Origin: Magnetococcales bacterium DC0425bin3
GTDB lineage: Bacteria; Pseudomonadota; Magnetococcia; Magnetococcales; DC0425bin3
Reading direction: 5' to 3'
Length of the DNA stretch: 64,000 nt
NCBI GenBank assembly: GCA_002753665.1
Contig: PEAP01000004.1
Coordinates: 1,516 to 65,515 of the forward strand
The first letter of the stretch is position 1, and the number at the start of each line of letters is the position of its first letter. A model generated the notes under the pieces. That model had not been told where the DNA came from, ran no database searches, and worked only from the letters and a program-made list of their open reading frames with translations. Positions 1 to 64,000 of this stretch are shown here, one piece after another. The position numbers and the translations under genes are program-made.

Positions 1-442
1 CCTGGACCGCTTCAAGGTGGTCAACGACACCATGGGTCACGAGGTGGGAGACAAGCTGCTCATCGACGTGGCCAGACGGCTCAAGGGCTGTCTGCGGGAA
101 GAGGATACCGTGGCCCGGCTGGGCGGGGACGAGTTCGCGGTGGTGCTGCCCAACCTGAAGGGACCGGAACTGGCCGGGGTGGTGGCCCGCAAGATCATCG
201 CTCGGCTGGTGGAGCCGTTTCACCTGTATGAACATGTCTGCCACATCGGCACCTCCATCGGCATCGCCTACTACCCGGAGCATGGCACCGATCCGGAAGA
301 CCTGCTCCGGCGGGCCGATACCGCCATGTATGCGGTGAAGGAGGGGGGACGCAACAATTATCTCTGCTACATCGCCGGCATGGAACCCCCCCGCTCCCGG
401 CGTGAGGGCTCTTCTCCCAAGACCAACGTCGCGGTGGTGTAG
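1..442 (+). CDS. GGDEF-domain diguanylate cyclase, C-terminal fragment (5' end outside window)
   Basis: Open from the window edge in frame 2. Reads LDRFKVVNDTMGHEVGD...ARLGGDEFAVVL...YAVKEGGRNNY, with a canonical GGDEF motif. Stop TAG at 440-442. Confidence 0.9.
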   Translation, partial: LDRFKVVNDTMGHEVGDKLLIDVARRLKGCLREEDTVARLGGDEFAVVLPNLKGPELAGVVARKIIARLVEPFHLYEHVCHIGTSIGIAYYPEHGTDPEDLLRRADTAMYAVKEGGRNNYLCYIAGMEPPRSRREGSSPKTNVAVV

Positions 443-443
443 G

Positions 444-1475
444 TCAAGGCGGCGGTTGCAGGCCGGGAATGACGTTGATGCGGTCCAGAGCCCGTTCGGC
501 ATGGGCGGCGTAACAGTGGAACCGTTCCTGCCGGCAGAGCTGGATGAAATGGCGGATGCGGCGCAGGTTGCCCGGATCCCCGTGGTCACCGTTGTCCACA
601 TAGTCCAGTGCCAGCACGAAACGGTCTGCTCCGGCAGCGAGGATGCGCCGCAGGTGGGGTAGCCGGGCTGCCACCACCGCCTCGGGCTGGGGTTCGGTGG
701 CGTCGTACCAGGTATCCTCCACGCCGATGCCGGAGACGGTGTCGAGATACCGGCGGTCCCGGTCGTGGTCCAGGATCCGCTCCCCGTTCTGGGGCACCAC
801 CAGGAAGCCCGGCGCCTGCCGGCGGGCCCGCTGGGCGATCCAGAGGACCAGGTCGATCATATGCCGGGCCGCCAGCCCCTCGTCCCCTCGGGGATCTCCC
901 TTGCGGAATTCCTCCTGGCCCTTTTTCTTGCCGTAGTTGGCCGGATCCGCCCAGTATTCGAAGGCGTCGATGATATCCAGGTAGACGCCCTTGAAGCCCT
1001 GGCCCACGATGGTGTCCAGATACGGCCCCAGGACCTCATCCCGCCAGCTGGGATCCCAGTAACGCACCTTGTGGTTGCCGCCCCAGTCGGGATTGGTCTG
1101 CCCCAGCCAGGGGGGGGCGCTGCGGGGTTGGGACCAGGACGGTTGCCAGTAGGCCCGATAATCCTCCGCCTCGCCGATGGACAGATATGCCAGGGGCATG
1201 ACGCCCGCCTGCACCAGCAGGGCGATCTCGGCGGGGCGATAGCGGCCCGGGTCGCCGCCGTCCCGGGAATAGTCCATCACCACCAGGGGAAAACCCGCCT
1301 GGGCCACGGCCTCGGGCTGGGCCTCCTGGAGCTGCAGCAGGAACCCCCCCGGTTTGGGTAGAGGACCGGCCGAAGCCAAGCCGGGCAGCAGCAGAGTGGC
1401 GGCGGTCAGCAGGGTCCGCCCCAGGCCGCGGCAGGCCGCGAAGCCACCCTCCACCCACTGCGAGGGGTGGGTCAT
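444..1475 (-). CDS. Secreted GH114 / PelA-hydrolase-like TIM-barrel glycosidase (copy a)
   Basis: 343 aa from ATG 1475, which forms an ATGA overlap with the stop of the upstream ORF. Signal-like LLTAATLLLPGLASAG. Motifs VVMDYS, AYLSIGEAEDYRAYW, VRYWDPSW, GVYLDIID. The upstream part of the 608-aa ORF-track entry is an off-frame artefact. Confidence 0.7.
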   Translation of the reverse strand: MTHPSQWVEGGFAACRGLGRTLLTAATLLLPGLASAGPLPKPGGFLLQLQEAQPEAVAQAGFPLVVMDYSRDGGDPGRYRPAEIALLVQAGVMPLAYLSIGEAEDYRAYWQPSWSQPRSAPPWLGQTNPDWGGNHKVRYWDPSWRDEVLGPYLDTIVGQGFKGVYLDIIDAFEYWADPANYGKKKGQEEFRKGDPRGDEGLAARHMIDLVLWIAQRARRQAPGFLVVPQNGERILDHDRDRRYLDTVSGIGVEDTWYDATEPQPEAVVAARLPHLRRILAAGADRFVLALDYVDNGDHGDPGNLRRIRHFIQLCRQERFHCYAAHAERALDRINVIPGLQPPP

Positions 1476-3835
1476 GTGGATTTCCCCGCCGTCGATGCGG
1501 GTTTGATCTCCACCGTCACCGGGCGGATGGCCGGCCCGGGCAGTGTGAAGGTCAGCAGTCCCTGGTCGTCGGTCCGGGCCTGGGCCACCCGGGGGGAGCC
1601 ATCCTTGGCATCGACCGGGGTGACGGTGGCCTGGTAGGAACCGGCCTGGGGCATCTTCCAGGTCATTTCTCCGGGGCCGAAGCCCCGGGCCTGGAAGCGC
1701 AGGGTGGCGAGGCCCACCCGCTCCACCTGTTGCAGGTGCCAGCGGGCTTCCACCAGGTAGGGCAGCGGCGCGGCGGGGCGCCGGGCGGTGGCGGCATGGA
1801 AGCGCAGGGCGATGAGGGGCACCGCCACGGCGGGATCCAGGGCCACATACAGGCTGCCCTGGAGATGACGCTGGCCGATCACCCCCACCGATCGCTGAAA
1901 ATCCACCGCCCGCAGGGTGGCCTGGTCGAAGCGGATGGTCTGCAGGGCCCCCCGGTCCTGGATGGCCCAACGCCCCGTGCCATCGACGGCGATGCGGGCG
2001 CGGATGGCGCCCTCGGTGACGGCGGCGAAGCGGCTGGTCTCGATGGGGGCCAGGGGCCGGGAGGTGGCGTAGTTGAGATTGTTCAGCAGGGCGTTGAGGC
2101 TGGCGGTCTTGTCGGCGGAATAGGTGTGGTAATAGATGTTGAACGGTTTCAGGCGCCGGGGGCTCTCGGTGTTGCGCACCGTCTCCAGCAGATGCTTGAA
2201 ACCGAAGAAGCGTGAAGTCCAGAGGTTGGTATAGGTGTTCTCGTTGCTGCTGGAGGCGTAGGCCTGCCATTCCCGGCCCACCTGGCGCCCCAGGGGGGAG
2301 ACCCAGGCGACGGAGGGAAAATCCCCATCGAAGCGGGTATCGCCGCCGTTCAGGTTGGCCATGCCGGCCTCACGGGTGGCCCGCAGCACCGCCTCGTAGG
2401 GCATGGTGTTGCCGGACCACTGGATGATGGCCACCTTCTTGCCCGCCGGGGCGAGGGTCTCCAGGAACCGGGCCGAGCCGGCGATCTCCTTGTCGAGGTC
2501 GTAGGGCTGCAGGGCATAGACCCGGGGGGTCTTGTAATCCTCGGGCATGGCCTCCTGGCCGGTCCATTCCACCCCGGCGCCTTTCTTGGTGGGCACCAGG
2601 TGTCCGGGGGTCAGGTCCGGGGGAATGTGGCCCTGGGGCGGTTTTTTCAGGCCCACCGCCACCATCAGCCGGTCGATGCCGTCATGGACGGGACGTGGCG
2701 GGTAGAGGATCATGAATGGCTCCTCGCGCCGGGGGTCGTTGTCCTTGAAGAACGCCCAGAACAGGGGATGGCTGTAGGTGTGGCTGCCGGCCTCCACCTG
2801 GGGCAGGGCGAACATGTCCTGGGCCACCTGCATCAGCCGCTCGGAGCCGTACCAGGCCGGATCCAGGTCCGCGGCCACCGGGCCGATGGTTACCGGCAGG
2901 TCCGGAAAGCCGGCCACCACTTCCTTGAGCAGCACCTCGGAGGAATAGTACCCCTTGAGCCGGTATTTCTTGACCTCGGTGAAGTTGCGCCAGCCGTCGC
3001 CGTCCACATGGCTGTAGTAGATGCGCCGGTTGGAGAGGGTGGTGGCATCGGGCTTGGGCAGTTCGTCGGTGGCGAAGGCCAGCCGGAAGAAGCGGAACGG
3101 GTTGAGATACCACTGGAGGAAGTTTTCGGTGGGATCCGAAAAGAAGCTGTAGCCTTCCGCCACGAAGCCGCCCTGGGGTCCCACCCCGGCCAGCAGGATT
3201 TCCTCCGGCTCCTGGCTGCGGTCGCGCCGGGCAGTGAGCAGGGGAGTGATCCGCTCCGCATTGAAGTACATCTCCTGGAAGGAGGGCAGCACCCCGGTCA
3301 GGGGCCGTTCGAAATCGGTGATCTGGGGGTCGTAACGTTTCAGGGTGACCCCGTGGGTGAATTCCACCCAGCCACCCCCCTGGTGCCGCAAGCCCATGTG
3401 GGCATGGAAGGCCTGCACCAGTCGCAGGGGCGACGGTTTGCCGTTGGGATCCTGCTGATAGGCTTCCTGCCCCATGAGAACCACCCGGATGCCGGACTTC
3501 ATGGCGGCCAGCAGCCATTCCAGAAAGCGGTCCGGGTTGGCCATGCGGTCGGTATCCATCCACAGCAGGATGCCCCGCACGTCGGCCAGTTCGTCCCGGC
3601 CGGGCAGGGGATTGGCCAGATCGTGGTGGCGCACCACCAGTCCCAGATGGTTCAGGGGCATCTCGGCCAGCCGGTGGACCTTGCCGGCCCGGAAGCCGTC
3701 CTTGAGGCGGGAGCCGTCGTAGAAGGCCAGCACCGTGCGGGTCAGGGGTCGAAAGCCATCCGGGGGGCCGCCCTCCGCCCGTCCCGGGGCGGGCAGCCAC
3801 AGGCACAGCAGCAGGGTTGCCAGAAGGCGGGTCAT
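1472..3835 (-). CDS. pelA: PelA-like polysaccharide deacetylase (CE4 domain) without a hydrolase domain
   Basis: 787 aa with signal peptide MTRLLATLLLCLWLPAPGRAEG. CE4-type motifs YYSHVDGDGW and GSHTYSHP. ATGA overlaps at both ends (3832-3835 and 1472-1475). Sits next to pelB-G. Confidence 0.7.
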   Translation of the reverse strand: MTRLLATLLLCLWLPAPGRAEGGPPDGFRPLTRTVLAFYDGSRLKDGFRAGKVHRLAEMPLNHLGLVVRHHDLANPLPGRDELADVRGILLWMDTDRMANPDRFLEWLLAAMKSGIRVVLMGQEAYQQDPNGKPSPLRLVQAFHAHMGLRHQGGGWVEFTHGVTLKRYDPQITDFERPLTGVLPSFQEMYFNAERITPLLTARRDRSQEPEEILLAGVGPQGGFVAEGYSFFSDPTENFLQWYLNPFRFFRLAFATDELPKPDATTLSNRRIYYSHVDGDGWRNFTEVKKYRLKGYYSSEVLLKEVVAGFPDLPVTIGPVAADLDPAWYGSERLMQVAQDMFALPQVEAGSHTYSHPLFWAFFKDNDPRREEPFMILYPPRPVHDGIDRLMVAVGLKKPPQGHIPPDLTPGHLVPTKKGAGVEWTGQEAMPEDYKTPRVYALQPYDLDKEIAGSARFLETLAPAGKKVAIIQWSGNTMPYEAVLRATREAGMANLNGGDTRFDGDFPSVAWVSPLGRQVGREWQAYASSSNENTYTNLWTSRFFGFKHLLETVRNTESPRRLKPFNIYYHTYSADKTASLNALLNNLNYATSRPLAPIETSRFAAVTEGAIRARIAVDGTGRWAIQDRGALQTIRFDQATLRAVDFQRSVGVIGQRHLQGSLYVALDPAVAVPLIALRFHAATARRPAAPLPYLVEARWHLQQVERVGLATLRFQARGFGPGEMTWKMPQAGSYQATVTPVDAKDGSPRVAQARTDDQGLLTFTLPGPAIRPVTVEIKPASTAGKST

Positions 3836-4734
3836 GGTTTGGGCTCCGGCACCAGTTGATCCAGTTCGCGGGTACTCACATAGGGATGAAAGCCCAGGGC
3901 CCGCTGTTCCCGATAGAGGGTGGCGATGCCGGCCCGGTCGGTGGGCGACCAGTAGTCCAGGGTGAACACCTGCAGATGGGGATGCCGTCGGAGCGCCTCC
4001 CGCAGCTGTGCCACCTGCTGCCGGGACTCCTCCGCCGTCACCCGCCGGTACTCTCCGCTTGCCCCATGCCAGGCGGACCGGACCGATTCCCCCAGCACCA
4101 TGGTCAGCGCCCCGCCCACTTCGGGCAACAGGGCATAGGCCCGGTTGATCATGAGGGGGATGTCGGGATAATGCAGCCGGATGGTCAGGACCAGGTTTGC
4201 TGCCGCCCGGGTCATGCCGTGAAAGCGTTCGGGATCCCGTTCTTCCAGGAAGGGGGGATTGTCCAGGGTGTCCAGGAACAGCCCGTGGAAGCCGGCCTGG
4301 AGCAGGTTGGGGATCAGCTCCTCGATCACCTTGCGGGTCCAGCGCAGATCTCGCACATCCACCATGAAGCTGCCCGGCCAGTCGGGATTTTCTTCCAGCA
4401 GGAACCCCTGGGTCTGCAGGGACGGGAAATCGGGATGGTCCCGGGCCATCTCGCCCAGGCTCAGATAGGCCAGCAGCCGCTTGCCCCGCTCGATCAACGG
4501 TCGCAGGGGGGGATGCTGGCGGGGTTCCAGGACCAGAAGCTCATAGGGCTCCAGGGCGGTCAGGGTGACCTGATCGGAATAGAGGGCCGCCCAGGGGATG
4601 GGGGGCCCGCCCCGGGCCGGCAGAACCGGAAGCAGCAGCGTCAACAGGAAGAGGACAAGGAAGCGGCGGATCGGCACGGAATCGAACCCTGAAGGAAGAT
4701 GGATTGACCCCACAGGGTAAAGAGGATACTCCAT
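3832..4734 (-). CDS. GH114 / PelA-hydrolase-like TIM-barrel glycosidase (copy b)
   Basis: 300 aa with hydrophobic N-terminus FLVLFLLTLLLPVLPARG. Motifs LAYLSLGE, FMVDVRDLRW, GLFLDTLD parallel copy a. Divergent from pelB. Start uncertain. Confidence 0.6.
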   Translation of the reverse strand: MEYPLYPVGSIHLPSGFDSVPIRRFLVLFLLTLLLPVLPARGGPPIPWAALYSDQVTLTALEPYELLVLEPRQHPPLRPLIERGKRLLAYLSLGEMARDHPDFPSLQTQGFLLEENPDWPGSFMVDVRDLRWTRKVIEELIPNLLQAGFHGLFLDTLDNPPFLEERDPERFHGMTRAAANLVLTIRLHYPDIPLMINRAYALLPEVGGALTMVLGESVRSAWHGASGEYRRVTAEESRQQVAQLREALRRHPHLQVFTLDYWSPTDRAGIATLYREQRALGFHPYVSTRELDQLVPEPKP

Positions 4735-4863
4735 TTTCTCAAGTTTCCCCCTGCGGGGTCGGCCCCCGGGTGGGGATCAGTCCTCAAGGATCCCCGCCCG
4801 GGGGCCGACAAGGGGGATACCGGCCGTTCGCCATGCCGTCAACCTTCGGGAGATCGCCCCCGC

Positions 4864-7569
4864 ATGACCGCCATGTTCCGTTATGTTCTGGTCCTGCTGC
4901 TGCTGCTCTGCGCCGGCGCGGGGGTGGGGCGTTTGCTGCTGCCCACCAACGAGACCTTGGCCCTGATGTATCTGCGGGACCAGGACTACGACGAGGCGCG
5001 CAAGCTGTTCCAGAAGGATTTCACGGTGCGGGGGGGGACCTCGGCCACCACCATCATCCCCCTGGCCAATCTGTATCTCCAGCAGGGGGATGTCAACGCG
5101 GCCATTCTGACGGTGGAAGCCTTCCTGGAGCAGAATCCTCGCCACCTGGAGGCGCGCAAGCGCATCGGCACCTATTACCAGTTCGCCCAGCGGCCCGGTG
5201 ATTACCTGCGCAACCTGGAACGGATCGTTCGGCTGGAGCCCACCCGCAAGAATCTGGAGGAGCTGGCCTCCCTGTACAACTATCATTCCCGCCACGACGA
5301 TCAGATCCGGGTGTTGCGGGAGCTGACGGAACGTTTTCCGGAAGAGCCCAGCCATTTCGTTTCCCTGTCCCAGCTCCTGGCGACCCGGGGGCACAAGGGG
5401 GAGGGGGCGGATGTGCTGCTGTCGATGCGCCGGGAACATCTCAAGGCCTTCACCCCCGCCACCCACCGTCTGCTGGTGGAGCTGCTGCTGGACAGCGGGC
5501 GGGCTGAAGAGGCCTTCGAGGCCGCCCGGCAACGCACGATCGACTATTGGGTACCCCTGGAGGCCTTGGCCCTGGCCGATCTGCTCCACTATCGGGGCGG
5601 TCCGGAGTGGGGGTGGCGCTTCGTCACCCTGATGCGGGAACGCGATCCGGATTCGGAACGGATCCTGATCAAATGGACCGAACTGGCCATTCAGACCGGC
5701 CGATCCAACGAACCCTACCAGTTGCTGTTGGCCCTGAAAAATCAGAACCGCCTGCCCGAGACCGCCGCCCACCTGCTGACCGAACTGGCCCTGGCCGATC
5801 GCAAGCTGGACCTGGCCATGGAGGTGGCCCGGCTCACTCCTCCCGAGCGGCTGCCCGGCTGGTTGGCCACCCAGTTGGCGGAACAGGCGGTGCTGAACAA
5901 GCGCACCGATCTGGCGGAAGGCCTAGTGGCCCATCTGGGGCGGCCGTTCCTGGAGCAGCATCCCCTGCTGGCGGCAGAGCTGGCCCTGGCCCGCAACCGC
6001 GAGGGCGAGGCCCGGGTCTGGCTGGGCAAGGCGGGGCGCAACCTCAAGGAACCCGCGGAGCGCATGCAGCTGGCCCAGGTGCTGTTGCGCCTGCAGCAGG
6101 TGGAGGAGGGGATGATGGTGGTGGAAGATCTCCTGGGCCAACCCCAACTGCCCACCTGGATGCTGCGGGATTTGACCGGCCACATGGTGGCCCAGAAGCG
6201 GGCCGAGCGCGGCCTGGCGCTGATCACCGCGCTGCGGAGGTCCGACGACCGACCCGAGGTCCAGGAAGCCTGGGCCCTGCTGGCCGTCCACGCCGGGGGT
6301 CGGGAGCCGGAGGTGATGGCTTGGCTGGCGAGCCGCACCGATGCCAACCCGGGGCTCCTGGCGGACATAGCCAACGTGGCCCTGGACACCAAACAGTCCA
6401 ACTTGGCCTTGGCCGCCGCCCGGCGGCTGGTGGCCCAGGCGGCCGGGCCGGAACATCGTGTCATCCTGGCCCGGGCCCAGTTGGCCGCCGGCCATCCGGT
6501 GGCCGCCCTGGAACAGTTTCGCCAGATCGGCAAGAAGTTGACCAGGGAGCAGGCGGCCATCCATGGCGAGGCCCTGCTGGCCGCCTGGCGCCAGGGGCAT
6601 CATGACCGGAAAGCCCTGGGGGATTGGCTGCAACAGAGCCTGGCAGAGGCTGTCGGCCCCGAGCGGGTGGAGGAGCGCCGCGCCCTGGCCTTCGTGGCGC
6701 TGGAATCGGGTTTCGCGGAGCTGGCCCAGGAGACCTTCATGGCTCTGGCCGCGACGGCGGCCTTCGACAGCCCCGAGGTCGCCCAACTCGGCTATCTCTG
6801 GGGACCTCGCCCGGGCTCCAGGGCCCTGGATTGGCTGGAAGCCCGGGCCGAGACGGAACAACCCGACCGCAAGCATGGCTGGCTGAACATGATCACCGAC
6901 CTGGGGGCCCCGGAACGGGTGCTGACCCTGGTGGCCCGCTACGAGGAAACCGCCAGTGTGGTGGATGCCCACCTGCGGGCCCTGTCGCGCCTGAAGAAAA
7001 AGCCGGCCATCGATCAGCTCTTGCGCCGCCAGGTCTCCCGGGGACTGCCGGTGCCGCGCCTGGACCAGTTGGCCGCCGTGGCCGAGGCCGAGGAGCTGCC
7101 GGAGACCGCCGCCCTCATCTATCAAAAAGCCCTGGAAGCCGACGGCACCCACCACCTGGCCCTGCAACGGCTGGGGTACATGGCCTTTTTCGACGGGGAA
7201 TGGAAAAAATCGGTCAGCCTGCTGCAGCGCTATCTCCGCTACCATCCCGACAAGGCCAACTACGAACCCCATCTGTACATCGCCGAGGTATTCTGGGCCC
7301 AGGGAGAGCTGGAGCAGGCCAAGCCCTATTATCTCGACGCATTGGAAAAAATTGCCGCCAACCCGGACAAGCCTTACACCGTGCGGGTGGCCAAGGTGCG
7401 CATGCTGCAACGCATGGGCTGGGTGAACGAATCCCTGAAAGGCTACGAGGACCTGCTGCGGGAAAAGCCGGACGATCTGCGGGTCAAGGCGGACTATGTG
7501 GAACTGCTGCTGGCCCGGAAGAAAGTCGAAATGGCCCAGAACGTCATGCGCAAGGTGGGGGTACGGTGA
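4864..7569 (+). CDS. pelB: TPR-repeat protein, PelB N-terminal (TPR scaffold) equivalent
   Basis: 901 aa with N-terminal TM/signal FRYVLVLLLLLCAGAG. Helical repeat-rich sequence throughout, with clear TPRs near the C-terminus (YHPDKANYEPHLYIAEVFWAQGELEQAKPYYLDALE). First gene of the + strand pel operon. Confidence 0.7.
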   Translation: MTAMFRYVLVLLLLLCAGAGVGRLLLPTNETLALMYLRDQDYDEARKLFQKDFTVRGGTSATTIIPLANLYLQQGDVNAAILTVEAFLEQNPRHLEARKRIGTYYQFAQRPGDYLRNLERIVRLEPTRKNLEELASLYNYHSRHDDQIRVLRELTERFPEEPSHFVSLSQLLATRGHKGEGADVLLSMRREHLKAFTPATHRLLVELLLDSGRAEEAFEAARQRTIDYWVPLEALALADLLHYRGGPEWGWRFVTLMRERDPDSERILIKWTELAIQTGRSNEPYQLLLALKNQNRLPETAAHLLTELALADRKLDLAMEVARLTPPERLPGWLATQLAEQAVLNKRTDLAEGLVAHLGRPFLEQHPLLAAELALARNREGEARVWLGKAGRNLKEPAERMQLAQVLLRLQQVEEGMMVVEDLLGQPQLPTWMLRDLTGHMVAQKRAERGLALITALRRSDDRPEVQEAWALLAVHAGGREPEVMAWLASRTDANPGLLADIANVALDTKQSNLALAAARRLVAQAAGPEHRVILARAQLAAGHPVAALEQFRQIGKKLTREQAAIHGEALLAAWRQGHHDRKALGDWLQQSLAEAVGPERVEERRALAFVALESGFAELAQETFMALAATAAFDSPEVAQLGYLWGPRPGSRALDWLEARAETEQPDRKHGWLNMITDLGAPERVLTLVARYEETASVVDAHLRALSRLKKKPAIDQLLRRQVSRGLPVPRLDQLAAVAEAEELPETAALIYQKALEADGTHHLALQRLGYMAFFDGEWKKSVSLLQRYLRYHPDKANYEPHLYIAEVFWAQGELEQAKPYYLDALEKIAANPDKPYTVRVAKVRMLQRMGWVNESLKGYEDLLREKPDDLRVKADYVELLLARKKVEMAQNVMRKVGVR

Positions 7570-7667
7570 GGAGGTCCGGCCGGTTTGGCGCGGGGATTGC
7601 TTTGTTCTGGCGGGGATGAGAAACGGCTTCAACCCGAACCAGGGGTGCTTTGCCCCCCGATCCGACC

Positions 7668-9626
7668 ATGGCCATGCGGCTTGCCAAGCAGACCCGGTTC
7701 CTGTTTTGGGGAATCGGATTGTTGACTCTTTTCGGACGTGACACGGCCCATACCGCGCCGGCACCCGGGGATCCGGCAGTGCCCCAGACCGATGGGGGAT
7801 CCACCGCCTCCGGCCGGGAACGGCTGCGGCGCGTGTTCGATGCCCTGGGTCGCCCCCGGCCCGCGGTCGGGCAGACGCCGGCCGCAGCGGGGCGAATTGC
7901 CCTGGAGGATCTGCTGGATGCCGCCGGGGGGCGCAGTCAACCCGCTGCCCGGGATCCCGCAGCTCTGGCCCAGGGCGACCTCCTGGTCACTCCGGCCGCC
8001 GGTCGCCCGGCGCCAACCCTGGAGCCGGTAATGGGGGAGATTCTGGCGGATGCCGCCACGGAGCGCCCCCTGCCCAAGGTCACTGACGCCGTGGAAGATC
8101 CGACCCTGCCGCCGGTTGCGGCTGGCGCGCAGCCCGCGGCGACCGGTCCCGCCAAGACCATGGTCCGTGCCGAGGTGATCGGCGACAGCGCCCGGATGGT
8201 CCTGACCCTGCCTCCCGGCCTCAAGGTCATCCGCGCCATCGAGCCCGGCGAGCTGCTGCTGCGCTTCGACGGCCCGTTCAATCCCGAGGGCATGGACGCG
8301 GCGGTCAAGGCCATGACCGGCTGGGTCGAGGATGTGCGCTACGGGTACAATACCCTGCTGATCCGCGCCTCCCGGGCCGGCACCCGTTTCGAAACCACCG
8401 GGGAGTCCGGCGAGGTGGCGGTGCTGCTGCTGGCCCCGCCGCCCAAGGTGGAGCAGACAGAAACCCGGCGCGTGGAGGATTCCCGGCTCCACTACCTGCA
8501 ATCCCGGGCCATGACCGAGGCCAACACCCTGTACGGCGGCCAGGCCCGTTTGGCCGGCCTGCTGTGGGAGAGCCCGCGCAACGTGGAATATCTGGGACGG
8601 CAGGGCCTCAACGAGACCGAACTGGGGCGCTGGCGGCGGGCGGTGACCCTCTATGACCGGGCTCTGGAGGAGGCCGGGGGGGAGCCAAATATCATCTCGG
8701 CCAAGGCCCTCATCCACCAGAGCCACAGCCGGGAACTCCGGGCCAGCCACGCGGTCCGCGAAAGCAATCTCAACGGCGAGCGGCAATACACCTCCGGACT
8801 GGAAGGTTCGGCGCCCCTGACCAACGGCTGGAACATCACCCTGAACCTGACGCGGGTCCACTATGCCACCGAGGCCGCCGCCAATACCGAAGGCGTGACC
8901 ACTCCGGCCAGCGGGGAGTTCCATCGGGCCAACCTGATGTTTTCCCGGGATCAGGACGATGCCGACCAGAGCCGGTTCGCGGTTCATGTGGGGGACGAGG
9001 CGGTGGGATTCTCCGCCGGCCATCGTTTCAACCGGCCCGACCGGGCGGTGACCCTGACCGGCACTTGGCGGGAGGCTTATGCCGACCTGATCAACAGCCT
9101 AGTGGCCGGCGGCTGGCGCGACCGGGCCTCCGTGGCCTGGGAGGAGCGCTGGACGCCCCGTTTCACCACCACCCTGACCGGAGCCTGGAACCATTACGGC
9201 ATTACCGATCTTACCAATGCCGCCTGGAGCAGCGGCCTGCTGGTCGATGCCCGCTACAATCTGCTCAATGCCGCCAATTTCACGGTGGGTTACACCATGG
9301 ACAAGGAACAGGTCCACCATCGGGGCACCCGGGTTGACGCCGCCGGCAATCTCTACAGTCCCCTGCCGGCCGCCGACCGGGAAACCCATGGGGTCAGTGG
9401 CTCCTGGGGCGACAACTGGTCCGATTATCTGTCCTATGCGGCGGTGCTGGGGGCCATCTACGACCGGGCCACCGGGGCCTATGGTCCCACCGGGGCTCTG
9501 TCATTGCTCTACCGTCCCTTGGAAGATCTCGAAGCAGGGGTGGATCTGCAGACCTCGGCCACCGTGCAGGGCCCCACCACCGGACGCACCGATCAGGTGA
9601 CGTCCCATGTGCGCATGAGGTTTTGA
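7668..9626 (+). CDS. Outer-membrane beta-barrel protein, PelB C-terminal (porin) equivalent
   Basis: About 652 aa from ATG 7668 (ORF opens at TTG 7650). Signal-like FLFWGIGLLTLFG, then a Pro/Ala-rich linker. C-terminal half has alternating beta-strand patterns and ends in ...VRMRF (terminal Phe typical of OMPs). Lies between the TPR gene and pelC. Confidence 0.6.
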   Translation: MAMRLAKQTRFLFWGIGLLTLFGRDTAHTAPAPGDPAVPQTDGGSTASGRERLRRVFDALGRPRPAVGQTPAAAGRIALEDLLDAAGGRSQPAARDPAALAQGDLLVTPAAGRPAPTLEPVMGEILADAATERPLPKVTDAVEDPTLPPVAAGAQPAATGPAKTMVRAEVIGDSARMVLTLPPGLKVIRAIEPGELLLRFDGPFNPEGMDAAVKAMTGWVEDVRYGYNTLLIRASRAGTRFETTGESGEVAVLLLAPPPKVEQTETRRVEDSRLHYLQSRAMTEANTLYGGQARLAGLLWESPRNVEYLGRQGLNETELGRWRRAVTLYDRALEEAGGEPNIISAKALIHQSHSRELRASHAVRESNLNGERQYTSGLEGSAPLTNGWNITLNLTRVHYATEAAANTEGVTTPASGEFHRANLMFSRDQDDADQSRFAVHVGDEAVGFSAGHRFNRPDRAVTLTGTWREAYADLINSLVAGGWRDRASVAWEERWTPRFTTTLTGAWNHYGITDLTNAAWSSGLLVDARYNLLNAANFTVGYTMDKEQVHHRGTRVDAAGNLYSPLPAADRETHGVSGSWGDNWSDYLSYAAVLGAIYDRATGAYGPTGALSLLYRPLEDLEAGVDLQTSATVQGPTTGRTDQVTSHVRMRF

Positions 9627-9658
9627 AAAAAAATCTGGAGAAGGAACCCAACCAGCCC

Positions 9659-9670
9659 GGGGGGGGGGGG
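9659..9670. repeat. Poly-G homopolymer (12 nt) in the pelB-porin / pelC intergenic gap
   Basis: Twelve consecutive G, confirmed by the shadow-ORF reading APPPR. Lies 30 nt upstream of the pelC ATG. Confidence 0.95.
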
Positions 9671-9699
9671 CGTCAACATCGGAGTATGAGGAACCAGCG

Positions 9700-10287
9700 A
9701 TGAAGGTATTGCCGAAAACGAAACCGGGTCGGGGGATGCTGCTCATTCTCGGGCTGCTGGTGGCGGCCGGCTGTTCCCTGATCGGCGAGAACAGCAATTT
9801 CGTCCATCGGGAGCTGTCCACTGGCTTCGATCTGCATGTGGCGGTGTTGCCTTTCGAGAACCTGAGCAACAATCCCACGGCGGGGGTGGCGGTGTCCCAA
9901 CTGATGGCCACCGAACTCTATGCCCGCAAGGCATTCAGGATCATGGAAGAGAGCGAGATGCGCCGCCGTCTCACCATGCGCAAGGTGGATATGGACCGCC
10001 TGGCCGACGCCGCGGTGGCCCGCCAGGTGGCCATTCAACTGGGGGTGGACGCGGTGCTGATCGGCAGCGTGTCGGAATTCGCCTACCAGCATGGCCTGCG
10101 GGAGGAACCGGCGGTGGGGGTCAACGTACAGTTGATCCGCGCCCGGGATGGCTTGGTGATGTGGCGGGCCAGCCAGTCCCTGATGGGGTCCAACTTCTGG
10201 CGCCGTCAGAGCCTGATCCAGACCACCCAGCAGGCCGTGAACCGGCTGGTGGATGGACTGGTGGGTGCCACACTGCCGGAGGCCTGA
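9700..10287 (+). CDS. pelC: PelC-like outer-membrane lipoprotein
   Basis: 195 aa with lipobox LLVAAGCS. VAVLPFENLSNNPTAG motif typical of PelC/TolB-N-like lipoproteins. SD GAGGAA upstream. Confidence 0.75.
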   Translation: MKVLPKTKPGRGMLLILGLLVAAGCSLIGENSNFVHRELSTGFDLHVAVLPFENLSNNPTAGVAVSQLMATELYARKAFRIMEESEMRRRLTMRKVDMDRLADAAVARQVAIQLGVDAVLIGSVSEFAYQHGLREEPAVGVNVQLIRARDGLVMWRASQSLMGSNFWRRQSLIQTTQQAVNRLVDGLVGATLPEA

Positions 10288-10292
10288 CCGCC

Positions 10293-11705
10293 ATGAAGGT
10301 GCCACGGCAGGTGGCGGAAACCCCTCCGGAGCAGGCGGCGGGCATCCTGGCAGCCAGACCGCCCCGCTACGCCCTGGGTCTGCGGGTGGCGGCCTGGGGG
10401 GAGATGGCGTTGTTTTTCGCCATCGTGTTCGCCCTGGACTATTTCATGTTCGGGGGCAAACGCTTCGTCGATGTGTCTCCCCATCCCTACTGGATCATCG
10501 TCCTGCTGATCAGCACCCAGTACGGCACCGCCCACGGCCTGGCAGCCGCGGCCGTCGCGGTGGGCGCGCTGATGGTGGACAACATGCCCAAGCCGGAATT
10601 CGGCCAGGACGCCTTCCAATATGGCCTGGACTTGTTCCGGATGCCGCTGCTCTGGGTGGTGACGGCGGTGATCCTGGGGGAGCTGCGGGTGCGCAGCCTG
10701 CGGGAACGGGATACCCTGGTTCAGGAATTGACCCAGAGCCGGTCCCGGGAGCAGACCATCACCCAGGCCTACCAGAGGCTCAACGCCACCAAGGAACGCC
10801 TGGAAACCCAGGTGACCGGCCAGATGCGCACCGTGGTCAGCTCGTTCAAGGCGGCCAAGGCGGTGGAACAGCAGGATCCCGCCATGGTCCTGTCCGGGGC
10901 GGCGGACATGGTGCGCTCGGTGATGAACCCGGAGAAGTTTTCCGTCTATACCCTGTCCAAGGATGGCCTGGAGGTCACCATCCGCAACGGCTGGACCCAG
11001 GAAGACAATTTCAAGGAGAGCTTCGATCCCGGAACCCCCCTGTTCCAGGCGGTGGTGGGATCCCAGCGCTTTCTCTGCCTGGTCAACCGTCAGGACCGGG
11101 ATCTGCTGGATGACCAGGGTGTCCTGGCGGGTCCGCTGGTCAGCCGGGAGACCGGCAACGTCACCGGCATGATGAAGGTGGAGAATCTGGGCTTCCTGGA
11201 CCTCAACCTCAGTACCGTGGAAAATTTTAAGGCCCTGTGCGAATGGGTGGGCGCCAGCCATGACACGGCCCTGCGCTACCAGGCGGCCCGCTCCGACAGC
11301 GTGATCAACCACGACCACCAGCTCTTTTCCTTCGGCTTTTTTCCGCGCCAGGTGGAGTTGATGACCAACCTGGGACGACGACTCAATTTCGAGGTCACCC
11401 TGCTGGTGATTCGGGTGGAGAATCCCGACGATCTCACCCTGGAGGAACGCAAGAAGATTCCCGCGGCCATCGGCGCCGCCACCAAGGTGGTGATGCGCAA
11501 CACCGACATGGCGTTCGATTACGAACGGCCGGGGTTCGAATTCGCTTTGCTGCTGCCGGCCACCCCCGAGAAGAACATGTCCTTCGTGATCGCCAAGATG
11601 GAGGAGGCCATCAAGGGCCATGTGACCACCCAGGTGCCCCGGGCGCGATTTTCCCTCACCACCCAGGTGCTGCATAAACACCGGGAGGAGCCGGCCCGTG
11701 GCTGA
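10293..11705 (+). CDS. pelD: PelD-like inner-membrane c-di-GMP receptor (TM + GAF-like + degenerate GGDEF)
   Basis: 470 aa from ATG 10293. N-terminal TM helices and a coiled-coil. The C-terminal GGDEF-like domain has RNTD (RxxD I-site) and PGFEF in place of GGDEF. Confidence 0.75.
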   Translation: MKVPRQVAETPPEQAAGILAARPPRYALGLRVAAWGEMALFFAIVFALDYFMFGGKRFVDVSPHPYWIIVLLISTQYGTAHGLAAAAVAVGALMVDNMPKPEFGQDAFQYGLDLFRMPLLWVVTAVILGELRVRSLRERDTLVQELTQSRSREQTITQAYQRLNATKERLETQVTGQMRTVVSSFKAAKAVEQQDPAMVLSGAADMVRSVMNPEKFSVYTLSKDGLEVTIRNGWTQEDNFKESFDPGTPLFQAVVGSQRFLCLVNRQDRDLLDDQGVLAGPLVSRETGNVTGMMKVENLGFLDLNLSTVENFKALCEWVGASHDTALRYQAARSDSVINHDHQLFSFGFFPRQVELMTNLGRRLNFEVTLLVIRVENPDDLTLEERKKIPAAIGAATKVVMRNTDMAFDYERPGFEFALLLPATPEKNMSFVIAKMEEAIKGHVTTQVPRARFSLTTQVLHKHREEPARG

Positions 11706-12852
11706 CGCTCCCTTGGCCGCAGCCATGCCGCCGCTTCCGGAAGAGATCGCGCCGCAAACCGGACGGCGTTATCGCAAACGCTGCATCCTGTTTTTCATGG
11801 TGACCGCCCTGGGCGCCCTGGTGGCCGAGGGCTGGGCCATGTGGCATCTGCTGGGTTCGGAGTATGGGGCGTCCTGGATCGGTATCGTCCCTCCGGCCGT
11901 GGCCCATCTGGTGGTGTTGAAGATCCTGGTGACCATTGCCGTCTATTTTCACAACCGGCCGGAACATTGTTCCCGGAACATGTTCATGCTGCTGGCCGTG
12001 GCCACAGCCTTCATGGGTGTGCTGGGTATCCTGGGAACCGTGATCGCCTATCTGCTGCATCTGGAATACAACCAGGAGTCGGTCTCTTTCGAGGAATGGT
12101 ACGCCTCCCTGTTTCCCGAAGAGGAGCGCGGGGCCTCCCGGGAGCTGATGGAGCGGTTGCAGGCAGCGGGGGAGGAGGGGGGCTCCCTGACCCCTTTCAC
12201 CGATGTGTTGACCTACGGCACCCAGGCCCAGAAGCAGGCCATGATCGCTTTGATCAGCCGGGATTTTCGCCCCCAGTTCGCCCCGGTGCTGAACCAGGCC
12301 CTCAACGATCCCGACAACGCCGTGCGGGTGCAGGCCGCCACCGCCGCCACCCATGTGGAAAACCGCTTCATGAAGAAGTCCATGGAGTTGGAAGAGACCG
12401 TGGCCCGCAACCCGAAGGATGACAAGCAGTTGCTTGCCCTGGCCCGCCACTGCGACGACTATGCCTTCTCCGGCCTGCTGGAGGCCGAACGGGCCCGGGA
12501 ATACGGCGACAAGGCCCTGGCGGCCTACCGGAAATACCTCACCCTGCGTCCCGACGATGTGGCGGTGCGGGTGGCGGTGGGACGCCACCTGGTGCGGAGC
12601 CACCGGCTGGAGGAGGCGGCGCGTTATCTGGAAGAGGCCCTCCGGGGGGAGAAACCTTCCCCCCAGCTGGCGTTGTGGTACATGGAGACCCTCTATCAAC
12701 TCCGGCGCTTCGAACCCCTGGAGGAGCTGGCACGCCGGTATGGGCAGGACTTTACCGCCGCGGCGGGGTTTCCCGTGCAGGTGGTCGAGGCGGTGGGGCT
12801 GTGGGCCGGCGCCACCAGGGCGGCAACCCCTCAGCCGGCGGGGTACCGATGA
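11698..12852 (+). CDS. pelE: PelE-like inner-membrane TPR protein
   Basis: 384 aa. GTG 11698 overlaps the pelD stop by 8 nt. Two or more N-terminal TM helices, then TPR-like helices. Stop TGA 12850-12852 lies inside repeat copy 1. Confidence 0.65.
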   Translation: MADAPLAAAMPPLPEEIAPQTGRRYRKRCILFFMVTALGALVAEGWAMWHLLGSEYGASWIGIVPPAVAHLVVLKILVTIAVYFHNRPEHCSRNMFMLLAVATAFMGVLGILGTVIAYLLHLEYNQESVSFEEWYASLFPEEERGASRELMERLQAAGEEGGSLTPFTDVLTYGTQAQKQAMIALISRDFRPQFAPVLNQALNDPDNAVRVQAATAATHVENRFMKKSMELEETVARNPKDDKQLLALARHCDDYAFSGLLEAERAREYGDKALAAYRKYLTLRPDDVAVRVAVGRHLVRSHRLEEAARYLEEALRGEKPSPQLALWYMETLYQLRRFEPLEELARRYGQDFTAAAGFPVQVVEAVGLWAGATRAATPQPAGYR

Positions 12853-12912
12853 CAGTCGCTCTGCGACAGTCATCGGTGGAGGGTGGAGGGTGGCCTCCCC
12901 CATCCATCAAAG
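12844..12912 (+). repeat. Two-hairpin GGTGGAGGGTGGAGGG-box repeat, copy 1
   Basis: TACCGATGACAGTCGC-TCT-GCGACAGTCATCGG, then TGGAGGGTGGAGGG-TGGC-CTCCCCCATCCATCAAAG. Confidence 0.95.
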
Positions 12913-12913
12913 T

Positions 12914-12976
12914 TACCGATGACAGTCGCTCTGCGACAGTCATCGGTGGAGGGTGGAGGGAGGCCTCCCCCATCCA

Positions 12977-12982
<6 letters not shown>
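12914..12982 (+). repeat. Two-hairpin GGTGGAGGGTGGAGGG-box repeat, copy 2 (tandem with copy 1)
   Basis: Identical to copy 1 except T->A (12891 vs 12961). Period 70 bp. Confidence 0.95.
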
Positions 12983-13921
<939 letters not shown>

Positions 13922-13953
13922 TTTTCTTTCAGTGAAGGGATGCGGGGAGCATC

Positions 13954-15519
13954 ATGGCCCTGTTGAACCGTTGGCAAAAACCCCGGGAGGTGGCGACTGG
14001 TCCGGGCTTGGCACGGCCCCTCGACGATGTCTGTCTCATCGTGGAGGGCACCTATCCCTATGTGGCGGGTGGGGTGTCGGGTTGGACCCATGACCTGATC
14101 CGATCCCTGCCGGAGTTGACGTTTCATCTGCTGGCCGTGCTGCCGCCCAAGGCGGATCTGGCCATGCGGTACAAACTCCCCCCCAATGTCAGCGGCGTCA
14201 CCAACCTGTTCCTGGATCTGACCTCCAACCGGTTCCGCCGACCGTGCCGGGATGATAAGGATCTCTTTGCCCGGTTGGAAGCGGGAATCGAGCAATTCCA
14301 GGAGGAAGGCGGGCTGAGCCATCTCAACACCATCCTGACCACCCTGGCGCCCTGCCGGGAGCGGTTGAGCGGCCAGTATCTGCTCAACTCCAAACTCGGC
14401 TGGCAGATGGCCCTCAACCTCTACGAGAAATTCCTGCCCGGCGGTCCCTTCCTGGACTTCTTCTGGACCTGGCGGTTCGTGGCCGGCAACCTGATGACCA
14501 TCCTGTTGGGGCCCTTGCCCCGGGCCCGGGTCTATCATGCGGTGTCCACCGGTTATGCCGGCCTCTATCTGGCCCGGGCGCGGCTGGAGACCGGGCGGCC
14601 GGTGCTGGTGACCGAACACGGTATCTACACCAACGAACGTCGCATCGAAATCACCATGGCCGACTGGCTGTACGAAAAGCCCCGCAACAGCCTGCAGGTG
14701 GAGAAGAGCGACCGGGATGTGAAGGGCATCTGGATCAAGGCGTTTCAGGCCTACTCACTGGCCTGCTATCAGGCCAGTGAGCGGATCATCACCCTCTACA
14801 CTGGCAACCAGAACTTCCAGAAGGCCGATGGCGCCGATCCGGCGCGCATGAGCATCATCCCCAACGGCATCGACTGGCAACCGTTCGCCAATCTGGCCTC
14901 GGACCGGGGCAGCCGTCCCCCCACCATCGCCCTCATCGGGCGGGTGGTGCCCATCAAGGACATCAAGAGCTTCATCCGCGCCTGCGGCATGGTGCGGCGG
15001 GCGGTGCCCGAGGCCAAGGCCCTGATCATGGGCCCCCTGGAAGAGGACAAGGGCTACTACAACGAATGCCGGGATCTGATCCAGCACCAGGGCCTGGAAG
15101 AGATGATCACCTTCACCGGCCGGGTCAAGCTGACCGAATACCTGGGCCAGATTGATGTCAACGTGCTGACCAGCATCAGCGAGGGCCAGCCCCTGGTGAT
15201 CCTGGAGGCCGGGGCGGCGGGGGTGCCCAGCGTGTCCACCGACGTGGGCGGCTGCCGGGAGATGATCCTGGGCGCCCCCACCGAGGATCCGCCCCTGGGG
15301 CCCGGCGGGGCGGTCACCCCGGTGTCCAACCCGGCCGAGACCGCCAAAGCCCTGGTGGAACTGCTCATCAATCCGGCTTGGCATGCCCAGTGCGCGGCGG
15401 CGATTCGGGAGCGGATCAAGCGGTATTACGACCTGGCCGACCTGAAGAAGGCCTACCAGGATATCTATGACGACCTGCGGCGGCGTCCCGACGCCCCGCT
15501 GGGCAGCGAAACATACTGA
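13954..15519 (+). CDS. pelF: PelF-like GT4 glycosyltransferase
   Basis: 521 aa. N-terminal VCLIVEGTYPYVAGGVSGWTHDLI, the PelF-specific N-domain signature. C-terminal GT-B motifs (SISEGQPLVILEAGAAGVP). Confidence 0.85.
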   Translation: MALLNRWQKPREVATGPGLARPLDDVCLIVEGTYPYVAGGVSGWTHDLIRSLPELTFHLLAVLPPKADLAMRYKLPPNVSGVTNLFLDLTSNRFRRPCRDDKDLFARLEAGIEQFQEEGGLSHLNTILTTLAPCRERLSGQYLLNSKLGWQMALNLYEKFLPGGPFLDFFWTWRFVAGNLMTILLGPLPRARVYHAVSTGYAGLYLARARLETGRPVLVTEHGIYTNERRIEITMADWLYEKPRNSLQVEKSDRDVKGIWIKAFQAYSLACYQASERIITLYTGNQNFQKADGADPARMSIIPNGIDWQPFANLASDRGSRPPTIALIGRVVPIKDIKSFIRACGMVRRAVPEAKALIMGPLEEDKGYYNECRDLIQHQGLEEMITFTGRVKLTEYLGQIDVNVLTSISEGQPLVILEAGAAGVPSVSTDVGGCREMILGAPTEDPPLGPGGAVTPVSNPAETAKALVELLINPAWHAQCAAAIRERIKRYYDLADLKKAYQDIYDDLRRRPDAPLGSETY

Positions 15520-15521
15520 TC

Positions 15522-16907
15522 ATGGCGGGCATCGGCTTCGTACTGCGCAATCTCACCCGACAGGACAACCTGATGGGCCTGTTGGCCGGCTTCGGCTATT
15601 CGGCCCTGGTGGCCACCGGTCCCTGGCTGTTCACCATCATGGCCCTCTCCGCCACTCTCTATCTGGGCGGTCTGGTGACCAATTTCCATGAACAGGAAGG
15701 GTTCCGCATCATCATCATCTACAATTTCGCTTTCTCCCTGGTGTTTTCCGGGCCGGTGGTGATGGTGGTGACCCGCTATGTGGCGGACCGCATCTACATC
15801 AAGGATGTGCAGAAGGTGCCGGGCAGCCTGATCGGCGGTCTGGTGCTGTTGTTCGGGACCCAGGCGCCCCTGGCGGGGGTGTTCTATTTCTTTGCCGTGG
15901 ATCTCACCCTGGTGGTGCGGCTGCATGCCCTGACCAACTATTTCCTCATCACCGGCATCTGGCTGGCGGCGGTCTACATCACTGCCCTCAAGGATTACCA
16001 GGCGGTGATCCGCACCTTCCTGATCGGCATGGCCATGGGCACGGTCTCCAACGCCTTTTTGGCCACGGAATACGGTCTGGCGGGCATGCTGTTCGGCTTC
16101 AACGTGGGGTTGGCCATCATCTTCTTTTCGCTGTGCGCTCGGGTGTTCGCCGAATATCCCCACGAGGCCACCCAGGTGTTCGATTTCATGTCCCACTTCC
16201 GCAAATACTGGGCACTGGCCCTGGGGGGACTGTTCTTCAACATGGCCTCCTGGGTGGACAAGTGGATCATGTGGTTCAGCCCCCACAGCACCCCGGCGGT
16301 GGGGGGATTTCCGTCCTATTCCGACTACGACGGCGCCATGTTCCTGGCCTACCTCTCCATCGTCCCCTCCATGGCCACCTTCGTGCTGAGCATGGAGACG
16401 GGCTTCTTCGAAAAATATCTGAAATTCTACCAGGATATCCAGAAACATGTGTCCCTGGCCCGCATCATGGAAAACCATCGGGCCATGATCGACTCCATCC
16501 ATGGCAGCGGCCGCAACTTTCTGGTGCTGCAGGGGGCGATCAGCCTGCTGGCGGTCCTCATGGCCCCCCAGCTCCTGGGCTGGCTGGGCATCAACTTCCT
16601 GCAATTGAGCATCTACCGTCTGGGCGTGATGGGGTCGTTCTACCATGTGATGGTGCTGTTTCTGGGGATCGTGCTGTCCTATTTCGATTTCCGCAATCAG
16701 TTCCTGATGATCAGCGCGGTGTTCCTGGCCAGCAACCTGATTCTGACCACCGTCTCCATGAAACTGGGGTTCGCCTATTACGGCTACGGCTACTTCGGTG
16801 CCACCATGATCACCTTCGCGGTGGCCTTCCTCATCACCTTCAAACGGGTGGTGGATCTGCCCTATCACACCTTCATCAGCCAGAACGTCTCGGTCTCGAA
16901 GGGGTGA
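15522..16907 (+). CDS. pelG: PelG-like polytopic polysaccharide export/polymerase membrane protein
   Basis: 461 aa. Starts MAGIGFVLRNLTRQDNLMGLLAGFGYSALV, as PelG does. About 12 TM segments. Begins 3 nt after pelF. Confidence 0.85.
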   Translation: MAGIGFVLRNLTRQDNLMGLLAGFGYSALVATGPWLFTIMALSATLYLGGLVTNFHEQEGFRIIIIYNFAFSLVFSGPVVMVVTRYVADRIYIKDVQKVPGSLIGGLVLLFGTQAPLAGVFYFFAVDLTLVVRLHALTNYFLITGIWLAAVYITALKDYQAVIRTFLIGMAMGTVSNAFLATEYGLAGMLFGFNVGLAIIFFSLCARVFAEYPHEATQVFDFMSHFRKYWALALGGLFFNMASWVDKWIMWFSPHSTPAVGGFPSYSDYDGAMFLAYLSIVPSMATFVLSMETGFFEKYLKFYQDIQKHVSLARIMENHRAMIDSIHGSGRNFLVLQGAISLLAVLMAPQLLGWLGINFLQLSIYRLGVMGSFYHVMVLFLGIVLSYFDFRNQFLMISAVFLASNLILTTVSMKLGFAYYGYGYFGATMITFAVAFLITFKRVVDLPYHTFISQNVSVSKG

Positions 16908-16917
16908 GCGCCCCGGA

Positions 16918-17874
16918 CTACTTGCTCGCCTCCATGTCGAAGAACATGCCGAACAGGAGGAACTGCAGGCCGAAGATGAGCAACAGGGCATCCAGGATGG
17001 AGCGGGGACCGGTGACGGCGTAGCCGCCGTAGAACAGCCGGTCGATCACCAGCCAGCCCCCCAGGACCGAGCCCAGGGTCAGGAAGAGGAAGGCCAGCCA
17101 GAAGAAGAAGAACACCGGGTGGAAATCCCGGTAGACATACTTGAATTTCAGACGCCACATGAAGCCCCGCAGCAGCATGGGCGCCACCCGCAGGGCGTAG
17201 CGGAAGCTCTTGATCTGGGACTGCCGCTCTCCGGGCAGATAGATGGGCGCCCGGCCCACGTCCACCACCCGCAGGCCATAGGCGTTGAGCCGAATCAGGA
17301 AATCCATGGGATAACCATAGCCTTTCCAGGCCTGGTCCCAGTTGACGGTGTCGATGGCGGCCTTGCTGATGACGGTATAGCCGTCCACCACATCCATGAC
17401 CTTGTAGCAGCCCGAGGCGATCTTGGTGAGCATGGTGATGATCCAGTTGCCCACCAGGCGGCTCTTGGGCATTTTTTCCAGGGATTCTGCCAGGTTGCTG
17501 CCGATGAACCGGTTGCCCTTGGCATAATCGGCCACTCCGTCCACCACCGGGCGCAGCAGCGCTCCCACCTCGCCCAGATTCATCTGATTGTCCCCACCGA
17601 CCACCACCGTGATATCGTGGCCCTCCTGGCTGGCTTGCCGATAGCCGGTGATGATCGCTCCCCCCGGACCGGTATTGACCGCATGCTGAAGCAGGCGGAT
17701 CCGGGCGTCCCGGGCGGCCTGGGCCAGGACCACTGCGTTCTGGTTGTCCGGGCTGTGGTCGTCCACCACATAGACAGTGTCGAACAGGGGGGGGATCCCC
17801 TCCAGGGTCGGGCCGATGAGGCGCGCCTCGTTGTAGGCCGGAATGACCAGGGCGATCCGTTTTCCTTCGAACAT
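16918..17874 (-). CDS. Family 2 glycosyltransferase with C-terminal TM helices
   Basis: 318 aa. IALVIPAYNEARLI...VVDDHSPD (GT-A DxD context). Two C-terminal hydrophobic helices. Convergent with pelG. Confidence 0.8.
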   Translation of the reverse strand: MFEGKRIALVIPAYNEARLIGPTLEGIPPLFDTVYVVDDHSPDNQNAVVLAQAARDARIRLLQHAVNTGPGGAIITGYRQASQEGHDITVVVGGDNQMNLGEVGALLRPVVDGVADYAKGNRFIGSNLAESLEKMPKSRLVGNWIITMLTKIASGCYKVMDVVDGYTVISKAAIDTVNWDQAWKGYGYPMDFLIRLNAYGLRVVDVGRAPIYLPGERQSQIKSFRYALRVAPMLLRGFMWRLKFKYVYRDFHPVFFFFWLAFLFLTLGSVLGGWLVIDRLFYGGYAVTGPRSILDALLLIFGLQFLLFGMFFDMEASK

Positions 17875-18089
17875 GGCAGGAGTTCCGTTGCAGTCGGGGA
17901 TCGAGGAGCGGTACGTCCGCCGGGAAAGAAGCTATCAGGCCGTCTCCGGCCAAGCCAGAACAATTCGGCATCCGGACCGGCCCCCAGAACGGGATGGGCT
18001 TGCGCTGCCTGTGAGGGAAATTCTATGCTTTTGAAGGGCTGCCCGCCCGCAGATTCGTCTTTCGGCCTGATGCGAAGGGAAATCCGCCA

Positions 18090-18911
18090 ATGATTCAGAC
18101 CTCGCTCTTGGAACGCATCCCCTTCTTCCGGGATTTTTCCCAGGGAGATCTGGAAGAAATCGTCCTGCACAGCGATGCCCAGTTGCTGAAGATTCCACCC
18201 AACCAGACGATCCTCAACGAAGGGGATATGGGACAGACCTGCTACATCCTGCTCCGGGGCAAAGCGGTCATCTACAAACGACCATTCTCCAACCCCCTGT
18301 CCTGGCTCAAGCCCGGGCAGGTGTTCGGTGAGGTCTCCTTCCTCACGCCCCGGGTGCGGGTCACCAGCGTGGTGGCGGAGGAGGAATGCATCGTCCTCCA
18401 GTTCGACAAGGCCTTTCTCCAGGACTTGAGCCCCGACTGCCGGGACAAGTTCAAGGACCAGATGATCATCACCCTGGTGAAGAATCTCGACAGCCTGCGG
18501 GAGGTCATTGAGGAATACAAGGCCCCGGTGGTGATCGAGCATCGCAATCCCTTTTCCGACTACAAGGACGCCGAGGGCAAGGAGGTCAAAGAGGAACTGT
18601 GCTACGAGGATGACGAGGGGTTCAAGATCATCAACCTGGGCCGGCGCAAGGTGCGCCTGGAAAAGGACGGCAAGAGTACCGAGGTGGAGCTGGTCCCCCT
18701 GACCACCAATATGCCCGGCAAATTTCTCAACATCCTCAAGAGCCAGGGCAAGGATCCTGAGGACTACCTGTTCGGCAAGGATTTTCTCATTCCCAGACGG
18801 GCGGAAAGCGCCTGGAAGCGGATGCTGGTGGCGGAAGACAGCAAGAAATTGAAGATGGAGCGGGAGATGAAGAGCTACCTGGAAAAGGACGGTGTGCCTG
18901 GCGCCCTGTGA
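18090..18911 (+). CDS. Cyclic-nucleotide-binding domain protein
   Basis: 273 aa. IPFFRDFSQGDLEEIV...ILNEGDMGQTCYILLRGKAVIY...GQVFGEVSFL is a CAP/cNMP-type fold. The Lys/Glu-rich C-terminal half is of unknown function. Confidence 0.75.
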   Translation: MIQTSLLERIPFFRDFSQGDLEEIVLHSDAQLLKIPPNQTILNEGDMGQTCYILLRGKAVIYKRPFSNPLSWLKPGQVFGEVSFLTPRVRVTSVVAEEECIVLQFDKAFLQDLSPDCRDKFKDQMIITLVKNLDSLREVIEEYKAPVVIEHRNPFSDYKDAEGKEVKEELCYEDDEGFKIINLGRRKVRLEKDGKSTEVELVPLTTNMPGKFLNILKSQGKDPEDYLFGKDFLIPRRAESAWKRMLVAEDSKKLKMEREMKSYLEKDGVPGAL

Positions 18912-19040
18912 CAGCCCGTCGATCGACACAGTGGTAACGGATCCGGTCATGGCGATAGGCCTTGTGACCGGCTGTGATCGGGTGCATAGTCCCAGGGAGT
19001 CGGCACGGTTCTGTTCCCATTCGACGGCGGGGGATTCCGA

Positions 19041-20513
19041 ATGCATGTGGTCATGGTGGCTTCCGAATGCGCTCCGGTGGCCAAGGTGGGCGGTCTGGGG
19101 GATGTGATTTACGGCTTGTCGCGGGAGATGGCCATCCGCGGCAACAGCGTGGAAGTGATCCTGCCCAAGTATGACTGCATGCGTTACGACCACATCTGGG
19201 GGCTCTCGGTCAGTTACGATGACCTCTGGGTTCCCTGGTATGGCGGATCCATCCACTGCACCGTGTGGTCTGGCTTCGTCCACGGCCAGCTCTGTTTTTT
19301 CATCGATCCCCACAGCAGTGACCAGTTCTTCAACCGTGGATCCTATTACGGCTTCTTCGACGAGGCCAAACGCTACGCCTTCTTCTCACGGGCGGCCCTG
19401 GAGTTCATGTACCGCTCGGGCAAGCGACCGGACATCATCCATACCCACGATTGGCAGACCGCCCTGATTCCGGTGATGCTGTGCGAACTCTACGCCGGCC
19501 TGGGCATGCAGAACTGCCGGGTGGTGCATACCATCCACAACTTCAAACACCAGGGGGTGGCCAGTGGGGAAATTCTTGCCGCCACCAATCTGCACCGGCC
19601 CGACTTCTATTTCGCCGAAGACCGCATGCGGGATCCTTTCAATCCCTTTGCGCTCAATTTTACCCATGGGGCGATGGTCTATTCCAACTTCGTCACCACC
19701 GTGTCGCCCAAACATGCCTGGGAGGCCCGTCATACCGATCAGGGCTATGGCCTGGGCCATGTGCTGCACCGGTATCAGGACAAGTTCGGCGGGATCCTCA
19801 ACGGGTTGGACTACCAGATGTGGAATCCCGAGCTGGATCCCCACATCGCCCATCATTTCACCGCCGGCGACCTGACCGGCAAGGCCGGCAACAAGAAGGC
19901 TCTGCGCCACCGGTTGATGTTGCAGGACAACGACAAGCCCATCATCAGCTATGTGGGTCGACTGGATACCCAGAAGGGGGTGCATTTGATCCGCCATGCC
20001 CTCTTCACCGCCATCTGGAACGGCGCCCAGTTCGCTCTCCTGGGGTCGAGCCCGGAATATGGCATCAACGACGATTTCTGGCACCTCAAGCATTTCCTCA
20101 ACGACAACCCGGATTGCCATCTGGAAATCGGCTTCAACGAGGAGCTGGCCCACCTGATCTATGCGGGATCGGACATGTTCGTGGTCCCCAGCCTGTTCGA
20201 ACCCTGCGGCCTGACCCAGATGATCTCCCTGCGCTACGGCACGGTGCCCATCGTCCGGGCGGTGGGAGGCCTGGTGGATACGGTATTCGACTGGGATTAT
20301 TCCCCGCTGCCCCGGGAGCAGCGCAACGGCTTCACCTTCGACCATCCCGACTTCGCCGGCATCGAGTCCGCCATGCGCCGGGCTTTGGGGCTGTGGGGGG
20401 GGCGTCCGGACCTGTGGCAGCAATTGCGGGTCACCGGCATGCAATACGACTATTCTTGGAATCAGCCGGGACAGCACTACCTGCAGATCTACGAGTTCGT
20501 TCGCCATAAATGA
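19041..20513 (+). CDS. glgA: Glycogen synthase
   Basis: 490 aa. ECAPVAKVGGLGDV signature plus C-terminal GT5 motifs (PSLFEPCGLTQM). Confidence 0.9.
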   Translation: MHVVMVASECAPVAKVGGLGDVIYGLSREMAIRGNSVEVILPKYDCMRYDHIWGLSVSYDDLWVPWYGGSIHCTVWSGFVHGQLCFFIDPHSSDQFFNRGSYYGFFDEAKRYAFFSRAALEFMYRSGKRPDIIHTHDWQTALIPVMLCELYAGLGMQNCRVVHTIHNFKHQGVASGEILAATNLHRPDFYFAEDRMRDPFNPFALNFTHGAMVYSNFVTTVSPKHAWEARHTDQGYGLGHVLHRYQDKFGGILNGLDYQMWNPELDPHIAHHFTAGDLTGKAGNKKALRHRLMLQDNDKPIISYVGRLDTQKGVHLIRHALFTAIWNGAQFALLGSSPEYGINDDFWHLKHFLNDNPDCHLEIGFNEELAHLIYAGSDMFVVPSLFEPCGLTQMISLRYGTVPIVRAVGGLVDTVFDWDYSPLPREQRNGFTFDHPDFAGIESAMRRALGLWGGRPDLWQQLRVTGMQYDYSWNQPGQHYLQIYEFVRHK

Positions 20514-22009
20514 CCGGGTCGGTGCCCGGGAGACAAGGGGACATCATGTCGGATTTTCCGGAATGCCACGGCCACCTGCCGAATCTGTCGGGCCAGGAGG
20601 AACGGCTGGGCCGGATTCTGGAAGAGCGCGCCGGGGAGGCAGTCTATGGCGGGCGCAGCGATGTGGACTTCGCCGCCATCAACAGCGCCTTTGCCATCGG
20701 TCTGCACATGCATCAGCCGCTGGTGCCCGCCGGCGGGGCGGATCTGGCCACTGCCGCCATCATCAGCAATCTCCAGCACATGCTGAACCATCCCCACCTG
20801 GGGGACAATCACAACGCCCGGGTGTTCCAGAATTGCTACCAGCGCATGGGGGAGATCATCCCGCGGTTGATCCGCGCGGGCCGCTCGCCCCGGGTGATGC
20901 TGGACTATTCGGGAACTCTCCTCCATGGCCTGTGGGCCATGGGGCTGCACGACGTGTTCGATGACCTGAAGCGCATCACTCTGGATGCGGAATTCAACTG
21001 GGCGGTGGAATGGCTGGGGACCCCCTGGGGACATCCCGTGGCGCCCTCCACCCCGGTGCAGGACTATCGACTGCATGTGCGGGCCTGGCAGCATCATTTC
21101 GCCGCCCTGTTCGGCGAGGAGGCCCTGGTGCGGGTGCGGGGTTTTTCACCGTCGGAGATGGCGCTGCCCAATCATCCGGATGTGGCCTATGCGTTCGTCA
21201 GGACCCTGCGGGATTGCGGGTATCGGTGGGTGCTGGTGCAGGAACACACCGTGGAACAGCCGGCCAATGGCTGGGGTCCCGAGCGGCCCCATCTGCCCCA
21301 CCGCCTGGTCTGCACCAGCAGCACCGGGGAGCAGGTGTCCATCATTGCCGTGATCAAGACTCAGGGCAGCGACTCCAAGCTGGTGGGGCAGATGCAGCCC
21401 TACTACGAGGCCCGCAACCATGGCCGCTGGACCCTGGGCAGCCACCGGGTGCCACCCCTGGTGACCCAGATCGCCGATGGGGAGAACGGCGGTGTGATGA
21501 TGAACGAATTTCCTCCCAAGTACATGGATGTCATGAAGGAATGCACCGGCACCCCCACCCGGGCCATGAACGTCACCGAATATCTGGAACTGCTTTTCGC
21601 CTCCGGGGTGACCGAAGCCGACCTGCCGGTGTTGCAACCGCTGCATCAGAAGGCGCTGTGGGACCGTTTTCGGGCCGGCGACGGGCCGGAGAAGCTGGAG
21701 CAGGCCATCCAGGACGCCAAGCAGGCCGACCATCGCTTCCACATGGACGGCGGCAGTTGGACCAACCACATCTCCTGGGTGGCCGGATACGACAACCTGC
21801 TGGACCCCATGCTCAAGACCAGCGCCCGGTTCAACGAAAAGGTCCTGGTACCCGGAATCGCCACCGACGAACAGCGCTACCGCAACGCCCTGTACCACCT
21901 GCTGTGCAGCCAGACCAGTTGCTACCGCTACTGGGGGCAGGGCCAGTGGACCGACTACGGTCGCGAGATCTGCCGGCGGACCGGGGAGATTCTGCAATAC
22001 GATTTTTGA
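20510..22009 (+). CDS. Glycoside hydrolase family 57-like alpha-glucan enzyme
   Basis: 499 aa. GLHMHQPLV near the N-terminus. ATGA overlap with glgA. An alternative SD-backed ATG is at 20546. Confidence 0.6.
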   Translation: MTGSVPGRQGDIMSDFPECHGHLPNLSGQEERLGRILEERAGEAVYGGRSDVDFAAINSAFAIGLHMHQPLVPAGGADLATAAIISNLQHMLNHPHLGDNHNARVFQNCYQRMGEIIPRLIRAGRSPRVMLDYSGTLLHGLWAMGLHDVFDDLKRITLDAEFNWAVEWLGTPWGHPVAPSTPVQDYRLHVRAWQHHFAALFGEEALVRVRGFSPSEMALPNHPDVAYAFVRTLRDCGYRWVLVQEHTVEQPANGWGPERPHLPHRLVCTSSTGEQVSIIAVIKTQGSDSKLVGQMQPYYEARNHGRWTLGSHRVPPLVTQIADGENGGVMMNEFPPKYMDVMKECTGTPTRAMNVTEYLELLFASGVTEADLPVLQPLHQKALWDRFRAGDGPEKLEQAIQDAKQADHRFHMDGGSWTNHISWVAGYDNLLDPMLKTSARFNEKVLVPGIATDEQRYRNALYHLLCSQTSCYRYWGQGQWTDYGREICRRTGEILQYDF

Positions 22010-22048
22010 GGCGGGCAGCCTATCCTCTTCCCCCTGGCTGCCATGGTC

Positions 22049-22064
22049 GGGGGGGGGGGGGGGG
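22049..22064. repeat. Poly-G homopolymer (16 nt), intergenic
   Basis: Sixteen consecutive G; the shadow ORF reads VGGGGGE. Confidence 0.95.
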
Positions 22065-22305
22065 AATTGGCGCAGGACGAACATGCGTCGAAGAACTTTA
22101 CAGTCTTTCAAGAATTCCTGTCTGGATATCCAGGGGCAAAACTTTCCGGGCCAGGGATTGTCCAATTGGATAGGACCCATGGGGCGGGACGGGGAGGGGC
22201 GGCAGTCGTGCCAACGGCATTGAACGACGCGCCGAGCCGGACACCGGTGGTCGGGGGCCGGGCTTTATCGAGCCTTCGCGGCGCCATTGCAGAGGGAGTC
22301 GAACC

Positions 22306-23001
22306 ATGGTTGCGGAAATGGGTGCGGTCAGGGGACTGATCCGGTCCACGTTTTTCGACGGTGACCAGGAGGCCGGCAAGGATCCAGCGCAGAAACGGCC
22401 GGTCATCACCCTCTCCCGGGATCTGGGCGCCCTGGGTGAGGAGGTGGCGTTGCTGCTCGGGGAACGGCTCGGTCTCGACCTGTTCGGCTATTCGGTGGTG
22501 GACAGCATCATCCAGCAATCCCACACCGACAAACATTTGACCAAAATGCTGGATGAGCGGGTCAACAGCACCATGGACGAATGGATTCGTTCCATGCTGG
22601 GTGGTCCGGGCCTGACCATGAACGACTACATCCGCCAACTGGTCCGGATCGTGATGGCCATCGCCCCCACCGGCGGCATCATCATCGGACGCGGCGCCCA
22701 TTTGATCCTGTCCCGGCATCCCCGCACCTTTCGGGTCCGGGTGGAAGGTTCCCACGAAGCCTGCGTCGGCCGGGTTGCCCGCCACGAGGGCCTCACCCGG
22801 GAAGAGGCGGAGCGCAAGGTGGCTGAGACCAACCGGGAGCGGGCGGCCTTCGTGCGGGAGGTGTACAAGCATTTTCCCAGCGACCGCAATCACTACGACC
22901 TGGTGATCAACTCCGATCATCTGGACCCCAAGTCGATTGCGGACATCATCCTGCTGGCCATGGCCCGCCGGGGCCTGATCGCCGAGACCGCGGCGGCCTG
23001 A
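22306..23001 (+). CDS. Cytidylate kinase-like family protein (P-loop-like, function unknown)
   Basis: 231 aa. RPVITLSRDLGALGEEVALLLGERLGLDLF is typical of the Cytidylate_kin2-type family. SD AGGGAG upstream. Confidence 0.5.
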   Translation: MVAEMGAVRGLIRSTFFDGDQEAGKDPAQKRPVITLSRDLGALGEEVALLLGERLGLDLFGYSVVDSIIQQSHTDKHLTKMLDERVNSTMDEWIRSMLGGPGLTMNDYIRQLVRIVMAIAPTGGIIIGRGAHLILSRHPRTFRVRVEGSHEACVGRVARHEGLTREEAERKVAETNRERAAFVREVYKHFPSDRNHYDLVINSDHLDPKSIADIILLAMARRGLIAETAAA

Positions 23002-23053
23002 GACCGCGGCGGCCTGAGGGGGGCCGTGAGGGTGGAAGAAGGGAAACGGCGTG

Positions 23054-23090
23054 CATTGAGGGTGGAGGGGTGCTTCCCCCATCCATCAAG
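23054..23090 (+). repeat. Two-hairpin repeat, copy 3 (conserved hairpin-2 half; 5' half divergent)
   Basis: CATTGAGGGTGGAGGGG-TGC-TTCCCCCATCCATCAAG. An extra GTGAGGGTGGAAGAAGGG box lies at 23026-23043. Confidence 0.8.
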
Positions 23091-26000
23091 ATGATCCGGC
23101 CAGCACCCTTTCGAACTCTTCTGGCGGCATGGGACGACCGGTGAGGTAGCCCTGCATCTCGTTGCACCCCTCCCGGGCCAGAAAGGCCAGTTGGGCCTCG
23201 GTCTCCACGCCTTCGGCCACCACCCGCAGCCCCAGGCTGCGGCCCAGGGAGATGATGGCCGTGACGATGGCGGCATCGTTGGAGTCGTCGGTCAGATCCC
23301 GCACGAAGGACTGGTCGATCTTCAGCGCCCGCAGGGGGAAGCGCTTGAGATAGCTCAGAGAGGAATAGCCGGTGCCGAAGTCGTCCAGGGAGATGGACAG
23401 GCCCATCTCCTTCAGGCGGCCCATGACGGTGATCGCCTGCTCCAGGTTGATCATCACCATGCTTTCGGTCACCTCCAGCTCCAGATGGGCGGGGGGCAGG
23501 CCGGTTTCCTCCAGGATGCGGCCAATCCGTTCCGGCAGGCCTTCCTGGGTGAATTGGGGGGCGGCCAGGTTGACGGCGGTCTTGACATCATATCCCTGTT
23601 CCAGCCATTGGCGGGTTTGCCGGCAGGCGGTGTGCAGGATCCAATCCCCCAGGGGAATGATCAACCCGGTCTCCTCGGCCAGGGGAATGAACCGGGCCGG
23701 GCTGACCATGCCGTCCTGCCGTTGCCAGCGCACCAGGGCCTCGGCCCCGATCACTCGCCGTTCGGATACCAGCAGCTTGGGTTGATAGAACAGGGTGAAT
23801 TCCTCGGCCTGCACCGCCCGGCGCAGGTTGCCTTCCAGCTTGAGACGGTCGTTGGAGGCGGCGTTCATGCCCGCCTCGAAGAAGCGGAAGGTTCCCCGGC
23901 CGCCTTCCTTGGCCTGATACATGGCCAGGTCGGCGTTCTTGGTCAGGGTATCGAAATCCTCGCCGTCGTTGGGAAAGATGGCAATGCCGATGCTGGCCCC
24001 CACATAGGCGTCGTGTTCCCCCAGGGTGACCGGATTCTGCAGGGCCTGGATGATCTCCCCGGCGATGTGGGAGGCCCGCTGGATGTGATGCAAACCGGAG
24101 AGGATGACGGTGAACTCGTCACCCCCCAGGCGGGACACGGTATCGCTGCGGCGCACGCAGTTGACGATGCGCCGGGAGATTTCCACCAGCAACTGGTCCC
24201 CCGCGGCATGCCCCAGGGTGTCGTTGACATGCTTGAAACGGTCCAGATCGATGAAGAACACCCCCACCTGCCGGTCGTTGCGCCGGGCCACGGCCATCTC
24301 ATGCTCCAGCCGATCCCGGAACAGCATGCGATTGGGCAGCCCGGTGAGGGGATCGTAATAGGCCAACTGTTCCAGCCGCTGTTCGGTGGCCTTGATGTGG
24401 GTGATGTCGGAAAAGATGCCCACATAATGGGTGAGTTGGTCCTCGGCGTCCTTGACGGCGTTGATGGTGAGCCATTTGGGGAAAATCTCACCGTTCTTGC
24501 GCCGGTCCCAGATTTCCCCGGTCCAATGGCCTTCGTCCTTCAGGGTTTGCCACATGCGCTGGTAGAAGGCATCGTCGTGCCGCCCGGACTTGCAGAGGTT
24601 GGGGTTGGTGCCCAGCACCTCCTCCCGGGTGAAGCCGGTAATTTCGGTATAGGCCGGGTTGACATCGACGATTCGGGCATCGGGGGTGGTGATCAGGATG
24701 CCTTCGCTGGCGTTGTCGAACACCTTGCCGGCCAGTTTGAGGTCGGCCTCGGCCCGCACCCGTTCCCGGACCTCGGCGGTGAGGCGCTGATTGGTGGTCT
24801 CCAGTTCCCGGGTCCGGTCCAGGACCCGTTGTTCCAACTGGGAATAGGCCTCCGCCAGGGCCTTGCTGGACTGCTTGCGGGCGGTGATATCATGCATGAT
24901 GCCGGTGAAGAACATCTCGTTGCCGACCTGAAAACGCCCCACCGACAGCTCCAGCGGGAACAGGCCGCCATCGACGCACATGCCTTCCACCTCCCGGATG
25001 GTGCCGATGATGCGTTTTTCGCCGGTAGTCAGGTGATGGGCCAGATACTGGTCGTGATCCCGGCCATGGGGATGGGGCATCAAAATGTTGACCTTCTTGC
25101 CGATGAGAAACCCGGGCGGATAGCCGAACAGATTGTGCAGCGAGCGGTTGCCGGAGCGGATCACCCCCTGGGAGTCGATGGTGAGCAGGCCGTCCACCGC
25201 CGAGTCCAGGATGGCGGTCAGGCGATCCTGTTCGGCCTGGAGGACCTGCCGGTCCTGCCGATGGCGGCGGTAGAAGAGCAGCGGGATAACCAACAGGGCC
25301 ACTAGGCCGGCCAGACCGGTACTCAGCAGCAGCCAACGGCGGAAGCGGATCTCTTGTCCCTGCCGGGCCAGGGTTTGCTCCAACCGGGTGGCAGCGGCCT
25401 GGGTGCAGTCGAGCAGGGCCGCGGCCGCGGTTTCGCCCAGGCTGAAAAAGGCCATGGGCGCCGTGACGCCGGGAGTCTTCGCCAGGCTGGCGGCAGCCTG
25501 GGTCAGGTCCTGGAAGGCGGACCCGGCCTGGCCGCCGAGACAGATGCGCACCGGATCGGGAGCGGTGGCCGGGGCGCCGGGAGCCGGCCTGGCCGGAATG
25601 GCGAGACTGTTCCAGGTGTCATGCAGATGCCGGAGGGTCTGGTCCAGGCGTTGGACATGCCCGGGGGTCATGGTTTGGCGCCCGGACAGACGACTGCCCA
25701 GGGCCTGGACCCGATTGAGGGTTTCCAGCAGGCGGGGCAGGTGCAGGATCAGCCATTGGACCTGCTGGTGGCTGTCCGGGTGGCCGGTGAACAGCAAACC
25801 GGAACGATGGGCGGCCTGTTTCAGCAGTGTGAGCAGACGGGCGATGGGGGGGTCGAGGGTCTCCGGGTCGGCTGGCAGGTCCGTCGGGACGACGCGGACC
25901 CCGGGGTGGAACTCGGCGACGGCCTGCAGGGGCGCGTCCAGGCCCAGGCGGATCGAGGTGGGATGATCGGCCAAGGCGCGGGCGGCGGCGCGGCGGTCCT

Positions 26001-26259
26001 CGCCCCTTTTTCTGAGGGATTCCTGGGCACCAGGCGCTTCGGCCCCGTCCAGGCCGGCGGTGGCCCGTTCCCGTTGCATCAGCACCAGGAGATGATGCAG
26101 GCGGCGCTGCTGGGCCACCCCTTCCAGCCGTTCCTCCACCAGCCCCGCTTCGGCCATCAGATCCAGATGCGTCAACACCGCGGGCGGCAGCAGCAGCACG
26201 GTGGGCAGCAGAATGGCGAGCAGCAACAGGGTGAGGGACATCGGCTGGCCGGTCTTCAT
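23086..26259 (-). CDS. Membrane sensor: NIT-like periplasmic domain, PAS x2, GGDEF, EAL
   Basis: 1057 aa. LVLMQRERATAGL is NIT-like. PAS S-boxes present. Has RLGGDEFTVIL, GAEALVRW and DDFGTGYSSLSYLKRFP. Stop codon lies inside repeat copy 3. Confidence 0.9.
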   Translation of the reverse strand: MKTGQPMSLTLLLLAILLPTVLLLPPAVLTHLDLMAEAGLVEERLEGVAQQRRLHHLLVLMQRERATAGLDGAEAPGAQESLRKRGEDRRAAARALADHPTSIRLGLDAPLQAVAEFHPGVRVVPTDLPADPETLDPPIARLLTLLKQAAHRSGLLFTGHPDSHQQVQWLILHLPRLLETLNRVQALGSRLSGRQTMTPGHVQRLDQTLRHLHDTWNSLAIPARPAPGAPATAPDPVRICLGGQAGSAFQDLTQAAASLAKTPGVTAPMAFFSLGETAAAALLDCTQAAATRLEQTLARQGQEIRFRRWLLLSTGLAGLVALLVIPLLFYRRHRQDRQVLQAEQDRLTAILDSAVDGLLTIDSQGVIRSGNRSLHNLFGYPPGFLIGKKVNILMPHPHGRDHDQYLAHHLTTGEKRIIGTIREVEGMCVDGGLFPLELSVGRFQVGNEMFFTGIMHDITARKQSSKALAEAYSQLEQRVLDRTRELETTNQRLTAEVRERVRAEADLKLAGKVFDNASEGILITTPDARIVDVNPAYTEITGFTREEVLGTNPNLCKSGRHDDAFYQRMWQTLKDEGHWTGEIWDRRKNGEIFPKWLTINAVKDAEDQLTHYVGIFSDITHIKATEQRLEQLAYYDPLTGLPNRMLFRDRLEHEMAVARRNDRQVGVFFIDLDRFKHVNDTLGHAAGDQLLVEISRRIVNCVRRSDTVSRLGGDEFTVILSGLHHIQRASHIAGEIIQALQNPVTLGEHDAYVGASIGIAIFPNDGEDFDTLTKNADLAMYQAKEGGRGTFRFFEAGMNAASNDRLKLEGNLRRAVQAEEFTLFYQPKLLVSERRVIGAEALVRWQRQDGMVSPARFIPLAEETGLIIPLGDWILHTACRQTRQWLEQGYDVKTAVNLAAPQFTQEGLPERIGRILEETGLPPAHLELEVTESMVMINLEQAITVMGRLKEMGLSISLDDFGTGYSSLSYLKRFPLRALKIDQSFVRDLTDDSNDAAIVTAIISLGRSLGLRVVAEGVETEAQLAFLAREGCNEMQGYLTGRPMPPEEFERVLAGSS

Positions 26260-26439
26260 GACGGGGCAACCCCCACGGACAGGTAATGGTTGCGATGCGG
26301 ACGGCAGAAATCCTTGCGCCGTGGAACCCCTGCCGCATCCTGCGGCAGGCCCTCAATCTAACCGTTTTTTCCGATTCCGTCACCCTTGACCTGCCCGGGG
26401 CTGTCGGTTCCGGCGAGGCCCGCAAGCCGCAACAGGTCT

Positions 26440-27102
26440 TCAGACCGCCCGTGGCCGGTCCTGGAACAGCCCCGCCAGCCAGTCCATGCGGGTGAGGGGC
26501 GCGCGGTCGTGGTCTTCCTGCAGGGTGAGGATGGCCCGGGTGGCGCGCTCCAAATGGCGGCGCAGGAGGTCCTGCTCTTCCTTCAGGAGGCGGTGTTGAT
26601 CCTGGAGGGCATCCAGCCGCCGTTGCAGATGGGTCAAGTCCACCGCCGCAGGTGGCGGCGTGATTGGAGCGGCGCTGGGGGCGGAGACGGCGGCTGCCGG
26701 CCCCGGGGCACTGGCGAACAGCTGGGCCAGCACCGCGCCATCCAGCAGGCGCCGGGTGCCCTGGAGACGAAAGGGCAGTTCGCCCCGCTCCATTTTCGAA
26801 TACAGGGTGGACCGGGGGACATTGTACAGGCGACTGGCGGCGCTCACGGTCAGTTCCCCGGCCTCGGTCCGGCGCATGGGAGGGGGAGAAGAGCAGGTTG
26901 GGGAGGGGAGGGGCGGCAGCGGGGTGACCGTCGGGGCGTCCGCCCCGTTGGCGCCCGGGGCCGGGAAGACCCGGCGCACCTCGGCGGCTTCCAGCAGGCG
27001 TTGGGAGCCTTCCTGCAGATACGCCAATTCCCCGTTTTCCATGCGGCGCAGCAGCTCGCTCTTCGATAGTCGGAAGCGGCGGGCCGCTTCGTTGACGGAC
27101 AT
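26440..27102 (-). CDS. Tandem excisionase/MerR-type HTH protein with C-terminal coiled coil
   Basis: 220 aa from ATG 27102. Two HTH units (MSVNEAARRFRLSKSELLRRMENGELAY and LTVSAASRLYNVPRSTLYSKMERGELPF). Leucine-rich coiled-coil tail. Divergent from ParA-like gene 1. Confidence 0.6.
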   Translation of the reverse strand: MSVNEAARRFRLSKSELLRRMENGELAYLQEGSQRLLEAAEVRRVFPAPGANGADAPTVTPLPPLPSPTCSSPPPMRRTEAGELTVSAASRLYNVPRSTLYSKMERGELPFRLQGTRRLLDGAVLAQLFASAPGPAAAVSAPSAAPITPPPAAVDLTHLQRRLDALQDQHRLLKEEQDLLRRHLERATRAILTLQEDHDRAPLTRMDWLAGLFQDRPRAV

Positions 27103-27391
27103 TCCGATCACGTCATTCTCCCCATGCGGAACATATGGAGGCAGGACCGGGGCTGGTCGCCCTGCCAAGTGGATTGTTTCATCGGGGACTCGGTGATGCT
27201 GGCGCGGTGCTTGCCCCTGCCGCAGCCCGGTCGGTGGGCTATTGCCCACGGTCGTCCCGGGGGCGACTATGCAAATCCGGAGCCGATTGGCGATTCCCCG
27301 TTCTAAGCCGCCGGGGGGTTTGGTAGACTTTTCCGGTGCGGTAGAGGCGGGCGCCAGCCCAGCGATTTCCGACCGGTATCCCGGGTGCGAC

Positions 27392-28036
27392 ATGGCCAAA
27401 GTGATTGCAGTCGTTCAATTGAAGGGGGGCGCCGGACGCTCCACCGTTGCCACCAATCTGGCCGGGGAACTCAGCAAGCGCGGCTCCGTGATCCTGGTGG
27501 ACGCCGACCTGCCCCAGGGCACCGCCCAATCCTGGTTCCTGCTGCGTCAGGAGGCGGGGCGGGAGAATGGGCTCACCCTCAGCGAGGCCCATAACGCCGA
27601 GCAGCTCAGGGCCACCGTGACCGGGGCGCTGGGCCGGGTGGATTATGTGGTGATCGACGGTCCGCCCCGCATCGCCGGCCTCACCCGGGACGCCGTGGTG
27701 ATGGCCGACTTGTGCCTCATCCCCCTGGGCGCCAGCATCTCCGAAACCTGGGCCACCGATGAACTGGAAAAGACCCTCAAGGATGCCGGTCGGGAGAAGG
27801 CAATCGATGCCCGCATTCTCTGGACCCGGTTCCGGGGTTGGACCCGGGCGGCCCAGGACCTGAGCGCCGCCATGGCCAAGGATTTCGACCTGCTCCACAT
27901 CGGCACCCGCCTGGGCTACCGGGTGGCCTACGCCGATGCCCTGTCCCGGGGCCTGACGGTCTGCGAATGGCACGACAAGGCCGCCCGCGACGAGTTCACC
28001 CAGGTGGTGGACGAGGTGCTGGGGCTGCTGGGCTGA
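27392..28036 (+). CDS. Small ParA/MinD-family ATPase with atypical Walker A (KGGAGRST)
   Basis: 214 aa. MAKVIAVVQLKGGAGRSTVATNLA, ILVDADLPQG, YVVIDGPP. No ParB gene adjacent. Confidence 0.8.
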   Translation: MAKVIAVVQLKGGAGRSTVATNLAGELSKRGSVILVDADLPQGTAQSWFLLRQEAGRENGLTLSEAHNAEQLRATVTGALGRVDYVVIDGPPRIAGLTRDAVVMADLCLIPLGASISETWATDELEKTLKDAGREKAIDARILWTRFRGWTRAAQDLSAAMAKDFDLLHIGTRLGYRVAYADALSRGLTVCEWHDKAARDEFTQVVDEVLGLLG

Positions 28037-28045
28037 GGGCGAATC

Positions 28046-28078
28046 CAAAAACAAGATCCGGCCCCGAAGGGCCGGATC
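28046..28078 (-). terminator. Hairpin terminator between convergent parA-like and ankyrin genes
   Basis: GATCCGGCCC-CGAA-GGGCCGGATC (28055-28078). A T-rich tract (TTGTTTTT) follows on the minus strand. Confidence 0.7.
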
Positions 28079-28126
28079 AAGGCAGTGGACTGTGATGGGT
28101 GAGGCAGGAGGAACCGGGCGGCGGTC

Positions 28127-28960
28127 TCAACCCAGGGGAGTCCGGGCCAGCCGGCGCATCACCGGCAGGTGGCCTTTTTCCCGGGCCATGGTCATGGCAT
28201 CGCTGCCGTCATGATGGACCAGGGCGGCGTTGGCGCCATGGGAAAGCAGCAGTTCCACCATTTCCAGATTGCCCCGCTCGGCGGCCAGCATCAGGGCGGA
28301 GTAGCCGGTCCGATCAGCCTGGTCGACCCCGGCGCCTTCGTCCAGCAGGTTGGCCACCACCGGCGGCACCTGGGCGCGGACACCGGCCATCAGGGCGGTC
28401 TTGCTGTCCCGGTCACGGGCGTTGGGGTTGGCTCCGGCGGCCAGCAAGGCCTTGGTATGGTCTGCCAGGCCGTGCCGGGCGGCTTCCATGAGGGCGGTGC
28501 GGCCCTGACGGGTCGTGGCGTTGACATCCGCCCCGGCGTCGATCAGGCGGGCCATCACCTCCAGCTGATCCCACTGGGCGGCCAGGATCAGGGGCGTTTG
28601 TCCCCAGGCATTGCGTTGGTTGATATCGGCGCCGGCGGCGATCAAACGATTCACCAGAGTCGCATTGCCTTCCACCACGGCCCACATGAGGGGTGAAAAT
28701 CCCTCCGGCCCGATGACATTGAGGTTGCGCTGGGCGGCGATGAACCGCTCCACCGCGGGCAGATTGCCGTCCATGGCCGCCTGGGCCACCGGATCATTGG
28801 GCAGGGCTGTGGGGTTGACGCCATCCCCCTCCTGCAGGAACAACAGGGGCACGAAGGCGACCAGGCAGGCGGTGGTCAGGACCAGGGCAAGGGTGGCTTC
28901 CAGGATTTCGGTGGCGATGTGGAAGGGTCTGGGGTGATCGTGGGCCAGCATGTTGGGCAT
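28127..28960 (-). CDS. Membrane-anchored ankyrin-repeat protein (paralogue 1)
   Basis: 277 aa with one N-terminal TM (LALVLTTACLVAFVPLLFL). At least 6 ANK repeats (GFSPLMWAVVEGN..., GQTPLILAAQWD..., GRTALMEAARHG...). SD GGGAGG. Confidence 0.85.
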   Translation of the reverse strand: MPNMLAHDHPRPFHIATEILEATLALVLTTACLVAFVPLLFLQEGDGVNPTALPNDPVAQAAMDGNLPAVERFIAAQRNLNVIGPEGFSPLMWAVVEGNATLVNRLIAAGADINQRNAWGQTPLILAAQWDQLEVMARLIDAGADVNATTRQGRTALMEAARHGLADHTKALLAAGANPNARDRDSKTALMAGVRAQVPPVVANLLDEGAGVDQADRTGYSALMLAAERGNLEMVELLLSHGANAALVHHDGSDAMTMAREKGHLPVMRRLARTPLG

Positions 28961-28983
28961 TGTTTTTCCTCCCGCTGTTTTGA

Positions 28984-28995
28984 TTGATTAATCAA
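28984..28995. promoter_or_regulatory. Perfect 12-bp palindrome TTGATTAATCAA in the ankyrin-1 leader/promoter
   Basis: Lies 24-35 nt upstream of the start codon. Embedded in TGATTGATTAATCAATGAATGAATCAA. Confidence 0.4.
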
Positions 28996-29424
28996 TGAAT
29001 GAATCAAATATTATCGAATGCTGATATCACTATTCGGCAAAGCCGCCGCCCGGATCAACCAAATCTTTGTAAAACTTTTGCAACGTCGTGAGGATCCGAC
29101 CGAATGCCGGGCGCCCCGACGATCCCTTGTACGGGGGCGTTGCACCGGGTGGGCGTTCCTTGATTGACATTAACTCAAGATTCGTACCAATTTCGACAAA
29201 TCGGACAAAATCGGAACAGGACGGCTGAAGGCCGGAAGCTCGTCAGGGAAAAGCGATTTCAATTCAATTTATTGACGACAACGCCCCGGCGCGGAACAGA
29301 ATCGGGCGAACCGGCTGTGGCCCAGCGGTTGCCGCGGACCGGCGGCAGAATGACGGTGGCGAATTATTGACGAGGGCGTCGGAATTCCGCCACCAGGCAG
29401 AATATGACAAAACATGACTGTTGC

Positions 29425-29454
29425 AAAAAAAAGCGCCCCCCAAGAGGGGGGCGC
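29425..29454 (-). terminator. Rho-independent terminator of glgB
   Basis: GCGCCCCCC-AAGA-GGGGGGCGC, followed on the minus strand by T8. Lies 40 nt after the glgB stop. Confidence 0.85.
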
Positions 29455-29494
29455 CCGGGATTTCGCCACGACCGACGGCCGGGTCGATCAGCGG

Positions 29495-31987
29495 TCACTT
29501 TTTCCGTTTTTTTTCTGGCTGGGGTTTGACTTCCATGGGGAAGTCCTCGCTCAGTCCGAAGCGATTCCGGTAGGCATCCACGTCCAGCTTGTGGGTGCGG
29601 GCCAGGTGGACCGGCAGGGACTTGAATTCCTTGCCGCACAGCAGGCAGACCACGCCATCCTTGCGCACCGCCTGGTCCAGGGGGACCGCGGGGGCCTGAT
29701 CACCGGCCGCCTCCGGGGAGGAATCGTTCTCGGCGGGGGGCGGGGTGAAGAAGCCATCCGGGATTTCCCGGGGTTCCAGCACCAGAGCCGCCAGGGGGGG
29801 CAGGGTGAGGCTGATGGAGTAGGGTCGCCCGTGGTGGGGGACCTCCTCGGCCGTCACCGACCCGCCATTGCCCATGTTGCTGCCTTGATACTGGGCGGAA
29901 TCGCTGTTGAAGAGTTCTTCGTAGGTGCCCGGCAGGGGGGCGCCGATGCGATAGCCGACCCGGGGGACCGGGGTGAAGTTGCACACGACCAGCAGCAACC
30001 CGGCATCCCGGCCCTTGCGCAACCAGGAGATCACCGACTGATCGTGATCGTGGCAGTCAATCCATTCGAAACCGCCCGGCTCGTGATCCAGTTGATGCAG
30101 GGCGGGGTGGTTCTTGTAGAGGTGGTTGAGATCCCGCATCGTCTTCCAGATGCCCTGGTGCAGGGGCACGTCGTTGAGCAGGTGCCAGTCCAGGCTCTGC
30201 TCGTGGTTCCACTCCCGGCCCTGGCCGAATTCCCCGCCCATGAACAGCAGCTTCTTGCCGGGGAAGGCATACATGAAGGTGAAGTAGGCGCGGAGATTGG
30301 CGAACTTCTGCCAGGCGTCGCCGGGCATCTGGTCCAGAAGGGAGCGTTTGCCGTGGACCACCTCGTCGTGGGACAGGGGCAGCAGGAAGTTCTCGTGGTA
30401 GGCGTAGAGCATCCCGAAGGTGAGCTTGTTGTGGTGGTAGCGGCGGTGGATGGGTTCCTTGCGCATGAACTCGAGGGTGTCATGCATCCAGCCCATGTTC
30501 CACTTGAAGCCGAAGCCCAGACCGCCCAGATCCACCGGGCGGGAGACCATGCCCCAGGAGGTGGACTCCTCGGCGATGGTGATGGCCCCGCCGCCCTGGG
30601 CATAGACCTCCTTGTTGAGGAGCCGCAGGAAATCGATGGCTTCCAGGTTCTCGTTGCCGCCGTAGCGGTTGGGGATCCACTGGCCTTCTTGGCGGCTGTA
30701 GTCGTTGTAGAGCATGGAGGCCACCGCGTCCACTCGCAGGCCGTCCAGATGGAATTCCTTGATCCAGTACAGGGCGTTGGCGATCAGGTAATTGCTGACC
30801 TCGGCCCGTCCGTAGTTGTAGATCAACGTGTTCCAGTCCGGGTGAAAGCCCTGGCGGAGGTCCTCATGTTCATAGAGTGCGGAGCCGTCGAAGCGTCCCA
30901 GGCCGTGGGGATCGGTGGGGAAATGCCCCGGCACCCAGTCCATGATGACGCCGATGCCCTCCTGATGGAAGCGGTCCACCAGATAGCGGAAATCATCCTG
31001 CAGCCCGAAACGATGGGTGGGGGCGAACATGCAGATGGGCTGATAGCCCCAGGACGGGTCGAAGGGATGCTCGGAAACCGGCAGCATCTCCACATGGGTG
31101 AAACCCAGGGCCTTCACATAGGGCACCAGCTGATCGGCCATTTCCCGGTAGGTGAGGTACCGGTTGCCATCCTCCGGCACCCGTCGCCAGGAGCCGAGAT
31201 GGCACTCGTAGATCGACATGGGGGCATGGTAGATGTCATGGGACCTGCGTCGGTCCATCCAGCCCTGATCGCCCCACTGATGGGTGACGGGGTGGGGCAC
31301 CACCGAGGCATTGCCCGGGGGGGCTTCGCACACTTGGCCATAGGGGTCCGATTTCAGGGGCAGGGTTTCGCCGCCGGGTCCCTTGATTTCATACTTGTAG
31401 AGGTCGCCCGGCTGCACCATGGGCAGGAACAATTCCCAGATGCCGCACTCGACCCGCAGCCGCATGGGATGGCGGCGACCGTCCCAACTGTTGAAAGGGC
31501 CCACTACGCTCACCCGGGAGGCGTTGGGTGCCCAGACGGCGAACAGGGTTCCCCTCACGCCGTCCAGGGTCTTGGGGTGGGACCCCAGGCGCTTGTAGAG
31601 TTCCCAGTGGCGGCCTTCCCGGAACAGGTAGGCGTCGATTTCGCCCAGGATGGACCAGAAGCGGTAAGGATCCTCCAAATCCACGGTGCCGGTATCGAAG
31701 CGCGCCCGGATCAGGTAGGGAAAATACTCTGTCTCATTCAGGGCCGAGGTGGCGAAGAAGCCCCAGTCGTGGACCAGATCCATGGGGGCGATCACCTGCC
31801 GATTGTCGCGGCGCAGCAGCTCCACTTGGCTGGCCCCCGGCAGAAAAGCCCGGACAGTCAAAAAACCGTCGCCGGTCTTGTGCATCCCCAGGAATCCAAA
31901 GGGATCCCGGCAATGGCCCGAGACCACCTGGTCGATCAGATGCTGAGGATGCAGGTTCGGATTGCTGCGGTCGTTTGGGGCGATCAT
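29495..31987 (-). CDS. glgB: 1,4-alpha-glucan branching enzyme fused to a C-terminal Ros/MucR-type C2H2 zinc finger
   Basis: 830 aa from ATG 31987. GH13 motifs [39 protein letters not shown]-terminal 57 aa [45 protein letters not shown] matches the Ros/MucR DNA-binding domain. Confidence 0.9.
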
Positions 31988-32257
31988 GTCAGGTGTTCTC
32001 CTCTTTAGAGTCTGTCGCGGAATATGGCTATGGCAATGGGGACCATTCGCCCGAACCTGTCCCCCCATCCGTAAGGGGTTCCCGCGCCGGCGTCATGATA
32101 CCGGAACTGTCACTGTTCCGCCTAGGCTTTATTTTCCAATTCACCAGACGTTGAGCAAATCTGGCACGGATTTCTCAACTCCTCCCCCATGGAGCCCAGG
32201 GATGACAGGAATCCCGACGATCGGGACTGTCAATGATACAGCAGGGGGAGTGGACCG

Positions 32258-32431
32258 ATGGCAAGCATGCGTCAAAGTTTGGACAGAAGGACTGTGGAAC
32301 GGCTGGCGGCCATGGCCAACGCGGGGTTGCTGAGTGAGGAAGAGTTGGTCCGCTTCAACCGTCTGCTGGTGGTCATGCAGAAGAACATGGGGGCCTTTTT
32401 CGGACGGGAATGCCGGGTCCGGTTCGGCTGA
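32258..32431 (+). CDS. Candidate small protein (57 aa), unknown function
   Basis: MASMRQSLDRRTVERLAAMANAGLLSEEELVRFNRLLVVMQKNMGAFFGRECRVRFG. SD GGGGGAG lies 7 nt upstream. Below the ORF-track size cutoff. Sits in an otherwise empty 640-bp gap. Confidence 0.35.
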   Translation: MASMRQSLDRRTVERLAAMANAGLLSEEELVRFNRLLVVMQKNMGAFFGRECRVRFG

Positions 32432-32625
32432 TCGGGCGAAGCGACTCTCATTGATTTGGTCACAGCCTGGGGTGGAATATCCACCCCTCGATGGAGGATT
32501 GCAGCGATTTTCGGGCGCCTGGCTTGGGAGACAGCCGATTTCTGGTTGAAAAACCGGCATCTTCAGCTATAAGGATAGGCGGTTTGCAACCGTATCCATC
32601 CCCCGACCGAGTCAGGAGAGTCACG

Positions 32626-33123
32626 ATGGCGAAAATCACTCTGAAAGGCAATCCCATCAACACCTGCGGCAATCTGCCTGCCGTGGGGTCCGCTGCCCCC
32701 GACTTCAAGCTCACCAAGACCGACCTGTCCGATGTATCCCTGAAGGATCTGGCCGGCAAGACCGTGGTTCTCAACATCTTCCCGAGCATCGACACCCCGG
32801 TGTGCGCCGCTTCGGTGCGTCGCTTCAACAGCGAAGTGAACAAGATGAAGAACGCGGTGGTACTCTGCGTTTCCCTGGACCTGCCCTTCGCCCACAAGCG
32901 CTTTTGCGGCGCCGAGGGTTTGGAGCAGGTGATGTCGGTGTCCGAGCTGCGCGCCCGCGGCTTCGGCGAGGCCTATGGCATCCGCATCGTGGACGGTCCC
33001 CTTCAGGGTCTTCTGGGCCGGGCCGTGGTGGTGGTGGACGGCCAGGGCAAGGTGAAATACACCCAACTGGTGCCCGAGATCGTCGAGGAACCCAACTACG
33101 ACGACGTGTTGGCCAAGATCTGA
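32626..33123 (+). CDS. tpx: Thiol peroxidase
   Basis: 165 aa. MAKITLKGNPINTCG...FPSIDTPVCA. SD AGGAGAG upstream. Confidence 0.9.
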   Translation: MAKITLKGNPINTCGNLPAVGSAAPDFKLTKTDLSDVSLKDLAGKTVVLNIFPSIDTPVCAASVRRFNSEVNKMKNAVVLCVSLDLPFAHKRFCGAEGLEQVMSVSELRARGFGEAYGIRIVDGPLQGLLGRAVVVVDGQGKVKYTQLVPEIVEEPNYDDVLAKI

Positions 33124-33253
33124 TTTCGTTACCATGAAAGTCGCGCAACGGCTTTCGCAGCGGCTTTCATCGATCTTGATCGAAATTTTTCCCCTCCCCG
33201 GGACCGATGATCGGTCCCGGGGAGACTCTGCCCCATCCGTTCGTTTAGACGCC

Positions 33254-33949
33254 ATGGACCAGACCCGTCATCCAGCTACTGTCATTCCCGTGGGTGTCAG
33301 CGCCTGCTTGTTGGGTCGGGAGGTTCGCTATGACGGGGGGCACCGCCATGAACCGTGGGTTACCGGTTTGCTGGCTGACCGGTTCGAGCTGGTGCCGGTT
33401 TGTCCCGAGGTGGAAGCCGGCCTGGGTATTCCCCGGGAGTCGATGCGCCTGGAGGGGGCCACGGAGTCGCCCCGGGTGGTGGTCATCCGGACCCGACAGG
33501 ACCTCACCGCGACGCTGTCCGGATGGGCGACTGGTCGAGTGACGGAACTGACTGGTCTGGCCGGTTTCGTATTCAAGTCGCGCTCGCCATCCTGCGGCGT
33601 GATGGGGGTACCTCTGCATGGCCATGGGGACGATCCCCTCCCCCGGGGCCGGGGCCTGTTCGCCCAGGCCTTCATGGACCGCTGCCCCCTGGCGCCGGTG
33701 GTGGAGGACACCGCCCTGGTCGATCCGGTCCAGCGGGAGCAGTTCATCCAGCGGGTGGTGAGGTACCACCGGTGGTTGCGGTTGCCCGCCACCCTCCATC
33801 GAGACGAAGAGACCAAACGCCGTTGGGCCGAAACACAAGAGGCTCTGGACAGTGTCCGACAAGGTCACTTGATCGATGGAGAGGACCTCTTCGCCTGGAT
33901 GAAGACCTGGGGGAGCGATCGAGAATCCGATCCTCCACCTCGGCCATGA
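33254..33949 (+). CDS. DUF523-family protein (YbbK/TudS-like)
   Basis: 231 aa. VGVSACLLGREVRYDGGH...VPVCPEVEAGLGIPRE...SPSCG. Confidence 0.6.
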   Translation: MDQTRHPATVIPVGVSACLLGREVRYDGGHRHEPWVTGLLADRFELVPVCPEVEAGLGIPRESMRLEGATESPRVVVIRTRQDLTATLSGWATGRVTELTGLAGFVFKSRSPSCGVMGVPLHGHGDDPLPRGRGLFAQAFMDRCPLAPVVEDTALVDPVQREQFIQRVVRYHRWLRLPATLHRDEETKRRWAETQEALDSVRQGHLIDGEDLFAWMKTWGSDRESDPPPRP

Positions 33950-33964
33950 AGATCGGATTTGCCC

Positions 33965-35884
33965 CTACCGGCTCTCCAGGGCGGTAAAACGTTCCGCCAG
34001 GGTCGCTGTCGGAGTGCCGAACAGAAACACCTCCGCCCAGACCGCGAACACCAGCACCATCCAGGCCGCCTGGGGATCCTGATCCGGCAATCCGCCGACC
34101 GTCCGGGGGTCGAAGATATCCAGTTCCCGATAACGTCCCTGATGCAGCAGCCAATCCACCGCCGGACGCCAGGTGCGCTGTATCAGCTCCCGGAAGGGCA
34201 CATGATAGCCGAAGCCCAGCTTGCGGCCGTAGAGGATGGCCTGGGGCAGGTGGGGTTCCATGGCGCGCTTGGCCAGGGCCTTGTTGCGCCGGGAGGAAAA
34301 CAGCCCGGGGGTGGTCATGGGCCGGGGCAGGGTGGCGGCGAATTCGATCAGGCGGTGGTCGAGAAACGGGGAGCGGATTTCCAGGGCATGGTGCATGCCG
34401 GGGATGTCGGCCACCAGGTTGGTGCTGTGTTGGTGGTAGAGCATCAGGTCGCTGTAGCGCACCGTGTCCAGGTAGTCCCGGGGCTGGCATTCGGTGGTGT
34501 ATTCGTCCAGCCAGCGGCCGGGATGCAGGGACAGAATCCGTTGCTGGAAACCCGGGGTGAACAGCCGCCGGGCGGCGGCCCGGAAATGTTGTTCCATGGC
34601 CAGCCCCCGGCGCTGGGCCAGGGGGGCGCGGGCCCGGTGGCCGAGCGGGGCCAGGTGAGTCCCCAGAGCAGGGACGAGATCCCGGAGGCGATCGGGCAGA
34701 CGGCGCAGCAGGGGAAACAGCAGCTGCTCCTGGCGCAGGATGCCGTTGTATCCCGCATAGCCGCCCAGCACCTCGTCGGCGCCGTTGCCCCCCAGCACCA
34801 CCTTGACCTGTTGCGCCATGGCGGCGGCCAGGGGGTCCATGTACATCATGGGAAAGAGGTTCAGCGGCTGGCCGTACTGGGCCACGATGGCCGGCAAGCG
34901 ATTCAAACGCGGCGTGTCGAAGGGAATGGCATGGTGGTGGGAGCCGATCCGTCGGGCCACCAGCTCGGCGCGGTGGAATTCGGGATCGGGGCGGTCCCCC
35001 TGGCGATAGCCGACGCAGAAGGTCTCCAGGTCGGGCCGATGGCGGATGGCATGGACGGCGATGGAGCTGGAATCCACCCCTCCGGACAGCATGACGCCCA
35101 GCGGCACATCCGCCGCCAGGCATTGGGTCACGCTGCGGCCCAACAGTTCGTCATACCGTTCCAAGGCCGCGGGCCAGCTCCAGGCCGGCTGGTGGTCGGC
35201 AAAGGTCAGGCGCCAGTAGCGCCGCAGGGTGATCGTGCCGTCCTGCCAGCGCAGGCAGGTGGCCGGGGGCAGGGCCTGGATGCCGGCGAAGAAGGTCAGG
35301 GGCGCCGGACTGGCGCCGTAGATCAACAGATTGGCCACCGCCTCGGGATTCAACTGTGGACTCAGCTCCGGCAGACGCAGCAAGGCCTGGGCCTCCGAGG
35401 CGAAGAACAGGCGGTGGCCTAGCCGGGTGTAGTGGAGCGGTTTTTCGCCAATGCGATCCCGGGCCATGAACAGCCGGCACCGGGGGGCGTCCCACAGGGC
35501 CCAGGCGAACATGCCCACCAGGTGGTCCAGGCAGTCCTCGCCGAACTCCTCGTAGAGGTGCAGGATCACCTCCACATCGGTGCGGCTGCGGAAGACATGG
35601 CCCCGCTGGACCAGTTCGCGGCGCAGTTCCGGGGCATTGTAGATTTCGCCATTGCAAACCAGCACCAAGGTCCCATCCTCGTTGGTCATGGGCTGGCGGC
35701 CATGGACGGAAAGGTCGATGATGGCCAGGCGCCGGTGGCCGAAGGCGGCCTGCTCGTCCTGCCAGAAGCCGGCATCGTCCGGTCCGCGATGGGCCAGGGC
35801 GGCCGCCAGGGCCGCAACCCATTGACCCGTGGCCGCCGTGCGGCCTTCGGGAGCGGTAGAGATCATGCCGCAGATGCCGCACAT
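33965..35884 (-). CDS. Asparagine synthase (glutamine-hydrolysing) family amidotransferase
   Basis: 639 aa. N-terminal MCGICG nucleophile, RGPDD, and the SGGVDSS PP-loop. Confidence 0.9.
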   Translation of the reverse strand: MCGICGMISTAPEGRTAATGQWVAALAAALAHRGPDDAGFWQDEQAAFGHRRLAIIDLSVHGRQPMTNEDGTLVLVCNGEIYNAPELRRELVQRGHVFRSRTDVEVILHLYEEFGEDCLDHLVGMFAWALWDAPRCRLFMARDRIGEKPLHYTRLGHRLFFASEAQALLRLPELSPQLNPEAVANLLIYGASPAPLTFFAGIQALPPATCLRWQDGTITLRRYWRLTFADHQPAWSWPAALERYDELLGRSVTQCLAADVPLGVMLSGGVDSSSIAVHAIRHRPDLETFCVGYRQGDRPDPEFHRAELVARRIGSHHHAIPFDTPRLNRLPAIVAQYGQPLNLFPMMYMDPLAAAMAQQVKVVLGGNGADEVLGGYAGYNGILRQEQLLFPLLRRLPDRLRDLVPALGTHLAPLGHRARAPLAQRRGLAMEQHFRAAARRLFTPGFQQRILSLHPGRWLDEYTTECQPRDYLDTVRYSDLMLYHQHSTNLVADIPGMHHALEIRSPFLDHRLIEFAATLPRPMTTPGLFSSRRNKALAKRAMEPHLPQAILYGRKLGFGYHVPFRELIQRTWRPAVDWLLHQGRYRELDIFDPRTVGGLPDQDPQAAWMVLVFAVWAEVFLFGTPTATLAERFTALESR

Positions 35885-36002
35885 GGGTCAGGTTCCGGCG
35901 CTGCGGATTGGGAATCCATTAAAAACATGTTGCAAAAAGCAACAAATGTCTCCGGCATCGCCCAGTGGCATCGATTGATGTCGTTCAGGGGGCAAAGACC
36001 TC

Positions 36003-37088
36003 CTAGTATCCAAACAGTTGGCCAACGTCATGGGTCTCCCTGATGATGATATCTCGAACTTCCTGGGACAGGTGGTGGCCGCTGACCGTGGATGGGGAGA
36101 TATCGTTCAACAGCCGGAGGGATCGCTCCGATAATGGCGGCAGTTGGGCAAATTGGAGCAGCTTTGCAAATTCCTGTTCGGGAGCGGAGCAGAACTCTTC
36201 GTATTTGATCAGATGAATACGATCAGCCAGGGGGTTGTATCGATCAATCAATGTCGCCACAAACCGATAGACCTCGACCCATTGCCGGGCATATCCCAAA
36301 TGGTCCTGGCCTTCCTGCCAGGCCTGGAGGATGGGTTGGCAAGCCTCGGGGGACAGGCAGATGGGCACCCGTTGTGGACCGAATTCGAAGTGGCCGGCCG
36401 ACCGGAGATAGGTTGCCACCCTGGGGTCGTTGCGGGCATAGGTAGAAAACAGTTGGTGCTGGCGTACCAGTGAGTCCACATGGCTCAGGGGGTGACGGAT
36501 GGGAATGATGAAACGGGCCAGAGGGAACTGCCGGGCAAGCCAGGGGATGCGGGTGAAATTGTAGTTGCCTTTGGAAAGATAACGTCCTCCCTGTGCCGGA
36601 CCCCGAACCAGAATGAGTTTGCGGATGTGGGCCCGGAAAAAGGCGGAAAAAGCGGATTCTTTCTGCTCCGTATCCAGCAGATGGGACTGTTTTGGGTGAT
36701 GGCAATGCGGGAAAAAGAGGTGCCAGAGAGGTTCTTCGAAGGCCTCGGGACTGTCGGTGGTGATGAAGATTCGATCCTTGTGGGGCCGTTCTGCGGGTGG
36801 GCTGGAGCGGGCGAACAGGTGGGTGAAACGGTTCCAGAACACCGGTATCGTCAAAAAGGGAAAATCCCGGTAGCGGTGGGTGACCACTGCACCGGTATCG
36901 GACAACAATTGCAGGAGGATCGTGGTTCCCGAGCGGGCCAATCCGGTCAGAAATATCGGCCGATCAATGGTCAAGGGTCGCAGTTCGTTTTCAAGCAGAC
37001 GTGTTTCGAGGTTGCCCAACCAGATCCAGAATTCTGGGCAGCAAGCGGCGGTGCGGGCCAGCATGTAATCGATTTGCCGAAGATTCAT
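36003..37088 (-). CDS. PAPS-dependent sulfotransferase family protein
   Basis: 361 aa from ATG 37088 (ATGA overlap with the upstream ORF). 5'-PSB-like FLTGLARSGTTILL and 3'-PB-like IPIRHPLSHVDS. Confidence 0.7.
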   Translation of the reverse strand: MNLRQIDYMLARTAACCPEFWIWLGNLETRLLENELRPLTIDRPIFLTGLARSGTTILLQLLSDTGAVVTHRYRDFPFLTIPVFWNRFTHLFARSSPPAERPHKDRIFITTDSPEAFEEPLWHLFFPHCHHPKQSHLLDTEQKESAFSAFFRAHIRKLILVRGPAQGGRYLSKGNYNFTRIPWLARQFPLARFIIPIRHPLSHVDSLVRQHQLFSTYARNDPRVATYLRSAGHFEFGPQRVPICLSPEACQPILQAWQEGQDHLGYARQWVEVYRFVATLIDRYNPLADRIHLIKYEEFCSAPEQEFAKLLQFAQLPPLSERSLRLLNDISPSTVSGHHLSQEVRDIIIRETHDVGQLFGY

Positions 37089-37789
37089 CGTTTGCAGGTG
37101 CGTTTGATGAGGGATCCAAGGGAGGACAGGGTGAGGAAGACAAAAAAGATCAACTCCAGGTTGCTCAGGTAAGGCCAGAGCGGATTTGTTCTGCCATCGG
37201 AAGGACGCACCACGACGCACCCTGGAGTGGATTCCGGAAACAGGTCCTTTGGATCGGGGGTGGCAAAGCCCAGCGACTGGAACAGCAGACGATGGACCAG
37301 ATGGGGGCAGAAAGCATATTTTTCCAAAGAATCCTTCAGTAGAAACGTTCCAGACGTTCCTGTCAATACCACAGGGTCGTTGTGGTGCTGTTTATGCAAC
37401 GGGACGGGGGAGGGAGAGTCATTCACCAACAGCAGGGACAAGCCTTGAGGATGGATATCCAGAAAGCCTGGGGATCCCAGGATCCAGATGTCGGCCCTGG
37501 GTATGACCAGGGACAGAAACAGCCAGAGGGGCAACAGGGCCAACACCATCCCAACCAGGTTGCGAAAGGAATAGATTGCCACCATCCGAACCAGTTGCAG
37601 ATAGTTCTGCAGGAATTGATCGCCGGTGACATCCTGTAAGAGTTTCCGGGACATCCCGACCAGCTGGGACCAGAATGGCCGCTTTGGATCCCCCATGATC
37701 AGACGCTGCAACAGCCGGAACAAGATCCCACCGGCCGCCAATCCTGCCAGCGCGACCAGTCCTTGGGCCAGTACGGTTTCATTGGTCAT
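37085..37789 (-). CDS. Hypothetical membrane protein
   Basis: 234 aa with 3-4 hydrophobic segments. No motif recognised. Confidence 0.5.
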   Translation of the reverse strand: MTNETVLAQGLVALAGLAAGGILFRLLQRLIMGDPKRPFWSQLVGMSRKLLQDVTGDQFLQNYLQLVRMVAIYSFRNLVGMVLALLPLWLFLSLVIPRADIWILGSPGFLDIHPQGLSLLLVNDSPSPVPLHKQHHNDPVVLTGTSGTFLLKDSLEKYAFCPHLVHRLLFQSLGFATPDPKDLFPESTPGCVVVRPSDGRTNPLWPYLSNLELIFFVFLTLSSLGSLIKRTCKR

Positions 37790-37858
37790 GGGGGGGAAGC
37801 CGTTGATGCCGGCGGAGCGGAATCCGTTGCTGAGTCATCGGACCCCCAATGGCAGACT

Positions 37859-38260
37859 TTATTCGGGATGAACTGGTTTCGGGGACTCAAGAGAGACATT
37901 CTGGGATGCCGAGGCGCTTTTTTTGTTTGCCAGGAATCGTTTCAACAGGCGTAACGGATAAAATAAAAGACCTGCCAGGCCCAACAGAATGACCAGGACC
38001 ACGGAGACCAAGCTTCCCATCATGCCCAATCCCGCCCCCGGTCCGATATAGGCGTGGGCATTCTCGGCCCAGAGACACAGGATCGCCAACAGACTTGGCT
38101 GAAGAGCCTGTCGCAGAATGCGGAAGATTCTGGGGTATAAGGATGCGTCTCTGGAATCAATCGATGCCGCGCCATCCGACGAGCAGAGCGGCCATGGATG
38201 GCCATTCTGCGACCGACTCTGAAGTGCCAGCGGTAACGTATTCCTCGGAAGGGTGATCAT
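37859..38260 (-). CDS. Hypothetical small membrane protein (AYIGPGAG motif)
   Basis: 133 aa. Signal-like LLAILCLWAENAHA, then YIGPGAGLGMMGSLVSVVLVILLGLAGLL. Start uncertain. Confidence 0.4.
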   Translation of the reverse strand: MITLPRNTLPLALQSRSQNGHPWPLCSSDGAASIDSRDASLYPRIFRILRQALQPSLLAILCLWAENAHAYIGPGAGLGMMGSLVSVVLVILLGLAGLLFYPLRLLKRFLANKKSASASQNVSLESPKPVHPE

Positions 38261-38269
38261 GGGGAACCG

Positions 38270-39619
38270 TTACCTGACATTGAAAGGAAAGACCACGCCA
38301 AAGACATACTTGGCAGTGTAGATGGGGTGGAGCAATGGTCCCTCCTTGTTTTTGTCCCCATGGATGAACTCCCAGAGGATGGTCCCGGAGGACAGGTCGA
38401 TTTCCTGGACCAGTCCCTGATGGGTCAAAGCCAGCAGCAGCCGGTGGCCATTGGGGTGGATGTCCAGATGTCCTGCCGTTTCGGTGCCTGGTTTGTTGAT
38501 CCCTTTGCCGCCAGGCAATGGGTAGAGGAGCTGGGACAGGCCGCTGGCCAATTCGATGGCCAAGATTTGTGTGTCCCCATTAAGGTGTACGCCCCCCCGG
38601 TTGTCAAGAACCAGAATGGCAGAGCCATTGAGCCGCGGGCTGTGCTGGCGGATGGTGGTTCCGGTCGAGATCCATTTGAAACGGCGGGTTCCACCATCCA
38701 GAATTCCGACCATGTTGAGTTGCCGCAAGGAGACCAGCATGTCTCCCTCTTTCAGGAGGGGATGATCCGCAGCGAGCGCGGCATCAACGAGGCGAACATC
38801 ATTCAGGTGGGTGGGATCGCATTGATGGAATCCAGAGTCTTCATCATAGCCCCGGAACAGACCTGGCAGACCGGAATCGATCAAGGCCTTGAGAATGGAA
38901 ATCCGCTCCATGACAGTGCCATTGGGATCCAGAATGGCAATCTCGTCCGAGTTGAAAAGTCCCTGGTGACAAATCAAGTCGAAGCGGGTCGTACCGATGC
39001 GCCAGGGGGATTGCTCCAGACTGAGCGAAGGGGAATAAATACGGCCATCGACAGCCACCGAGAACCAGTGGTGATAGAAGCCTTCTTTTTTCCATATTAA
39101 ATTGGAATCCTTATCGAACCTGGCCATTCCAATGGCATATGGAAAAGTGTTCTCACCCTGATAGCTGACCAGCAAGTCACCGTTCTCGAACAGGTGCAGA
39201 CCTACGGGATAGATGGTCGAAAGCAGGGGAGCCTGGACCCGTTCCAGGTCGGCCCAGAGATCGGGATCAAAGGTCCAGACATGTTTGACAGAGCCTTTTC
39301 TGTCCATGAGCCAAGCAAGACAGCCCTGTTTGGGACAGTGGGATGTCAGTTGACCAGGACCGCCACTCAGCAGGAGCAGTTCGTCTCCTGCCAGAGGAGA
39401 TGAAGTATGGACAGTGGGTTCATCGATGCCCACAGGACGATTCTGATCGTTGACAAAGAATTTAGACAGATAAACCTGCGAAAGAGCATGTAGACTGGTC
39501 CACGCTTCCAAAAGAACCCCGTAAGGGAATATTTTGAGTTTCGAAACGGCGACTCCATAGGAGAATCCAAGCAGAACAAGCGAGAACAAAAAAAATAGCC
39601 GAGATATTCGATTGAGCAT
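38270..39619 (-). CDS. Arylsulfotransferase (ASST)-like beta-propeller protein with N-terminal anchor
   Basis: 449 aa. N-terminal TM LFFLFSLVLLGFSYGV. CDPTHLNDV resembles the ASST D..H.N motif. Repetitive beta-strand pattern. Confidence 0.5.
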   Translation of the reverse strand: MLNRISRLFFLFSLVLLGFSYGVAVSKLKIFPYGVLLEAWTSLHALSQVYLSKFFVNDQNRPVGIDEPTVHTSSPLAGDELLLLSGGPGQLTSHCPKQGCLAWLMDRKGSVKHVWTFDPDLWADLERVQAPLLSTIYPVGLHLFENGDLLVSYQGENTFPYAIGMARFDKDSNLIWKKEGFYHHWFSVAVDGRIYSPSLSLEQSPWRIGTTRFDLICHQGLFNSDEIAILDPNGTVMERISILKALIDSGLPGLFRGYDEDSGFHQCDPTHLNDVRLVDAALAADHPLLKEGDMLVSLRQLNMVGILDGGTRRFKWISTGTTIRQHSPRLNGSAILVLDNRGGVHLNGDTQILAIELASGLSQLLYPLPGGKGINKPGTETAGHLDIHPNGHRLLLALTHQGLVQEIDLSSGTILWEFIHGDKNKEGPLLHPIYTAKYVFGVVFPFNVR

Positions 39620-39983
39620 TTCTTGATTTCCGGAAAAGCCTGTTTCAACAAAATCCGATTTTCAATTGTGGATTGAAGGAAAACGGCAACAGCGAAGCGA
39701 GTGGGAGAACTGTTTATTTTTTAGTTCGAGTAGATTTATGTCTATTTGAGGTAAAGATTATACTGAATGTTCAGAAAAAATCCAGGAAAAAACGTTGGCC
39801 AATAATCAGGTTCCCGCTTCCGGGATCGAACCAGACATTCTTCGAATATAAACATAAAAATCAATCTGTTGAACGTATCCGACCTTGAGAGGAGGTCAGG
39901 CCCATCCTGGGGGCGCCGTGATCCATGGACTGCTGCTGCAGGAAAGATCAAAATGCCGTAAACATCAGCAGAGTGAGATCCAA

Positions 39984-41486
39984 GTGTATTGCCACCGAAT
40001 CATCCTGGTCAACCCCCCTCCGGATTACGATCCCCACCTGTTCACCCGATTCCGGCCCGGCCAGGGCACCCAGTGGCCCATCGGACCGTTGCTGTTGGGC
40101 ACCTGCCTGAAGCGAGCCGGTTTCGAAGTGCGTATCATCGATGGCCAGGTGGTCGATTGCGCCGCCGAACTGCAGCGGGAGTTGGCCCTGGACCGGCTGC
40201 TGTGGGTGGGATTCTCCGTCATGAGTTCCCAGTTCCAGCAGGCCCGGGACCTCTCGCGGCTGGTCCGTCGGCTGGCACCGGGACTGCCCGTGGTCTGGGG
40301 GGGGTTCCATCCTACCCTGTTTCCGGAGTCCTGCCTGGAGAACGATTTCATCGATCATGTCGTCCGCGGGGAGGCGGATCGGGCCATCGTGCAATTGGGA
40401 CGTGCCCTGCAGGATGGCAGTCCACTGGAGCAGGTAGGCAACCTGGCCTTCCGCCATCGGGAGGGGGTCATGCTGAATCCGTTGCTGCCACTGTCGGACA
40501 TGGCCGACATGCCGCGCCCCGACGAAACCCTCCTGGACGACTACCGGGTGTATTTTTCCCGGCAGGACGTGCTGGGCCGACCGGCCCGGGGGACGATTCT
40601 GCTGACCGGCATGGGCTGCAACCTCAAATGCTCCTTCTGCCGCAATGCCATCCTCAGGGAAAAACATCGGCGCCTGGAGGCCGAGGCCATCTACAGCGAG
40701 ATGGTCCGATTGCACGCGGCCCATGGTGTGGATGAATTCGGCCTGGTGGATGAAAACTTCTTTGCCGACCGGCCCCGATTGTGGCGCTTTCTGGAGCTGC
40801 TGGAGCAGAGCCCCGTGCGGTTTCGCTGGTCCACCAACCTGCGGGCCAATTATGTACGGGACGGCTATCTGGACCGGGATTTCCTGGCGCGGATCGCTGC
40901 CAGCGGCGGCTACTATTTTTCCGTAGGTGCCGAAAGCGGGGACCCGGCCATCCTGAAGAAGATCCGCAAGGGCATCCGGGTGGAACACCTGCGCAACCTG
41001 GCCCGGTGGACCCGGGGTCTGGACATCATCATCACCTACAGCTTCATGGCGGCCATTCCCGGCGAGTCCTGCGACATGACGTTGCGCACCTTCCGGCTGA
41101 TCCGAGAGTTGCAGGCGATCGACCCGCAGTCCAGGATCATTGGTCCCCAGGTCTTTCGTCCCTACCCGGGCAGTCCCCTGTTCCAGGAGGCGGTAACCAT
41201 GGGATTGCAGGTACCCCGGGATTGGAACAACGCCGAGGATTTCTTTCGCACCCTGTTCCAGTTCCGCCAGATCTCCCCCCAGGCCATCCCCTGGCATCCG
41301 GAACCGGAACGGTTCAAGTATATGCTGCTCTCGTTCTCCATTCTGCTCTTCAGGATGAACACCCCGCTGCGCCGTCTGCTGCTGGGTCCCCTGCACCTGC
41401 TTTCGACCCTGCGCCTCAACAGCGGCTTCTACCGCTGGTTCTTCGAAAAGTGGCTGCTGGACGCCATCAATGCGCGCCTGACATGA
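39984..41486 (+). CDS. B12-binding-domain radical SAM enzyme
   Basis: N-terminal IILVNPPP...GPLLLGTCLKRAGFEV is a B12-binding fold. CNLKCSFCRN is a CxxxCxxC cluster. Start uncertain: GTG 39984 preferred, alternatives GTG 39918 and TTG 39885. Confidence 0.8.
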   Translation: MYCHRIILVNPPPDYDPHLFTRFRPGQGTQWPIGPLLLGTCLKRAGFEVRIIDGQVVDCAAELQRELALDRLLWVGFSVMSSQFQQARDLSRLVRRLAPGLPVVWGGFHPTLFPESCLENDFIDHVVRGEADRAIVQLGRALQDGSPLEQVGNLAFRHREGVMLNPLLPLSDMADMPRPDETLLDDYRVYFSRQDVLGRPARGTILLTGMGCNLKCSFCRNAILREKHRRLEAEAIYSEMVRLHAAHGVDEFGLVDENFFADRPRLWRFLELLEQSPVRFRWSTNLRANYVRDGYLDRDFLARIAASGGYYFSVGAESGDPAILKKIRKGIRVEHLRNLARWTRGLDIIITYSFMAAIPGESCDMTLRTFRLIRELQAIDPQSRIIGPQVFRPYPGSPLFQEAVTMGLQVPRDWNNAEDFFRTLFQFRQISPQAIPWHPEPERFKYMLLSFSILLFRMNTPLRRLLLGPLHLLSTLRLNSGFYRWFFEKWLLDAINARLT

Positions 41487-41501
41487 CCACCTGTTCGAAC
41501 C

Positions 41502-42488
41502 TCAACAGTCGGAAAGTGGTCGGGAGGGCAGGGGAGGCGCTTGGCCCAGCAGGCGCCGGAGGCGGTTGAGAGTGTAGGGATTGCCCGGGCAGGCCCGGCA
41601 ACTGGAGTAGCGGTGCTTGTTCCAATGCAGGCCCCGCCGGAAGGCCCGCACTGGCGGGCCGTTCAGCAGATCCGCCGGATCGCGGATGTCCTCGATATGG
41701 CGCAGGTACAGATCCCGGCCGACGTTTTCGCAGCAGGGCACCTGATAGCCGTCGCTGTTGAAATACAGGCCGAAATACAGGGCATCGCACACCCGGCCCG
41801 GATGGGGGGCTGGGTTGATCTCCATGCCCTGCCAGTAGCTGTTCATGCGGTTCATGAGGATGTCCTGCTCCGGGATGCCATACTCGCGGGCAAAGGCCCG
41901 AGCTCGGGCCTGCAGTTGGGTGTCCTCGGGAAAGTCACTGCCGTAAACCTCCCGGGCCATGTTCTTTTCGCCGTTCTGGAATAGGATCACCCGCACCCGG
42001 CAGGTCCCGGCCAGCAGGATCCGCAGATTGTCCAGGGCCGTCTCCAGCCGGCCCCCCCGACGATAGCGGGCATAGAGGTCGGGTGACAGCACATCCAGGG
42101 CACAGGCCACGGTCAGGTTGGGGGCCGCCGCCAGTTGGCGGGCGGTGCGGGCCGAGAAGTTCAGGTTGGAGGACAGGGCGAACCGGCAGTCCGGCAGGCC
42201 GGCCATGTAGTCGCAGATTTTCGGATTGAGGGCGGCCTCGCCGAAATTGTGCAGGATGTATTCCTCCGCCAGGCCGCGGGTCAGTTCGATGATGCGGTGA
42301 AACCAGGCGTCGGGGATGAACCGGTTCTGCCGATCCAGCACCCGGTGGGCTTGACCCGCCGGGCAGAAGCGGCAGGAAAGGTTGCAGATCGAGCTGGTTT
42401 CGATCACCACGTTGCAGCGGGACCGCAGGGGAACGTACCCGGTATTGACCAGGGCCGAAGCGAACGTGAGAATGCGGGACAGGTCCAT
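41502..42488 (-). CDS. Radical SAM enzyme with SPASM/twitch-like C-terminus
   Basis: 328 aa. ETSSICNLSCRFCPAG. C-terminal Cys cluster (VPCCENVG...SSCRACPGNPY). Confidence 0.8.
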   Translation of the reverse strand: MDLSRILTFASALVNTGYVPLRSRCNVVIETSSICNLSCRFCPAGQAHRVLDRQNRFIPDAWFHRIIELTRGLAEEYILHNFGEAALNPKICDYMAGLPDCRFALSSNLNFSARTARQLAAAPNLTVACALDVLSPDLYARYRRGGRLETALDNLRILLAGTCRVRVILFQNGEKNMAREVYGSDFPEDTQLQARARAFAREYGIPEQDILMNRMNSYWQGMEINPAPHPGRVCDALYFGLYFNSDGYQVPCCENVGRDLYLRHIEDIRDPADLLNGPPVRAFRRGLHWNKHRYSSCRACPGNPYTLNRLRRLLGQAPPLPSRPLSDC

Positions 42489-42497
42489 GGCGACGTT

Positions 42498-44345
42498 TCA
42501 CGCTTCCGGGGCCGACCGGCCTTGGCCCTGCAGGGCATGCAGGCGGGCGAACCGTCCTCCCTCCCGGGCGAGCAGTTCATCCCAGGTGCCCGATTCCACG
42601 ATCCGGCCCTCTTCGAGAACATGGATGGCATCCGCCTGGCGCACCGCGCCCAGACGGTGGGTGATGATCAGCACCGTCAACCGCCCGCGGCAGGCGTGAA
42701 TCGCTTCCAGGACCTGTCGTTCCGCATCCGCGTCCAGGGCGCTGGTGGCCTCGTCGAGGATCAGCAGCGACGGCTGGCTGGCCAGGGCCCGGGCCAGGCT
42801 GATGCGCTGGCGCTGGCCGCCGGAGAGCAGGCTGCCGCGCTCGCCGACGGGTGTCTCGAAGCCCCGGGGCTGTCCCTGGATGAAGTCCAGGGCCCGGGCC
42901 TGCCGGGCGGCGGCCTCGAGGATGGTCGAGGTCGGATTTGGGACGCCCCACAGGATGTTGTGGGCGATCGTCCCGTGGAACAGGAACGCCTCCTGAATCA
43001 CATAGCCCACCACCCGCCGCCAACTGCGCATGGGCAGGGTCCGCAGGTCACGACCATTGATGTCGATGCGACCCGCCTGGAGGGGTATCAGGCCCATGAG
43101 GCAATCGGCCAGGGTGGATTTGCCGGCGCCGGAGGGACCCACGATCCCCACCAACGCCCCGGGGGGAATCGACAGGGTCAGGTCCTGGAGAATGGGAGTG
43201 GCGCCATGGGCGCAGTGGAGGCCCCGCAGCTCCACACCCACTGGCCGGCCGGCCCAGGTCGGCGGCAGGGGGCTGTCGTCCAGGACTTCTGCCGCCCGCC
43301 GAGCCTGTTCCAGGGGGGCGGTGACATGGCCGATGGCGGGCAGGGCGAACATCAGGTTCTGGTGGTGTTGTTGCAGGGTGGCCAGGCGGGGATAGAGGCG
43401 CACGAACAGGGCCAGCACCACGAACAGCGCGCCGGCATCCAGCCCCAGCCGGTCCACACCCAGGGCCAGGAAGGCGCACAGGGCGCTGATGAGGGTGAAC
43501 TCGAACACCGCCCGCTGCACCGTGGGCAGAAAGGCCAGGCGGCGTTGCACCCGGCGCAGGGTCTCTACCACGTCCCGGAACTGGGCCAGGGCCGATTCCT
43601 CGGTGGCGGAGGACTTGATGAACCGGGCTCCGCCCAGCAGCTCCTGGGCGACGCCCTGCAGGCGGCCGGTGTGATGGCCGTAGGCCCGGCCGCCGGCATA
43701 GCCCAACCGCATGGTGCCTCGCAGGGCCAGGAACAGCAACCCGCTGATCAGCAGCAACCCGGTGGTCACCTGCCAGGAGACCAGAACGGCCAGCAGGGCA
43801 TAGACCAGCCCGGTCACCAGGGATGCGGCCAGTTGGTTGAGGCTGTAGAAGGCCGCTTCCAGGCGGCTGGTTTCGCCCACCAGGGCGTTGCTCAGGTTGC
43901 CCGGCTTCTGGTCAAGAAAGAACGGCCAACCGGCCCGGATGCAGGCGGCGAACAGGGCCTCCCGCCACAGGGCCACATAGCGGGTCAGCAGGGCGGAGGC
44001 CAGATAGCCCTGCCCCAGGAACACGGCATTCTGAACAAAGAAGACCCCGATGATGATGGCCAGAATGGTGCCGGGGGTCGGCGGCAGGGTCAGGGCGGCA
44101 AACAGCTCCCGCAGGGCGGTTCCCACCCGTCCGGAGGCGTCGGGGTCGCCGATGCCCATGGCGTTGAGCAGGGGCAGCAGCAGCACGAACCCCACCCCCT
44201 CCATGAGACCGTTGAGGGCCATCACCAACAGCAGCCCCCAGGCCCGCAGGCCGAACCTGGCGCGGATATCCCGCAGCAAGAGACCGAGTTGGGACAGGAT
44301 CGCCGGCTCCCCGGCCGCGTCGGAGCGGGGAGGGGGCTGGGTCAA
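42498..44345 (-). CDS. ABC exporter, fused permease-ATPase (MsbA-like half transporter)
   Basis: About 615 aa. Six TM segments, Walker A GPSGAGKST, signature LSGGQRQR, Walker B LLILDEATSALD. Proposed TTG start at 44345 overlaps the upstream stop (TTGA). The ORF-track N-terminal 90 aa are off-gene. Confidence 0.85.
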   Translation of the reverse strand: MTQPPPRSDAAGEPAILSQLGLLLRDIRARFGLRAWGLLLVMALNGLMEGVGFVLLLPLLNAMGIGDPDASGRVGTALRELFAALTLPPTPGTILAIIIGVFFVQNAVFLGQGYLASALLTRYVALWREALFAACIRAGWPFFLDQKPGNLSNALVGETSRLEAAFYSLNQLAASLVTGLVYALLAVLVSWQVTTGLLLISGLLFLALRGTMRLGYAGGRAYGHHTGRLQGVAQELLGGARFIKSSATEESALAQFRDVVETLRRVQRRLAFLPTVQRAVFEFTLISALCAFLALGVDRLGLDAGALFVVLALFVRLYPRLATLQQHHQNLMFALPAIGHVTAPLEQARRAAEVLDDSPLPPTWAGRPVGVELRGLHCAHGATPILQDLTLSIPPGALVGIVGPSGAGKSTLADCLMGLIPLQAGRIDINGRDLRTLPMRSWRRVVGYVIQEAFLFHGTIAHNILWGVPNPTSTILEAAARQARALDFIQGQPRGFETPVGERGSLLSGGQRQRISLARALASQPSLLILDEATSALDADAERQVLEAIHACRGRLTVLIITHRLGAVRQADAIHVLEEGRIVESGTWDELLAREGGRFARLHALQGQGRSAPEA

Positions 44346-45355
44346 GCGCCGACCCCGGCGGCCTGGCGGCGCGCCTCGACTTCCCGCTTGTGGCTCTCCC
44401 GCCAGGCGATCAGTTCGGCCAAGCCCTCCCGCAATTGGGTGCGGGCGGTGAAGCCCAGATCCGCCATCGCCCGGCGGGGGTCGCCGATGCGGTTCTTCAC
44501 GAACGAGGGTTGGCCGGGTTCGAATTGAATCGAGTGGGGCGAACCGGTCATCTCCAGCACCAGCTCGGCCACGGCGCGGATGGAGGTGCGCACCCCGGTG
44601 CAGACGTTGTAACACCGGTCGGTGGCCGTGGCCCGCAGGGCATGGACGTTGGCGCGGGCGCAGTCGATGACCGAGACGAAGTCGAAGGCCTGGCTGCCGT
44701 CGCCATGGACGATGGGCGGCAGGCCCTGGTCCAGGCGGTCCAGCATCTTCATGATCACCGCGATGTAGGCGCCCCGATAGTCCTGGCGTGGGCCGTAGAC
44801 GTTCATGTAGCGCAGGCCCACATAATTAAAATGCCGGTCGGTGTTCTTGTAGCGATGGTAGAGGGCGCGGCACATGTGCTCCCCGGCGATCTTGGAGGCA
44901 CCGTAGAAGGTTTCGTTGGCGTAGGGGTGGTCCTCGTCCATGGGCTCGCGCACCGCGTCGCCGTAGACCGAGGCCGACGAGGAAAACACCAGCCGCCGGA
45001 TCCGGCTGTCGATCATGGCCTCCAGCACGTTGAAGGTGCCGGCGATGTTCACCTCGAAGGCCGAGCGGGGATAATCGTAACAGTGGAGCAGCCAGAGGGC
45101 GGCGAAGTGGAACACGCCGTCGATGCCTGTCATGGCCCGGCGCAGCAGATCCCGGTGCAGGATGTCCCCGCCCAGCGGAAAAATGTTGACCCGCGGATCG
45201 GCCAGGGCCTGGGCCAGGTTTTCCTCCCGGCCCCGGGTGAAGTTGTCGTAGATGCGGATTTCGGCCACATCCTCCTGGAGCAACTGGTCCACGGTGTGGG
45301 AACCGATCAGACCGGCGCCGCCGATGAGCAACAGTCGTTTGCCTGCAAGGTCCAT
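44342..45355 (-). CDS. NAD-dependent epimerase/dehydratase (SDR)
   Basis: 337 aa. IGGAGLIGSH and YGASK motifs. Confidence 0.85.
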   Translation of the reverse strand: MDLAGKRLLLIGGAGLIGSHTVDQLLQEDVAEIRIYDNFTRGREENLAQALADPRVNIFPLGGDILHRDLLRRAMTGIDGVFHFAALWLLHCYDYPRSAFEVNIAGTFNVLEAMIDSRIRRLVFSSSASVYGDAVREPMDEDHPYANETFYGASKIAGEHMCRALYHRYKNTDRHFNYVGLRYMNVYGPRQDYRGAYIAVIMKMLDRLDQGLPPIVHGDGSQAFDFVSVIDCARANVHALRATATDRCYNVCTGVRTSIRAVAELVLEMTGSPHSIQFEPGQPSFVKNRIGDPRRAMADLGFTARTQLREGLAELIAWRESHKREVEARRQAAGVGA

Positions 45356-45539
45356 GGGGGATTCACTCGTTGGTGGAACGGGGCGATTGGAGGATATGAC
45401 AGATCCGTGGCTCTGGCGAGGGGTGGATCGGGCGCTGGCGGTGGACAGTCCGCCCCGGCAGCCCTAGACTGGCCGACTTCCGGGATTGGGTGGGCCTCTA
45501 CTGCGGGGGTGTCGTTTGTTCGCAACGTTTCTGCCACGC

Positions 45540-46634
45540 ATGGCCCGGGCGGTGGATCTGCTGCGCCGCCGTCCCCGGGGCTGGGACAGCCTGATGATCA
45601 ACACGGCCCTGGCGCTGGCCCGGGTGCCTGGCCCCCTGCGCCTGCCGGTCCATGTGACCATCGAACCGGTCAACACCTGCAATGCCCGTTGTCCCATCTG
45701 CGAGACCGGCAACGCCAGCCTGGAGCGGCGCCGGGGTCTGCTGGAGGTCGAGGCCTACCGGGCGTTCATCGATCACATCGCCCCCCATGCCAACAGCCTG
45801 ATGTTCTACTTCATGGGCGAGCCGTTCCTGCACCCCAGGGCCTGCGACATGATCCGGCATGCCCGGGATCGGGGCCTGTTCGTCGAGACCTGCACCAACG
45901 GCGACCTGGTGGACCCGCTGGCGGTGCTGGAGTCCGATGTCAACCGCATCAGTTTCCAGATCGGGGGCATGACCCAGGCCAGCCATGGGGTCTACCGGGT
46001 CGGCAGCCGGCTGGAGCGGGTCATGGGCAACCTGGAGGCATTGCTGGAGGCGCGCCGGCGCCGGCCGGACTCCCAGGTTCAGGTGGAGGTCGGGTTGATC
46101 GTCATGGCCCAGAACGAGGCGGAGATTCCCCGTTTCCAGGCCTGGGCCAAGGCAATAGGCGTGGACCGCGCCCACCTGGTGCAGCCGGCGGTGCGCACCC
46201 TGGAGGAGGCCCGGGTCTATCTGCCCCGGGATCCCGGCCACTGGCCCTACGACCCCCAGGCCCTGCAGCGGGGACAATTGCGGCCCCGGGTCGTGCCCCA
46301 CAACCGCTGTACCTGGCTGTGGAACTCGGTGGTGGTCAACTGGAACGGCGACTTGGTCCCCTGCTGCCGGGATCCCCACGGACGGCATGTGATGGGCAAC
46401 GTCTTCGCGCAGCCGTTGGCGGAGATCTGGAACGGCCCGCGCCTGACCGCCTTCCGCCGGCAGGTGGCGACGGCCCAGGCCGGGGTGGACATCTGCCGGC
46501 TGTGCGCCGGGTTCGGGGTGCCGCATCTCCAATCCATTCACCGTGGAAGTCGCAACGCGACTTCCATTGGTGGAGGGTGGAGGGAGGCTGCCCCCATTCC
46601 TCAAAGTCAGCAGCAGGCCCCGCCGACGCCCTGA
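45540..46634 (+). CDS. Radical SAM / SPASM-domain enzyme
   Basis: 364 aa from ATG 45540. VNTCNARCPICETG, plus SPASM NGDLVPCC...CRLCAG. The last 31 codons run through repeat copy 4. Confidence 0.8.
   Translation: MARAVDLLRRRPRGWDSLMINTALALARVPGPLRLPVHVTIEPVNTCNARCPICETGNASLERRRGLLEVEAYRAFIDHIAPHANSLMFYFMGEPFLHPRACDMIRHARDRGLFVETCTNGDLVDPLAVLESDVNRISFQIGGMTQASHGVYRVGSRLERVMGNLEALLEARRRRPDSQVQVEVGLIVMAQNEAEIPRFQAWAKAIGVDRAHLVQPAVRTLEEARVYLPRDPGHWPYDPQALQRGQLRPRVVPHNRCTWLWNSVVVNWNGDLVPCCRDPHGRHVMGNVFAQPLAEIWNGPRLTAFRRQVATAQAGVDICRLCAGFGVPHLQSIHRGSRNATSIGGGWREAAPIPQSQQQAPPTP
46539..46606 (+). repeat. Two-hairpin repeat, copy 4
   Basis: CACCGTGGAAGTCGC-AAC-GCGACTTCCATTGG, then TGGAGGGTGGAGGG-AGGC-TGCCCCCATTCCTCAAAG. 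Confidence 0.9.
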
Positions 46635-47668
46635 TCGCCCCCCAGCCGGCTGGCCGACGGGGCGCAGTCGAAGGGACCGAAATGCACCGACCGGTCCCCC
46701 TGCACCTGGAAATGCGCCTGGTAGCGGGTTTCCTGCAGCATGGCGGCGGTGTTGCCGCACACCAGCATGGGCTTGCCGGTGAAGAAGCGGTGATGGTCGT
46801 CCAGGTCGAAGTAATGCGGCCAATCCGGGATGGTGCCCCGGTAGACGGCCACCTGGCCGTAATCCTCGCAAATGTCCTCCAGGCTTTCGAGCTTGAAGGC
46901 CCGAACGGTCACGGAATGGAAATCCACCATGCCGATGCGCGCCGCCACTTCCGGATTGTCGAGGGCGATGGGACGCGAGGCGGTGACCCGGTGATCCAGG
47001 CAGCCGAGGTCGCGCAGCAGGCGGCGGAAATCCTCCCGGTACAGCGCCCCGCCCAGGCATTCGCCCAGCAGCACCGGATCGTCCTGCAAGTCCGCCGGAA
47101 CCCGGCGTCCGGCGAACACGTCGGCAAAATACAGCTCGCCCCCCGATTTCAGCACCCGGAAAATCTCTCCGAACACCGCCCGCTTGTCCGGGGCCAAGTT
47201 GAGTACGCAGTTGGAGATCACCACGTCCACCGAGCCGTCGGCGATGCCCAGGGCGGCCAGATCCTCCATATAGCCCTGGTGAAAGACCACGTTGGCCTCC
47301 CGGAAGCCGAAGCGGGCCATGTGGCCGTCGAGATGCCGACGGGCGACTGCCAGCTGCTCTTCGGTCATGTCCACGCCGATCACCCGTCCCCGGGGTCCCA
47401 CCAGTTGGGCCGCCAGATAGACATCCCGACCCGTGCCGCAGCCGAGGTCCAGCACCGTGCAGCCGTCCAGCAGGGGCGGCAGGGGCGAGCCGCAGCCGTA
47501 GAACCGGTTCAATACCTCCCGATCGATGTTGGCCAGGGCGGCGCGGATGCGGGGGGACAGCCCGGTGTCCGTCGAACAGCAGGCGCTGGTCTTCAGATCG
47601 GCGGAGCCCTTGAGAATGGTTCCGTAATAGTCCTTGATGCTGACATGGACAGGTCTTGCTGCGGGCAT
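46607..47668 (-). CDS. arsM: Arsenite S-adenosylmethionine methyltransferase-like protein
   Basis: 353 aa from ATG 47668. LDLGCGTGRD SAM motif. Four Cys contexts typical of ArsM (TSACCS, FYGCGSP, ISNCVLNL, GECLGGA). Confidence 0.8.
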   Translation of the reverse strand: MPAARPVHVSIKDYYGTILKGSADLKTSACCSTDTGLSPRIRAALANIDREVLNRFYGCGSPLPPLLDGCTVLDLGCGTGRDVYLAAQLVGPRGRVIGVDMTEEQLAVARRHLDGHMARFGFREANVVFHQGYMEDLAALGIADGSVDVVISNCVLNLAPDKRAVFGEIFRVLKSGGELYFADVFAGRRVPADLQDDPVLLGECLGGALYREDFRRLLRDLGCLDHRVTASRPIALDNPEVAARIGMVDFHSVTVRAFKLESLEDICEDYGQVAVYRGTIPDWPHYFDLDDHHRFFTGKPMLVCGNTAAMLQETRYQAHFQVQGDRSVHFGPFDCAPSASRLGGDQGVGGACC

Positions 47669-47685
47669 GTCTGGGACCTTTCGAA

Positions 47686-47756
47686 CGTTGGAAGGATGGG
47701 GGAGGCGCCTCCCTCCACCCTCCACCGATGCAAGCCGGTTTCCGGCTTCCACGGTA
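47686..47756 (-). repeat. Two-hairpin repeat, copy 5
   Basis: Minus-strand reading: TACCGTGGAAGCCGG-AAA-CCGGCTTGCATCGG, then TGGAGGGTGGAGGG-AGGCG-CCTCCCCCATCCTTCCAACG. Lies 17 nt upstream of the arsM ATG. Confidence 0.9.
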
Positions 47757-47808
47757 AAAAAAGAGAGTGGCCGTGGCCGGCCACTCTCCACCAGACGTCC
47801 CTGTCGGG

Positions 47809-48564
47809 TCAAGGTTGCGAAGCGGACGATTCTTCGGGCAGCGTCGCGCCGTGGGCGATCAGCAGATCGGCCGTGGTCTGGTCACCCCGGGTCACCGCCA
47901 CCTGCAGGGGGTTGGCACCTTTCAGGTTGACCCGGTTGACCTCCAGTCCCAGGGTCAGCAACCGCGGCAGCAGGGCGGTCTGGCCATGGCGCACGGCGTA
48001 GAACAGGGCATCCTCACCGCGATGATCCACAGCCTGCGGATCGGCCCCGGCCGCCAACAGCCGCTCCAGCACCTCGGCATGGCCGTACTGCGCGGCGCGC
48101 ATCAGGGCGGTGCGGCCCTTGTCGGTGCGGGCGTTGGGATCGGCTCCGGCCGTCAGCAGCCGGGTCACCAGCTCGGGATTATCCCATTGGGCGGCCAGGA
48201 TCAGGGCACTCTGGCCCCACTGATTGCGGTGATTCACCGCCACGCCCGCCGCCAGCAGCCGGTCCACCACCGGCAGATGGCCCTCCTGCACCGCCACCAT
48301 CAGGGGCGTGAGACCGTCGGCGCCGGGCATGTCCAATCCGCCGACGGGGATGGCCCGCTCCAGGGCGGCCAGGTCTCCGGTCATGGCGGCTTCAGCCACC
48401 GGGCTGGAGACCACTGGCTGGAAGGAAGTCTCCAGGGTTTTTCCGCCCCAGGGGCGGACAATGAGCAACAAGGCCACCAACAGGGCGGCCAGCAAGGCGA
48501 ACGACCATTCCAGCAGGCTGCGCAACTGCCCGGCCGGCTGGGGATGGCTGTGGGTGATATCCAT
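47809..48564 (-). CDS. Membrane-anchored ankyrin-repeat protein (paralogue 2)
   Basis: 251 aa from ATG 48564 (SD AGGGAG). TM helix FALLAALLVALLLIV. ANK repeats closely similar to paralogue 1 (HRNQWGQSALILAAQWDNPELV vs QRNAWGQTPLILAAQWDQLEVM). Confidence 0.85.
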   Translation of the reverse strand: MDITHSHPQPAGQLRSLLEWSFALLAALLVALLLIVRPWGGKTLETSFQPVVSSPVAEAAMTGDLAALERAIPVGGLDMPGADGLTPLMVAVQEGHLPVVDRLLAAGVAVNHRNQWGQSALILAAQWDNPELVTRLLTAGADPNARTDKGRTALMRAAQYGHAEVLERLLAAGADPQAVDHRGEDALFYAVRHGQTALLPRLLTLGLEVNRVNLKGANPLQVAVTRGDQTTADLLIAHGATLPEESSASQP

Positions 48565-48730
48565 GGATTGAGACTCCCTGTTGAAGCGATATTGTCCGAG
48601 ATAAATATTAGTATCAGCTAATTTTGTAATATAGGCAGTCCCGGGACCGCTTTCAATAGGAGAGTTGTAAATTCCACCCGACAAGGGGTGGTGCTGTTAC
48701 CATCCTGTCAAGAGTTTGCCATAGAACTGA

Positions 48731-48799
48731 CTTTGCTGGATGGGGGAGGCCTCCCGTCACCCTCGTACCGTGAAAGTCGCGGACGCGACTTTCACGGTA
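48731..48799 (-). repeat. Two-hairpin repeat, copy 6 (G-box degenerate)
   Basis: Plus-strand reading: CTTTGCTGGATGGGGGAGGCCTCCCGTCACCCTCGTACCGTGAAAGTCGCGGACGCGACTTTCACGGTA. Confidence 0.85.
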
Positions 48800-48958
48800 G
48801 CCCGCTCAATTTTGCAATGCGCTTGCCCTGGGTCTGTTGCGCGGTTCTGTGGGCGGAGGCTGTTCCAATGACCCGACGTTCTGTGCTATGACGAGTCGTG
48901 CTGCCGGGCAGCGGCGTCCAAACCGGGACGATCACGGTCAACAGGGAGTCATGCCAGG

Positions 48959-49729
48959 ATGGGAGCCATTGTCGCGATAGCCAATCAAAAAGGCGGGGTG
49001 GGCAAAACCTCCACGGCGGTCAATCTGGCCGCCACATGGGCGAACCTGGGCAAGCGGATCCTGTTGGTGGATCTGGATCCCCAGGGCAATGCCACCACCG
49101 CCTTCGGCGTCGATAAAAAAAGCCTGCAACGCTCCATCTACCAGGTCCTCGCCGGTCGTTGCCGGGCCAGCGAGGCCGTGGTGGTCCCCTTCGACCCCCA
49201 ACCCCACCTCATCCCTGCCACCGCCGATCTCAGCGGCGCCGAGGTGGAACTGGTGGGCGAAATCGCCCGGGAACAGCGCCTCAAGGAAGCCCTGGCCACC
49301 GTCGCCGACGATTATGACCTCATCATCATCGATTGCCCCCCCTCCCTGGGCCTGTTGACCCTCAATGCCCTGGTGGCCGCCAATCGGGTGCTGATTCCCA
49401 TGCCCTGCGAGTTCCTGCCCATGGAGGGCCTGAGCCAGCTCTGGAAGATTCTGGGCATCGTCCAGGCCCGACTCAACCCGCAACTCACCGTGGCGGGCAT
49501 CCTGTTCACCATGTTCGACCCCCGGGTCAATCTGACCCGGCAGGTGGCGGAGGAGGTCAGACGCCATTTCCCGAATCAGGTCCTCAACACGGTGATTCCC
49601 CGCAACGTGCGGGTCAGCGAGGCCCAGAGCTTCGGCCAGCCCCTGATCCGCTTCGACCACCGCGCCAAGGCCAGCGTGAGCTATCAGTCCCTGGCAGGAG
49701 AACTGGCTCCCCTCCTGCTGGCCGGCTGA
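48959..49729 (+). CDS. parA: ParA/Soj-family ATPase (orphan, no parB adjacent)
   Basis: 256 aa. IANQKGGVGKTSTAVNLA, LLVDLDPQGNAT, LIIIDCPPSLG. Confidence 0.9.
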   Translation: MGAIVAIANQKGGVGKTSTAVNLAATWANLGKRILLVDLDPQGNATTAFGVDKKSLQRSIYQVLAGRCRASEAVVVPFDPQPHLIPATADLSGAEVELVGEIAREQRLKEALATVADDYDLIIIDCPPSLGLLTLNALVAANRVLIPMPCEFLPMEGLSQLWKILGIVQARLNPQLTVAGILFTMFDPRVNLTRQVAEEVRRHFPNQVLNTVIPRNVRVSEAQSFGQPLIRFDHRAKASVSYQSLAGELAPLLLAG

Positions 49730-49770
49730 GGCCGATTCTTCCCGAATGACCGGTCGGGGGAGACTTGGTC

Positions 49771-50445
49771 TCACAATACCCCACCCCAATCGAAAACCTT
49801 GCGCCGGAGGACGTGAATCAGGTTCTGGAACGGCCCCAGCGGGGTCTTCTTGACCACCAGATTGTCGATCACCGGCTGGCCGTCCCACTGCTTGAACATC
49901 ACCACCCCGTCCCGCACCAGCACCAGGGCGTTGTAGGACCATCCCTGCTCCCGGGTTTCCTGCTCGAAGCGAAAATAATCCAGAAAAAAATTGCCCTGGC
50001 GCTGGCGCTGGATGTTCGAGGCCGTGAGAACATATCCCTGGCACCGATGCCCACCGGCAATGCAGGCGCGCAGACCGGGATCCAACCCCTGCATCACAAA
50101 GGCATCGGTGAGGTCGAGTTGGAAACGTTCGAGGATCTCCAGATGGTTCAGAACCCGCACGTTGGGCGAGCGGTCGGGATGAAAGCCCAGAATATGGAGA
50201 TCGGTGCCGGTGGAAGGGGGTCCCCGGGAGGGTTTGTCGGCCACGGTCACGATCTGGTCGAAGCGCAGCCGGGCCCCCTCCAGGGTTGCCCAGGGGGATC
50301 GGACCTGGTGGGAAGTGCCCGGCAGCAGCGCCGAGCAGCCAGCGGCCAACAGCAGGATCATGGGCAACGCCAGCCGGCAGAATTTGCCCGGGTGCCGGAT
50401 CGGGCCGGCGGGGCCGCAGGGGGACGGCAGGTCGGGAATGGCCAT
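49771..50445 (-). CDS. Hypothetical lipoprotein
   Basis: Lipobox-like MILLLAAGCS. No other motif recognised. Start uncertain. Confidence 0.45.
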   Translation of the reverse strand: MAIPDLPSPCGPAGPIRHPGKFCRLALPMILLLAAGCSALLPGTSHQVRSPWATLEGARLRFDQIVTVADKPSRGPPSTGTDLHILGFHPDRSPNVRVLNHLEILERFQLDLTDAFVMQGLDPGLRACIAGGHRCQGYVLTASNIQRQRQGNFFLDYFRFEQETREQGWSYNALVLVRDGVVMFKQWDGQPVIDNLVVKKTPLGPFQNLIHVLRRKVFDWGGVL

Positions 50446-50551
50446 GAATTCCAGAGGCTCGCCAGGTGTGGGCCGGGAAATCCGGCTCCTGTGAAACCCA
50501 AAGATTTCAATTCCCGTGCCAGAGGAGCCTGTGCTGCCTCAACGGTTTCTT

Positions 50552-51232
50552 TCAGAAGGGAATCGGCAGCACCGGCCGGAAATCGGCCACCGAGACGAAG
50601 CGCTGGGAAAAGACCGGCGGCAGGGCAGAGCTGGGATGGGCGATGTGCAGCAGGTGACCGATCCCCCAGGCGGCGGCGGTGACCAGGATCGGTTCGGAGT
50701 CGTCGGCCAGCAGGGAGTCGCCCGGATCGAACCCCAGCAGTCGGCGGGCCGCCTCCCAGAAGCGACGATCCTCCTTGGCATGCCCCACCTGGTGACTGGT
50801 CAGGATGGCATCCAGGTGACGGCCGATGGGGGTTCGCTCCAGCTTCAGCGCCAGGGAACGGGGATGGGCGTTGGTCACCAGACAGGCCCGCCGTCCGGAC
50901 CGCTTGACCAGATCCATAAACTCCAGGGCGTGGGGCCGGGGGCTGATCAGGTGGGCCACCTCCCGCTTGAGGGCCGGGATGTCCAGCGCCAGGGTCCGGG
51001 ACCAGTGGTCCAGATCGTACCAGGCCAGGGTGCCCTCCACCCGGTGGTAGGCCGCCAGCACCTCCTGCCGGGCATGATGTTGGCTCAGGCCATGGACCTT
51101 GGCATAGGCCTCGGGCACCGTGTGCAGAAAAAAATGATCGTCGAAATGGCGATCCAGCAGGGTGCCGTCCATGTCCAGCAGGACGGTGCGGATCCCGGGC
51201 CATTCCAGAAGGGGAGGGGGCATGGTGGTCAC
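50552..51232 (-). CDS. HAD-superfamily hydrolase
   Basis: 226 aa. LLDMDGTLLD (DxDxT), VTNAHP, and a C-terminal DD motif (LLADDSEP). Confidence 0.8.
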   Translation of the reverse strand: MTTMPPPLLEWPGIRTVLLDMDGTLLDRHFDDHFFLHTVPEAYAKVHGLSQHHARQEVLAAYHRVEGTLAWYDLDHWSRTLALDIPALKREVAHLISPRPHALEFMDLVKRSGRRACLVTNAHPRSLALKLERTPIGRHLDAILTSHQVGHAKEDRRFWEAARRLLGFDPGDSLLADDSEPILVTAAAWGIGHLLHIAHPSSALPPVFSQRFVSVADFRPVLPIPF

Positions 51233-51400
51233 GGCGGCATCCCGGCGCTGACGGTCTCAAGATGGCCCATAGAATGCAGAGGGTTTGCGGCAAGAAGCAA
51301 GCAACCCCTGTTCCGGCCTTCCCTCCTGGCCGGAATTCGGATGCATCGCCAACAGGCTGCAACCAGGCAGCGCCTGGCAGGAAGGGAGGCCTTCTTCCCC

Positions 51401-52534
51401 ATGTCCGACCCGCAACACGACCAGCAGTCTCTGCAGCGGCTGCGGCCGTTCTTTCACCAGTATGTGGCCACCTTCGTCAAAAACCTGTCCGCCTCCCTGC
51501 CGGCGGAACTGGTCAAGGCCGAGGACAAGCGCCTGTCCTACGCTGCCGGTTATCTGTTCTTCCGGCATTTTTTTCCGGGCATGGATCCGCAACGCCTGCC
51601 CCAGATCTCCAGCGAAATGGAACTCCTCTACAAGCGGCTGCTCGGCGAGCGGGAGGCGCTGGGCAAGTCCCTGGTGGCCATGAAGAAGGATCTGACGGTC
51701 TTCCAGGAGGCGGAGAAGCAGCGGCAGCTGTCGGCCTTTCAGGCTTATCTGGATACCGCCCTCAAGGAGATCGCCACCCTGAGCGGCAGGGAGGCGGTGA
51801 CCGCGGCGGTGGCCACCCCGGAAGAGAAAGCGGCCCGGGAACAGGCCAACGCCAAGGCCCAGGAACAGGCCCAGGAAGACCTCTTCAACCTGTTGGCCAA
51901 GATCAAGGAACGCAAGTCGGCCCTGCTGTGCTTCAACCTCTACCAGGACGTGCCCATTTCCTACGAGGCCACCGTCCTCCAGGTGCTGGCCAAGCATGGC
52001 CAAGTGGCCCTCAAGGTCCACCGCTACCAGGCGACCGTGATCGAACAGGATCGCTTCACCTACCTGAAACACGACCTGCTGCCCGGCTCCATCAAGGCCA
52101 ACCTGGTGGCCATGAAACGGGAGGCCCAGGAGGCGATTTTCGACAAGCTGGAATATTCCACCGTCGGCATGGACGAGCGCTCCAACGTGCGCGTGCGCCC
52201 CAGACCCTCCGAGCCCCTGGAAGGCCTGGTCACCACGGTCACCGGCCAGAAGATCAAGGGGTTGGTGCAGGACCTCTCCATGGGAGGCATGGGCCTGCTG
52301 GTGGAGCGGGTCAACCTGGACATGGGCCTGGGGGTGGAGGTGGATCTCAAGCCCCGCAAAGGTCCGGTCATCAACCTGCACGGCACGGTGGTGGCGGTGA
52401 AGGACCAGGGCAAGAAGCAGACGGTCCTGGGGCTGAAAGTGGTCCTGGACACCAATGCCGAGGTGTTCATCTCCCAGTATGTCTACCAGCGCCAGGCCGA
52501 GGTGGTGCGGGAACTCCAGCAGAAATCCCTGTGA
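51401..52534 (+). CDS. PilZ-domain protein with coiled-coil N-terminal region
   Basis: 377 aa from ATG 51401 (SD GGGAGG; alternative ATG 51341). PilZ motifs RSNVR (RxxxR) and DLSMGGMG (DxSxxG). Confidence 0.7.
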   Translation: MSDPQHDQQSLQRLRPFFHQYVATFVKNLSASLPAELVKAEDKRLSYAAGYLFFRHFFPGMDPQRLPQISSEMELLYKRLLGEREALGKSLVAMKKDLTVFQEAEKQRQLSAFQAYLDTALKEIATLSGREAVTAAVATPEEKAAREQANAKAQEQAQEDLFNLLAKIKERKSALLCFNLYQDVPISYEATVLQVLAKHGQVALKVHRYQATVIEQDRFTYLKHDLLPGSIKANLVAMKREAQEAIFDKLEYSTVGMDERSNVRVRPRPSEPLEGLVTTVTGQKIKGLVQDLSMGGMGLLVERVNLDMGLGVEVDLKPRKGPVINLHGTVVAVKDQGKKQTVLGLKVVLDTNAEVFISQYVYQRQAEVVRELQQKSL

Positions 52535-52555
52535 CCCATCCCAGCCGTGCGTTGA

Positions 52556-53782
52556 TCAGCTCCGGTAGTCGGCGTTGATGCTGACGTAGTCGTGGGACAG
52601 ATCGCAGGTCCAGACCGTGGCCTGGGCGTCTCCCGCCCCCAGGTCGATGCGGATGGGTATCTCCTCCCGGTTCATCACCGCTTGCCCCTGCTCCTCGGTA
52701 TAGTTCGGGTCCGGCCCACCACCCCGGACGATGGTTACCTCCCCCAGGTCGATGCGGATGGCATCGGTTTTCAAAGGCACGCCCGCCCGTCCCACGGCGG
52801 CCAGAATTCGTCCCCAGTTGGGATCGTTGCCGAAACAGGCGGTCTTGAAGAGGGAACTCTGGGCCACGGTCATGGCGACGGTGCGGGCGGCGTCGGGACT
52901 GACGGCGCCGGTGACCTGGATGGTGATGAACTTGGTGGCCCCCTCGCCGTCCCGGACCACCAGATGGGCCAGCTCCCGGGTCAGGCTGTCGATGGCCTCG
53001 GCCAGCGGCGCGGCCCGGGGATCGTCCGCGTCGGTGATGGGCGCGTTGCCGGCCAGACCGGAAGCGAACGCCATCACCGTGTCGTTGGTGGAGGTGTCGC
53101 CATCCACGGTGATGCAGTGAAAGCTCTGCGCCACGGCCCGCTCCAACAGCACCTGCCAGGGACGCGGTTCGATGGCTGCGTCGGTGAACAGATAGGCCAG
53201 CATGGTGGCCATGTCGGGATGGATCATCCCGGCGCCCTTGGCAAAGCCGGCCATCCGCACCGTTTGGCCGTCCACCCGGCACAGCCGCTGGCGGGCCTTG
53301 GGAAAGGTGTCGGTGGTGAGGATGGCGCGGGCAGCGGCCTCCCAGCCGTCGGGGCGCAGCCCCGCCACCAGCCCGGGAATGGCCGAACGCATCCGCGCCA
53401 GGGGCAGGGATTGACCAATCACCCCGGTGGAGGCCGGAAAGACCTGCTCGTCTGGCACCCCCAGGGCATCGGCCACCTCCCGGCACAGGCCCAAAGCATC
53501 CAGCATGCCCTGGGGGCCGGTGCCGGCGTTGGCATTGCCGGCATTGACCAGCAGGGCCCGGGCCTTGCCGCCGGGCAGACGATTGCGGCACACCAGCACT
53601 GGCGCGGCCACCACTTGGTTGCGGGTGAAGACCCCCGCGGTGGCGCAGGGCCGGTCCATGGCCACCAGGATCATGTCCGGGGTCTGATTCTTTTTGATGC
53701 CCGCCGCCAGGGCGGCCAACCGAAAGCCGGCAACCGGCGCTATGTCCACGGGGGGGGGGGAACCGACGGCCATGGCATCCAA
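52556..53782 (-). CDS. argJ: Bifunctional glutamate N-acetyltransferase / amino-acid acetyltransferase
   Basis: 408 aa. GMIHPDMATMLAY autoprocessing site and TVDGDTSTNDT. Confidence 0.9.
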   Translation of the reverse strand: MDAMAVGSPPPVDIAPVAGFRLAALAAGIKKNQTPDMILVAMDRPCATAGVFTRNQVVAAPVLVCRNRLPGGKARALLVNAGNANAGTGPQGMLDALGLCREVADALGVPDEQVFPASTGVIGQSLPLARMRSAIPGLVAGLRPDGWEAAARAILTTDTFPKARQRLCRVDGQTVRMAGFAKGAGMIHPDMATMLAYLFTDAAIEPRPWQVLLERAVAQSFHCITVDGDTSTNDTVMAFASGLAGNAPITDADDPRAAPLAEAIDSLTRELAHLVVRDGEGATKFITIQVTGAVSPDAARTVAMTVAQSSLFKTACFGNDPNWGRILAAVGRAGVPLKTDAIRIDLGEVTIVRGGGPDPNYTEEQGQAVMNREEIPIRIDLGAGDAQATVWTCDLSHDYVSINADYRS

Positions 53783-53890
53783 GCCTCGTGATGTGTTCTA
53801 CTGCCCCTTGTCGATGAGGTGAATTCGGCCATGAAGCCGTCATCACCGATCTGAACGTTCTACTCCAGCCGGTTGTCCCGTACAAGCAAA

Positions 53891-53958
53891 CTTTGCTGGA
53901 TGGGGGAGGCCTTTCTCCACCCTCCACCGATGAAAGTCGCTCCGCGACTTCCACGGTA
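53891..53958 (-). repeat. Two-hairpin repeat, copy 7
   Basis: Plus-strand reading: CTTTGCTGGATGGGGGAGGCCTTTCTCCACCCTCCACCGATGAAAGTCGCTCCGCGACTTCCACGGTA. Confidence 0.9.
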
Positions 53959-53987
53959 AGCCCCTGCAACCCCGGAAACCCGACGCT

Positions 53988-54431
53988 ATGGAAGCCCTGT
54001 CCTTCACCCGGCGGCTGGCGGACCGTTTCGACGGCATGATCAGCGTGGACCATGTGGCCCGCCTCCAGGAGCGCATGGCCGCCCTGGACGGTTGGTTCCT
54101 GTTCGAGCCCGGTCAGGCGCCGCCGGCAATCCCCGTGGGCGGCACCGCCGCGGTGGCCCACCTGGAGGGTCTGGTGACCGAAATCCTGCGGGAGGAGCGG
54201 GGGGTTTGGACCACTATGGTCTATGTCCAGAGCCAGGACGATCCCTGGCTGATCAAGGTATTCCATCCTCGCCGGGCCGGCTGCGGTTGCGGCGGTGGCG
54301 CCAACGTCAGGCCCTGGTGGATCCTGACCCGCACCCCCCCGGAACCGGTTCCGGAGTGGTCCGACTTCGGGGAGACTTGCGCCCTCCCCGCCCCGGGAAA
54401 GGGGAAGAGCTGGTGGAACAGGGTGTTCTGA
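53988..54431 (+). CDS. Hypothetical protein
   Basis: 147 aa with high GC3 coding signal. No motif recognised. Lies between argJ and mutT. Confidence 0.5.
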   Translation: MEALSFTRRLADRFDGMISVDHVARLQERMAALDGWFLFEPGQAPPAIPVGGTAAVAHLEGLVTEILREERGVWTTMVYVQSQDDPWLIKVFHPRRAGCGCGGGANVRPWWILTRTPPEPVPEWSDFGETCALPAPGKGKSWWNRVF

Positions 54432-54868
54432 AGCCATTGGTGGTGGTCGCGGCCGCCCTGTTGCGGGATGACCAGGGCCGGGTGCTGCTGACCCAACGCC
54501 GACCCGGCAGCCACATGGGGTCTCGCTGGGAATTTCCCGGCGGCAAGGTGGAGCCGGGGGAGACCCCGGAACGGACCCTGGCCCGGGAACTGCTCGAAGA
54601 AGTGGGGGTGGAGATCACCGATCCGCGTCCCTGGGCTTTCGTCACCCATTCCTATAAGACCTTCAACCTGCTGATGCCGGTCTTCTCCTGTGTCATCCGC
54701 AGCGGGGTGCCCCGTCCCCTGGAGGTGGCCGCCCTGGGGTGGTTCCGACCCGGCGAGATGATGGCGCTATCCTTTCCACCCGCGGATCAACCCCTGGTTG
54801 CCAGGCTGCTTCAGGAGGAAGAAGTGGAACGCAACGCCCGCTCCTCTGTGGACCGCCGCCAGCCATGA
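54413..54868 (+). CDS. mutT: Nudix hydrolase, MutT-type (8-oxo-dGTP diphosphatase-like)
   Basis: Nudix box GGKVEPGETPERTLARELLEEVG. Start uncertain: GTG 54413 with SD AAGGGG, alternatives TTG 54437 and GTG 54440. Confidence 0.8.
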   Translation: MEQGVLKPLVVVAAALLRDDQGRVLLTQRRPGSHMGSRWEFPGGKVEPGETPERTLARELLEEVGVEITDPRPWAFVTHSYKTFNLLMPVFSCVIRSGVPRPLEVAALGWFRPGEMMALSFPPADQPLVARLLQEEEVERNARSSVDRRQP

Positions 54869-55716
54869 CCGCATAATATTTCCACCGTCACCCGGATCCC
54901 CGTGGTCCCGGGCGCCGGGAACCGTTGTCGGTAGAGGGCGTCCAGTCTGTGGACAAACCCCTTGCCGGTCAGACCGGGATGGCGGACGGCGTGGGGATTG
55001 CCGGCCCCCAGGGCTGCCAACCGCTCCAGCAGGACGCCGGCGGAGGGCAGGGTCAGGCGCACCAGTTCCCGGTCCGCCACCGGCAGGACGAAACCGGCTC
55101 CGGCCAGCCAGTCCCCCAGCCGGCCGAGATCGGGCAGGACCGGCACCCGGGGCCAGGCCCGACCCGACCGTTCCCGGTCGAGCAGATCCAGGCACTGGCG
55201 CAGTTCGGTCAGGGTTTCCTCCCCCGCCATGGTGAAGAGCAGCAGCCCGTCCGGCGCCAGCACCCGGCGCCATTCCCGCAGGACCGCCGGGGGATGGGAA
55301 CTCCAGTGCAGCAGCATATTGGAGACGGCCAGTTGGGCGACGCCGTCGGGCAGGGGCAGGTGGCGGGGGTCGGCGACCACCGCGGCAACTCGACCCTTGA
55401 CCAACCGGGTCAACCAGGGAAACCATGGGAAGCTGGAGGGATTTGCAGCGGGGGGCACCGGTCCCAGGCGCAGCAGGGAGGCCTTGGGGTAGCGTTGCTC
55501 CAGCAGACGGGTCACGGTACCGCAGCGGTCGCCGGGGATCAGGATCGACCGGGGGGTGATGCGGATGTCGTCCAGCCGGGCCACCAGTCCCGCGGCGATG
55601 CCGGGCAGCGGCCCCGGATCCCGGGCGCGGGCCAGCGCCCGGCGCACCCGCCGGGCATCGGGGGTGGGAGCGGGTTGGGCAACGGGTTGCGCGGAACGGG
55701 AGGGTGCGGGATCCAT
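54811..55716 (-). CDS. Class I SAM-dependent methyltransferase (BioC-like)
   Basis: 301 aa from ATG 55716 (alternative GTG 55647). VSNMLLHWSSHPPAVLREWRRVLAPDGLLLFTM is typical of BioC/UbiE-type methyltransferases. Motif I is atypical (ILIPGDRCGT). Confidence 0.6.
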   Translation of the reverse strand: MDPAPSRSAQPVAQPAPTPDARRVRRALARARDPGPLPGIAAGLVARLDDIRITPRSILIPGDRCGTVTRLLEQRYPKASLLRLGPVPPAANPSSFPWFPWLTRLVKGRVAAVVADPRHLPLPDGVAQLAVSNMLLHWSSHPPAVLREWRRVLAPDGLLLFTMAGEETLTELRQCLDLLDRERSGRAWPRVPVLPDLGRLGDWLAGAGFVLPVADRELVRLTLPSAGVLLERLAALGAGNPHAVRHPGLTGKGFVHRLDALYRQRFPAPGTTGIRVTVEILCGHGWRRSTEERALRSTSSS

Positions 55717-56554
55717 GGCTTGGCCGGTGTCATCCTGGCACAACCCGGGACCAGGGGGAAGTCGGAACCGTTTCGCATCGGGGATCCTGCCCGGCGGGGA
55801 GCGGCTGCGGCAGGGTTGGACGCTGCTGCTGGACTTTCTGTTGCCCCACGCCTGTCCCCTCTGCCGGTGCCGGGTGGAGGCGCCGTTCGCGCCCTGCCCC
55901 GACTGCCGTAAGGGCCTGCCGCCCCAGCCGGACACCCTGTGCCTGCGCTGCGGCGGCCCGACCGTCGGGCCGGAGCAGGGCTGCGGGCAATGCCTGGGGA
56001 ATCCCATGGCCCCGGACGCCTTCCACTGTGCCTTCGACTACGCCGACCCGGTGCGGGGCCTGATCCACGGCTTCAAGTATGGCGATCACGGCGAATGGGC
56101 CGCCGGCCTGGGGGATTTGTGCTGGGCCAGGACCGGAGCGGCCCTGGCCTGGGAGGAGCCCGACGCGCTGGTGCCGATGCCCCTCCATTATGTCCGCCTG
56201 GTGCAGCGGCGTTACAATCAGTCAGCCTTGTTGGCCGGGGTGTTGGCCCGTTATCTTGACAGGCCGATGGTCACCGCAGCCTTGCGACGGGTGCGCCGCA
56301 CCACCCCCCAGGCCGGTTTGAACGCCCGGCAGCGGCGCCTCAACATGCAGGGCGCGTTCGTTGCCCGGCAGTCGCTGGTGGCGGGTCGCAGCCTGCTGCT
56401 GGTGGATGACGTGGTGACCACCGGCGCCACCATGGCGGCCGCCGTCCGGGCACTGAAACAGGCCGGGGCCGCACGGGTGGCGGTGGTCTGCCTGGCCCGG
56501 GCGGTGCCCGGCGGCATTCACTCATCCGCATCCGAGGGAGACGAGCATGGCTGA
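55715..56554 (+). CDS. comF: ComF-family phosphoribosyltransferase-like protein
   Basis: 279 aa. N-terminal CPLC...CPDC...CLRCG...CGQC zinc-finger motifs. C-terminal PRTase loop LLLVDDVVTTGATM. Confidence 0.8.
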   Translation: MAWPVSSWHNPGPGGSRNRFASGILPGGERLRQGWTLLLDFLLPHACPLCRCRVEAPFAPCPDCRKGLPPQPDTLCLRCGGPTVGPEQGCGQCLGNPMAPDAFHCAFDYADPVRGLIHGFKYGDHGEWAAGLGDLCWARTGAALAWEEPDALVPMPLHYVRLVQRRYNQSALLAGVLARYLDRPMVTAALRRVRRTTPQAGLNARQRRLNMQGAFVARQSLVAGRSLLLVDDVVTTGATMAAAVRALKQAGAARVAVVCLARAVPGGIHSSASEGDEHG

Positions 56555-56807
56555 GGTCATCATGTATTCCACCACGGTCTGTCCGTTCTGCGTCAAGGCC
56601 AAAAAGCTGTTGCAGAAAAAAGGGGTCGGGTTCGACGAAATCAACCTGACCGATCATCCGGAACGTCGGGACGAAATGATCGCCAAAGCCGGTGGTCGGC
56701 GCACCGTGCCGCAGATCTTCATCAACGGCCAGCATGTGGGCGGGTGCGACGATCTGCACCTGTTGGAGTCCGAGGGCAAACTGGACGGCCTGCTGGCCGG
56801 GGGGTGA
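56547..56807 (+). CDS. grxC: Glutaredoxin 3
   Basis: 86 aa. CPFC active site, TVPQIFI, GGCDDL. Confidence 0.9.
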   Translation: MAEVIMYSTTVCPFCVKAKKLLQKKGVGFDEINLTDHPERRDEMIAKAGGRRTVPQIFINGQHVGGCDDLHLLESEGKLDGLLAGG

Positions 56808-56813
56808 GGGACC

Positions 56814-57647
56814 ATGACCAGGGCACCGGGGGAAGGGAAATCGCTGTCGGCGGCGGTGGTGCAGCTCTGTTCCGGTTCGAGCCGGGAGCGCAACCTGGAA
56901 CGGGCGGCCAATCTCATGGGGGCGGCGGTGGCCGCCGGGGCGGAGCTGCTGGTGCTGCCGGAGAATTTCTCCTTCATGGGAGCCACCGAGGCGGAAAAGC
57001 GCGCCCATCGGGAGGATCCGGAGGCCGGGCCGAGCCGGCTGTTCCTGCAGGATTTCGCCCGCCAGCATCATGTCTGGATCGTGGGCGGCTCCATCCCCCT
57101 GGGCGGGCAGGAAGGGGGCAAGGTGACCAACACCTCCCTGTTGGTGGACAACACCGGCAAGGTGCGGGCCCGCTACGACAAGATCCACCTGTTCGATGCC
57201 CAGCTGGGGGAACGGGAGACCATCAAGGAATCGGACATCATCCAGCCCGGTTCCGAGCCGGTGGTGGGCCCCACCCCCTTCGGGCCCTTGGGGCTGTCGA
57301 TCTGTTACGACCTGCGCTTTCCCGAACTCTACCGGCGCCTGGTGTCCGCCGGCGCCACCCTGTTGGCGGTGCCTGCCGCCTTCACCCTGACCACCGGCCG
57401 GGATCACTGGGAGCTGCTGCTGCGGGCCCGGGCGGTGGAAAATTTCGCCTACGTCCTGGCCGCCGACCAATGGGGCCGCCATCCCGGCGGGCGGAGTACC
57501 TATGGTCATTCCATGATCGTGGAACCCTGGGGCACGGTGATCGCCCGCTGCCCCGATGGCGAGGGGTTTGCCCTGGCCGTCCTGGACCCGCAACGGGTGG
57601 CGGACAGCCGCGGGCGCATCCCCTGCCTGCATCATCGGGTGCTGTGA
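56814..57647 (+). CDS. Carbon-nitrogen hydrolase family protein (nitrilase/omega-amidase-like)
   Basis: 277 aa. Catalytic E-K-C contexts LLVLPENF, YDKIHLF, LSICYDLRFPE. Confidence 0.85.
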   Translation: MTRAPGEGKSLSAAVVQLCSGSSRERNLERAANLMGAAVAAGAELLVLPENFSFMGATEAEKRAHREDPEAGPSRLFLQDFARQHHVWIVGGSIPLGGQEGGKVTNTSLLVDNTGKVRARYDKIHLFDAQLGERETIKESDIIQPGSEPVVGPTPFGPLGLSICYDLRFPELYRRLVSAGATLLAVPAAFTLTTGRDHWELLLRARAVENFAYVLAADQWGRHPGGRSTYGHSMIVEPWGTVIARCPDGEGFALAVLDPQRVADSRGRIPCLHHRVL

Positions 57648-57675
57648 AGCGTCTGTCGCGCCCGCGGCAGGTGCT

Positions 57676-59544
57676 TCAGATCGTCAGGAACAGGGTCGGC
57701 AGACCGGTCTTTTCCCGGACCAGGGCCGCCGCATCCCGGGCCAGGGTCTTCTCCACGAAGGGTCCCACCAGCACCTGGGTCAGGGGCCGGCCACCCATGG
57801 TGGTCTTCTTCAGGAAATGGTCGATGCCCCGTTGGCTCAGCTTCTGGATCGCCTGCAGGGCGTCCTCTTCCCGGTCGAACACCCCCACCAGCACCGCATA
57901 GCGGCCCTCGAATTCCGGTCTGTCGGCGGCGGGGGTCACGGCCGCCCTGGTGTCGTGGTGGGGCTCTGGGGGACGGCTGGCGGGGCTGCGGGTCAGGGGC
58001 GCCAACGACGATCCTGGGAAGGGGGCGCTGGTCTGCAGCGGGTCCGTGGATTCCCGGGGACCCGGATCATCCATATCCATCATGGGCGCCATGGCTGCCG
58101 CCGGCGGCGGCAAAGGGGCTTCTTCCTCGTCATCCGCCTGGGACAAACTCCGGAGACCGACGGGCATGGCTTTGGAGACCGTCGCGGGGGCCGGAAGGTC
58201 CTGCTCGGTCACGGAGGCATCCGCGACGCGAGGAACGGTCATGCCGGCTGCTTCCATGGATGCTGGTTTGCCGGATCCGGATGATTTGTGGGTCTGCTGA
58301 CTTTCCTTTGACGGCTGGTTTGGCGAAAGTCTGGCGGTTTTGGGTTCTTCGGGGGTCTTCACCCGCCGGGAGGCCGCCTGTTGGGGACGGTCCAGCATGG
58401 TGATCACTGCGTCCATTTCGGTCCGTCGCTTGATCACCTGGACGGCGCGTTCCGCCTGGGCGCGGTCGGCGAATGGCCCCACCAGCAGGCGAGTAAAGGG
58501 ACGCCCACCGACCATCACGGCCTGCACCAGGCTGGGAATGCCATGTCCGGACAGCAGTCCCTTGGCCAACCGCACATTGGTGTCCAGGGAGAAGGAACCG
58601 GCCAGGACCATGAACCGTCCGGTTTGCGGAGCCGGCAGTTCGTTGGGGGGAAACAGGGCCGGCGCCGGATCCACCGGATCGGAGGCGTCCAGCCGGTCGG
58701 CGGTGATCAAAGGAATGGCCTCCAGGCCGGTGGCGGTCTGGATCATGCGGGAGGCCACCAGGGCATCCTGACCATTGGCGAATGGCCCCACGATCACATG
58801 GCTGTAGCTCCGCTCCAGGACCGGAGATTCATGGATGGTGGAGGCGATGCCATGGCTGGTGAGCTTGTCCCGGGCCCGCTGGGTCTCCTGGGGATCGGTG
58901 AAGGACCCCACCAGGGAAAAATGTCGTCCCGGCCGAATCGGTGGATAGGAGGCGGGCAGTTGCACGACCAGCGGTTCCAGGGGGGGTCCCATGGGACGGT
59001 CCACGGCCATCCGGGCCGGCTGGGGAGCAGATTCGGTGTACTCCTCGGCAACGGGCAGGGCCTGTTCCAGCTCACCCATGGCGCCGGCTGGGCCCGCCGC
59101 GGCCGGGGGAAGGCTGCCCGGGTTGGGCACCAGCAGCATCGCTTCCAGCTCATCCAGGCTGATGGCCCGTTCCAGGGGCTGGCCGTTCCTGCCGGCCATG
59201 GAGTCGGTGCCCGGGCCGGTCCCGGTGGCCAGATCCGCGGTTTCCACGGTCTTTCTGGTCAGGGTGGGGTAGGTGCCGCTCACTTCCCGTGCCGCTCCGG
59301 GAGCCGGGGGTTCCGGAATTGCGACGACCGCCTTGTCATCCTTGATGAATCTGGACACCAGGGGCAACGAAGCCGTGACGCCAGCGCCGCCGATGACTGA
59401 CCAGAAGGTGATGGCCGCCAGGATTCCCCACCCACGCTGTGGAAGTCTGATCAGGTGACCCCGAATGGACATCAAGGTTTGGGCGAGGTTGTCCGTGTTG
59501 GTGTTCGGGGGCGATTGCGACTGTGCCGCGTCGATCCGGTCCAT
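57676..59544 (-). CDS. SPOR-domain protein (three SPOR repeats, N-terminal TM)
   Basis: 622 aa with three units of the type GRYAVLVGVFDREEDALQAIQKL...VLVGPF. Pro/Ala-rich linkers. Confidence 0.8.
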   Translation of the reverse strand: MDRIDAAQSQSPPNTNTDNLAQTLMSIRGHLIRLPQRGWGILAAITFWSVIGGAGVTASLPLVSRFIKDDKAVVAIPEPPAPGAAREVSGTYPTLTRKTVETADLATGTGPGTDSMAGRNGQPLERAISLDELEAMLLVPNPGSLPPAAAGPAGAMGELEQALPVAEEYTESAPQPARMAVDRPMGPPLEPLVVQLPASYPPIRPGRHFSLVGSFTDPQETQRARDKLTSHGIASTIHESPVLERSYSHVIVGPFANGQDALVASRMIQTATGLEAIPLITADRLDASDPVDPAPALFPPNELPAPQTGRFMVLAGSFSLDTNVRLAKGLLSGHGIPSLVQAVMVGGRPFTRLLVGPFADRAQAERAVQVIKRRTEMDAVITMLDRPQQAASRRVKTPEEPKTARLSPNQPSKESQQTHKSSGSGKPASMEAAGMTVPRVADASVTEQDLPAPATVSKAMPVGLRSLSQADDEEEAPLPPPAAAMAPMMDMDDPGPRESTDPLQTSAPFPGSSLAPLTRSPASRPPEPHHDTRAAVTPAADRPEFEGRYAVLVGVFDREEDALQAIQKLSQRGIDHFLKKTTMGGRPLTQVLVGPFVEKTLARDAAALVREKTGLPTLFLTI

Positions 59545-59674
59545 TATTGAGATCCCTTTCAGCGCCCCGAGCGAACTCGATGGGCCCGTATGACATCAAG
59601 GGATGATTAGCAAAAAACAGACCAATAATCAGAGACGAACAACCGACCGGAAACGGGAGCAGAATGGCAGAATC

Positions 59675-59707
59675 GGGAGCCTGTCGCCAAGGAAGCGACA
59701 GGCTCCC
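59675..59707 (-). terminator. 13-bp-stem hairpin just after the DAHP synthase stop
   Basis: GGGAGCCTGTCGC-CAAGGAA-GCGACAGGCTCCC, 7 nt from the stop. No clear U-tract. Confidence 0.5.
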
Positions 59708-59713
59708 AGGAAA

Positions 59714-61060
59714 TCATCTGGCCGACGTGGACAGTTCGGTAATCATGAAGGCCAGATCCAGGCTCTGGGCGGCGTTGAGCCGTGGATCGCAGGTGGTCCG
59801 GTAACGTTCGGTCAGGTCTTCGGCCCGCACTTCGTGGGAACCGCCGAGACATTCGGTCACGTCGTCCCCGGTCAGCTCGAAATGGACCCCGCCCGGGATG
59901 GAGCCCTCGGCGGCGTGGATGGCGAAGAATTGTTTCAATTCTGCCAGGATGTGGTCCAGGGCACGGGTTTTGAAGTCGTTGACCGTGTGGGTGTTGCCAT
60001 GCATGGGGTCGCAGCTCCAGACCACCTTTCGGCCTTCGCGCTGGATGGTCCGTACCAGGCGCGGGAGAACCTTGGCGATCTTGCCGTGACCAAAGCGGGT
60101 GATCAGGGTCAGGCGACCGGGCAAATTGTCGGGATTGAGGCGGTCGCACAGGCCGATGAGGTCGTCATCGGTGATGTCGGGTCCCACCTTGCAGCCCAGG
60201 GGATTGCCGACGCCCCGCAGGAACTCCACGTGGGCGCCGTTCAACTGCCGGGTGCGTTCGCCGATCCACAGCAGATGGGCGGAGCAGTCGTAATAGTTGC
60301 CGGTCAGGGAGTCCTGCCTGGTCAGGGCTTCCTCGTATTCCAGGATCAAAGCCTCATGGGAGGTGAAGTATTCGACCTCGCGCAGCACCGGGGTGTTGTC
60401 GGAGTCGATGCCGACCACCTTCATGAAGGCCAGGGCGTCGCTGATCTTTTCCGCCAGGCGGGCGTATTTCTGTCCCTGGGGGGAGTGGGCGACGAAGTCC
60501 TGGTTCCACACATGGAGCTTGTTCAGGTCGGCGAAGCCGCCGCTGGTGAAGGCCCGCAGCAGATTGAGGGTGCTGGCGGATTGGAAATAGGCCCGCTCCA
60601 GGCGCTGGGGGTCTGGCTGCCGGGCCTCTTCGGAGAAGGAGGGATCGTTGACCGACTCTCCGCGGAAGCTGGGCAGGGAGACGCCGTTGACGGTCTCCAT
60701 GGGGCTGGAACGGGGTTTGGCGAACTGGCCGGCGATGCGTCCCACTTTGATCACCGGCTTGCCCATGCCGAACGTCAGGATGACCGCCATCTGCAGCAGG
60801 ACTTTCAGCTTGTCCCGGATGGAGTTGGCAGAAAAATCGTGGAACGATTCCGCGCAGTCGCCACCCTGGAGCAGGAAGGCTTCGCCCCGGCAGACCCGCT
60901 CCAGATGGCTTTGCAGGGAGCGGACTTCGCCGGCGAACACCAGGGGCGGGTATTTGCGCAGCGCCTGGCAGGTGGTGTTGAGGGCGTTGACATCCGGCCA
61001 ATCGGGTTGTTGCAGGGCGGCCAATTGGCGCCAGGAATCGGGCTTCCAGGGCGTGGACAC
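59714..61060 (-). CDS. Class II 3-deoxy-7-phosphoheptulonate (DAHP) synthase
   Basis: 448 aa from GTG 61060 (SD AAGGAAG 8 nt upstream). FLLQGGDCAESF and IAGQFAKPRSSP motifs. Confidence 0.85.
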   Translation of the reverse strand: MSTPWKPDSWRQLAALQQPDWPDVNALNTTCQALRKYPPLVFAGEVRSLQSHLERVCRGEAFLLQGGDCAESFHDFSANSIRDKLKVLLQMAVILTFGMGKPVIKVGRIAGQFAKPRSSPMETVNGVSLPSFRGESVNDPSFSEEARQPDPQRLERAYFQSASTLNLLRAFTSGGFADLNKLHVWNQDFVAHSPQGQKYARLAEKISDALAFMKVVGIDSDNTPVLREVEYFTSHEALILEYEEALTRQDSLTGNYYDCSAHLLWIGERTRQLNGAHVEFLRGVGNPLGCKVGPDITDDDLIGLCDRLNPDNLPGRLTLITRFGHGKIAKVLPRLVRTIQREGRKVVWSCDPMHGNTHTVNDFKTRALDHILAELKQFFAIHAAEGSIPGGVHFELTGDDVTECLGGSHEVRAEDLTERYRTTCDPRLNAAQSLDLAFMITELSTSAR

Positions 61061-61079
61061 GGATTGGACTTCCTTTTGA

Positions 61080-61148
61080 TTTTGAATGGGTGGGGGAAGC
61101 CTCCCGCCACCCGCCACCGATGACCGTCGTGGCGCGACAGTCACGGTA
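61080..61148 (-). repeat. Two-hairpin repeat, copy 8
   Basis: Minus-strand reading: TACCGTGACTGTCGCGCCACGACGGTCATCGGTGGCGGGTGGCGGGAGGCTTCCCCCACCCATTCAAAA. Lies 19 nt upstream of the DAHP synthase start. Confidence 0.85.
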
Positions 61149-61538
61149 CGATCTGTTGGATCAATGACCCCCGTCACGGGGACGAAAGTCAGATACCGAT
61201 ACATCTTTCTCCAGGCGGCGGCAAGGGTTCCAAGCAACCAACCCCCCCCATCAGTCGGTTTCCCAGTGAATGGCTTTCTGGACGCTCAAAAACCTGTCGC
61301 AGAATGGCCATCCATGGACATTCTGCTCGTCGTGAGGCGAATACGAGTTTTTCTTCTCCCTTCCGGAATCAAACGGTTGCGCCGATTGATTCCGGAAGCG
61401 CATCACTGCGCCCCAGGTCATGACGCATTATGCGGCAAACTTCACTTCGGCGAAGTTGATGGACTGAAAAAGTGGCCTTCGCGGGCCAAGAGACCGTGCC
61501 CCGCAAAGAAGGCGATGGAATTGGGCTGGCAACAGACC

Positions 61539-61568
61539 TTGACTCACGCCAGACGCAAAGGCTATACT
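61539..61568 (+). promoter_or_regulatory. Sigma70-type promoter for tRNA-Val
   Basis: TTGACT (61539-61544), 18-nt spacer, TATACT (61563-61568). Lies about 33 nt upstream of the tRNA 5' end. Confidence 0.6.
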
Positions 61569-61600
61569 AGGAAGCTCTGATGGACGCACCCGGATTTTTA

Positions 61601-61675
61601 GGGCGGCTAGCTCAGCGGGAGAGCACTGCCTTCACACGGCAGGGGTCACAGGTTCAAATCCTGTGCCGCCCACCA
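61601..61675 (+). tRNA. tRNA-Val (anticodon CAC)
   Basis: Cloverleaf folded by hand. Acceptor GGGCGGC/GCCGCCC, D stem GCTC/GAGC, anticodon stem CTGCC/GGCAG with loop TTCACAC, T arm ACAGG-TTCAAAT-CCTGT, encoded CCA. Confidence 0.93.
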
Positions 61676-61692
61676 TCCAAGATCAAAGAGTT

Positions 61693-61718
61693 AGGCCACT
61701 TTTCGGAGTGGCCTTTTT
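61693..61718 (+). terminator. Rho-independent terminator after tRNA-Val
   Basis: AGGCCACT-TTTCGG-AGTGGCCT followed by TTTTT. Confidence 0.85.
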
Positions 61719-61840
61719 CGTTTCAGCAATCAAATAGCAATCATATTGGAAGCGGGGCCGGTAGACTTGCCTGGGGCGCAGGACGGGGAGCAGGGCCTGC
61801 AGAACGTTCAAAATGGCCTGGGGGGGTCCAAGGGTTTGTC

Positions 61841-63409
61841 ATGGAGACCAATATGGGACGAACATCCGACCAGGCTGCGGGAGCGTTTCTCCACTTGTGG
61901 AGCCTGTTGGCTCTGCTTCTGACCCTGGCCGCCATGGCCCAGTGGTATTTCATCCCCATCCACCATGATGTGGCGTGGAGTCTGTTCGCCGCCCAACGGA
62001 TGCTGGAAGGGGGGCGGTATGTGTCCGATATTTTCGACATGAACCCTCCCCTGATCTACCTGCTGTTCATGCCAGGTCCCGCCCTGGAAAAGCTGCTGCC
62101 TCTGGATTCCTACCAGATCACCGTCTATTGGATCGGTCTGTTGGTCCTGGTCAGCGCAGTCCTTTGGTACCCGCAACTGCTGAGGATCTTGCAGGGCAAA
62201 CGCCGCCTGGCCGGCTGGGTCACCCTGGGTCTGGCCCTGACGCTGATGCTGGGTCCGGGATTCGATTTTGCCCAGCGGGAACATTTTATCGTCATTTTGA
62301 TCATGCCCTGGCTCGTGGGTTTTGCCGGAGAAGACCCGGCCGGCGCTTCGCGGGTGACCGTCGGCTCTTGTCTCGCCATGGTGTTCGCTGCCCTGGGATT
62401 CGCCATCAAGCCCTATTATCTGCTCCTGCCCGCTGCCCTGCTGTTCATTCAAGTGGTTCGACGCCGCAGCGTGGCCCCCCTGCTGGATCCGCATCTGGCC
62501 ATTCTGACCCTCACCGGGTTGCTCTATCTGGGGTTCGCAGCGGTCTTCCATCCGGAATTCTTCGCCATGGTCAAAATGACCCGGGAGACCTATTTCGGGT
62601 TGGATCAGCCGGTTCGGAATCTTTTCGACCATCCGTTATGGGTGACCGTCCTGGTGCCTGCGGCAGCCTGGTTTCTTCCGCAGCTTCGGCCGGTTCGGAG
62701 GGTAAGCCTCCTGTTGGCCGCGGCCGGGATTCTGGCCGTGATCCCCTATTTCATCCAGCTCAAAGGTTGGTCGAATCACCTGCTTCCCGTGTTTCTACTC
62801 CTGCAGGCCAGTCTGATGGTCATGGCCCTGGAGGCGATCGGTCGGCTGGGGGTCACAGAAGACCGGAGGACTGTGCGTTTCGGTTTGGCGGGGCTGTTGC
62901 TGCTGTTGGTCTTCCTGCTGACCGTCCATCCAAGCGGCGGCAAGCACTTTTTCCGGAGCCTGGGTCCCGAGTGGCGTGACAATGAGGTGACCCAAGCCAT
63001 CAGGACCCTGGCGCCCGGCGCCAATCTGGCGCTGTTCTCCACCGATATTCATCTCATGATGAGCCTCTTCTATTATTCGGGCGGGGGTTTGGGGCAACGG
63101 TGGTGTACCCTGTCGGTGGTTCCCGGCATCTTGAAACTGCGCGCAACCGGCAACCAGGAACTCGCCGACCATTACAGTCGGATGATCCGTCGCATGATGG
63201 TCGAGGATCTGGAACGCTACCGTCCGGCACTGGTTTGGGTGGACATCGCGCAGGAAAAATATCGCATAGGACAGGGATTCGATTATATTGATTTTTTTAT
63301 GGAAAATCCGGAATTCATCAAGACCTGGAGCCATTACACCCTGTTGAGCAGCGGACCGAAATGGTCAGTGTATGTTCGAAGGCAATTCCTCAACCCCCTT
63401 TCATCATGA
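61841..63409 (+). CDS. Polytopic membrane protein, GT-C (ArnT/PMT-like) glycosyltransferase candidate
   Basis: 522 aa from ATG 61841. About 10-12 TM helices followed by a soluble C-terminal domain. The upstream part of the ORF-track entry runs through the tRNA and is spurious. Confidence 0.45.
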   Translation: METNMGRTSDQAAGAFLHLWSLLALLLTLAAMAQWYFIPIHHDVAWSLFAAQRMLEGGRYVSDIFDMNPPLIYLLFMPGPALEKLLPLDSYQITVYWIGLLVLVSAVLWYPQLLRILQGKRRLAGWVTLGLALTLMLGPGFDFAQREHFIVILIMPWLVGFAGEDPAGASRVTVGSCLAMVFAALGFAIKPYYLLLPAALLFIQVVRRRSVAPLLDPHLAILTLTGLLYLGFAAVFHPEFFAMVKMTRETYFGLDQPVRNLFDHPLWVTVLVPAAAWFLPQLRPVRRVSLLLAAAGILAVIPYFIQLKGWSNHLLPVFLLLQASLMVMALEAIGRLGVTEDRRTVRFGLAGLLLLLVFLLTVHPSGGKHFFRSLGPEWRDNEVTQAIRTLAPGANLALFSTDIHLMMSLFYYSGGGLGQRWCTLSVVPGILKLRATGNQELADHYSRMIRRMMVEDLERYRPALVWVDIAQEKYRIGQGFDYIDFFMENPEFIKTWSHYTLLSSGPKWSVYVRRQFLNPLSS

Positions 63410-63507
63410 TGGCCATGCGCCGATCATGATGGGGAGAGGCATCCTCGATGGCCAATCTCCCTGACCCATGCTAGATTTTGCTCGCCGGTTTCCCCCTCTT
63501 TCCTGCT

Positions 63508-63575
63508 GCCGAGCAAGTCGCGACGCGACAGTCATCGGTGGAGGGTGGAGGGTGGTTTCCCCCATCCATCCAAAG
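63508..63575 (+). repeat. Two-hairpin repeat, copy 9
   Basis: GCCGAGCAAGTCGC-GAC-GCGACAGTCATCGG, then TGGAGGGTGGAGGG-TGGT-TTCCCCCATCCATCCAAAG. Lies 15 nt upstream of ATG 63591. Confidence 0.9.
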
Positions 63576-63590
63576 TTGGCGAGGCAGTTC

Positions 63591-64000
63591 ATGAACATCC
63601 TGCTGGTCAAGGCCCCCGAGGTGGACTTCTTCATGCTGGACAAACCGGTCCAGCAGCGTTCAATCGCCACTCCGGTCCTGCCCCAGGGGATCCTTCATCT
63701 GGGCACTTGGATCAAGGATCGCCTGCCCGGAACCCGGATCCGCTATGTGGATCTGCACCTGGACGCCTACGATCTCTATCAGGCCGAACAGCGGTTTCCG
63801 GACCCGGATACCTGGTTTCACCGGCGGCTGTGGGAAGCGGCAGCGGGGGAAAAGTTCGACATCGTCGGCCTGAGCGCCAACATGAACGCCTTTGCCGACA
63901 ATTTCCACCGCACTGCCCGGGCCGCTCAGGAGACTTTTCCCGGGGCCCTGGTGGTGGCCGGAGGCCACTACCCGTCCAGCTACACCGCCCGGGTGGCCGA
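63591..64000 (+). CDS. B12-binding-domain radical SAM enzyme, N-terminal fragment (3' end outside window)
   Basis: MNILLVKAPEVDFF...PQGILHLGTWIKDRLPG...DIVGLSANMNAF...LVVAGGHYPS is a cobalamin-binding Rossmann-like N-domain. Absent from the ORF track because no stop occurs in the window. Confidence 0.65.
   Translation, partial: MNILLVKAPEVDFFMLDKPVQQRSIATPVLPQGILHLGTWIKDRLPGTRIRYVDLHLDAYDLYQAEQRFPDPDTWFHRRLWEAAAGEKFDIVGLSANMNAFADNFHRTARAAQETFPGALVVAGGHYPSSYTARVA

Follow-up and report, generated by a model that had tools for sequence, protein, structure and literature searches.

Pel is a cationic exopolysaccharide of GalNAc and GalN, its defining product being a partially deacetylated alpha-1,4-GalNAc polymer. 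The reference arrangement of its genes is the single co-directional pelABCDEFG cluster of Pseudomonas aeruginosa. Variants of this layout have been catalogued, and that survey (Bundalovic-Torma 2020, PLoS Comput Biol, Fig 5; PMC7112194) lists rearrangement of pelA relative to pelB, fission of pelB and gain of the locus; in the text searched, neither Magnetococcales nor an insertion between pelE and pelF is mentioned. Marmont et al. 2020 place the epimerase gene pelX, for 136 loci, at three positions, all outside pelA-G: upstream of pelA, either co-directional (70%) or divergent (24%), and downstream of pelG (5%). Glycoside hydrolases of family GH191 (TmGH191/TM1410 and Env-GH191; Acta Cryst D 2025) are endo-alpha-1,4-galactosaminidases, of which Env-GH191 degrades Pel; genomic context is not discussed in that paper (PMC12054363).

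We analysed a stretch of 64,000 nucleotides (hereafter the window) from a Magnetococcales metagenome-assembled genome (MAG), the first part of which had been interpreted, in a sequence-only reading, as a rearranged pel locus. Our analysis makes it likely that this region is a complete and intact gene cluster for Pel synthesis and export in an uncultured magnetotactic coccus of the Magnetococcales, and that it is arranged as at least four transcription units, not as one operon; this confidence is a joint one, covering the intact system, the multi-unit layout, and the working and history proposed below. The features of the region are as follows:

2 to 442, plus strand: 3' end of a gene for a GGDEF diguanylate cyclase (PF00990 GGDEF, 131 bits)
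444 to 1478, minus strand: predicted secreted glycoside hydrolase of family GH191 (TM1410/MJ1477-type), 344 aa, with signal peptide (TIGR01370)
1472 to 3835, minus strand: pelA deacetylase part (PelA_DA), 787 aa, with signal peptide (PDB PelA 9CGY)
3832 to 4734, minus strand: pelA hydrolase part (PelA_H, GH166-type), 300 aa (PDB 5TCB, 92 bits; PF03537, 68 bits)
4735 to 4863, no strand: intergenic region from which pelA_H and pelB_N diverge; an outer stem of 7 bp encloses an inverted repeat of 21 bp (4758-4809)
4864 to 7569, plus strand: pelB N-terminal gene, signal or anchor helix and TPR scaffold, 901 aa (multiple TPR Pfam matches)
7650 to 9626, plus strand: C-terminal gene of the split pelB, probably starting at ATG 7668, with its own signal peptide, a beta-sandwich, TPR and a 16-strand barrel (AlphaFold, fold search)
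9700 to 10287, plus strand: pelC lipoprotein (PDB PelC; lipobox LVAAGC)
10293 to 11705, plus strand: PelD-like predicted c-di-GMP receptor, with TM helices, GAF and a degenerate GGDEF (RNTD I-site, PGFEF) (GAF_3, 54 bits)
11698 to 12852, plus strand: pelE, TM helices and a TPR-like C-terminal part (TPR Pfam matches at residues 260-340)
12844 to 12982, no strand: REP-like palindrome of 70 nt, present twice in tandem with one mismatch between the copies, the pair filling the convergent pelE/pelX gap
12977 to 13921, minus strand: PelX-type SDR, predicted UDP-GlcNAc C4-epimerase (PDB PelX 6WJB/6WJ9)
13954 to 15519, plus strand: pelF, GT4 glycosyltransferase (NF038011, DUF3492)
15522 to 16907, plus strand: pelG, polytopic membrane protein (PF16933, 439 bits)
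16918 to 17874, minus strand: glycosyltransferase of family GT2 that resembles polyprenyl-phosphate transferases and has two TM helices at its C-terminus (PF00535, 57 bits)

When the translations were compared with profiles, solved structures and folds, every gene that the sequence-only reading had assigned to Pel kept its assignment by one of these routes, in the case of PelD only as a PelD-like protein, and PelC to PelG were found in the canonical order that it had described. PelF scored 444 bits against NF038011 (cut-off 100) and 272 bits against DUF3492 (PF11997), and the PelG match spanned its profile from end to end (positions 1-452 of 452). PelC, recognised as a lipoprotein from the start, carries the lipobox and matched PelC in the PDB (9H80_C, E 1.8e-10; also 5T11, 5T10 and 5T0Z). 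In pelE there are three hydrophobic segments, at 29-123, and its orthologues lie between pelD and pelF in relatives.

PelB is encoded by two ORFs, as had been proposed, both with TPR matches. The second, PelB_C, was modelled with AlphaFold as a 16-strand outer-membrane barrel ending in F (barrel pLDDT >90), and in a fold search it came closest to PelB as seen in the PelBC complex (9H80_M; E 1.3e-16, TM 0.72), with BcsC and PgaA next. Going by this model, PelB_C is the predicted PelB porin; a single-sequence search of the PDB with it returned nothing, and a profile search returned generic TPR proteins only. We rejected a frameshift as the cause of the split, since relatives have the same two ORFs (pelB_N being a separate ORF of ~900 aa there) and PelB_C has a signal peptide of its own.

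For the PelD-like gene, whose true start is at ~10293, the TM helices and degenerate GGDEF noted earlier were seen again, together with the GAF domain and the RNTD and PGFEF motifs. The modelled GAF and GGDEF folds matched PelD (4ETZ/4DN0) at E 2e-7 to 4e-6, with other GAF-GGDEF proteins ranking higher. By sequence, a single-sequence search found no match to PelD in the PDB, a profile search found generic GGDEF proteins only, and PF16963 (PelD_GGDEF), run against the genome with a control set that held no positive genome, gave no match at this gene. Its architecture would fit a c-di-GMP receptor. A possible source of c-di-GMP is the neighbouring diguanylate cyclase, whose gene converges on the GH191 gene; GGDEF genes also occur near pel in two relatives (loci L015 and L142).

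The PelA functions are located on the minus strand at 444-4734, as originally read, and are divided between a hydrolase and a deacetylase ORF, with the GH191 gene third in the block. PelA_DA aligned to residues 426-869 of PelA (9CGY; E 1e-55, 192 bits) and is 45-49% identical to its orthologues in the pel loci of relatives, and PelA_H matched the PelA hydrolase domain (5TCB). The two are thus the predicted Pel deacetylase and hydrolase. Their genes overlap by 4 nt (ATGA), and the start of the GH191 gene overlaps the stop of the PelA_DA gene, a translational coupling. The GH191 protein scored above the threshold of its family model (271 bits, cut-off 181) and matched TM1410 (9EUZ/2AAM) at 238 bits, which points to a galactosaminidase-like enzyme of this family. 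It thereby shares its family match with TmGH191/TM1410 and Env-GH191, and differs in that its gene is coupled to a pel deacetylase gene. GH191 genes adjoin pel elsewhere too: 12 of 80 metagenomic pel loci (collected with a PelF scan built on an alignment) have one, as does a Nitrospinaceae locus, and this recurrence lends genomic support to Pel being the natural substrate of the family. A longer ORF of 608 aa (444-2270) was discarded as a high-GC shadow extension of the 344-aa gene.

The inverted repeat between pelA_H and pelB_N (RNA fold -63 kcal/mol, z -5.4) is unique in the genome and is not conserved in relatives. We sought inverted repeats able to mediate inversion at the borders of the pelA block and found none, nor any REP-like copies there.

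The coding strand switches at 4734/4864, 12852/12977, 13921/13954 and 16907/16918, and the locus is therefore not a single co-directional pelABCDEFG array. A consensus promoter scan found no promoter-like site at any expected position in the locus, and a terminator scan found terminator-like sites at background level only. The last switch is due to the GT2 gene, which converges on pelG 10 nt from its stop, as had been reported; the implied link to pel did not hold, with no homologue at the pel locus of any relative compared or in five relatives' genomes. Its matches to the AglJ and PpgS models fell below their cut-offs, and it is probably a bystander outside the Pel system.

We compared this layout with those of relatives, a comparison that the sequence-only reading had also called for, and the result divided its claim of an unusual architecture. 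The split genes, offered there as a difference from the Pseudomonas model, are not a novelty: every one of the six pel loci captured in full from relatives of the same order has pelA and pelB each split, with pelA_H, pelA_DA, pelB_N, pelB_C, C, D, E, F and G as co-directional, separate ORFs, and fission of pelB is catalogued in PMC7112194. Nor is the divergent pelA block, since pelA_DA and pelA_H are also divergent from pelB_N in three genomes (G024, G031 and G017) of the related genus with the closest PelF, and pelA rearrangement is among the catalogued classes. The antisense pelX in the pelE-pelF gap, on the other hand, was found in none of the other loci compared.

So many strand switches might be taken as a sign of erosion, i.e., of a locus that is being reassorted and no longer makes Pel, and there are such hints nearby: the genomes of the same family (G001-G003) are without pelF, and genus g16 has its pel genes divided between two loci. 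However, none of the 11 pel-type ORFs is truncated; they keep conserved motifs, signal peptides and coupled junctions, and are 36-67% identical to their orthologues over the full length, making decay extremely improbable. The pel ORFs are free of internal stops and have tight or overlapping junctions (at 3832-3835, 1472-1478, 10287/10293 and 15519/15522). Our reading hence remains that of an intact locus, whose polymer, by homology with Pseudomonas, is predicted to be Pel.

The gene at 12977-13921, initially recognised as an epimerase antisense between pelE and pelF, is of the PelX type. Its best matches in the PDB were PelX 6WJB/6WJ9 (257/254 bits, the next match scoring 188), it has the GxxGxxG motif (GGYGFIG), and its S124/Y148/K152 align with S121/Y146/K150 of PelX in 6WJB; it is therefore predicted to be a UDP-GlcNAc C4-epimerase. 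The starts of pelX and pelF are head to head, 32 nt apart. The suspicion that such a position is unlike described loci was borne out: none of the three published positions has pelX antisense between pelE and pelF, and among the loci compared this placement is particular to this genome. The pelE-pelF gap held no pelX in 19 Magnetococcales loci or in 10 pel-linked pelX loci, and the placement was seen in none of ~110 other loci overall. Among the 80 metagenomic loci, pelD-E-F-G were co-directional in every one and uninterrupted wherever pelE was detected, and in the 58 with both pelE and pelF detected and a positive gap this gap was at most 353 nt. Five further metagenomic loci have pelX after pelG.

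The epimerase had also been described as bracketed by mobile-looking repeats. This proved incorrect, as the repeat lies at its 3' end only (12844-12982) and the 32 nt that separate pelX from pelF at their starts contain none. The REP-like pair contains both the pelE and pelX stop codons and folds strongly (-95 kcal/mol, z -9.9). Its family is spread over many contigs of the genome: full copies number at least 40 (86-92% identity), and ~310 matches are partial. Like REP/BIME elements of proteobacteria, it is short (70 nt), palindromic, intergenic and sometimes tandem, with many diverged copies, and yet its sequence is unrelated to described REP families.

A junction formed by a tandem pair of a repeat with hundreds of relatives, in a MAG of 230 contigs, invites the question of whether pelB-E and pelX-pelF-pelG were falsely joined there, with the tandem copy number uncertain as well. 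We consider this very unlikely. The other copies are only 86-92% identical, so the short exact words of the junction would be unique for the most part, and a second contig on record (113 kb, compared to 90 kb here) carries the same PelG and mostly the same neighbouring proteins. Moreover, the head-to-head pelX/pelF junction is unique sequence, and pelX is therefore beside pelF either way.

To trace the epimerase, we placed it in a pelX tree, where it was sister to epimerases of family f10 (support 100/97), inside a Magnetococcales clade. It nests among genes that are not pel-linked and does not share common descent with the pel-linked PelX genes. Orthologues were present in 39 of 56 Magnetococcales genomes, in varied non-pel contexts, and none was at a pel locus where this could be compared. 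This grouping suggests a relocated resident gene, not an imported pelX, and going by the tree, the linkage to pel here looks independent of that of other pel-linked pelX. Transfer of a ready-made pelX from Alphaproteobacteria, the source of the best outside matches (at most 64% identity), was rejected, as Magnetococcales homologues are closer (at most 69%) and the tree agrees. In this MAG, the genes that flank the nearest epimerase relatives have their counterparts on separate contigs, and no empty ancestral site was seen.

Since the orthologues in relatives are not linked to pel, the position here could be incidental: a general UDP-hexose/UDP-HexNAc 4-epimerase (serving, e.g., LPS or other glycans) may have been dropped in by a REP-associated rearrangement, with no selected link to Pel. 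The varied contexts of the orthologues, the place of the gene among them and not in the pel-linked clades, and the genome-wide repeat that abuts it all fit such a passenger. Even so, we regard it as unlikely. The gene is the only PelX match in the genome at E<=1e-60, and any UDP-GalNAc used for Pel would thus be made by this sole close homologue wherever it was located. In addition, the "pel-linked" label changes at least six times on the pelX tree and the five metagenomic loci have pelX after pelG, so that linkage arose repeatedly in other lineages and appears favoured, supporting the notion of selection for keeping precursor supply together with the synthase.

With pelX antisense between pelE and pelF, there would be two ways to transcribe pelF-pelG: a promoter located within pelX, or read-through from pelE that crosses the REP hairpins and runs antisense to pelX. 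A far more speculative idea, to which we give little credence, is that the head-to-head pelX/pelF pair and the convergent pelE/pelX pair with its hairpins form a built-in antisense switch, in which read-through from pelBCDE is needed for pelFG and transcribes antisense pelX, such that synthase expression and UDP-GalNAc supply are reciprocally tuned by transcriptional interference, with REP copy number setting the read-through.

Taken together, by homology with Pseudomonas, these results suggest the following working of the system. c-di-GMP would bind the PelD-like receptor, and an inner-membrane complex of PelD, E, F and G would polymerise UDP-GalNAc, made from UDP-GlcNAc by the PelX-type epimerase. 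In the periplasm, the separate PelA_DA and PelA_H would modify and trim the polymer, joined by the coupled GH191 galactosaminidase-like enzyme, and the product would leave through the PelB_C barrel under the PelC ring, with the TPR protein PelB_N as scaffold. As to history, the two-gene pelA and two-gene pelB would be the order-wide state, and the divergent pelA block would stem from an inversion in a sub-lineage to which one related genus also belongs; the resident epimerase would then have come to lie antisense between pelE and pelF, beside a REP-like element that has since been duplicated. With these findings, Magnetococcales join the lineages in which a complete Pel system is present, and the genes for Pel prove more tolerant of reshuffling than the Pseudomonas model implies. 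Even pelD-E-F-G, the most conserved block, can be split. The accepted view of how Pel works is unchanged.

Compared to P. aeruginosa, all seven functions are represented, that of PelD by the PelD-like protein, and the C-D-E-F-G order is kept, but PelA and PelB are each encoded by two genes, a GH191 gene has been added to the pelA block, this block is read divergently, an opposite-strand epimerase gene interrupts pelE-pelF, and the GGDEF-like domain of the PelD-like protein is probably too diverged for a PF16963 match (the control set being without a positive genome). Magnetococcus marinus MC-1 has the same pel gene set with split pelA and pelB (PelF 63% and PelG 66% identical), whereas its nine pel genes are co-directional, its PelX orthologue is ~3.5 Mb away and its GH191 gene lies ~380 kb from pel. 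Among proteins of solved structure, the one nearest to the epimerase is PelX of Pseudomonas protegens Pf-5 (PFL_2971; 6WJ9/6WJA/6WJB; Marmont et al. 2020), which shares the motif and triad and whose gene is likewise pel-linked; in contrast to it and to the published positions, the gene here is internal and antisense, and groups with epimerases that are not pel-linked. As a departure from described pel loci, then, what is new is this placement of pelX in the layout of a known system, while the remaining oddities, including the split pelA and pelB and the divergent pelA block, are mostly common to relatives or already described.

The window has a G+C content of ~65%, so that long shadow ORFs are common, and gene calls were restricted to frames backed by homology. 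In the resulting layout, the hydrolase and deacetylase parts of PelA (PelA_H and PelA_DA) and the two halves of PelB (PelB_N and PelB_C) are encoded by separate genes.

Layout of the pel locus in the window (coordinates, strand, feature)
2-442, plus strand: 3' end of a GGDEF cyclase gene, called by homology
444-4734, minus strand: three genes, GH191 hydrolase, pelA_DA and pelA_H
after 4734 and before 4864: divergent gap of 129 nt between pelA_H and pelB_N
4864-12852, plus strand: five genes, pelB_N to pelE
12844-12982: repeat of 139 nt, filling the convergent pelE/epimerase gap
12977-13921, minus strand: epimerase gene
13954-16907, plus strand: two genes, pelF and pelG
16918-17874, minus strand: GT2 gene

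The sequence-only reading had proposed a Pel-type locus, and the searches agree, assigning PelF, PelG, the PelA halves, PelC and PelB_C by profile, structure or fold match. With profile HMMs, PelF reached 444 bits against NCBIfam NF038011, whose cut-off is 100, and 272 bits against DUF3492, PelG scored 439 bits on PF16933 (whole profile covered), and the GH191 protein scored 271 bits on TIGR01370 (cut-off 181), while PelA_DA (1472-3835, 787 aa) had no Pfam match. PelA_DA can be aligned with full-length PelA 9CGY over residues 426-869 (E 1e-55), its deacetylase and C-terminal part, and PelA_H (3832-4734, 300 aa) matches the structure solved for the PelA hydrolase domain (5TCB, 92 bits), bearing out the placement of the PelA functions on a divergent minus-strand block (444-4734). 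The gene junctions of this block overlap (3832-3835 and 1472-1478), and its three genes are probably translated as one unit. PelB does comprise two ORFs, as first read: a 901-aa TPR protein with a hydrophobic helix at its N-terminus (PelB_N), and a porin with its own signal peptide, a probable start at 7668 and the C-terminal end ...RMRF (PelB_C). The PelB_C model combines a beta-sandwich with five TPR-like helices and a barrel of 16 strands (pLDDT above 90); in a fold search it best matched PelB in the PelBC export complex (chain 9H80_M, E 1.3e-16, target TM-score 0.72), with BcsC and PgaA ranking next. PelC carries a lipobox and matches the PelC chains 9H80_C, 5T11, 5T10 and 5T0Z, and PelE has three hydrophobic segments and TPR matches. 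The gap between pelB_C and pelC contains a run of 12 G (9659-9670).

The pelD-like gene most likely starts at 10293, directly after the pelC stop. Its product combines TM helices and a GAF domain (54 bits) with the motif RNTD followed by PGFEF, the latter occupying the GG(D/E)EF position of cyclases. Sequence searches against PF16963 and PDB PelD gave no match. Its AlphaFold model (mean pLDDT 80), with GAF and GGDEF folds, matches PelD 4ETZ, 4EU0, 4DMZ and 4DN0 (E 2e-7 to 4e-6), with other GAF-GGDEF proteins ranking higher; the name "PelD-like" is therefore given for its architecture and position. The locus is a real Pel locus, apparently intact, with a gene layout that calls for four or more transcription units. 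The pelA_H/pelB_N gap holds a near-perfect inverted repeat of 21 bp (4758-4809; fold of -63 kcal/mol), whose arms are 10 nt apart and which sits within an outer stem of 7 bp; it occurs once in the genome, is missing from the equivalent gap of two relatives (G024 and G031), and might act as an operator or bidirectional structure.

In six genomes of the same order (Magnetococcales), from four families, pelA_H, pelA_DA, pelB_N, pelB_C and pelC to pelG all run in one direction, and both pelA and pelB are present as two ORFs. These splits are therefore the normal state of the order, and frameshifts were rejected as their explanation, given the same two-ORF state in all six. In genus g16, which holds the closest PelF (63-67% identity), pelA_DA and pelA_H are divergent from pelB_N, as in the window (genomes G024, G031 and G017); in G017, an 8-kb insert separates pelB_N from pelA_H and the pelA_DA match falls into two overlapping pieces. 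In the extracted g16 loci L013-L017, L020 and L138-L141 the pel genes lie over two contigs, with pelB_C to pelG apart from pelA_DA/pelA_H/pelB_N. PelE of this genus carries a ~150-aa extension (~535 aa vs 384). In a second locus of G031 (L142, G031:C205:27000-46999), pelC-D-E-F occupy one strand and pelG, pelA_H, pelA_DA, pelB_N and pelB_C the other, with pelF apart from pelG. Together, the divergence in g16 and this layout indicate that multi-strand pel layouts are common in the order. A locus from an uncultured Rhizobiaceae MAG (L027) has pelX, pelA_DA, a gap, pelD, pelE, pelA_H and pelB_N on one strand in scrambled order.

The epimerase is an extended SDR (190 bits on the Epimerase profile) with a GGYGFIG motif. 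Its best solved relatives are 6WJB (257 bits) and 6WJ9/6WJA (254 bits), the next match reaching 188 bits. We take these three entries to be P. protegens PelX (Marmont et al. 2020). With S124, Y148 and K152 aligning with PelX S121, Y146 and K150, the PelX-type identity first proposed is upheld. The PelX positions aligned to this triad are those that differ between the 6WJB and 6WJ9 sequences, in agreement with the S121A/Y146F construct named in Marmont et al. 2020.

Epimerase orthologues (50-69% identity) occur in 39 of the 56 genomes of the order; where a pel locus was also located, they lie on a different contig or far from it (3.5 Mb in genome G015), and their gene surroundings differ from family to family. 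Within this genome, only one match reaches E<=1e-60. A maximum-likelihood tree built from 94 sequences places the window's epimerase as sister to proteins of family f10 (100/97), within a clade made up of 11 sequences from Magnetococcales and 2 others (99/83), values that are rough since the bootstrap fell short of full convergence. The label "pel-linked" changes at least six times across this tree. Read most simply, these results would mean that an epimerase gene already resident in the genome moved into the pel cluster, and that linkage of epimerase genes to pel is recurrent.

Two tandem 70-nt units, differing at one base, fill the whole convergent gap from pelE to the epimerase gene, with the pelE stop inside unit 1 and the epimerase stop inside unit 2. 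At least 40 full-length copies (86-92% identity) are spread over many contigs, alongside ~310 partial matches, several of them elsewhere in the window (near 23058, 46569, 47694, 48730, 53890, 61086 and 63525). Given these many copies and the strong fold of the dimer (-95 kcal/mol, z -9.9), the unit belongs to a REP-like family; this palindromic element is occasionally tandem, and its second half is the more abundant. The epimerase gene had been described as bracketed by mobile-looking repeats, which does not hold: the repeat lies at its 3' end only, and at the other end the epimerase and pelF starts face each other head-to-head across 32 nt of unique sequence.

As the source is a 3.7-Mb MAG in 230 contigs and the pelE/pelX junction sits inside a repeat, the contig might be mis-joined there; we consider this very unlikely, since the other repeat copies are at least 8% diverged and a second recorded contig of another size, which may not be an independent assembly, has the same PelG and mostly the same neighbour proteins. 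That contig, JADFWZ010000003.1 (113,433 bp, against 90,320 bp here), has an identical PelG and the locus offset by ~23 kb, so the locus is on record in two assemblies or versions.

ORF 444-2270 was rejected as a gene, being a shadow extension; the real GH191 start is ATG 1478, giving a 344-aa protein with a signal peptide (238 bits vs Thermotoga TM1410). Homologues occur in only 3 of the 56 genomes, in G015 380 kb away from pel, and four others inspected have an unrelated conserved gene context. A Nitrospinaceae contig (L146) has pelD-E-F-G followed by pelX and GH191, and among 80 metagenomic loci, 12 have a GH191-like gene directly after pelG (L151, L153, L156, L199, L211, L213-L216, L218, L224 and L227), which suggests that GH191 recurs as an accessory hydrolase of Pel. 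Env-GH191, a member of this family, degrades Pel (PMC12054363); gene context is not discussed in the paper that defines GH191. Two TM helices lie at the C-terminus of the GT2 protein, which resembles the polyprenyl-phosphate sugar transferases AglJ and PpgS, whose models it matched below their cut-offs. PpgS uses UDP-GalNAc, and a tie of GT2 to the UDP-GalNAc pool is speculative. Neither the relatives' pel loci nor the genomes of five relatives yielded a GT2 homologue, and GT2 is thus treated as a neighbour.

By homology with the Pseudomonas system, c-di-GMP would activate PelD, and UDP-GalNAc supplied by the epimerase would be polymerised by PelDEFG. The polymer would then be deacetylated by PelA_DA, trimmed by PelA_H and GH191, and exported through PelB_C with PelC, PelB_N serving as the putative assembly scaffold. 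With the pelX and pelF starts only 32 nt apart, either the pelF promoter lies inside pelX or pelFG are expressed by read-through from pelE; in the latter case, transcription would putatively run across the REP hairpins, antisense to pelX, into pelFG.

Compared with other pel loci, the rearranged multi-strand layout is real but mostly not novel: the splits and the pelA divergence are shared by relatives, and pelA rearrangement, pelB fission and locus gain are listed classes of pel operon evolution (Bundalovic-Torma et al. 2020, PMC7112194). The internal antisense epimerase, by contrast, had been read as unlike described loci, and so it proved. The pelE-pelF gap lacks an epimerase in 19 Magnetococcales loci, in 80 metagenomic loci, and in 10 loci where one of the 80 closest epimerase homologues from reference genomes is linked to pel, these last having it upstream of pelA or downstream of pelG. 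In the metagenomic set, pelD-E-F-G are co-directional in every locus, and the gap is at most 353 nt in the 58 where pelE and pelF were both detected and the gap was positive. In 136 published loci, pelX takes three positions, all outside pelA-G (Marmont et al. 2020). Most "non-canonical" traits of this locus are thus lineage-wide or already catalogued, while the internal antisense PelX gene, whose regulatory meaning is putative, is a new arrangement.

Follow-up and report, generated by a model that had tools for sequence, protein, structure and literature searches.

The window (64,000 nucleotides; GC content, 0.642, in a genome of 64% GC) carries on its minus strand a gene, here called glgB-ZnF (29495 to 31987; stop codon, 29495 to 29497), that encodes a glycogen branching enzyme (GlgB) with a Ros/MucR-type zinc finger at its C-terminal end. 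The gene lies within a mechanically called open reading frame of 857 amino acids (29495 to 32068, minus strand) that has no internal stops and that the preliminary description had taken as the coding sequence. That start is 27 codons too early and was dropped for an 830-aa protein: the ATG at 31987 is the likely start, because a Shine-Dalgarno sequence (AAAGAGGAGAA; 31996 to 32006, minus strand, read from the sequence) lies 10 nt 5' of it, the N termini of homologues align with it, and it is the start in the deposited record. An intrinsic terminator (29431 to 29456, minus strand; GGGCGCCCCCC-TCTT-GGGGGGCGC, then T8) follows about 40 nt past the stop codon, with an 11-bp stem (9 GC pairs) and a T-run; it is the strong terminator noticed earlier, which had been placed at 29425 to 29454.

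Pfam recognized five domains on the open reading frame (GlgB_N, CBM_48, Alpha-amylase, Alpha-amylase_C, and ROS_MUCR), the first four in the order typical of GlgB (GlgB_N, CBM48, GH13 catalytic domain, Alpha-amylase_C). The GlgB core (29774 to 31636, minus strand; aa 145 to 765 of the 857-aa frame) matched NCBIfam NF003811 at equivalog level (1,015.4 bits; cut-off, 741), and TIGR01515 was matched as well (954 bits; cut-off, 464). On the same strand, GlgB_N (31664 to 31939) lies upstream of the core match, CBM48 (31337 to 31588) inside it, and Alpha-amylase_C at 29771 to 30064. All four GH13 regions are kept (DWVPGH at 350, GLRVDAV at 416, AEEST at 472, and SHDEVVH at 539; 830-aa numbering), the AF2 model of the core has pLDDT values mostly of 85 to 97 (about 90), and the protein is 70% identical to an ordinary Magnetococcales GlgB. 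Judged by sequence, the N-terminal 739 aa are a full GH13 branching enzyme with a glucan-binding CBM48, apparently catalytically competent; the earlier claim of a complete GlgB is borne out by the equivalog score, the domain order, and the AF2 core. Domain order, equivalog-level score, and the four GH13 regions are shared with the E. coli-type GH13_9 GlgB, but the closest relatives end 5 to 8 residues past the PPLxxLVL motif, whereas here the chain runs on at its C terminus for 91 aa that include a domain of DNA-binding type.

These last 91 aa consist of a 26-aa linker, a 55-aa Ros/MucR zinc finger, and a KKRKK end. The linker (29693 to 29770, minus strand), which had been described as an in-frame Pro/Ala/Glu-type linker and is indeed one, is acidic and Pro rich (6 acidic residues, 1 basic) and predicted to be disordered from its composition and pLDDT (<50 for aa 750 to 768, 830-aa numbering, in the full-length model; 53 to 61 in a model of the tail). 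The Cys2His2 finger (PAVPLDQ...DFPMEV; 29528 to 29692, minus strand) was identified by Pfam PF05443, PDB 2JSP, Foldseek, and pLDDT, and is followed by the C-terminal basic tail (29498 to 29527, minus strand), which ends in KKRKK; finger and tail together have a net charge of +5 (14 K/R versus 9 D/E). ROS_MUCR (PF05443) scored 61.5 bits in the full frame (E = 1.1e-16; cut-off, 25.4; aa 782 to 854) and 67.4 bits on the tail alone, and the tail matched Ros87 (2JSP) at E = 2.5e-10. The zinc ligands C808-x2-C811-x9-H821-x4-H826 (857-aa numbering) align with those of Ros87. On plasmids, the tail matched 262 places at <60% identity, and all annotated places among the matches listed are "MucR family transcriptional regulator." The tail sequence quoted in the preliminary description is exact, and its identification of a Ros/MucR finger, C-x2-C-x9-H-x4-H ligands, and a basic tail agrees with the profile, the 2JSP match, and the Ros87 alignment.

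In the full-length AF2 model the finger has pLDDT values of 84 to 93 and, at the level of a model, the ~58-residue globular beta-beta-beta-alpha-alpha fold of the Ros87 type, with helices H791-799 and H803-810 after short strands; Foldseek with the predicted finger returned 2jsp as its sole significant match (E = 3.6e-4; TM, 0.55 to 0.57). The low-confidence linker parts the finger from the core, with zero inter-domain contacts reported, and in the model the Ros/MucR zinc finger folds independently of the GlgB core.

With Ros/MucR (Agrobacterium tumefaciens Ros; Brucella and Sinorhizobium MucR) the finger shares the Pfam family, the Cys2His2 ligand spacing, the helix-2 basic residues (YRNRF here, YREKW in Ros87), and a basic C terminus; Ros87 residues 6 to 67 align with it gap-free at 40% identity in the structural alignment. 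Unlike those proteins, which have an N-terminal oligomerization domain and are 15-kDa silencers, this one carries the finger on an 80-kDa enzyme: the profile was matched only at positions 41 to 113 of 123, leaving 1 to 40 unmatched, and Pfam found GlgB and the linker upstream in place of the MucR self-association domain, as had been stated earlier. Since that N-terminal half is unmatched, the protein falls, by its sequence, outside the MucR-type xenogeneic silencer class despite carrying its DNA-binding domain. The tail is also 14 residues shorter than that of Ros and has one basic cluster where Ros has two. The first C-terminal basic region of Ros (RSRLAK-type) is missing, leaving KKRKK, and among the recognition-helix residues Pro-Val takes the place of the Lys-Arg that Ros has ahead of its first His ligand; an Arg two residues ahead of the last His (HLxR[ST]H) is instead present and conserved across the finger subfamily. 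The Ros/MucR C-terminal domain by itself binds DNA in vitro (PMC9410896), and Ros87 requires for this the helix-2 basic region and two C-terminal basic regions (PMC9410896, PMC7710501). With one cluster instead of two, an affinity equal to that of Ros cannot be assumed, and DNA affinity may be weak because the RSRLAK-type region is missing, a single KKRKK cluster is left, and Pro-Val replaces Lys-Arg.

The fusion is real and in frame. GC3 is 0.81 to 0.85 throughout core, linker, and finger, and the closeness of tail (0.82) and core (0.85) ruled out a recent foreign insertion. Separate translation of the finger was dismissed since an in-frame ATG is lacking in the tail and a GGAGG in the linker precedes only an out-of-frame GTG, so that, as noted earlier, neither an internal start nor a stop separates GlgB from the finger. 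Read-through fusion of neighboring genes was also rejected: none of the 80 nearest GlgB loci (species representatives) has a MucR finger within 6 kb of glgB, and three further loci (P0152, P0154, and P0394) have neither a MucR finger nor synteny with the window. That sequencing or assembly created the fusion (through a lost stop, a frameshift, or a chimera of glgB and a separate mucR-like gene), as a short-read MAG and a protein that is alone in its 90% cluster might suggest, is very unlikely, because a diverged (59% identical) second GlgB gene has the same architecture on another contig and GC3 periodicity is unbroken across the fusion; the junction lies deep within a 113-kb contig, a separate finger gene would be without in-frame ATG or Shine-Dalgarno sequence, and no mucR gene adjoins glgB at any of the loci just named.

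That second GlgB (P0156; 845 aa; contig L081) belongs to the same Magnetococcales MAG (GCA_015233965.1, in which the window is contig JADFWZ010000003.1) and is deposited simply as "GlgB." It has the same four GH13 motifs and ends in a linker, a ROS_MUCR match (52.7 bits), and a K/R cluster (GRKRSKK). Its assignment to one cell with glgB-ZnF relies on binning and composition (tetranucleotide r = 0.973 between L081 and the window; GC, 0.643 versus 0.642). In a neighbor-joining tree the two fusion GlgBs fall into different subclades (bootstrap, 80 and 96), in which they alone bear a finger. On a short domain and a neighbor-joining tree, by which the number of gains was judged, two separate gains are likely because the subclades are different and otherwise finger-less, the linkers are unrelated, and identity between the fingers is only ~45%; one ancestral fusion would be the less parsimonious history, as it needs at least three losses and the fingers are not mutual nearest relatives. 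Likely independent gain in both GlgBs suggests that the combination itself has been selected.

Beyond these two in one MAG, no GlgB-finger fusion was found among the 80 nearest GlgB loci, the 150 nearest finger representatives, or the metagenome loci (six finger loci, none with GlgB sequence matched upstream), and no description of one was found in the literature, so the rarity claimed for the architecture held as far as these searches went. Closely related Magnetococcales GlgBs have no finger, nor do the GlgA and the GH57 protein of the window, and neither the window nor L081 has another copy of the finger. GlgB C termini elsewhere bear unrelated extensions (P0155-type 45-aa tails; the P/A-rich tail of P0269). 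The architecture is new and its component parts are known. The proteins closest to the finger (P0017, 65% identity; P0022, 56%, which is MBF0190594.1 of a Magnetococcales MAG, deposited as "MucR family transcriptional regulator") consist of an N-terminal membrane helix, a long P/A/V/E linker, and a single C-terminal finger, a plan present in at least 8 of the 150 nearest finger representatives. These proteins share with glgB-ZnF the PAVP[VL]DQxV lead-in, a low-complexity linker, and the lack of the MucR N-terminal domain, but are anchored by a transmembrane helix, whereas here the anchor is GlgB. As the nearest relatives combine membrane helix, linker, and finger, the linker-finger unit points to a portable C-terminal tether cassette that has been reused.

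Among functional ideas we hypothesize first, ahead of autoregulation, that the protein tethers glycogen and the enzyme to the nucleoid in analogy to PhaM or AlgP, the best reading of the locus at a probability of roughly 40%. MucR itself is a scaffold with fingers on flexible linkers in which multivalency increases affinity (PMC11662661). Here the finger would bind DNA with low sequence specificity and an AT-rich preference, as isolated Ros/MucR C-terminal domains do. Binding of the enzyme to glycogen would come from its CBM48 and GH13 domains, and GlgB molecules on a glycogen particle would present many fingers, the particle standing in for the 12-mer N-terminal ring of MucR and becoming a multivalent DNA binder, so that enzyme and glycogen would be held on the nucleoid. 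Particles kept there would stay small, dispersed, and equally inherited, rather than merging at one cell pole. The latter is the situation in E. coli, in which glycogen that lacks a tether undergoes phase separation at the old pole, displaces the nucleoid, and skews division (PMC11042326). The AF2 model, beads on a string (core pLDDT, ~90; linker, <50; finger, 84 to 93), favors the tether. Against it, MucR domains prefer AT-rich DNA and the genome is 64% GC, and the fusion occurs in one MAG only, of an uncultured organism, while closely related Magnetococcales do without it. The fuller proposition, that both GlgBs independently gained a linker and Ros/MucR-finger cassette that pins glycogen particles to the nucleoid, is put forward more tentatively still.

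Metabolic enzymes that control their own pathway through a fused DNA-binding domain form a recognized class (PutA and BirA among them), and the protein could instead be a trigger enzyme or autoregulator, a reading that is the chief alternative to the tether but that we regard as unlikely. Its finger would bind its own promoter, glg genes, or neighboring genes, and glucan binding would sequester the enzyme or alter its availability, linking transcription to the state of the glycogen store in the way that PutA links it to proline. The Ros/MucR family is one of transcription factors (PMC9779718), the additional domains in the 150 nearest finger relatives mainly bind DNA or are zinc fingers (HTH, sigma-70 region 4, Mrr_N), and a 20-bp near-palindrome (28980 to 28999) lies within the 40-mer of highest AT content in the window, just downstream of the gene and before the next one. 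That palindrome, however, is missing at the second locus; the sequences upstream of the two fusion genes yielded neither an AT-rich nor a palindromic element, with at most 62% AT in any 40 bp ahead of glgB-ZnF, and no operator common to both fusion loci was found. The oligomerization domain that MucR requires for silencing (PMC9410896, PMC11662661) is absent, and two different fingers on two paralogues fit one operator code poorly. PutA, BirA, NadR, and RbkR likewise join a metabolic enzyme and a DNA-binding domain in one polypeptide, but they act at defined operators within their own regulons and have a small molecule as ligand, whereas here no operator was identified for the built-in finger and the substrate is a polymer particle.

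Two further explanations are improbable. The fusion may be neutral or a young accident, recombination having put a linker-finger cassette at the 3' end of glgB, where it is tolerated without a role; its occurrence in one MAG and the unrelated extensions of GlgB elsewhere would fit, but both paralogues are affected, with different cassettes, the finger keeps its ligands and its fold, amelioration of the composition is complete, and the frame closes neatly with its own terminator. Marginally more doubtful is a finger that serves not DNA but RNA, polyphosphate, or protein binding, or modulation of the enzyme, its fold being a convenient zinc module. The reduced C-terminal basic regions relative to Ros (PMC9410896) and the known MucR homologues that are truncated and diverged, with substitutions at DNA-contact residues and with additional domains (group C; PMC7710501), are in keeping with such a role, and MucR has been characterized in alpha- and deltaproteobacterial lineages, Magnetococcales not among them. 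The zinc ligands, hydrophobic core, and helix-2 basic residues are nevertheless conserved, as is the subfamily Arg of HLxR[ST]H; each fusion protein has a terminal K/R cluster, finger and tail together are positively charged, and AF2 sets the finger apart from the core by the low-confidence linker, free of reported inter-domain contacts.

Nucleoid-based positioning systems are known for PHB, polyphosphate, and carboxysomes. A 2025 review of organelle positioning mentions neither glycogen nor any glycogen tether. If true, the glycogen-to-nucleoid tether would be the first system for positioning or inheriting glycogen to be described in bacteria, and also the first granule tether that forms part of the enzyme making the polymer itself, with the glycogen particle replacing the MucR oligomeric core as multivalent scaffold; were the regulatory alternative right, the protein would be a polymer-sensing trigger enzyme. 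A branching enzyme with a DNA-binding finger, apparently gained twice in one genome, is a concrete, clonable candidate for a link between glycogen and chromosome. It would also extend the Ros/MucR finger beyond its textbook silencer role to a portable C-terminal tether, borne on membrane helices in relatives, and the tail could be a small module for fixing cargo to the nucleoid.

The closest parallels to the proposed tether are PhaM (Cupriavidus necator), PhaF (Pseudomonas putida), PhaH (Caulobacter crescentus), and AlgP (Pseudomonas aeruginosa), whose layout, a polymer- or granule-binding N terminus and a basic DNA-binding C terminus, is the one proposed for glgB-ZnF. In the PHB and polyphosphate tethers the N-terminal part binds the granule and the C-terminal part binds DNA non-specifically, and the granules are dispersed and inherited (PMC13052382, PMC3556143), the outcome that we infer here for glycogen. 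PhaM, PhaF, and PhaH serve PHB granules and AlgP polyphosphate; they are non-homologous non-enzymes with histone-H1-like K/A/P repeats or a helix-hairpin-helix domain, whereas here the candidate tether is built into the biosynthetic enzyme.

The minus-strand open reading frame at 29495..32068 is uninterrupted, with no internal stop between GlgB and the zinc finger, as the preliminary description had held, and read mechanically it encodes 857 aa. Its upstream start is, however, disfavored. The gene (glgB-ZnF) probably begins at the ATG at 31987 (29495..31987, minus strand), giving an 830-aa product (P0151), because a strong Shine-Dalgarno sequence (AAAGAGGAGAA, 10 nt 5′ of this ATG), the N termini of homologues, which align there (compared at MTTRNEETNANLHPSHLIDQVV), and the deposited record, with the same start, all agree. 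About 40 nt past the stop codon, an 11-bp GC-rich hairpin is followed by a T-run; the strong terminator claimed earlier is present, but its coordinates were off by a few bases.

Pfam matches in the product were GlgB_N, CBM_48, Alpha-amylase, Alpha-amylase_C, and, at aa 782 to 854 of the 857-aa frame, ROS_MUCR (PF05443; 61.5 bits; gathering score, 25.4), the domain that had been proposed for the tail. The enzyme part classifies as GlgB/GH13_9 (equivalog GlgB, NCBIfam, 1015 bits versus 741), with the four conserved GH13 regions intact. The tail belongs to the Ros/MucR DNA-binding domain family, matched only at profile positions 41 to 113 of 123, which bears out the suggestion that just the DNA-binding half of MucR is present. 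The protein lacks the N-terminal self-association domain that defines MucR-type silencers and so does not belong to that class. Searched alone, the tail aligned without gaps to residues 6 to 67 of Ros87, the DNA-binding domain of Agrobacterium tumefaciens Ros (PDB 2JSP; E = 2.5e-10), including all four of the predicted zinc ligands, and it matched 262 places on plasmids, where all annotated places listed were named MucR family regulator. As the reading frame, domain, Ros87, and hairpin results agree, the preliminary description is correct except for the start codon and a few terminator bases.

An AlphaFold2 model of the full-length protein (61-sequence alignment) had a confident GlgB core, a segment with pLDDT below 50 (residues 750 to 768), a two-helix finger with pLDDT of 84 to 93 (approximately 771 to 820), and a less ordered chain end. 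The 91-aa tail modeled alone had 2jsp as its only significant PDB neighbor (Foldseek E = 3.6e-4; TM, 0.55 to 0.57). These models suggest that a floppy, acidic, Pro-rich linker of 26 aa connects the enzyme to an independent zinc finger and that the chain closes with KKRKK.

The GlgB-finger junction is internal to JADFWZ010000003.1, a 113-kb contig of Magnetococcales metagenome-assembled genome (MAG) GCA_015233965.1. Third-position GC was 0.85 (core), 0.81 (linker), and 0.82 (finger), values that indicate coding sequence over the whole frame and a tail of native composition; neither an in-frame ATG nor a ribosome-binding site for a separate finger gene occurs in the tail. The same assembly encodes a second GlgB of the same architecture (P0156, MBF0624518.1; 845 aa; 59% identical; ROS_MUCR, 52.7 bits), deposited as plain "1,4-alpha-glucan branching protein GlgB". 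Its contig (JADFWZ010000018.1) has a GC content of 0.643, versus 0.642 for the window, and their tetranucleotide usage correlates at r = 0.973 (0.987 between the window halves). The P0156 gene (10001-12538) is flanked by a dCMP-deaminase-like gene on one side and VTT-domain genes on the other, with a ter (tellurite-resistance-like) cluster nearby, and lies outside the glgB-glgA-GH57 operon that is its subclade's place in other Magnetococcales.

The rarity suspected from the sequence held in the architecture search: of the top 120 GlgB hits from a set of 5.8 billion proteins, only P0151 and P0156 carry PF05443. In none of the 80 closest GlgB loci of GTDB representatives (one genome per species; best, Magnetococcales DCbin2, 66% identity) was a MucR finger present either on glgB itself or within 6 kb of it, and in JGI metagenomes scanned with the finger, GlgB sequence was matched upstream in none of six loci. 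Partner domains among the 150 nearest finger-containing cluster representatives (1.8-billion-protein set) were HTH, sigma-70 region 4, other zinc fingers, Mrr_N, and FxsA, with no metabolic enzyme, and literature searches on MucR with branching enzyme or with Magnetococcales gave nothing relevant. By these searches, which were not exhaustive, this is a new domain architecture made from known parts, known only from one uncultured genome and there twice.

In a neighbor-joining tree (200 bootstraps), both proteins fell within a Magnetococcales GlgB clade (100% support) but in different subclades: P0151 with a 743-aa type (P0152 cluster; bootstrap, 80) and P0156 with a 770- to 791-aa type (P0155/P0394 cluster; bootstrap, 96), which in other genomes is encoded at the head of the glgB-glgA-GH57 operon and ends in an unrelated, acidic extension. 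No other member of either subclade ends in a finger. The two fingers share approximately 45% identity, neither being the other's nearest relative, and the linkers are unrelated (26 aa, acidic, in P0151; approximately 52 aa of PEVVE/PAP-type repeats in P0156). Two separate gains are more parsimonious than a single old gain with several losses. Read-through fusion of adjoining genes is unsupported, as no mucR-like gene adjoins glgB in relatives. The donor was likely a linker-finger cassette, which related organisms already append C-terminally to other anchors, because the nearest relatives of the P0151 finger, P0017 (65% identity) and P0022 (56%; MBF0190594.1, Magnetococcales MAG), each start with a transmembrane-like helix, continue through a long P/A/V/E linker, and end in a single finger with the same PAVP[VL]DQxV lead-in, a plan found in at least 8 of the 150 representatives.

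This helix-linker-finger plan, which would be a membrane-anchored DNA-binding module, recurs in P0022 (L091, 8001-8723; deposited as "MucR family transcriptional regulator"), P0017, P0061, P0075, P0077, P0078, P0104, P0139, and P0143, with linkers of 40 to 250 aa (P/A/V/E-rich in most) and a single MucR finger. Other near relatives are often single polypeptides with 2 to 6 tandem Ros/MucR fingers (at least two in 67/150; metagenomic proteins P0001, P0003, P0009, P0011, P0013, P0020, and others), some of which also carry SWIM, sigma-70 region 4, or HTH domains; these are prokaryotic poly-zinc-finger proteins with the Ros-type fold as their building block. The GlgB C terminus seems permissive for appendages, since Magnetococcales type-B GlgBs (P0155/P0394 cluster, L092 to L094) carry an unrelated acidic, His-rich tail of approximately 45 aa and P0269 (a JGI metagenome GlgB) an unrelated P/A/E-rich one of approximately 90 aa.

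In the window, glgA (19041..20513, plus strand) and GH57 (20546..22009, plus strand) form a pair 7.5 kb from glgB-ZnF, preceded by a cNMP-binding-domain gene (18090..18911) and not, as in other Magnetococcales, by type-B glgB, so the operon is rearranged in this lineage. Two genes from glgB-ZnF, an orphan ParA/MipZ-like ATPase gene (27392..28036, plus strand) is divergent from an HTH_17/HTH_psq helix-turn-helix gene (26440..27111, minus strand). Although ATPases of the ParA type position cargo on nucleoids, the second fusion locus lacks such a pair. The stretch at 36000-40000 is low in GC (0.52 to 0.56; window mean, 0.64) and encodes sulfotransferase, arylsulfotransferase, and unannotated genes; it may have been acquired horizontally as an island.

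The protein thus combines an apparently competent branching enzyme and glucan-binding module with a disordered linker, a well-formed finger, and a basic end. The Ros/MucR C-terminal domain alone binds DNA in vitro, with helix 1 in the major groove and basic regions directed to the minor groove (PMC9410896), and Ros87 needs three basic regions (PMC9410896, PMC7710501). In the glgB-ZnF finger, helix-2 basic residues are kept, the first C-terminal region is missing, one terminal cluster is left, and Pro-Val replaces the Ros Lys-Arg before the first His ligand. Some nucleic acid affinity is nevertheless plausible from the sequence, because an Arg two residues ahead of the last His is kept in 5/5 aligned subfamily members and each fusion protein has a K/R cluster at its C terminus.

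In full-length MucR, the N-terminal domains assemble into a 12-mer ring that carries the fingers on flexible linkers, and oligomerization increases its affinity for AT-rich DNA (PMC11662661). GlgB molecules on one glycogen particle would present many fingers together, the particle taking the place of the MucR oligomeric core. Our leading reading, at a probability of about 0.4, is that such a particle may be tethered to the chromosome, so that glycogen would stay dispersed and be inherited equally; in Escherichia coli, untethered glycogen forms a condensate at the old pole that pushes the nucleoid aside (PMC11042326). The gene is experimentally tractable via heterologous expression.

A PutA-like trigger enzyme, with a finger that recognizes operators and an availability that depends on glucan binding, is unlikely but the strongest rival. 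The most AT-rich 40-mer of the window (28979-29018; 80% AT) lies just downstream of glgB-ZnF, before the next gene (28127..28960, minus strand; membrane-anchored ankyrin repeats), and contains a near-perfect 20-bp palindrome (TTGATTGATT|AATCAATGAA; 28980-28999), found nowhere else in the window (chance expectation, 0), 20 to 40 nt upstream of the ankyrin-repeat ATG; it is a candidate operator. Yet the palindrome is absent from the second fusion locus, and no AT-rich or palindromic element was found upstream of either fusion gene. That the finger is a tolerated accident seems improbable, and a non-DNA ligand for it a little more so. An artefact is very improbable, the junction evidence and above all the recurrence in P0156 arguing against it.

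For the favored tethering of glycogen to the chromosome, the closest parallels are PhaM, PhaF, PhaH, and AlgP, which hold and space polyhydroxybutyrate (PHB)/polyphosphate granules on the nucleoid by means of an N-terminal part that binds the granule and a C-terminal part that binds DNA non-specifically (PMC13052382, PMC3556143). The glgB-ZnF protein may act like these PhaM/AlgP-type tethers, or like trigger enzymes, but in either case without homology.

Follow-up and report, generated by a model that had tools for sequence, protein, structure and literature searches.

Gene content of the locus

The window, a 64,000-nucleotide stretch of a Magnetococcales metagenome-assembled genome (MAG), contains eleven genes between positions 33965 and 47668, which the initial annotation had grouped into one 14-kb biosynthetic island. 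All eleven were found at the coordinates first assigned to them or differed by start-codon choice, and their identifications were corroborated by domain matches as well as by the public gene calls for the contig (GCA_015233965.1, JADFWZ010000003.1). The public calls match the gene coordinates, including the reported junctions of the minus-strand SDR–ABC exporter–radical SAM operon (a 4-nt SDR/ABC overlap followed by a 9-nt ABC/rSAM1 gap), and their sole omission is a small ORF at 37859–38260, the core of which is conserved in homologous cassettes. Within 33965–47668, no glycosyltransferase (GT), PKS/NRPS gene, conserved small ORF or Rfam family was found, and the gene combination still matches no described pathway. 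Three of six adjacent genes encode radical SAM (rSAM) enzymes, which is unlikely to be due to chance, since multi-rSAM sets recur in related loci.

The leftmost gene (33965..35884, minus strand) encodes a 639-aa AsnB-type glutamine-dependent amidotransferase (Pfam GATase_7 and Asn_synthase) with an N-terminal MCGICG nucleophile and a GC3 of 0.85. It scored 389 bits against TIGR01536 (cut-off 267) and 224 against the lasso-cyclase model (cut-off 525), and probably amidates a sugar carboxylate, as judged from its family. Against such a glycan role, it passes the housekeeping asparagine-synthase model and shares only about 30% identity with most AsnB proteins of related clusters. The gene marks the outer boundary of the glycan module described below.

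Four minus-strand genes follow between 36003 and 39619. The first in transcriptional order (38270..39619) encodes a 449-aa ASST-like beta-propeller (Arylsulfotran_2, Pfam PF14269) with one N-terminal membrane helix and a GC3 of 0.61, for which 168 homologues were found, at most 49% identical outside this organism. The best PDB fold matches of its AF2 model (pLDDT 86.7) were the Cpz4 structures 9kf6 and 9kf4 (E = 8e-15, TM 0.56), with the next match weaker by five orders of magnitude; a sequence profile of the family retrieved neither Cpz4 nor E. coli AssT from the PDB. A weak charge count suggests an N-in, propeller-out topology. The neighbouring small membrane protein (37859..38260, up to 133 aa) has a core consisting of AY[IV]GPGAG, a TM helix and YP[LI]RL with a basic tail; it was detected by tblastn beside ASST-like genes in dozens of loci, and its family of approximately 82-aa ORFs is present in 33 loci. 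The third gene (37085..37789) encodes a 234-aa membrane protein with about three TM segments that matches no family in Pfam or NCBIfam and whose homologues at the same cassette position in loci L003 and L004 share 24–31% identity by tblastn (28–33% by alignment), while the cassette of L002 carries a truncated 130-aa version. It overlaps by 4 nt the last gene (36003..37088), encoding a 361-aa PAPS-type sulfotransferase (Sulfotransfer_3, Pfam PF13469, E = 8.5e-18; GC3 = 0.64) with a GLARSGTT phosphosulfate-binding loop and no predicted TM helix. Homologues of this enzyme with 42–51% identity adjoin ASST-like genes (loci L002–L005, L091–L094, L107–L109, L115 and L116), and remoter ones (25–46% identity) occur in many marine-metagenome loci.

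On the plus strand, 39984..41486 encodes a 500-aa B12-binding rSAM enzyme (Pfam B12-binding and Radical_SAM), which fell below every NCBIfam cut-off (BchE, 118 of 481; HpnJ, 100 of 578) and has AprD4 and TokK as its closest PDB sequences; it probably methylates or rearranges a sugar substrate. The minus-strand operon then begins with a 337-aa epimerase-type extended SDR (44342..45355, Pfam Epimerase; motifs GGAGLIGSH, SSSASVYG and YGASK), which probably acts on an NDP-hexose or NDP-HexNAc in the manner of a 4-epimerase, given that its closest PDB sequences include 6wjb/6wj9, WbpP, WbgU and MoeE5 and its relatives include other 4-epimerases. It continues with a 615-aa MsbA/PglK/HepA-like fused ABC exporter (42498..44345, Pfam ABC_membrane and ABC_tran), which lacks a C39 peptidase domain and scores best in NCBIfam against the HepA family model (296 bits, cut-off 725), and ends with rSAM1 (41502..42488), a short 328-aa rSAM enzyme with a twitch/SPASM-like C-terminus and a CNLSCRFC motif. 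The rSAM1 family is rare, with about ten cluster representatives at E < 1e-30 among 1.84 billion, and a word-indexed search returned only the protein itself. Divergent to the operon lies rSAM2 (45540..46634, plus strand), a 364-aa radical SAM/SPASM enzyme by Pfam, whose family is present in 461 species genomes. Its closest solved sequences are BtrN and BlsE and its top fold matches BlsE, SuiB, DesII, anSME and BtrN; the fold is compatible with more than one class of substrate, because the peptide-modifying SuiB and anSME are among the matches. Sugar-acting enzymes among the nearest solved relatives are BtrN, BlsE and DesII.

The last of the eleven genes, arsM (46607..47668, minus strand), encodes an ArsM-family arsenite S-adenosylmethionine methyltransferase, matching the PDB arsenite methyltransferases 5evj (E = 1e-109) and 4fr0 (E = 2e-89) and scoring 182 bits against NF008823 (cut-off 263). 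Its 3' end overlaps that of the convergent rSAM2 gene by 28 nt.

A trimmed surface-glycan module

The gene neighbourhoods of rSAM2 homologues were compared in 44 fully flanked loci from Nitrospira, Alpha-, Beta- and Gammaproteobacteria, Acidobacteriota, Omnitrophota, Elusimicrobiota and others. An AsnB homologue lay within 10 kb of the rSAM2 homologue in 35 of these, an SDR homologue (48–71% identity) was found 4–9 kb away in 24, across phyla, and an ABC exporter homologue (35–45% identity) in 17, all three being present in 11 of the 44. Other recurrent neighbours were a DegT aminotransferase, hexapeptide acetyltransferases, GT4s, methyltransferases, a formyltransferase and a protein of about 505 aa without a Pfam family. 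All three rSAM1 relatives examined (33–40% identity, tblastn) likewise sit in glycan loci: one (L010) with GT4, Wzx, AsnB and an rSAM2 homologue at 42%, another (L171/L172) with NeuB/NeuC/NeuA, AsnB and a B12-rSAM in L171, and the third (L173, Salidesulfovibrio onnuriiensis) with rSAM2 at 43%, an ABC exporter at 38% immediately after the rSAM1 homologue, a pair of AsnB genes and GT4s. A few rSAM2 and rSAM1 loci also contain distant B12-rSAMs (25–29% identity).

This co-occurrence shows that AsnB, the B12-rSAM, the SDR–ABC–rSAM1 operon and rSAM2 are a trimmed form of a widespread, biochemically uncharacterised surface-glycan locus type, of which rSAM2 is the hub. The expectation that the genes of the 14 kb would be co-conserved thus holds in part: rSAM2, SDR, AsnB and ABC exporter travel together in glycan loci of many phyla, with rSAM1 and the B12-rSAM in rarer ones, but the sulfotransferase/ASST-like block forms a separate cassette. 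Judging from family membership, the SDR and the rSAM/SPASM enzyme would tailor a nucleotide-activated or lipid-linked sugar, the AsnB-type enzyme would amidate a carboxylate, and the MsbA/PglK-like ABC protein would flip or export the product. The evidence agrees with the glycan or lipid modification that had been among the initial candidates. Since the glycosyltransferases, the aminotransferase and the acetyltransferase are missing here, the module would have to act on a glycan made elsewhere or yield a small sugar-derived product.

An inserted cassette with a proposed role in sulfation

The GC content drops from 68% to 52–58% exactly across the four genes at 36003–39619, and their GC3 values (0.61–0.68) differ sharply from those of the flanking genes (0.79–0.88). 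On the left, the GC step is sharp (about 35900) and falls together with a weak terminator-like hairpin with a T-run (35928..35944, minus strand), which lies downstream of the sulfotransferase gene and upstream of AsnB. On the right, the low-GC block is bounded by an AT-rich divergent intergenic region (39620..39983, 39–43% GC) separating the cassette from the B12-rSAM gene, which contains promoter-like sites for the cassette and neither a credible small ORF nor an Rfam match.

The same four genes recur in unrelated surroundings: in the same order in a Planctomycetaceae MAG and, with a truncated middle protein, in an ENA contig, and with the ASST-like gene at the other end in a second Magnetococcales MAG. 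Most of 80 metagenome loci combine the ASST-like gene with Sulfotransfer_3 and the small TM ORF, even where identity is as low as 23–30%; a subgroup of close ASST-like homologues (L095–L106) had no sulfotransferase within the sequence available. Recurrent additional neighbours are an epimerase-type SDR, GT2 and GT4. Cassette genes were absent from all 80 rSAM2 loci, as were rSAM, AsnB and ABC genes from all of about 85 ASST-like loci, so that the two sets did not co-occur in any of the approximately 165 comparison loci. Composition and synteny show that the four genes at 36003–39619 move independently as a cassette, which has here been inserted between the AsnB and B12-rSAM genes. Functional recruitment, and not accident, may explain why it lies inside the glycan module.

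In caprazamycin biosynthesis, Cpz4 is the second enzyme of a two-step sulfation, accepting sulfate from a carrier sulfated by the PAPS-dependent Cpz8 and sulfating a sugar hydroxyl (PMC4257720; PMC13426309). As Cpz4 is the best fold match of the ASST-like propeller, we infer a comparable relay of sulfate from PAPS via a carrier to the envelope, the propeller resembling Cpz4 in its fold and the PAPS enzyme taking the place of Cpz8. In such a relay, the cytoplasmic PAPS-dependent Sulfotransfer_3 would load the carrier with sulfate, and the membrane-anchored, probably periplasmic propeller would act as second-step sulfotransferase, transferring sulfate to an envelope carbohydrate or lipid with the help of the two small membrane proteins. 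Several points count against this scheme: the cassette contains neither a type III PKS nor any other gene for making a carrier, the profile of the propeller family does not reach Cpz4 or AssT, the charge count behind the topology is weak, and the L095–L106 subgroup shows no sulfotransferase in its available sequence.

Origin and function of the combined locus

Taken together, the neighbourhood analysis divides what had been described as one island into three layers, and the 14 kb is probably a mosaic of the glycan module, the inserted cassette and arsM rather than a single pathway. The opposite reading, in which the eleven genes jointly make a sulfated, amidated, C-methylated glycan or glycolipid that is exported by the ABC protein, the cassette having been recruited for this purpose, is unlikely. 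It would fit the tight packing and short junctions of the genes and, since the cassette elsewhere adjoins GT2, PMT_2 and SDR genes, its target is plausibly a glycan, so that both layers concern carbohydrates; however, the strict separation of the two gene sets elsewhere, the sharp difference in base composition, the terminator-like site between the cassette and AsnB and the identity of arsM as an arsenic methyltransferase argue against it. The glycan module could also be a decaying remnant or a chance neighbourhood, in which a fragment of a glycan locus has lost its GTs and yields no defined product any more. The DegT, hexapeptide acetyltransferase, GT4 and 505-aa partners typical of rSAM2 loci are all missing from the window, and foreign DNA has been inserted in the middle of the set. 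Yet every reading frame is intact and full length, codon usage is host-like, operon junctions are tight, and the catalytic motifs are kept (the CxxxCxxC of rSAM1 and of the aligned rSAM2 family, the YxxxK of the SDR and Cys2 of AsnB), which makes such decay quite improbable.

Far less probable than either is the cryptic RiPP proposed initially, in which the SPASM rSAMs and the B12-rSAM would act on a ribosomal peptide whose gene lies elsewhere, with the ABC protein as its exporter; the evidence does not support it. Many peptide maturases belong to the SPASM and B12-rSAM families, weak NCBIfam matches to peptide-maturase models were obtained, and SuiB and anSME appear among the rSAM2 fold matches, but all NCBIfam RiPP models remained far under cut-off. 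Moreover, no precursor-like conserved small ORF, cluster protease or, by Pfam scan, RRE/PqqD match for the rSAMs was found, the exporter has no C39 domain, and members of the rSAM1 and rSAM2 families are surrounded by sugar enzymes and GTs in about 90 loci. Equally doubtful is an organoarsenical pathway pairing arsM with an rSAM, as in ArsM/ArsS (arsenosugar) or ArsM/ArsL (arsinothricin). ArsM/rSAM pairs occur in known organoarsenical pathways, arsM abuts and overlaps rSAM2, and the B12-rSAM has a faint ArsL match (E = 1.8e-9); the scores against the arsenosugar ArsM (105, cut-off 400), arsinothricin ArsM (160, cut-off 500) and ArsL (37, cut-off 450) models are nevertheless low, and none of the 80 rSAM2 loci contains an arsM homologue. 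The gene, initially thought to complete the set, is an adjacent arsenic-methylation gene outside the glycan module, and as it is convergent to rSAM2 the two are not co-transcribed. A strong terminator-like hairpin of 12 pairs with a T7 tail (47762..47789, minus strand) lies between arsM and an ankyrin gene.

Gene content of the region

Pfam and NCBIfam scans, with boundaries compared against the public gene calls of JADFWZ010000003.1 (GCA_015233965.1), recovered every gene named in the initial annotation at the same coordinates, and the public boundaries agree. The minus strand carries an AsnB-type amidotransferase gene (33965-35884; Pfam/NCBIfam), a Sulfotransfer_3 gene (36003-37088; Pfam/NCBIfam), two membrane ORFs (37085-37789 and 37859-38260) and a gene for an ASST-like protein of the Arylsulfotran_2 family (PF14269; 38270-39619; Pfam). 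These are followed by a B12-binding radical SAM gene on the plus strand (B12-rSAM, 39984-41486; Pfam), a minus-strand operon of an SDR (45355-44342), an ABC exporter (44345-42498) and a radical SAM/SPASM protein (rSAM1, 42488-41502), a second radical SAM/SPASM gene on the plus strand (rSAM2, 45540-46634; Pfam) and an ArsM-like methyltransferase gene on the minus strand (46607-47668). The tight operon junctions reported before were reproduced, with a 4-nt overlap between the SDR and ABC genes and a 9-nt gap between the ABC and rSAM1 genes, in agreement with the public gene calls. The reported absences stood as well, since neither a glycosyltransferase nor a PKS/NRPS gene nor a plausible precursor ORF was found within 33965-47668, and an Rfam scan of 33000-49000 returned zero families.

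The observations of the initial annotation were thus confirmed, and its interpretation, a single 14-kb orphan biosynthetic island matching no described pathway, is supported in part. The region indeed matches no described pathway, though it is not categorically new. Rather than one island, it is probably a mosaic, in which a trimmed but conserved radical SAM glycan-tailoring module has received an independently conserved sulfation cassette and is accompanied by a bystander arsM gene.

Conservation and composition of the putative sulfation cassette

The ASST-like protein has 168 detectable homologues, with a maximum of 49% identity outside its own organism. In all three long-contig neighbourhoods inspected (an ENA contig, a second Magnetococcales MAG and a Planctomycetaceae MAG), its gene occurred together with a small ORF of 89-114 aa, a membrane ORF of ~234 aa (shortened to 130 aa in the ENA contig) and a Sulfotransfer_3 gene; no radical SAM, AsnB or ABC gene was present around the cassette in any of the three, and the surroundings were otherwise unrelated. 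A further 80 ASST-like loci were retrieved from metagenome contigs with the family alignment, and partners were sought by tblastn. Most of them had a Sulfotransfer_3 homologue within 1-2 kb of the ASST-like gene, often along with the small ORF, and the pairing extended to distant ASST-like members of 23-30% identity; the radical SAM, AsnB and ABC genes of the window were found in none of the 80. In other genomes the cassette is also recurrently accompanied by epimerase-type SDRs, GT2, GT4 and a 2OG oxygenase.

The composition of the DNA changes at the same place. GC content falls from ~68% to 52-58% exactly at 35900-39600 and is back to ~65% at 40000, and GC3 is 0.61-0.68 in the three cassette genes scored, compared to 0.79-0.88 in all of the flanking genes, AsnB and the three radical SAM genes among them. 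A terminator-like hairpin lies between the sulfotransferase gene and AsnB. From the conserved four-gene linkage elsewhere and the foreign composition here, we conclude that 36003-39619 is a cassette with an inheritance of its own, which was inserted between the AsnB and B12-rSAM genes.

At the cassette edges, no integrase or mobile-element genes and no flanking repeats were found beyond near matches of 12-14 nt. These comprise a pair of near-identical 12-nt direct repeats at 35888-35899 (TCAGGTTCCGGC) and 39806-39817 (TCAGGTTCCCGC) and a 14-nt pair at 36012 and 39789; they are probably due to chance but could be insertion scars. As a separate observation, close ASST-like homologues (39-43% identity) at loci L095-L106 lack Sulfotransfer_3 in the available sequence, and several of them carry one or two 2OG-Fe(II) oxygenase genes downstream instead. 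These may represent a variant of the cassette with different chemistry.

Proteins of the cassette and comparison with known sulfation systems

The ASST-like protein was modelled with AF2 (pLDDT 86.7) as a beta-propeller with two helices, of which the N-terminal one is a membrane helix. By a wide margin, the best PDB fold matches of the propeller model were the two entries of Cpz4 (9kf6, the reaction intermediate, and 9kf4; E = 8e-15, TM 0.56; next match at 2e-10), a likeness that is structural only, as a sequence profile of the family searched against PDB sequences retrieved neither Cpz4 nor AssT. Invariant residues of the family include H183, H184, H271-x-N273, H326 and R107. The three histidine positions and the H-x-N motif are reminiscent of the AssT active site, a comparison drawn from the family invariants and PMC13426309. 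Across 20 sequences of the propeller family, positive charge is in excess on the N-side of the single N-terminal helix (58 vs 34), which suggests that the propeller faces the periplasm.

The Sulfotransfer_3 protein, encoded in the same operon as the propeller, has no membrane segment and contains a GLARSGTT loop, which can be read as a phosphosulfate-binding loop; a PDB sequence search with this protein gave no informative match. Of the two membrane proteins, the 234-aa one has ~3 TM segments, and the small one combines a conserved AY[IV]GPGAG motif and a TM helix with a basic tail. The ORF for the latter (37859-38260, minus strand) is absent from the public annotation, yet its core of AY[IV]GPGAG, TM helix and YP[LI]RL is conserved in homologous cassettes; its first ~45 residues (of 133) show no conservation, and the real start codon may therefore be an internal one. 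A Dsb-like role for the two proteins, by analogy with DsbL/DsbI, was discarded because neither has any conserved cysteines, and hence no conserved Cys pairs.

Cpz4 is a sulfotransferase of caprazamycin biosynthesis in Streptomyces with a sugar hydroxyl as acceptor (PMC13426309), in keeping with the glycan genes that surround the cassette. Cpz4 is PAPS-independent and takes sulfate from phenolic esters formed by the PAPS-dependent Cpz8, which acts on pyrones from the type III PKS Cpz6 (Tang et al. 2013, summarised in PMC4257720). Like Cpz8/Cpz4, the cassette unites a PAPS-type sulfotransferase with a propeller of the PAPS-independent type in one gene set. This pairing of PAPS-type and ASST-type enzymes is conserved in dozens of loci, and the ASST-type member is related to Cpz4 by structure. 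In contrast to the caprazamycin system, the propeller is predicted to be membrane-anchored, two small membrane proteins accompany it, and the hosts are Gram-negative environmental bacteria in which the context is not an antibiotic cluster. Moreover, where caprazamycin biosynthesis has Cpz6 to make the carrier, no PKS or other carrier-synthesis gene was found in the cassette or among its recurrent neighbours, which is the main gap of the relay proposed below.

E. coli AssT with DsbL/DsbI offers a second comparison, in which a secreted or anchored beta-propeller sulfotransferase-like protein is likewise encoded with membrane partners. Some members of the ASST-like family also match the Pfam family PF05935, and the H-x-N motif among the conserved histidines may be a further parallel. 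The cassette propeller nevertheless belongs to another Pfam family, PF14269, its model has no N-terminal beta-sandwich, the unit includes a PAPS-type sulfotransferase, and the partners are not Dsb-like. The cassette is probably a variant of two-step sulfation.

PAPS is not available outside the cytoplasm. From the observed enzyme pairing, fold and composition we infer a relay whose carrier, topology and acceptor are all putative: the cytoplasmic Sulfotransfer_3 would load a carrier with sulfate from PAPS, the sulfated carrier, assisted by the membrane proteins, would pass to the far side of the membrane, and the propeller would hand the sulfate to an envelope glycan or lipid. A bolder and rather doubtful extension is that the cassette is a widespread, undescribed machine for extracytoplasmic sulfation of envelope glycans or lipids, and that rSAM2 and the SDR form a radical sugar-tailoring step for surface glycans. 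If this were true, the cassette would relay sulfate via a membrane-crossing carrier, and two-step sulfation would generalise from one antibiotic pathway to cell-surface chemistry, in hosts that span Planctomycetes, Magnetococcales, Gammaproteobacteria and many marine bacteria.

The probable radical SAM glycan module

The rSAM2 family is large and well conserved (50-60% identity), with homologues in at least 461 species-level genomes in a genome scan. Eighty rSAM2 loci, 44 of them with full 10-kb flanks, were searched with all window proteins. Among the 44 full loci, an AsnB-type amidotransferase was present in 35, an SDR homologue in 24 (48-71% identity, above that of rSAM2 itself), an ABC exporter homologue in 17 (35-45% identity) and all three together in 11, with a distant B12-rSAM in 3 and neither ArsM nor any cassette gene in a single one. 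ORF clustering showed that the usual neighbours of rSAM2 are a DegT-family aminotransferase, hexapeptide acetyltransferases, GT4 glycosyltransferases and class-I methyltransferases, with examples in Nitrospira and Kiloniella. A formyltransferase, a GFO/IDH/MocA-hexapeptide fusion and a ~505-aa protein that matches no Pfam family belong to the same company. The rSAM2 loci are surface-glycan loci of the O-antigen, EPS or glycoprotein type. The ~505-aa protein lies directly downstream of the rSAM2 homologue in 46 loci (within the set L011-L090) and is the most constant partner of rSAM2 after AsnB; it is absent from the window. A plasmid search with rSAM2 returned only distant radical SAM proteins (<30% identity).

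The rSAM1 protein, by comparison, is nearly an orphan: a word-indexed search found only the protein itself, and HMMER, run exhaustively over 1.84 billion cluster representatives, yielded ~10 relatives with E < 1e-30. All three placed relatives are in glycan loci. One of these (L010) contains GT4, Wzx, methyltransferases, AsnB and an rSAM2 homologue at 42%, and another (L171/L172) NeuB/NeuC/NeuA, GT2, AsnB and a B12-rSAM. In the third (L173), from the complete genome of Salidesulfovibrio onnuriiensis, the gene right after the rSAM1 homologue encodes an ABC exporter that shares 38% identity with that of the window. This locus also has two AsnB genes, an rSAM2 homologue (43%), GT4s and a ~492-aa unknown protein. 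Taken together, the contents of the rSAM1 and rSAM2 loci thus define AsnB, rSAM1, ABC, SDR and rSAM2 as a recurring functional set, to which the B12-rSAM belongs more loosely. The co-conservation implied by a single 14-kb island therefore holds for these genes, which recur together, and fails for the cassette, which is also compositionally foreign, and for arsM, neither of which accompanies rSAM2 in any of the 80 loci.

The individual proteins were compared with solved and modelled relatives. The SDR carries the motifs GGAGLIGSH, SSSASVYG and YGASK, a pattern that we take to be of the 4-epimerase type, not the TDE pattern of 4,6-dehydratases; its nearest solved relatives include WbpP, WbgU and MoeE5, with 6wj9 and 6wjb, presumably PelX, as top entries. 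AsnB retains the Cys2 nucleophile and passes TIGR01536, and the best model for the ABC protein, which has no C39 domain, is of the HepA/MsbA type. By sequence, the solved proteins closest to rSAM2 are BtrN and BlsE, and its AF2 model (pLDDT 81) matches BlsE, SuiB, DesII, anSME and BtrN about equally, so that the fold matches are compatible with a sugar substrate but not diagnostic. For the B12-rSAM, the nearest solved relative is the aminoglycoside diol-dehydratase AprD4, with no NCBIfam equivalog cut-off approached, and a PDB sequence search with rSAM1 gave no informative match. BtrN, BlsE and DesII (for rSAM2) and AprD4 (for the B12-rSAM) are all sugar or aminocyclitol enzymes, but the identities are below 20%, and theirs are small molecules of antibiotic pathways, unlike the envelope-glycan loci of the window families.

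With O-antigen and protein-glycosylation loci, for which PglK-type flippases and the WbpP/WbpS pair for the GalNAcA-amide of P. aeruginosa O6 serve as reference points, the set shares a WbpP-like epimerase SDR, an AsnB-type amidotransferase and a fused ABC exporter. The region thereby holds the nucleotide-sugar tailoring enzyme and the exporter or flippase of an O-antigen/EPS locus, and homologues of the set elsewhere lie among GT4s, DegT and acetyltransferases. It differs in that no glycosyltransferase lies within 33965-47668, nor a sugar dehydrogenase, polymerase or ligase near the set, and in that the SDR matches the solved epimerases only at about E = 1e-32 to 1e-37. The glycosyltransferases, DegT, acetyltransferase and 505-aa partner usual in rSAM2 loci are all missing from the window module, and the only glycosyltransferases in the 64 kb are those of a separate pel-like locus and of glycogen genes, plus a lone GT2 (16918-17874), all at least 13 kb away. 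We know of no characterised O-antigen pathway that uses radical SAM enzymes, of which the window has three. The module is a surface-glycan locus variant with unusual radical SAM tailoring enzymes.

The arsM gene and alternative pathways

The product of 46607-47668 aligns end to end with solved ArsM proteins (5evj, E = 1e-109, residues 7-345; 4fr0, E = 2e-89), a full-length likeness to characterised ArsM, though it scores below the NCBIfam subfamily cut-off (182 against 263) and no other ars genes were seen nearby. It is an ordinary ArsM. The gene is convergent with rSAM2, and a strong terminator-like hairpin (47762-47789) lies just upstream of it, between arsM and an ankyrin gene. We treat arsM as a bystander beside the glycan module. 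An organoarsenical pathway was rejected, the ArsM subtype models being below their cut-offs and arsM not being linked to rSAM2 homologues in any of the 80 loci.

A cryptic RiPP cluster with its precursor elsewhere was one of the candidates in the initial annotation. It was rejected: the region has no precursor, RRE, protease or C39 domain, the RiPP maturase models all score far below cut-offs, and Pfam finds only Radical_SAM/SPASM in the radical SAM proteins and only ABC_membrane/ABC_tran in the exporter. No credible or conserved small ORF was found in the 39620-39983 gap, the one gap for which ORFs down to 20 aa were listed, and the genes that recur beside rSAM1 and rSAM2 homologues encode enzymes of 200-640 aa. 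Similarly, AsnB does not behave as a lasso-peptide cyclase, as it scores 224 against a cut-off of 525 for NF033535, has an intact glutaminase domain and passes the asparagine-synthase model; no lasso B protein or precursor was found. A role in hopanoid or lipid tailoring was rejected as well: the scores for HpnJ (100 against 578), HpnR (63 against 650), HpnH (25 against 225) and HpnA (56 against 368) are all far below cut-offs, and Pfam scans of the predicted window genes scanned showed no squalene-hopene cyclase.

For annotation, the reading as a glycan-tailoring module with an inserted sulfation cassette means that the region is no secondary-metabolite cluster and that RiPP mining should pass over it. 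Bacterial sulfation of surface polysaccharides and lipids is poorly known, as are the roles of radical SAM enzymes in envelope-glycan loci, and literature searches on the assembly, on PF14269 and on radical SAM/SPASM proteins in O-antigen/LPS contexts turned up no description of either unit. The window joins two uncharacterised conserved units, a PAPS-sulfotransferase/Cpz4-like pair with membrane partners and a radical SAM/SPASM protein with an epimerase-type SDR (plus AsnB and ABC), the latter set occurring in hundreds of species, including the cultivable Kiloniella litopenaei, Bradyrhizobium spp. and Salidesulfovibrio onnuriiensis. Genetics and enzymology could test each unit directly, and their value lies in being delimited, widespread and experimentally tractable rather than in forming a new class of system.

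Genes surrounding the region

A pel-like exopolysaccharide locus occupies 3832-16907. It comprises a GH114 PelA-like gene (3832-4734, minus strand), TPR proteins (4864-7569 and 11698-12852), a lipoprotein (9700-10287), a GAF PelD-like gene (10161-11705), a PelX-like epimerase SDR (12977-13921, minus strand), PelF (13954-15519; NF038011, 444 bits against a cut-off of 100) and PelG (15522-16907), after which comes the lone GT2 gene on the minus strand. Other surrounding genes concern carbohydrate storage and c-di-GMP signalling (19041-26259 and 50516-52534), namely GlgA (19041-20513), a GH57 enzyme (20510-22009), a PAS-GGDEF-EAL protein (23086-26259, minus strand) and a 672-aa PilZ-domain protein (50516-52534). 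Ankyrin-repeat proteins at 28127-28960 and 47809-48564 (both minus strand) flank the wider region, the second immediately upstream of arsM. Finally, GlgB (29495-32068, minus strand) carries a C-terminal ROS/MucR DNA-binding domain at residues 782-854, an unusual enzyme-regulator fusion with which the public gene call agrees.
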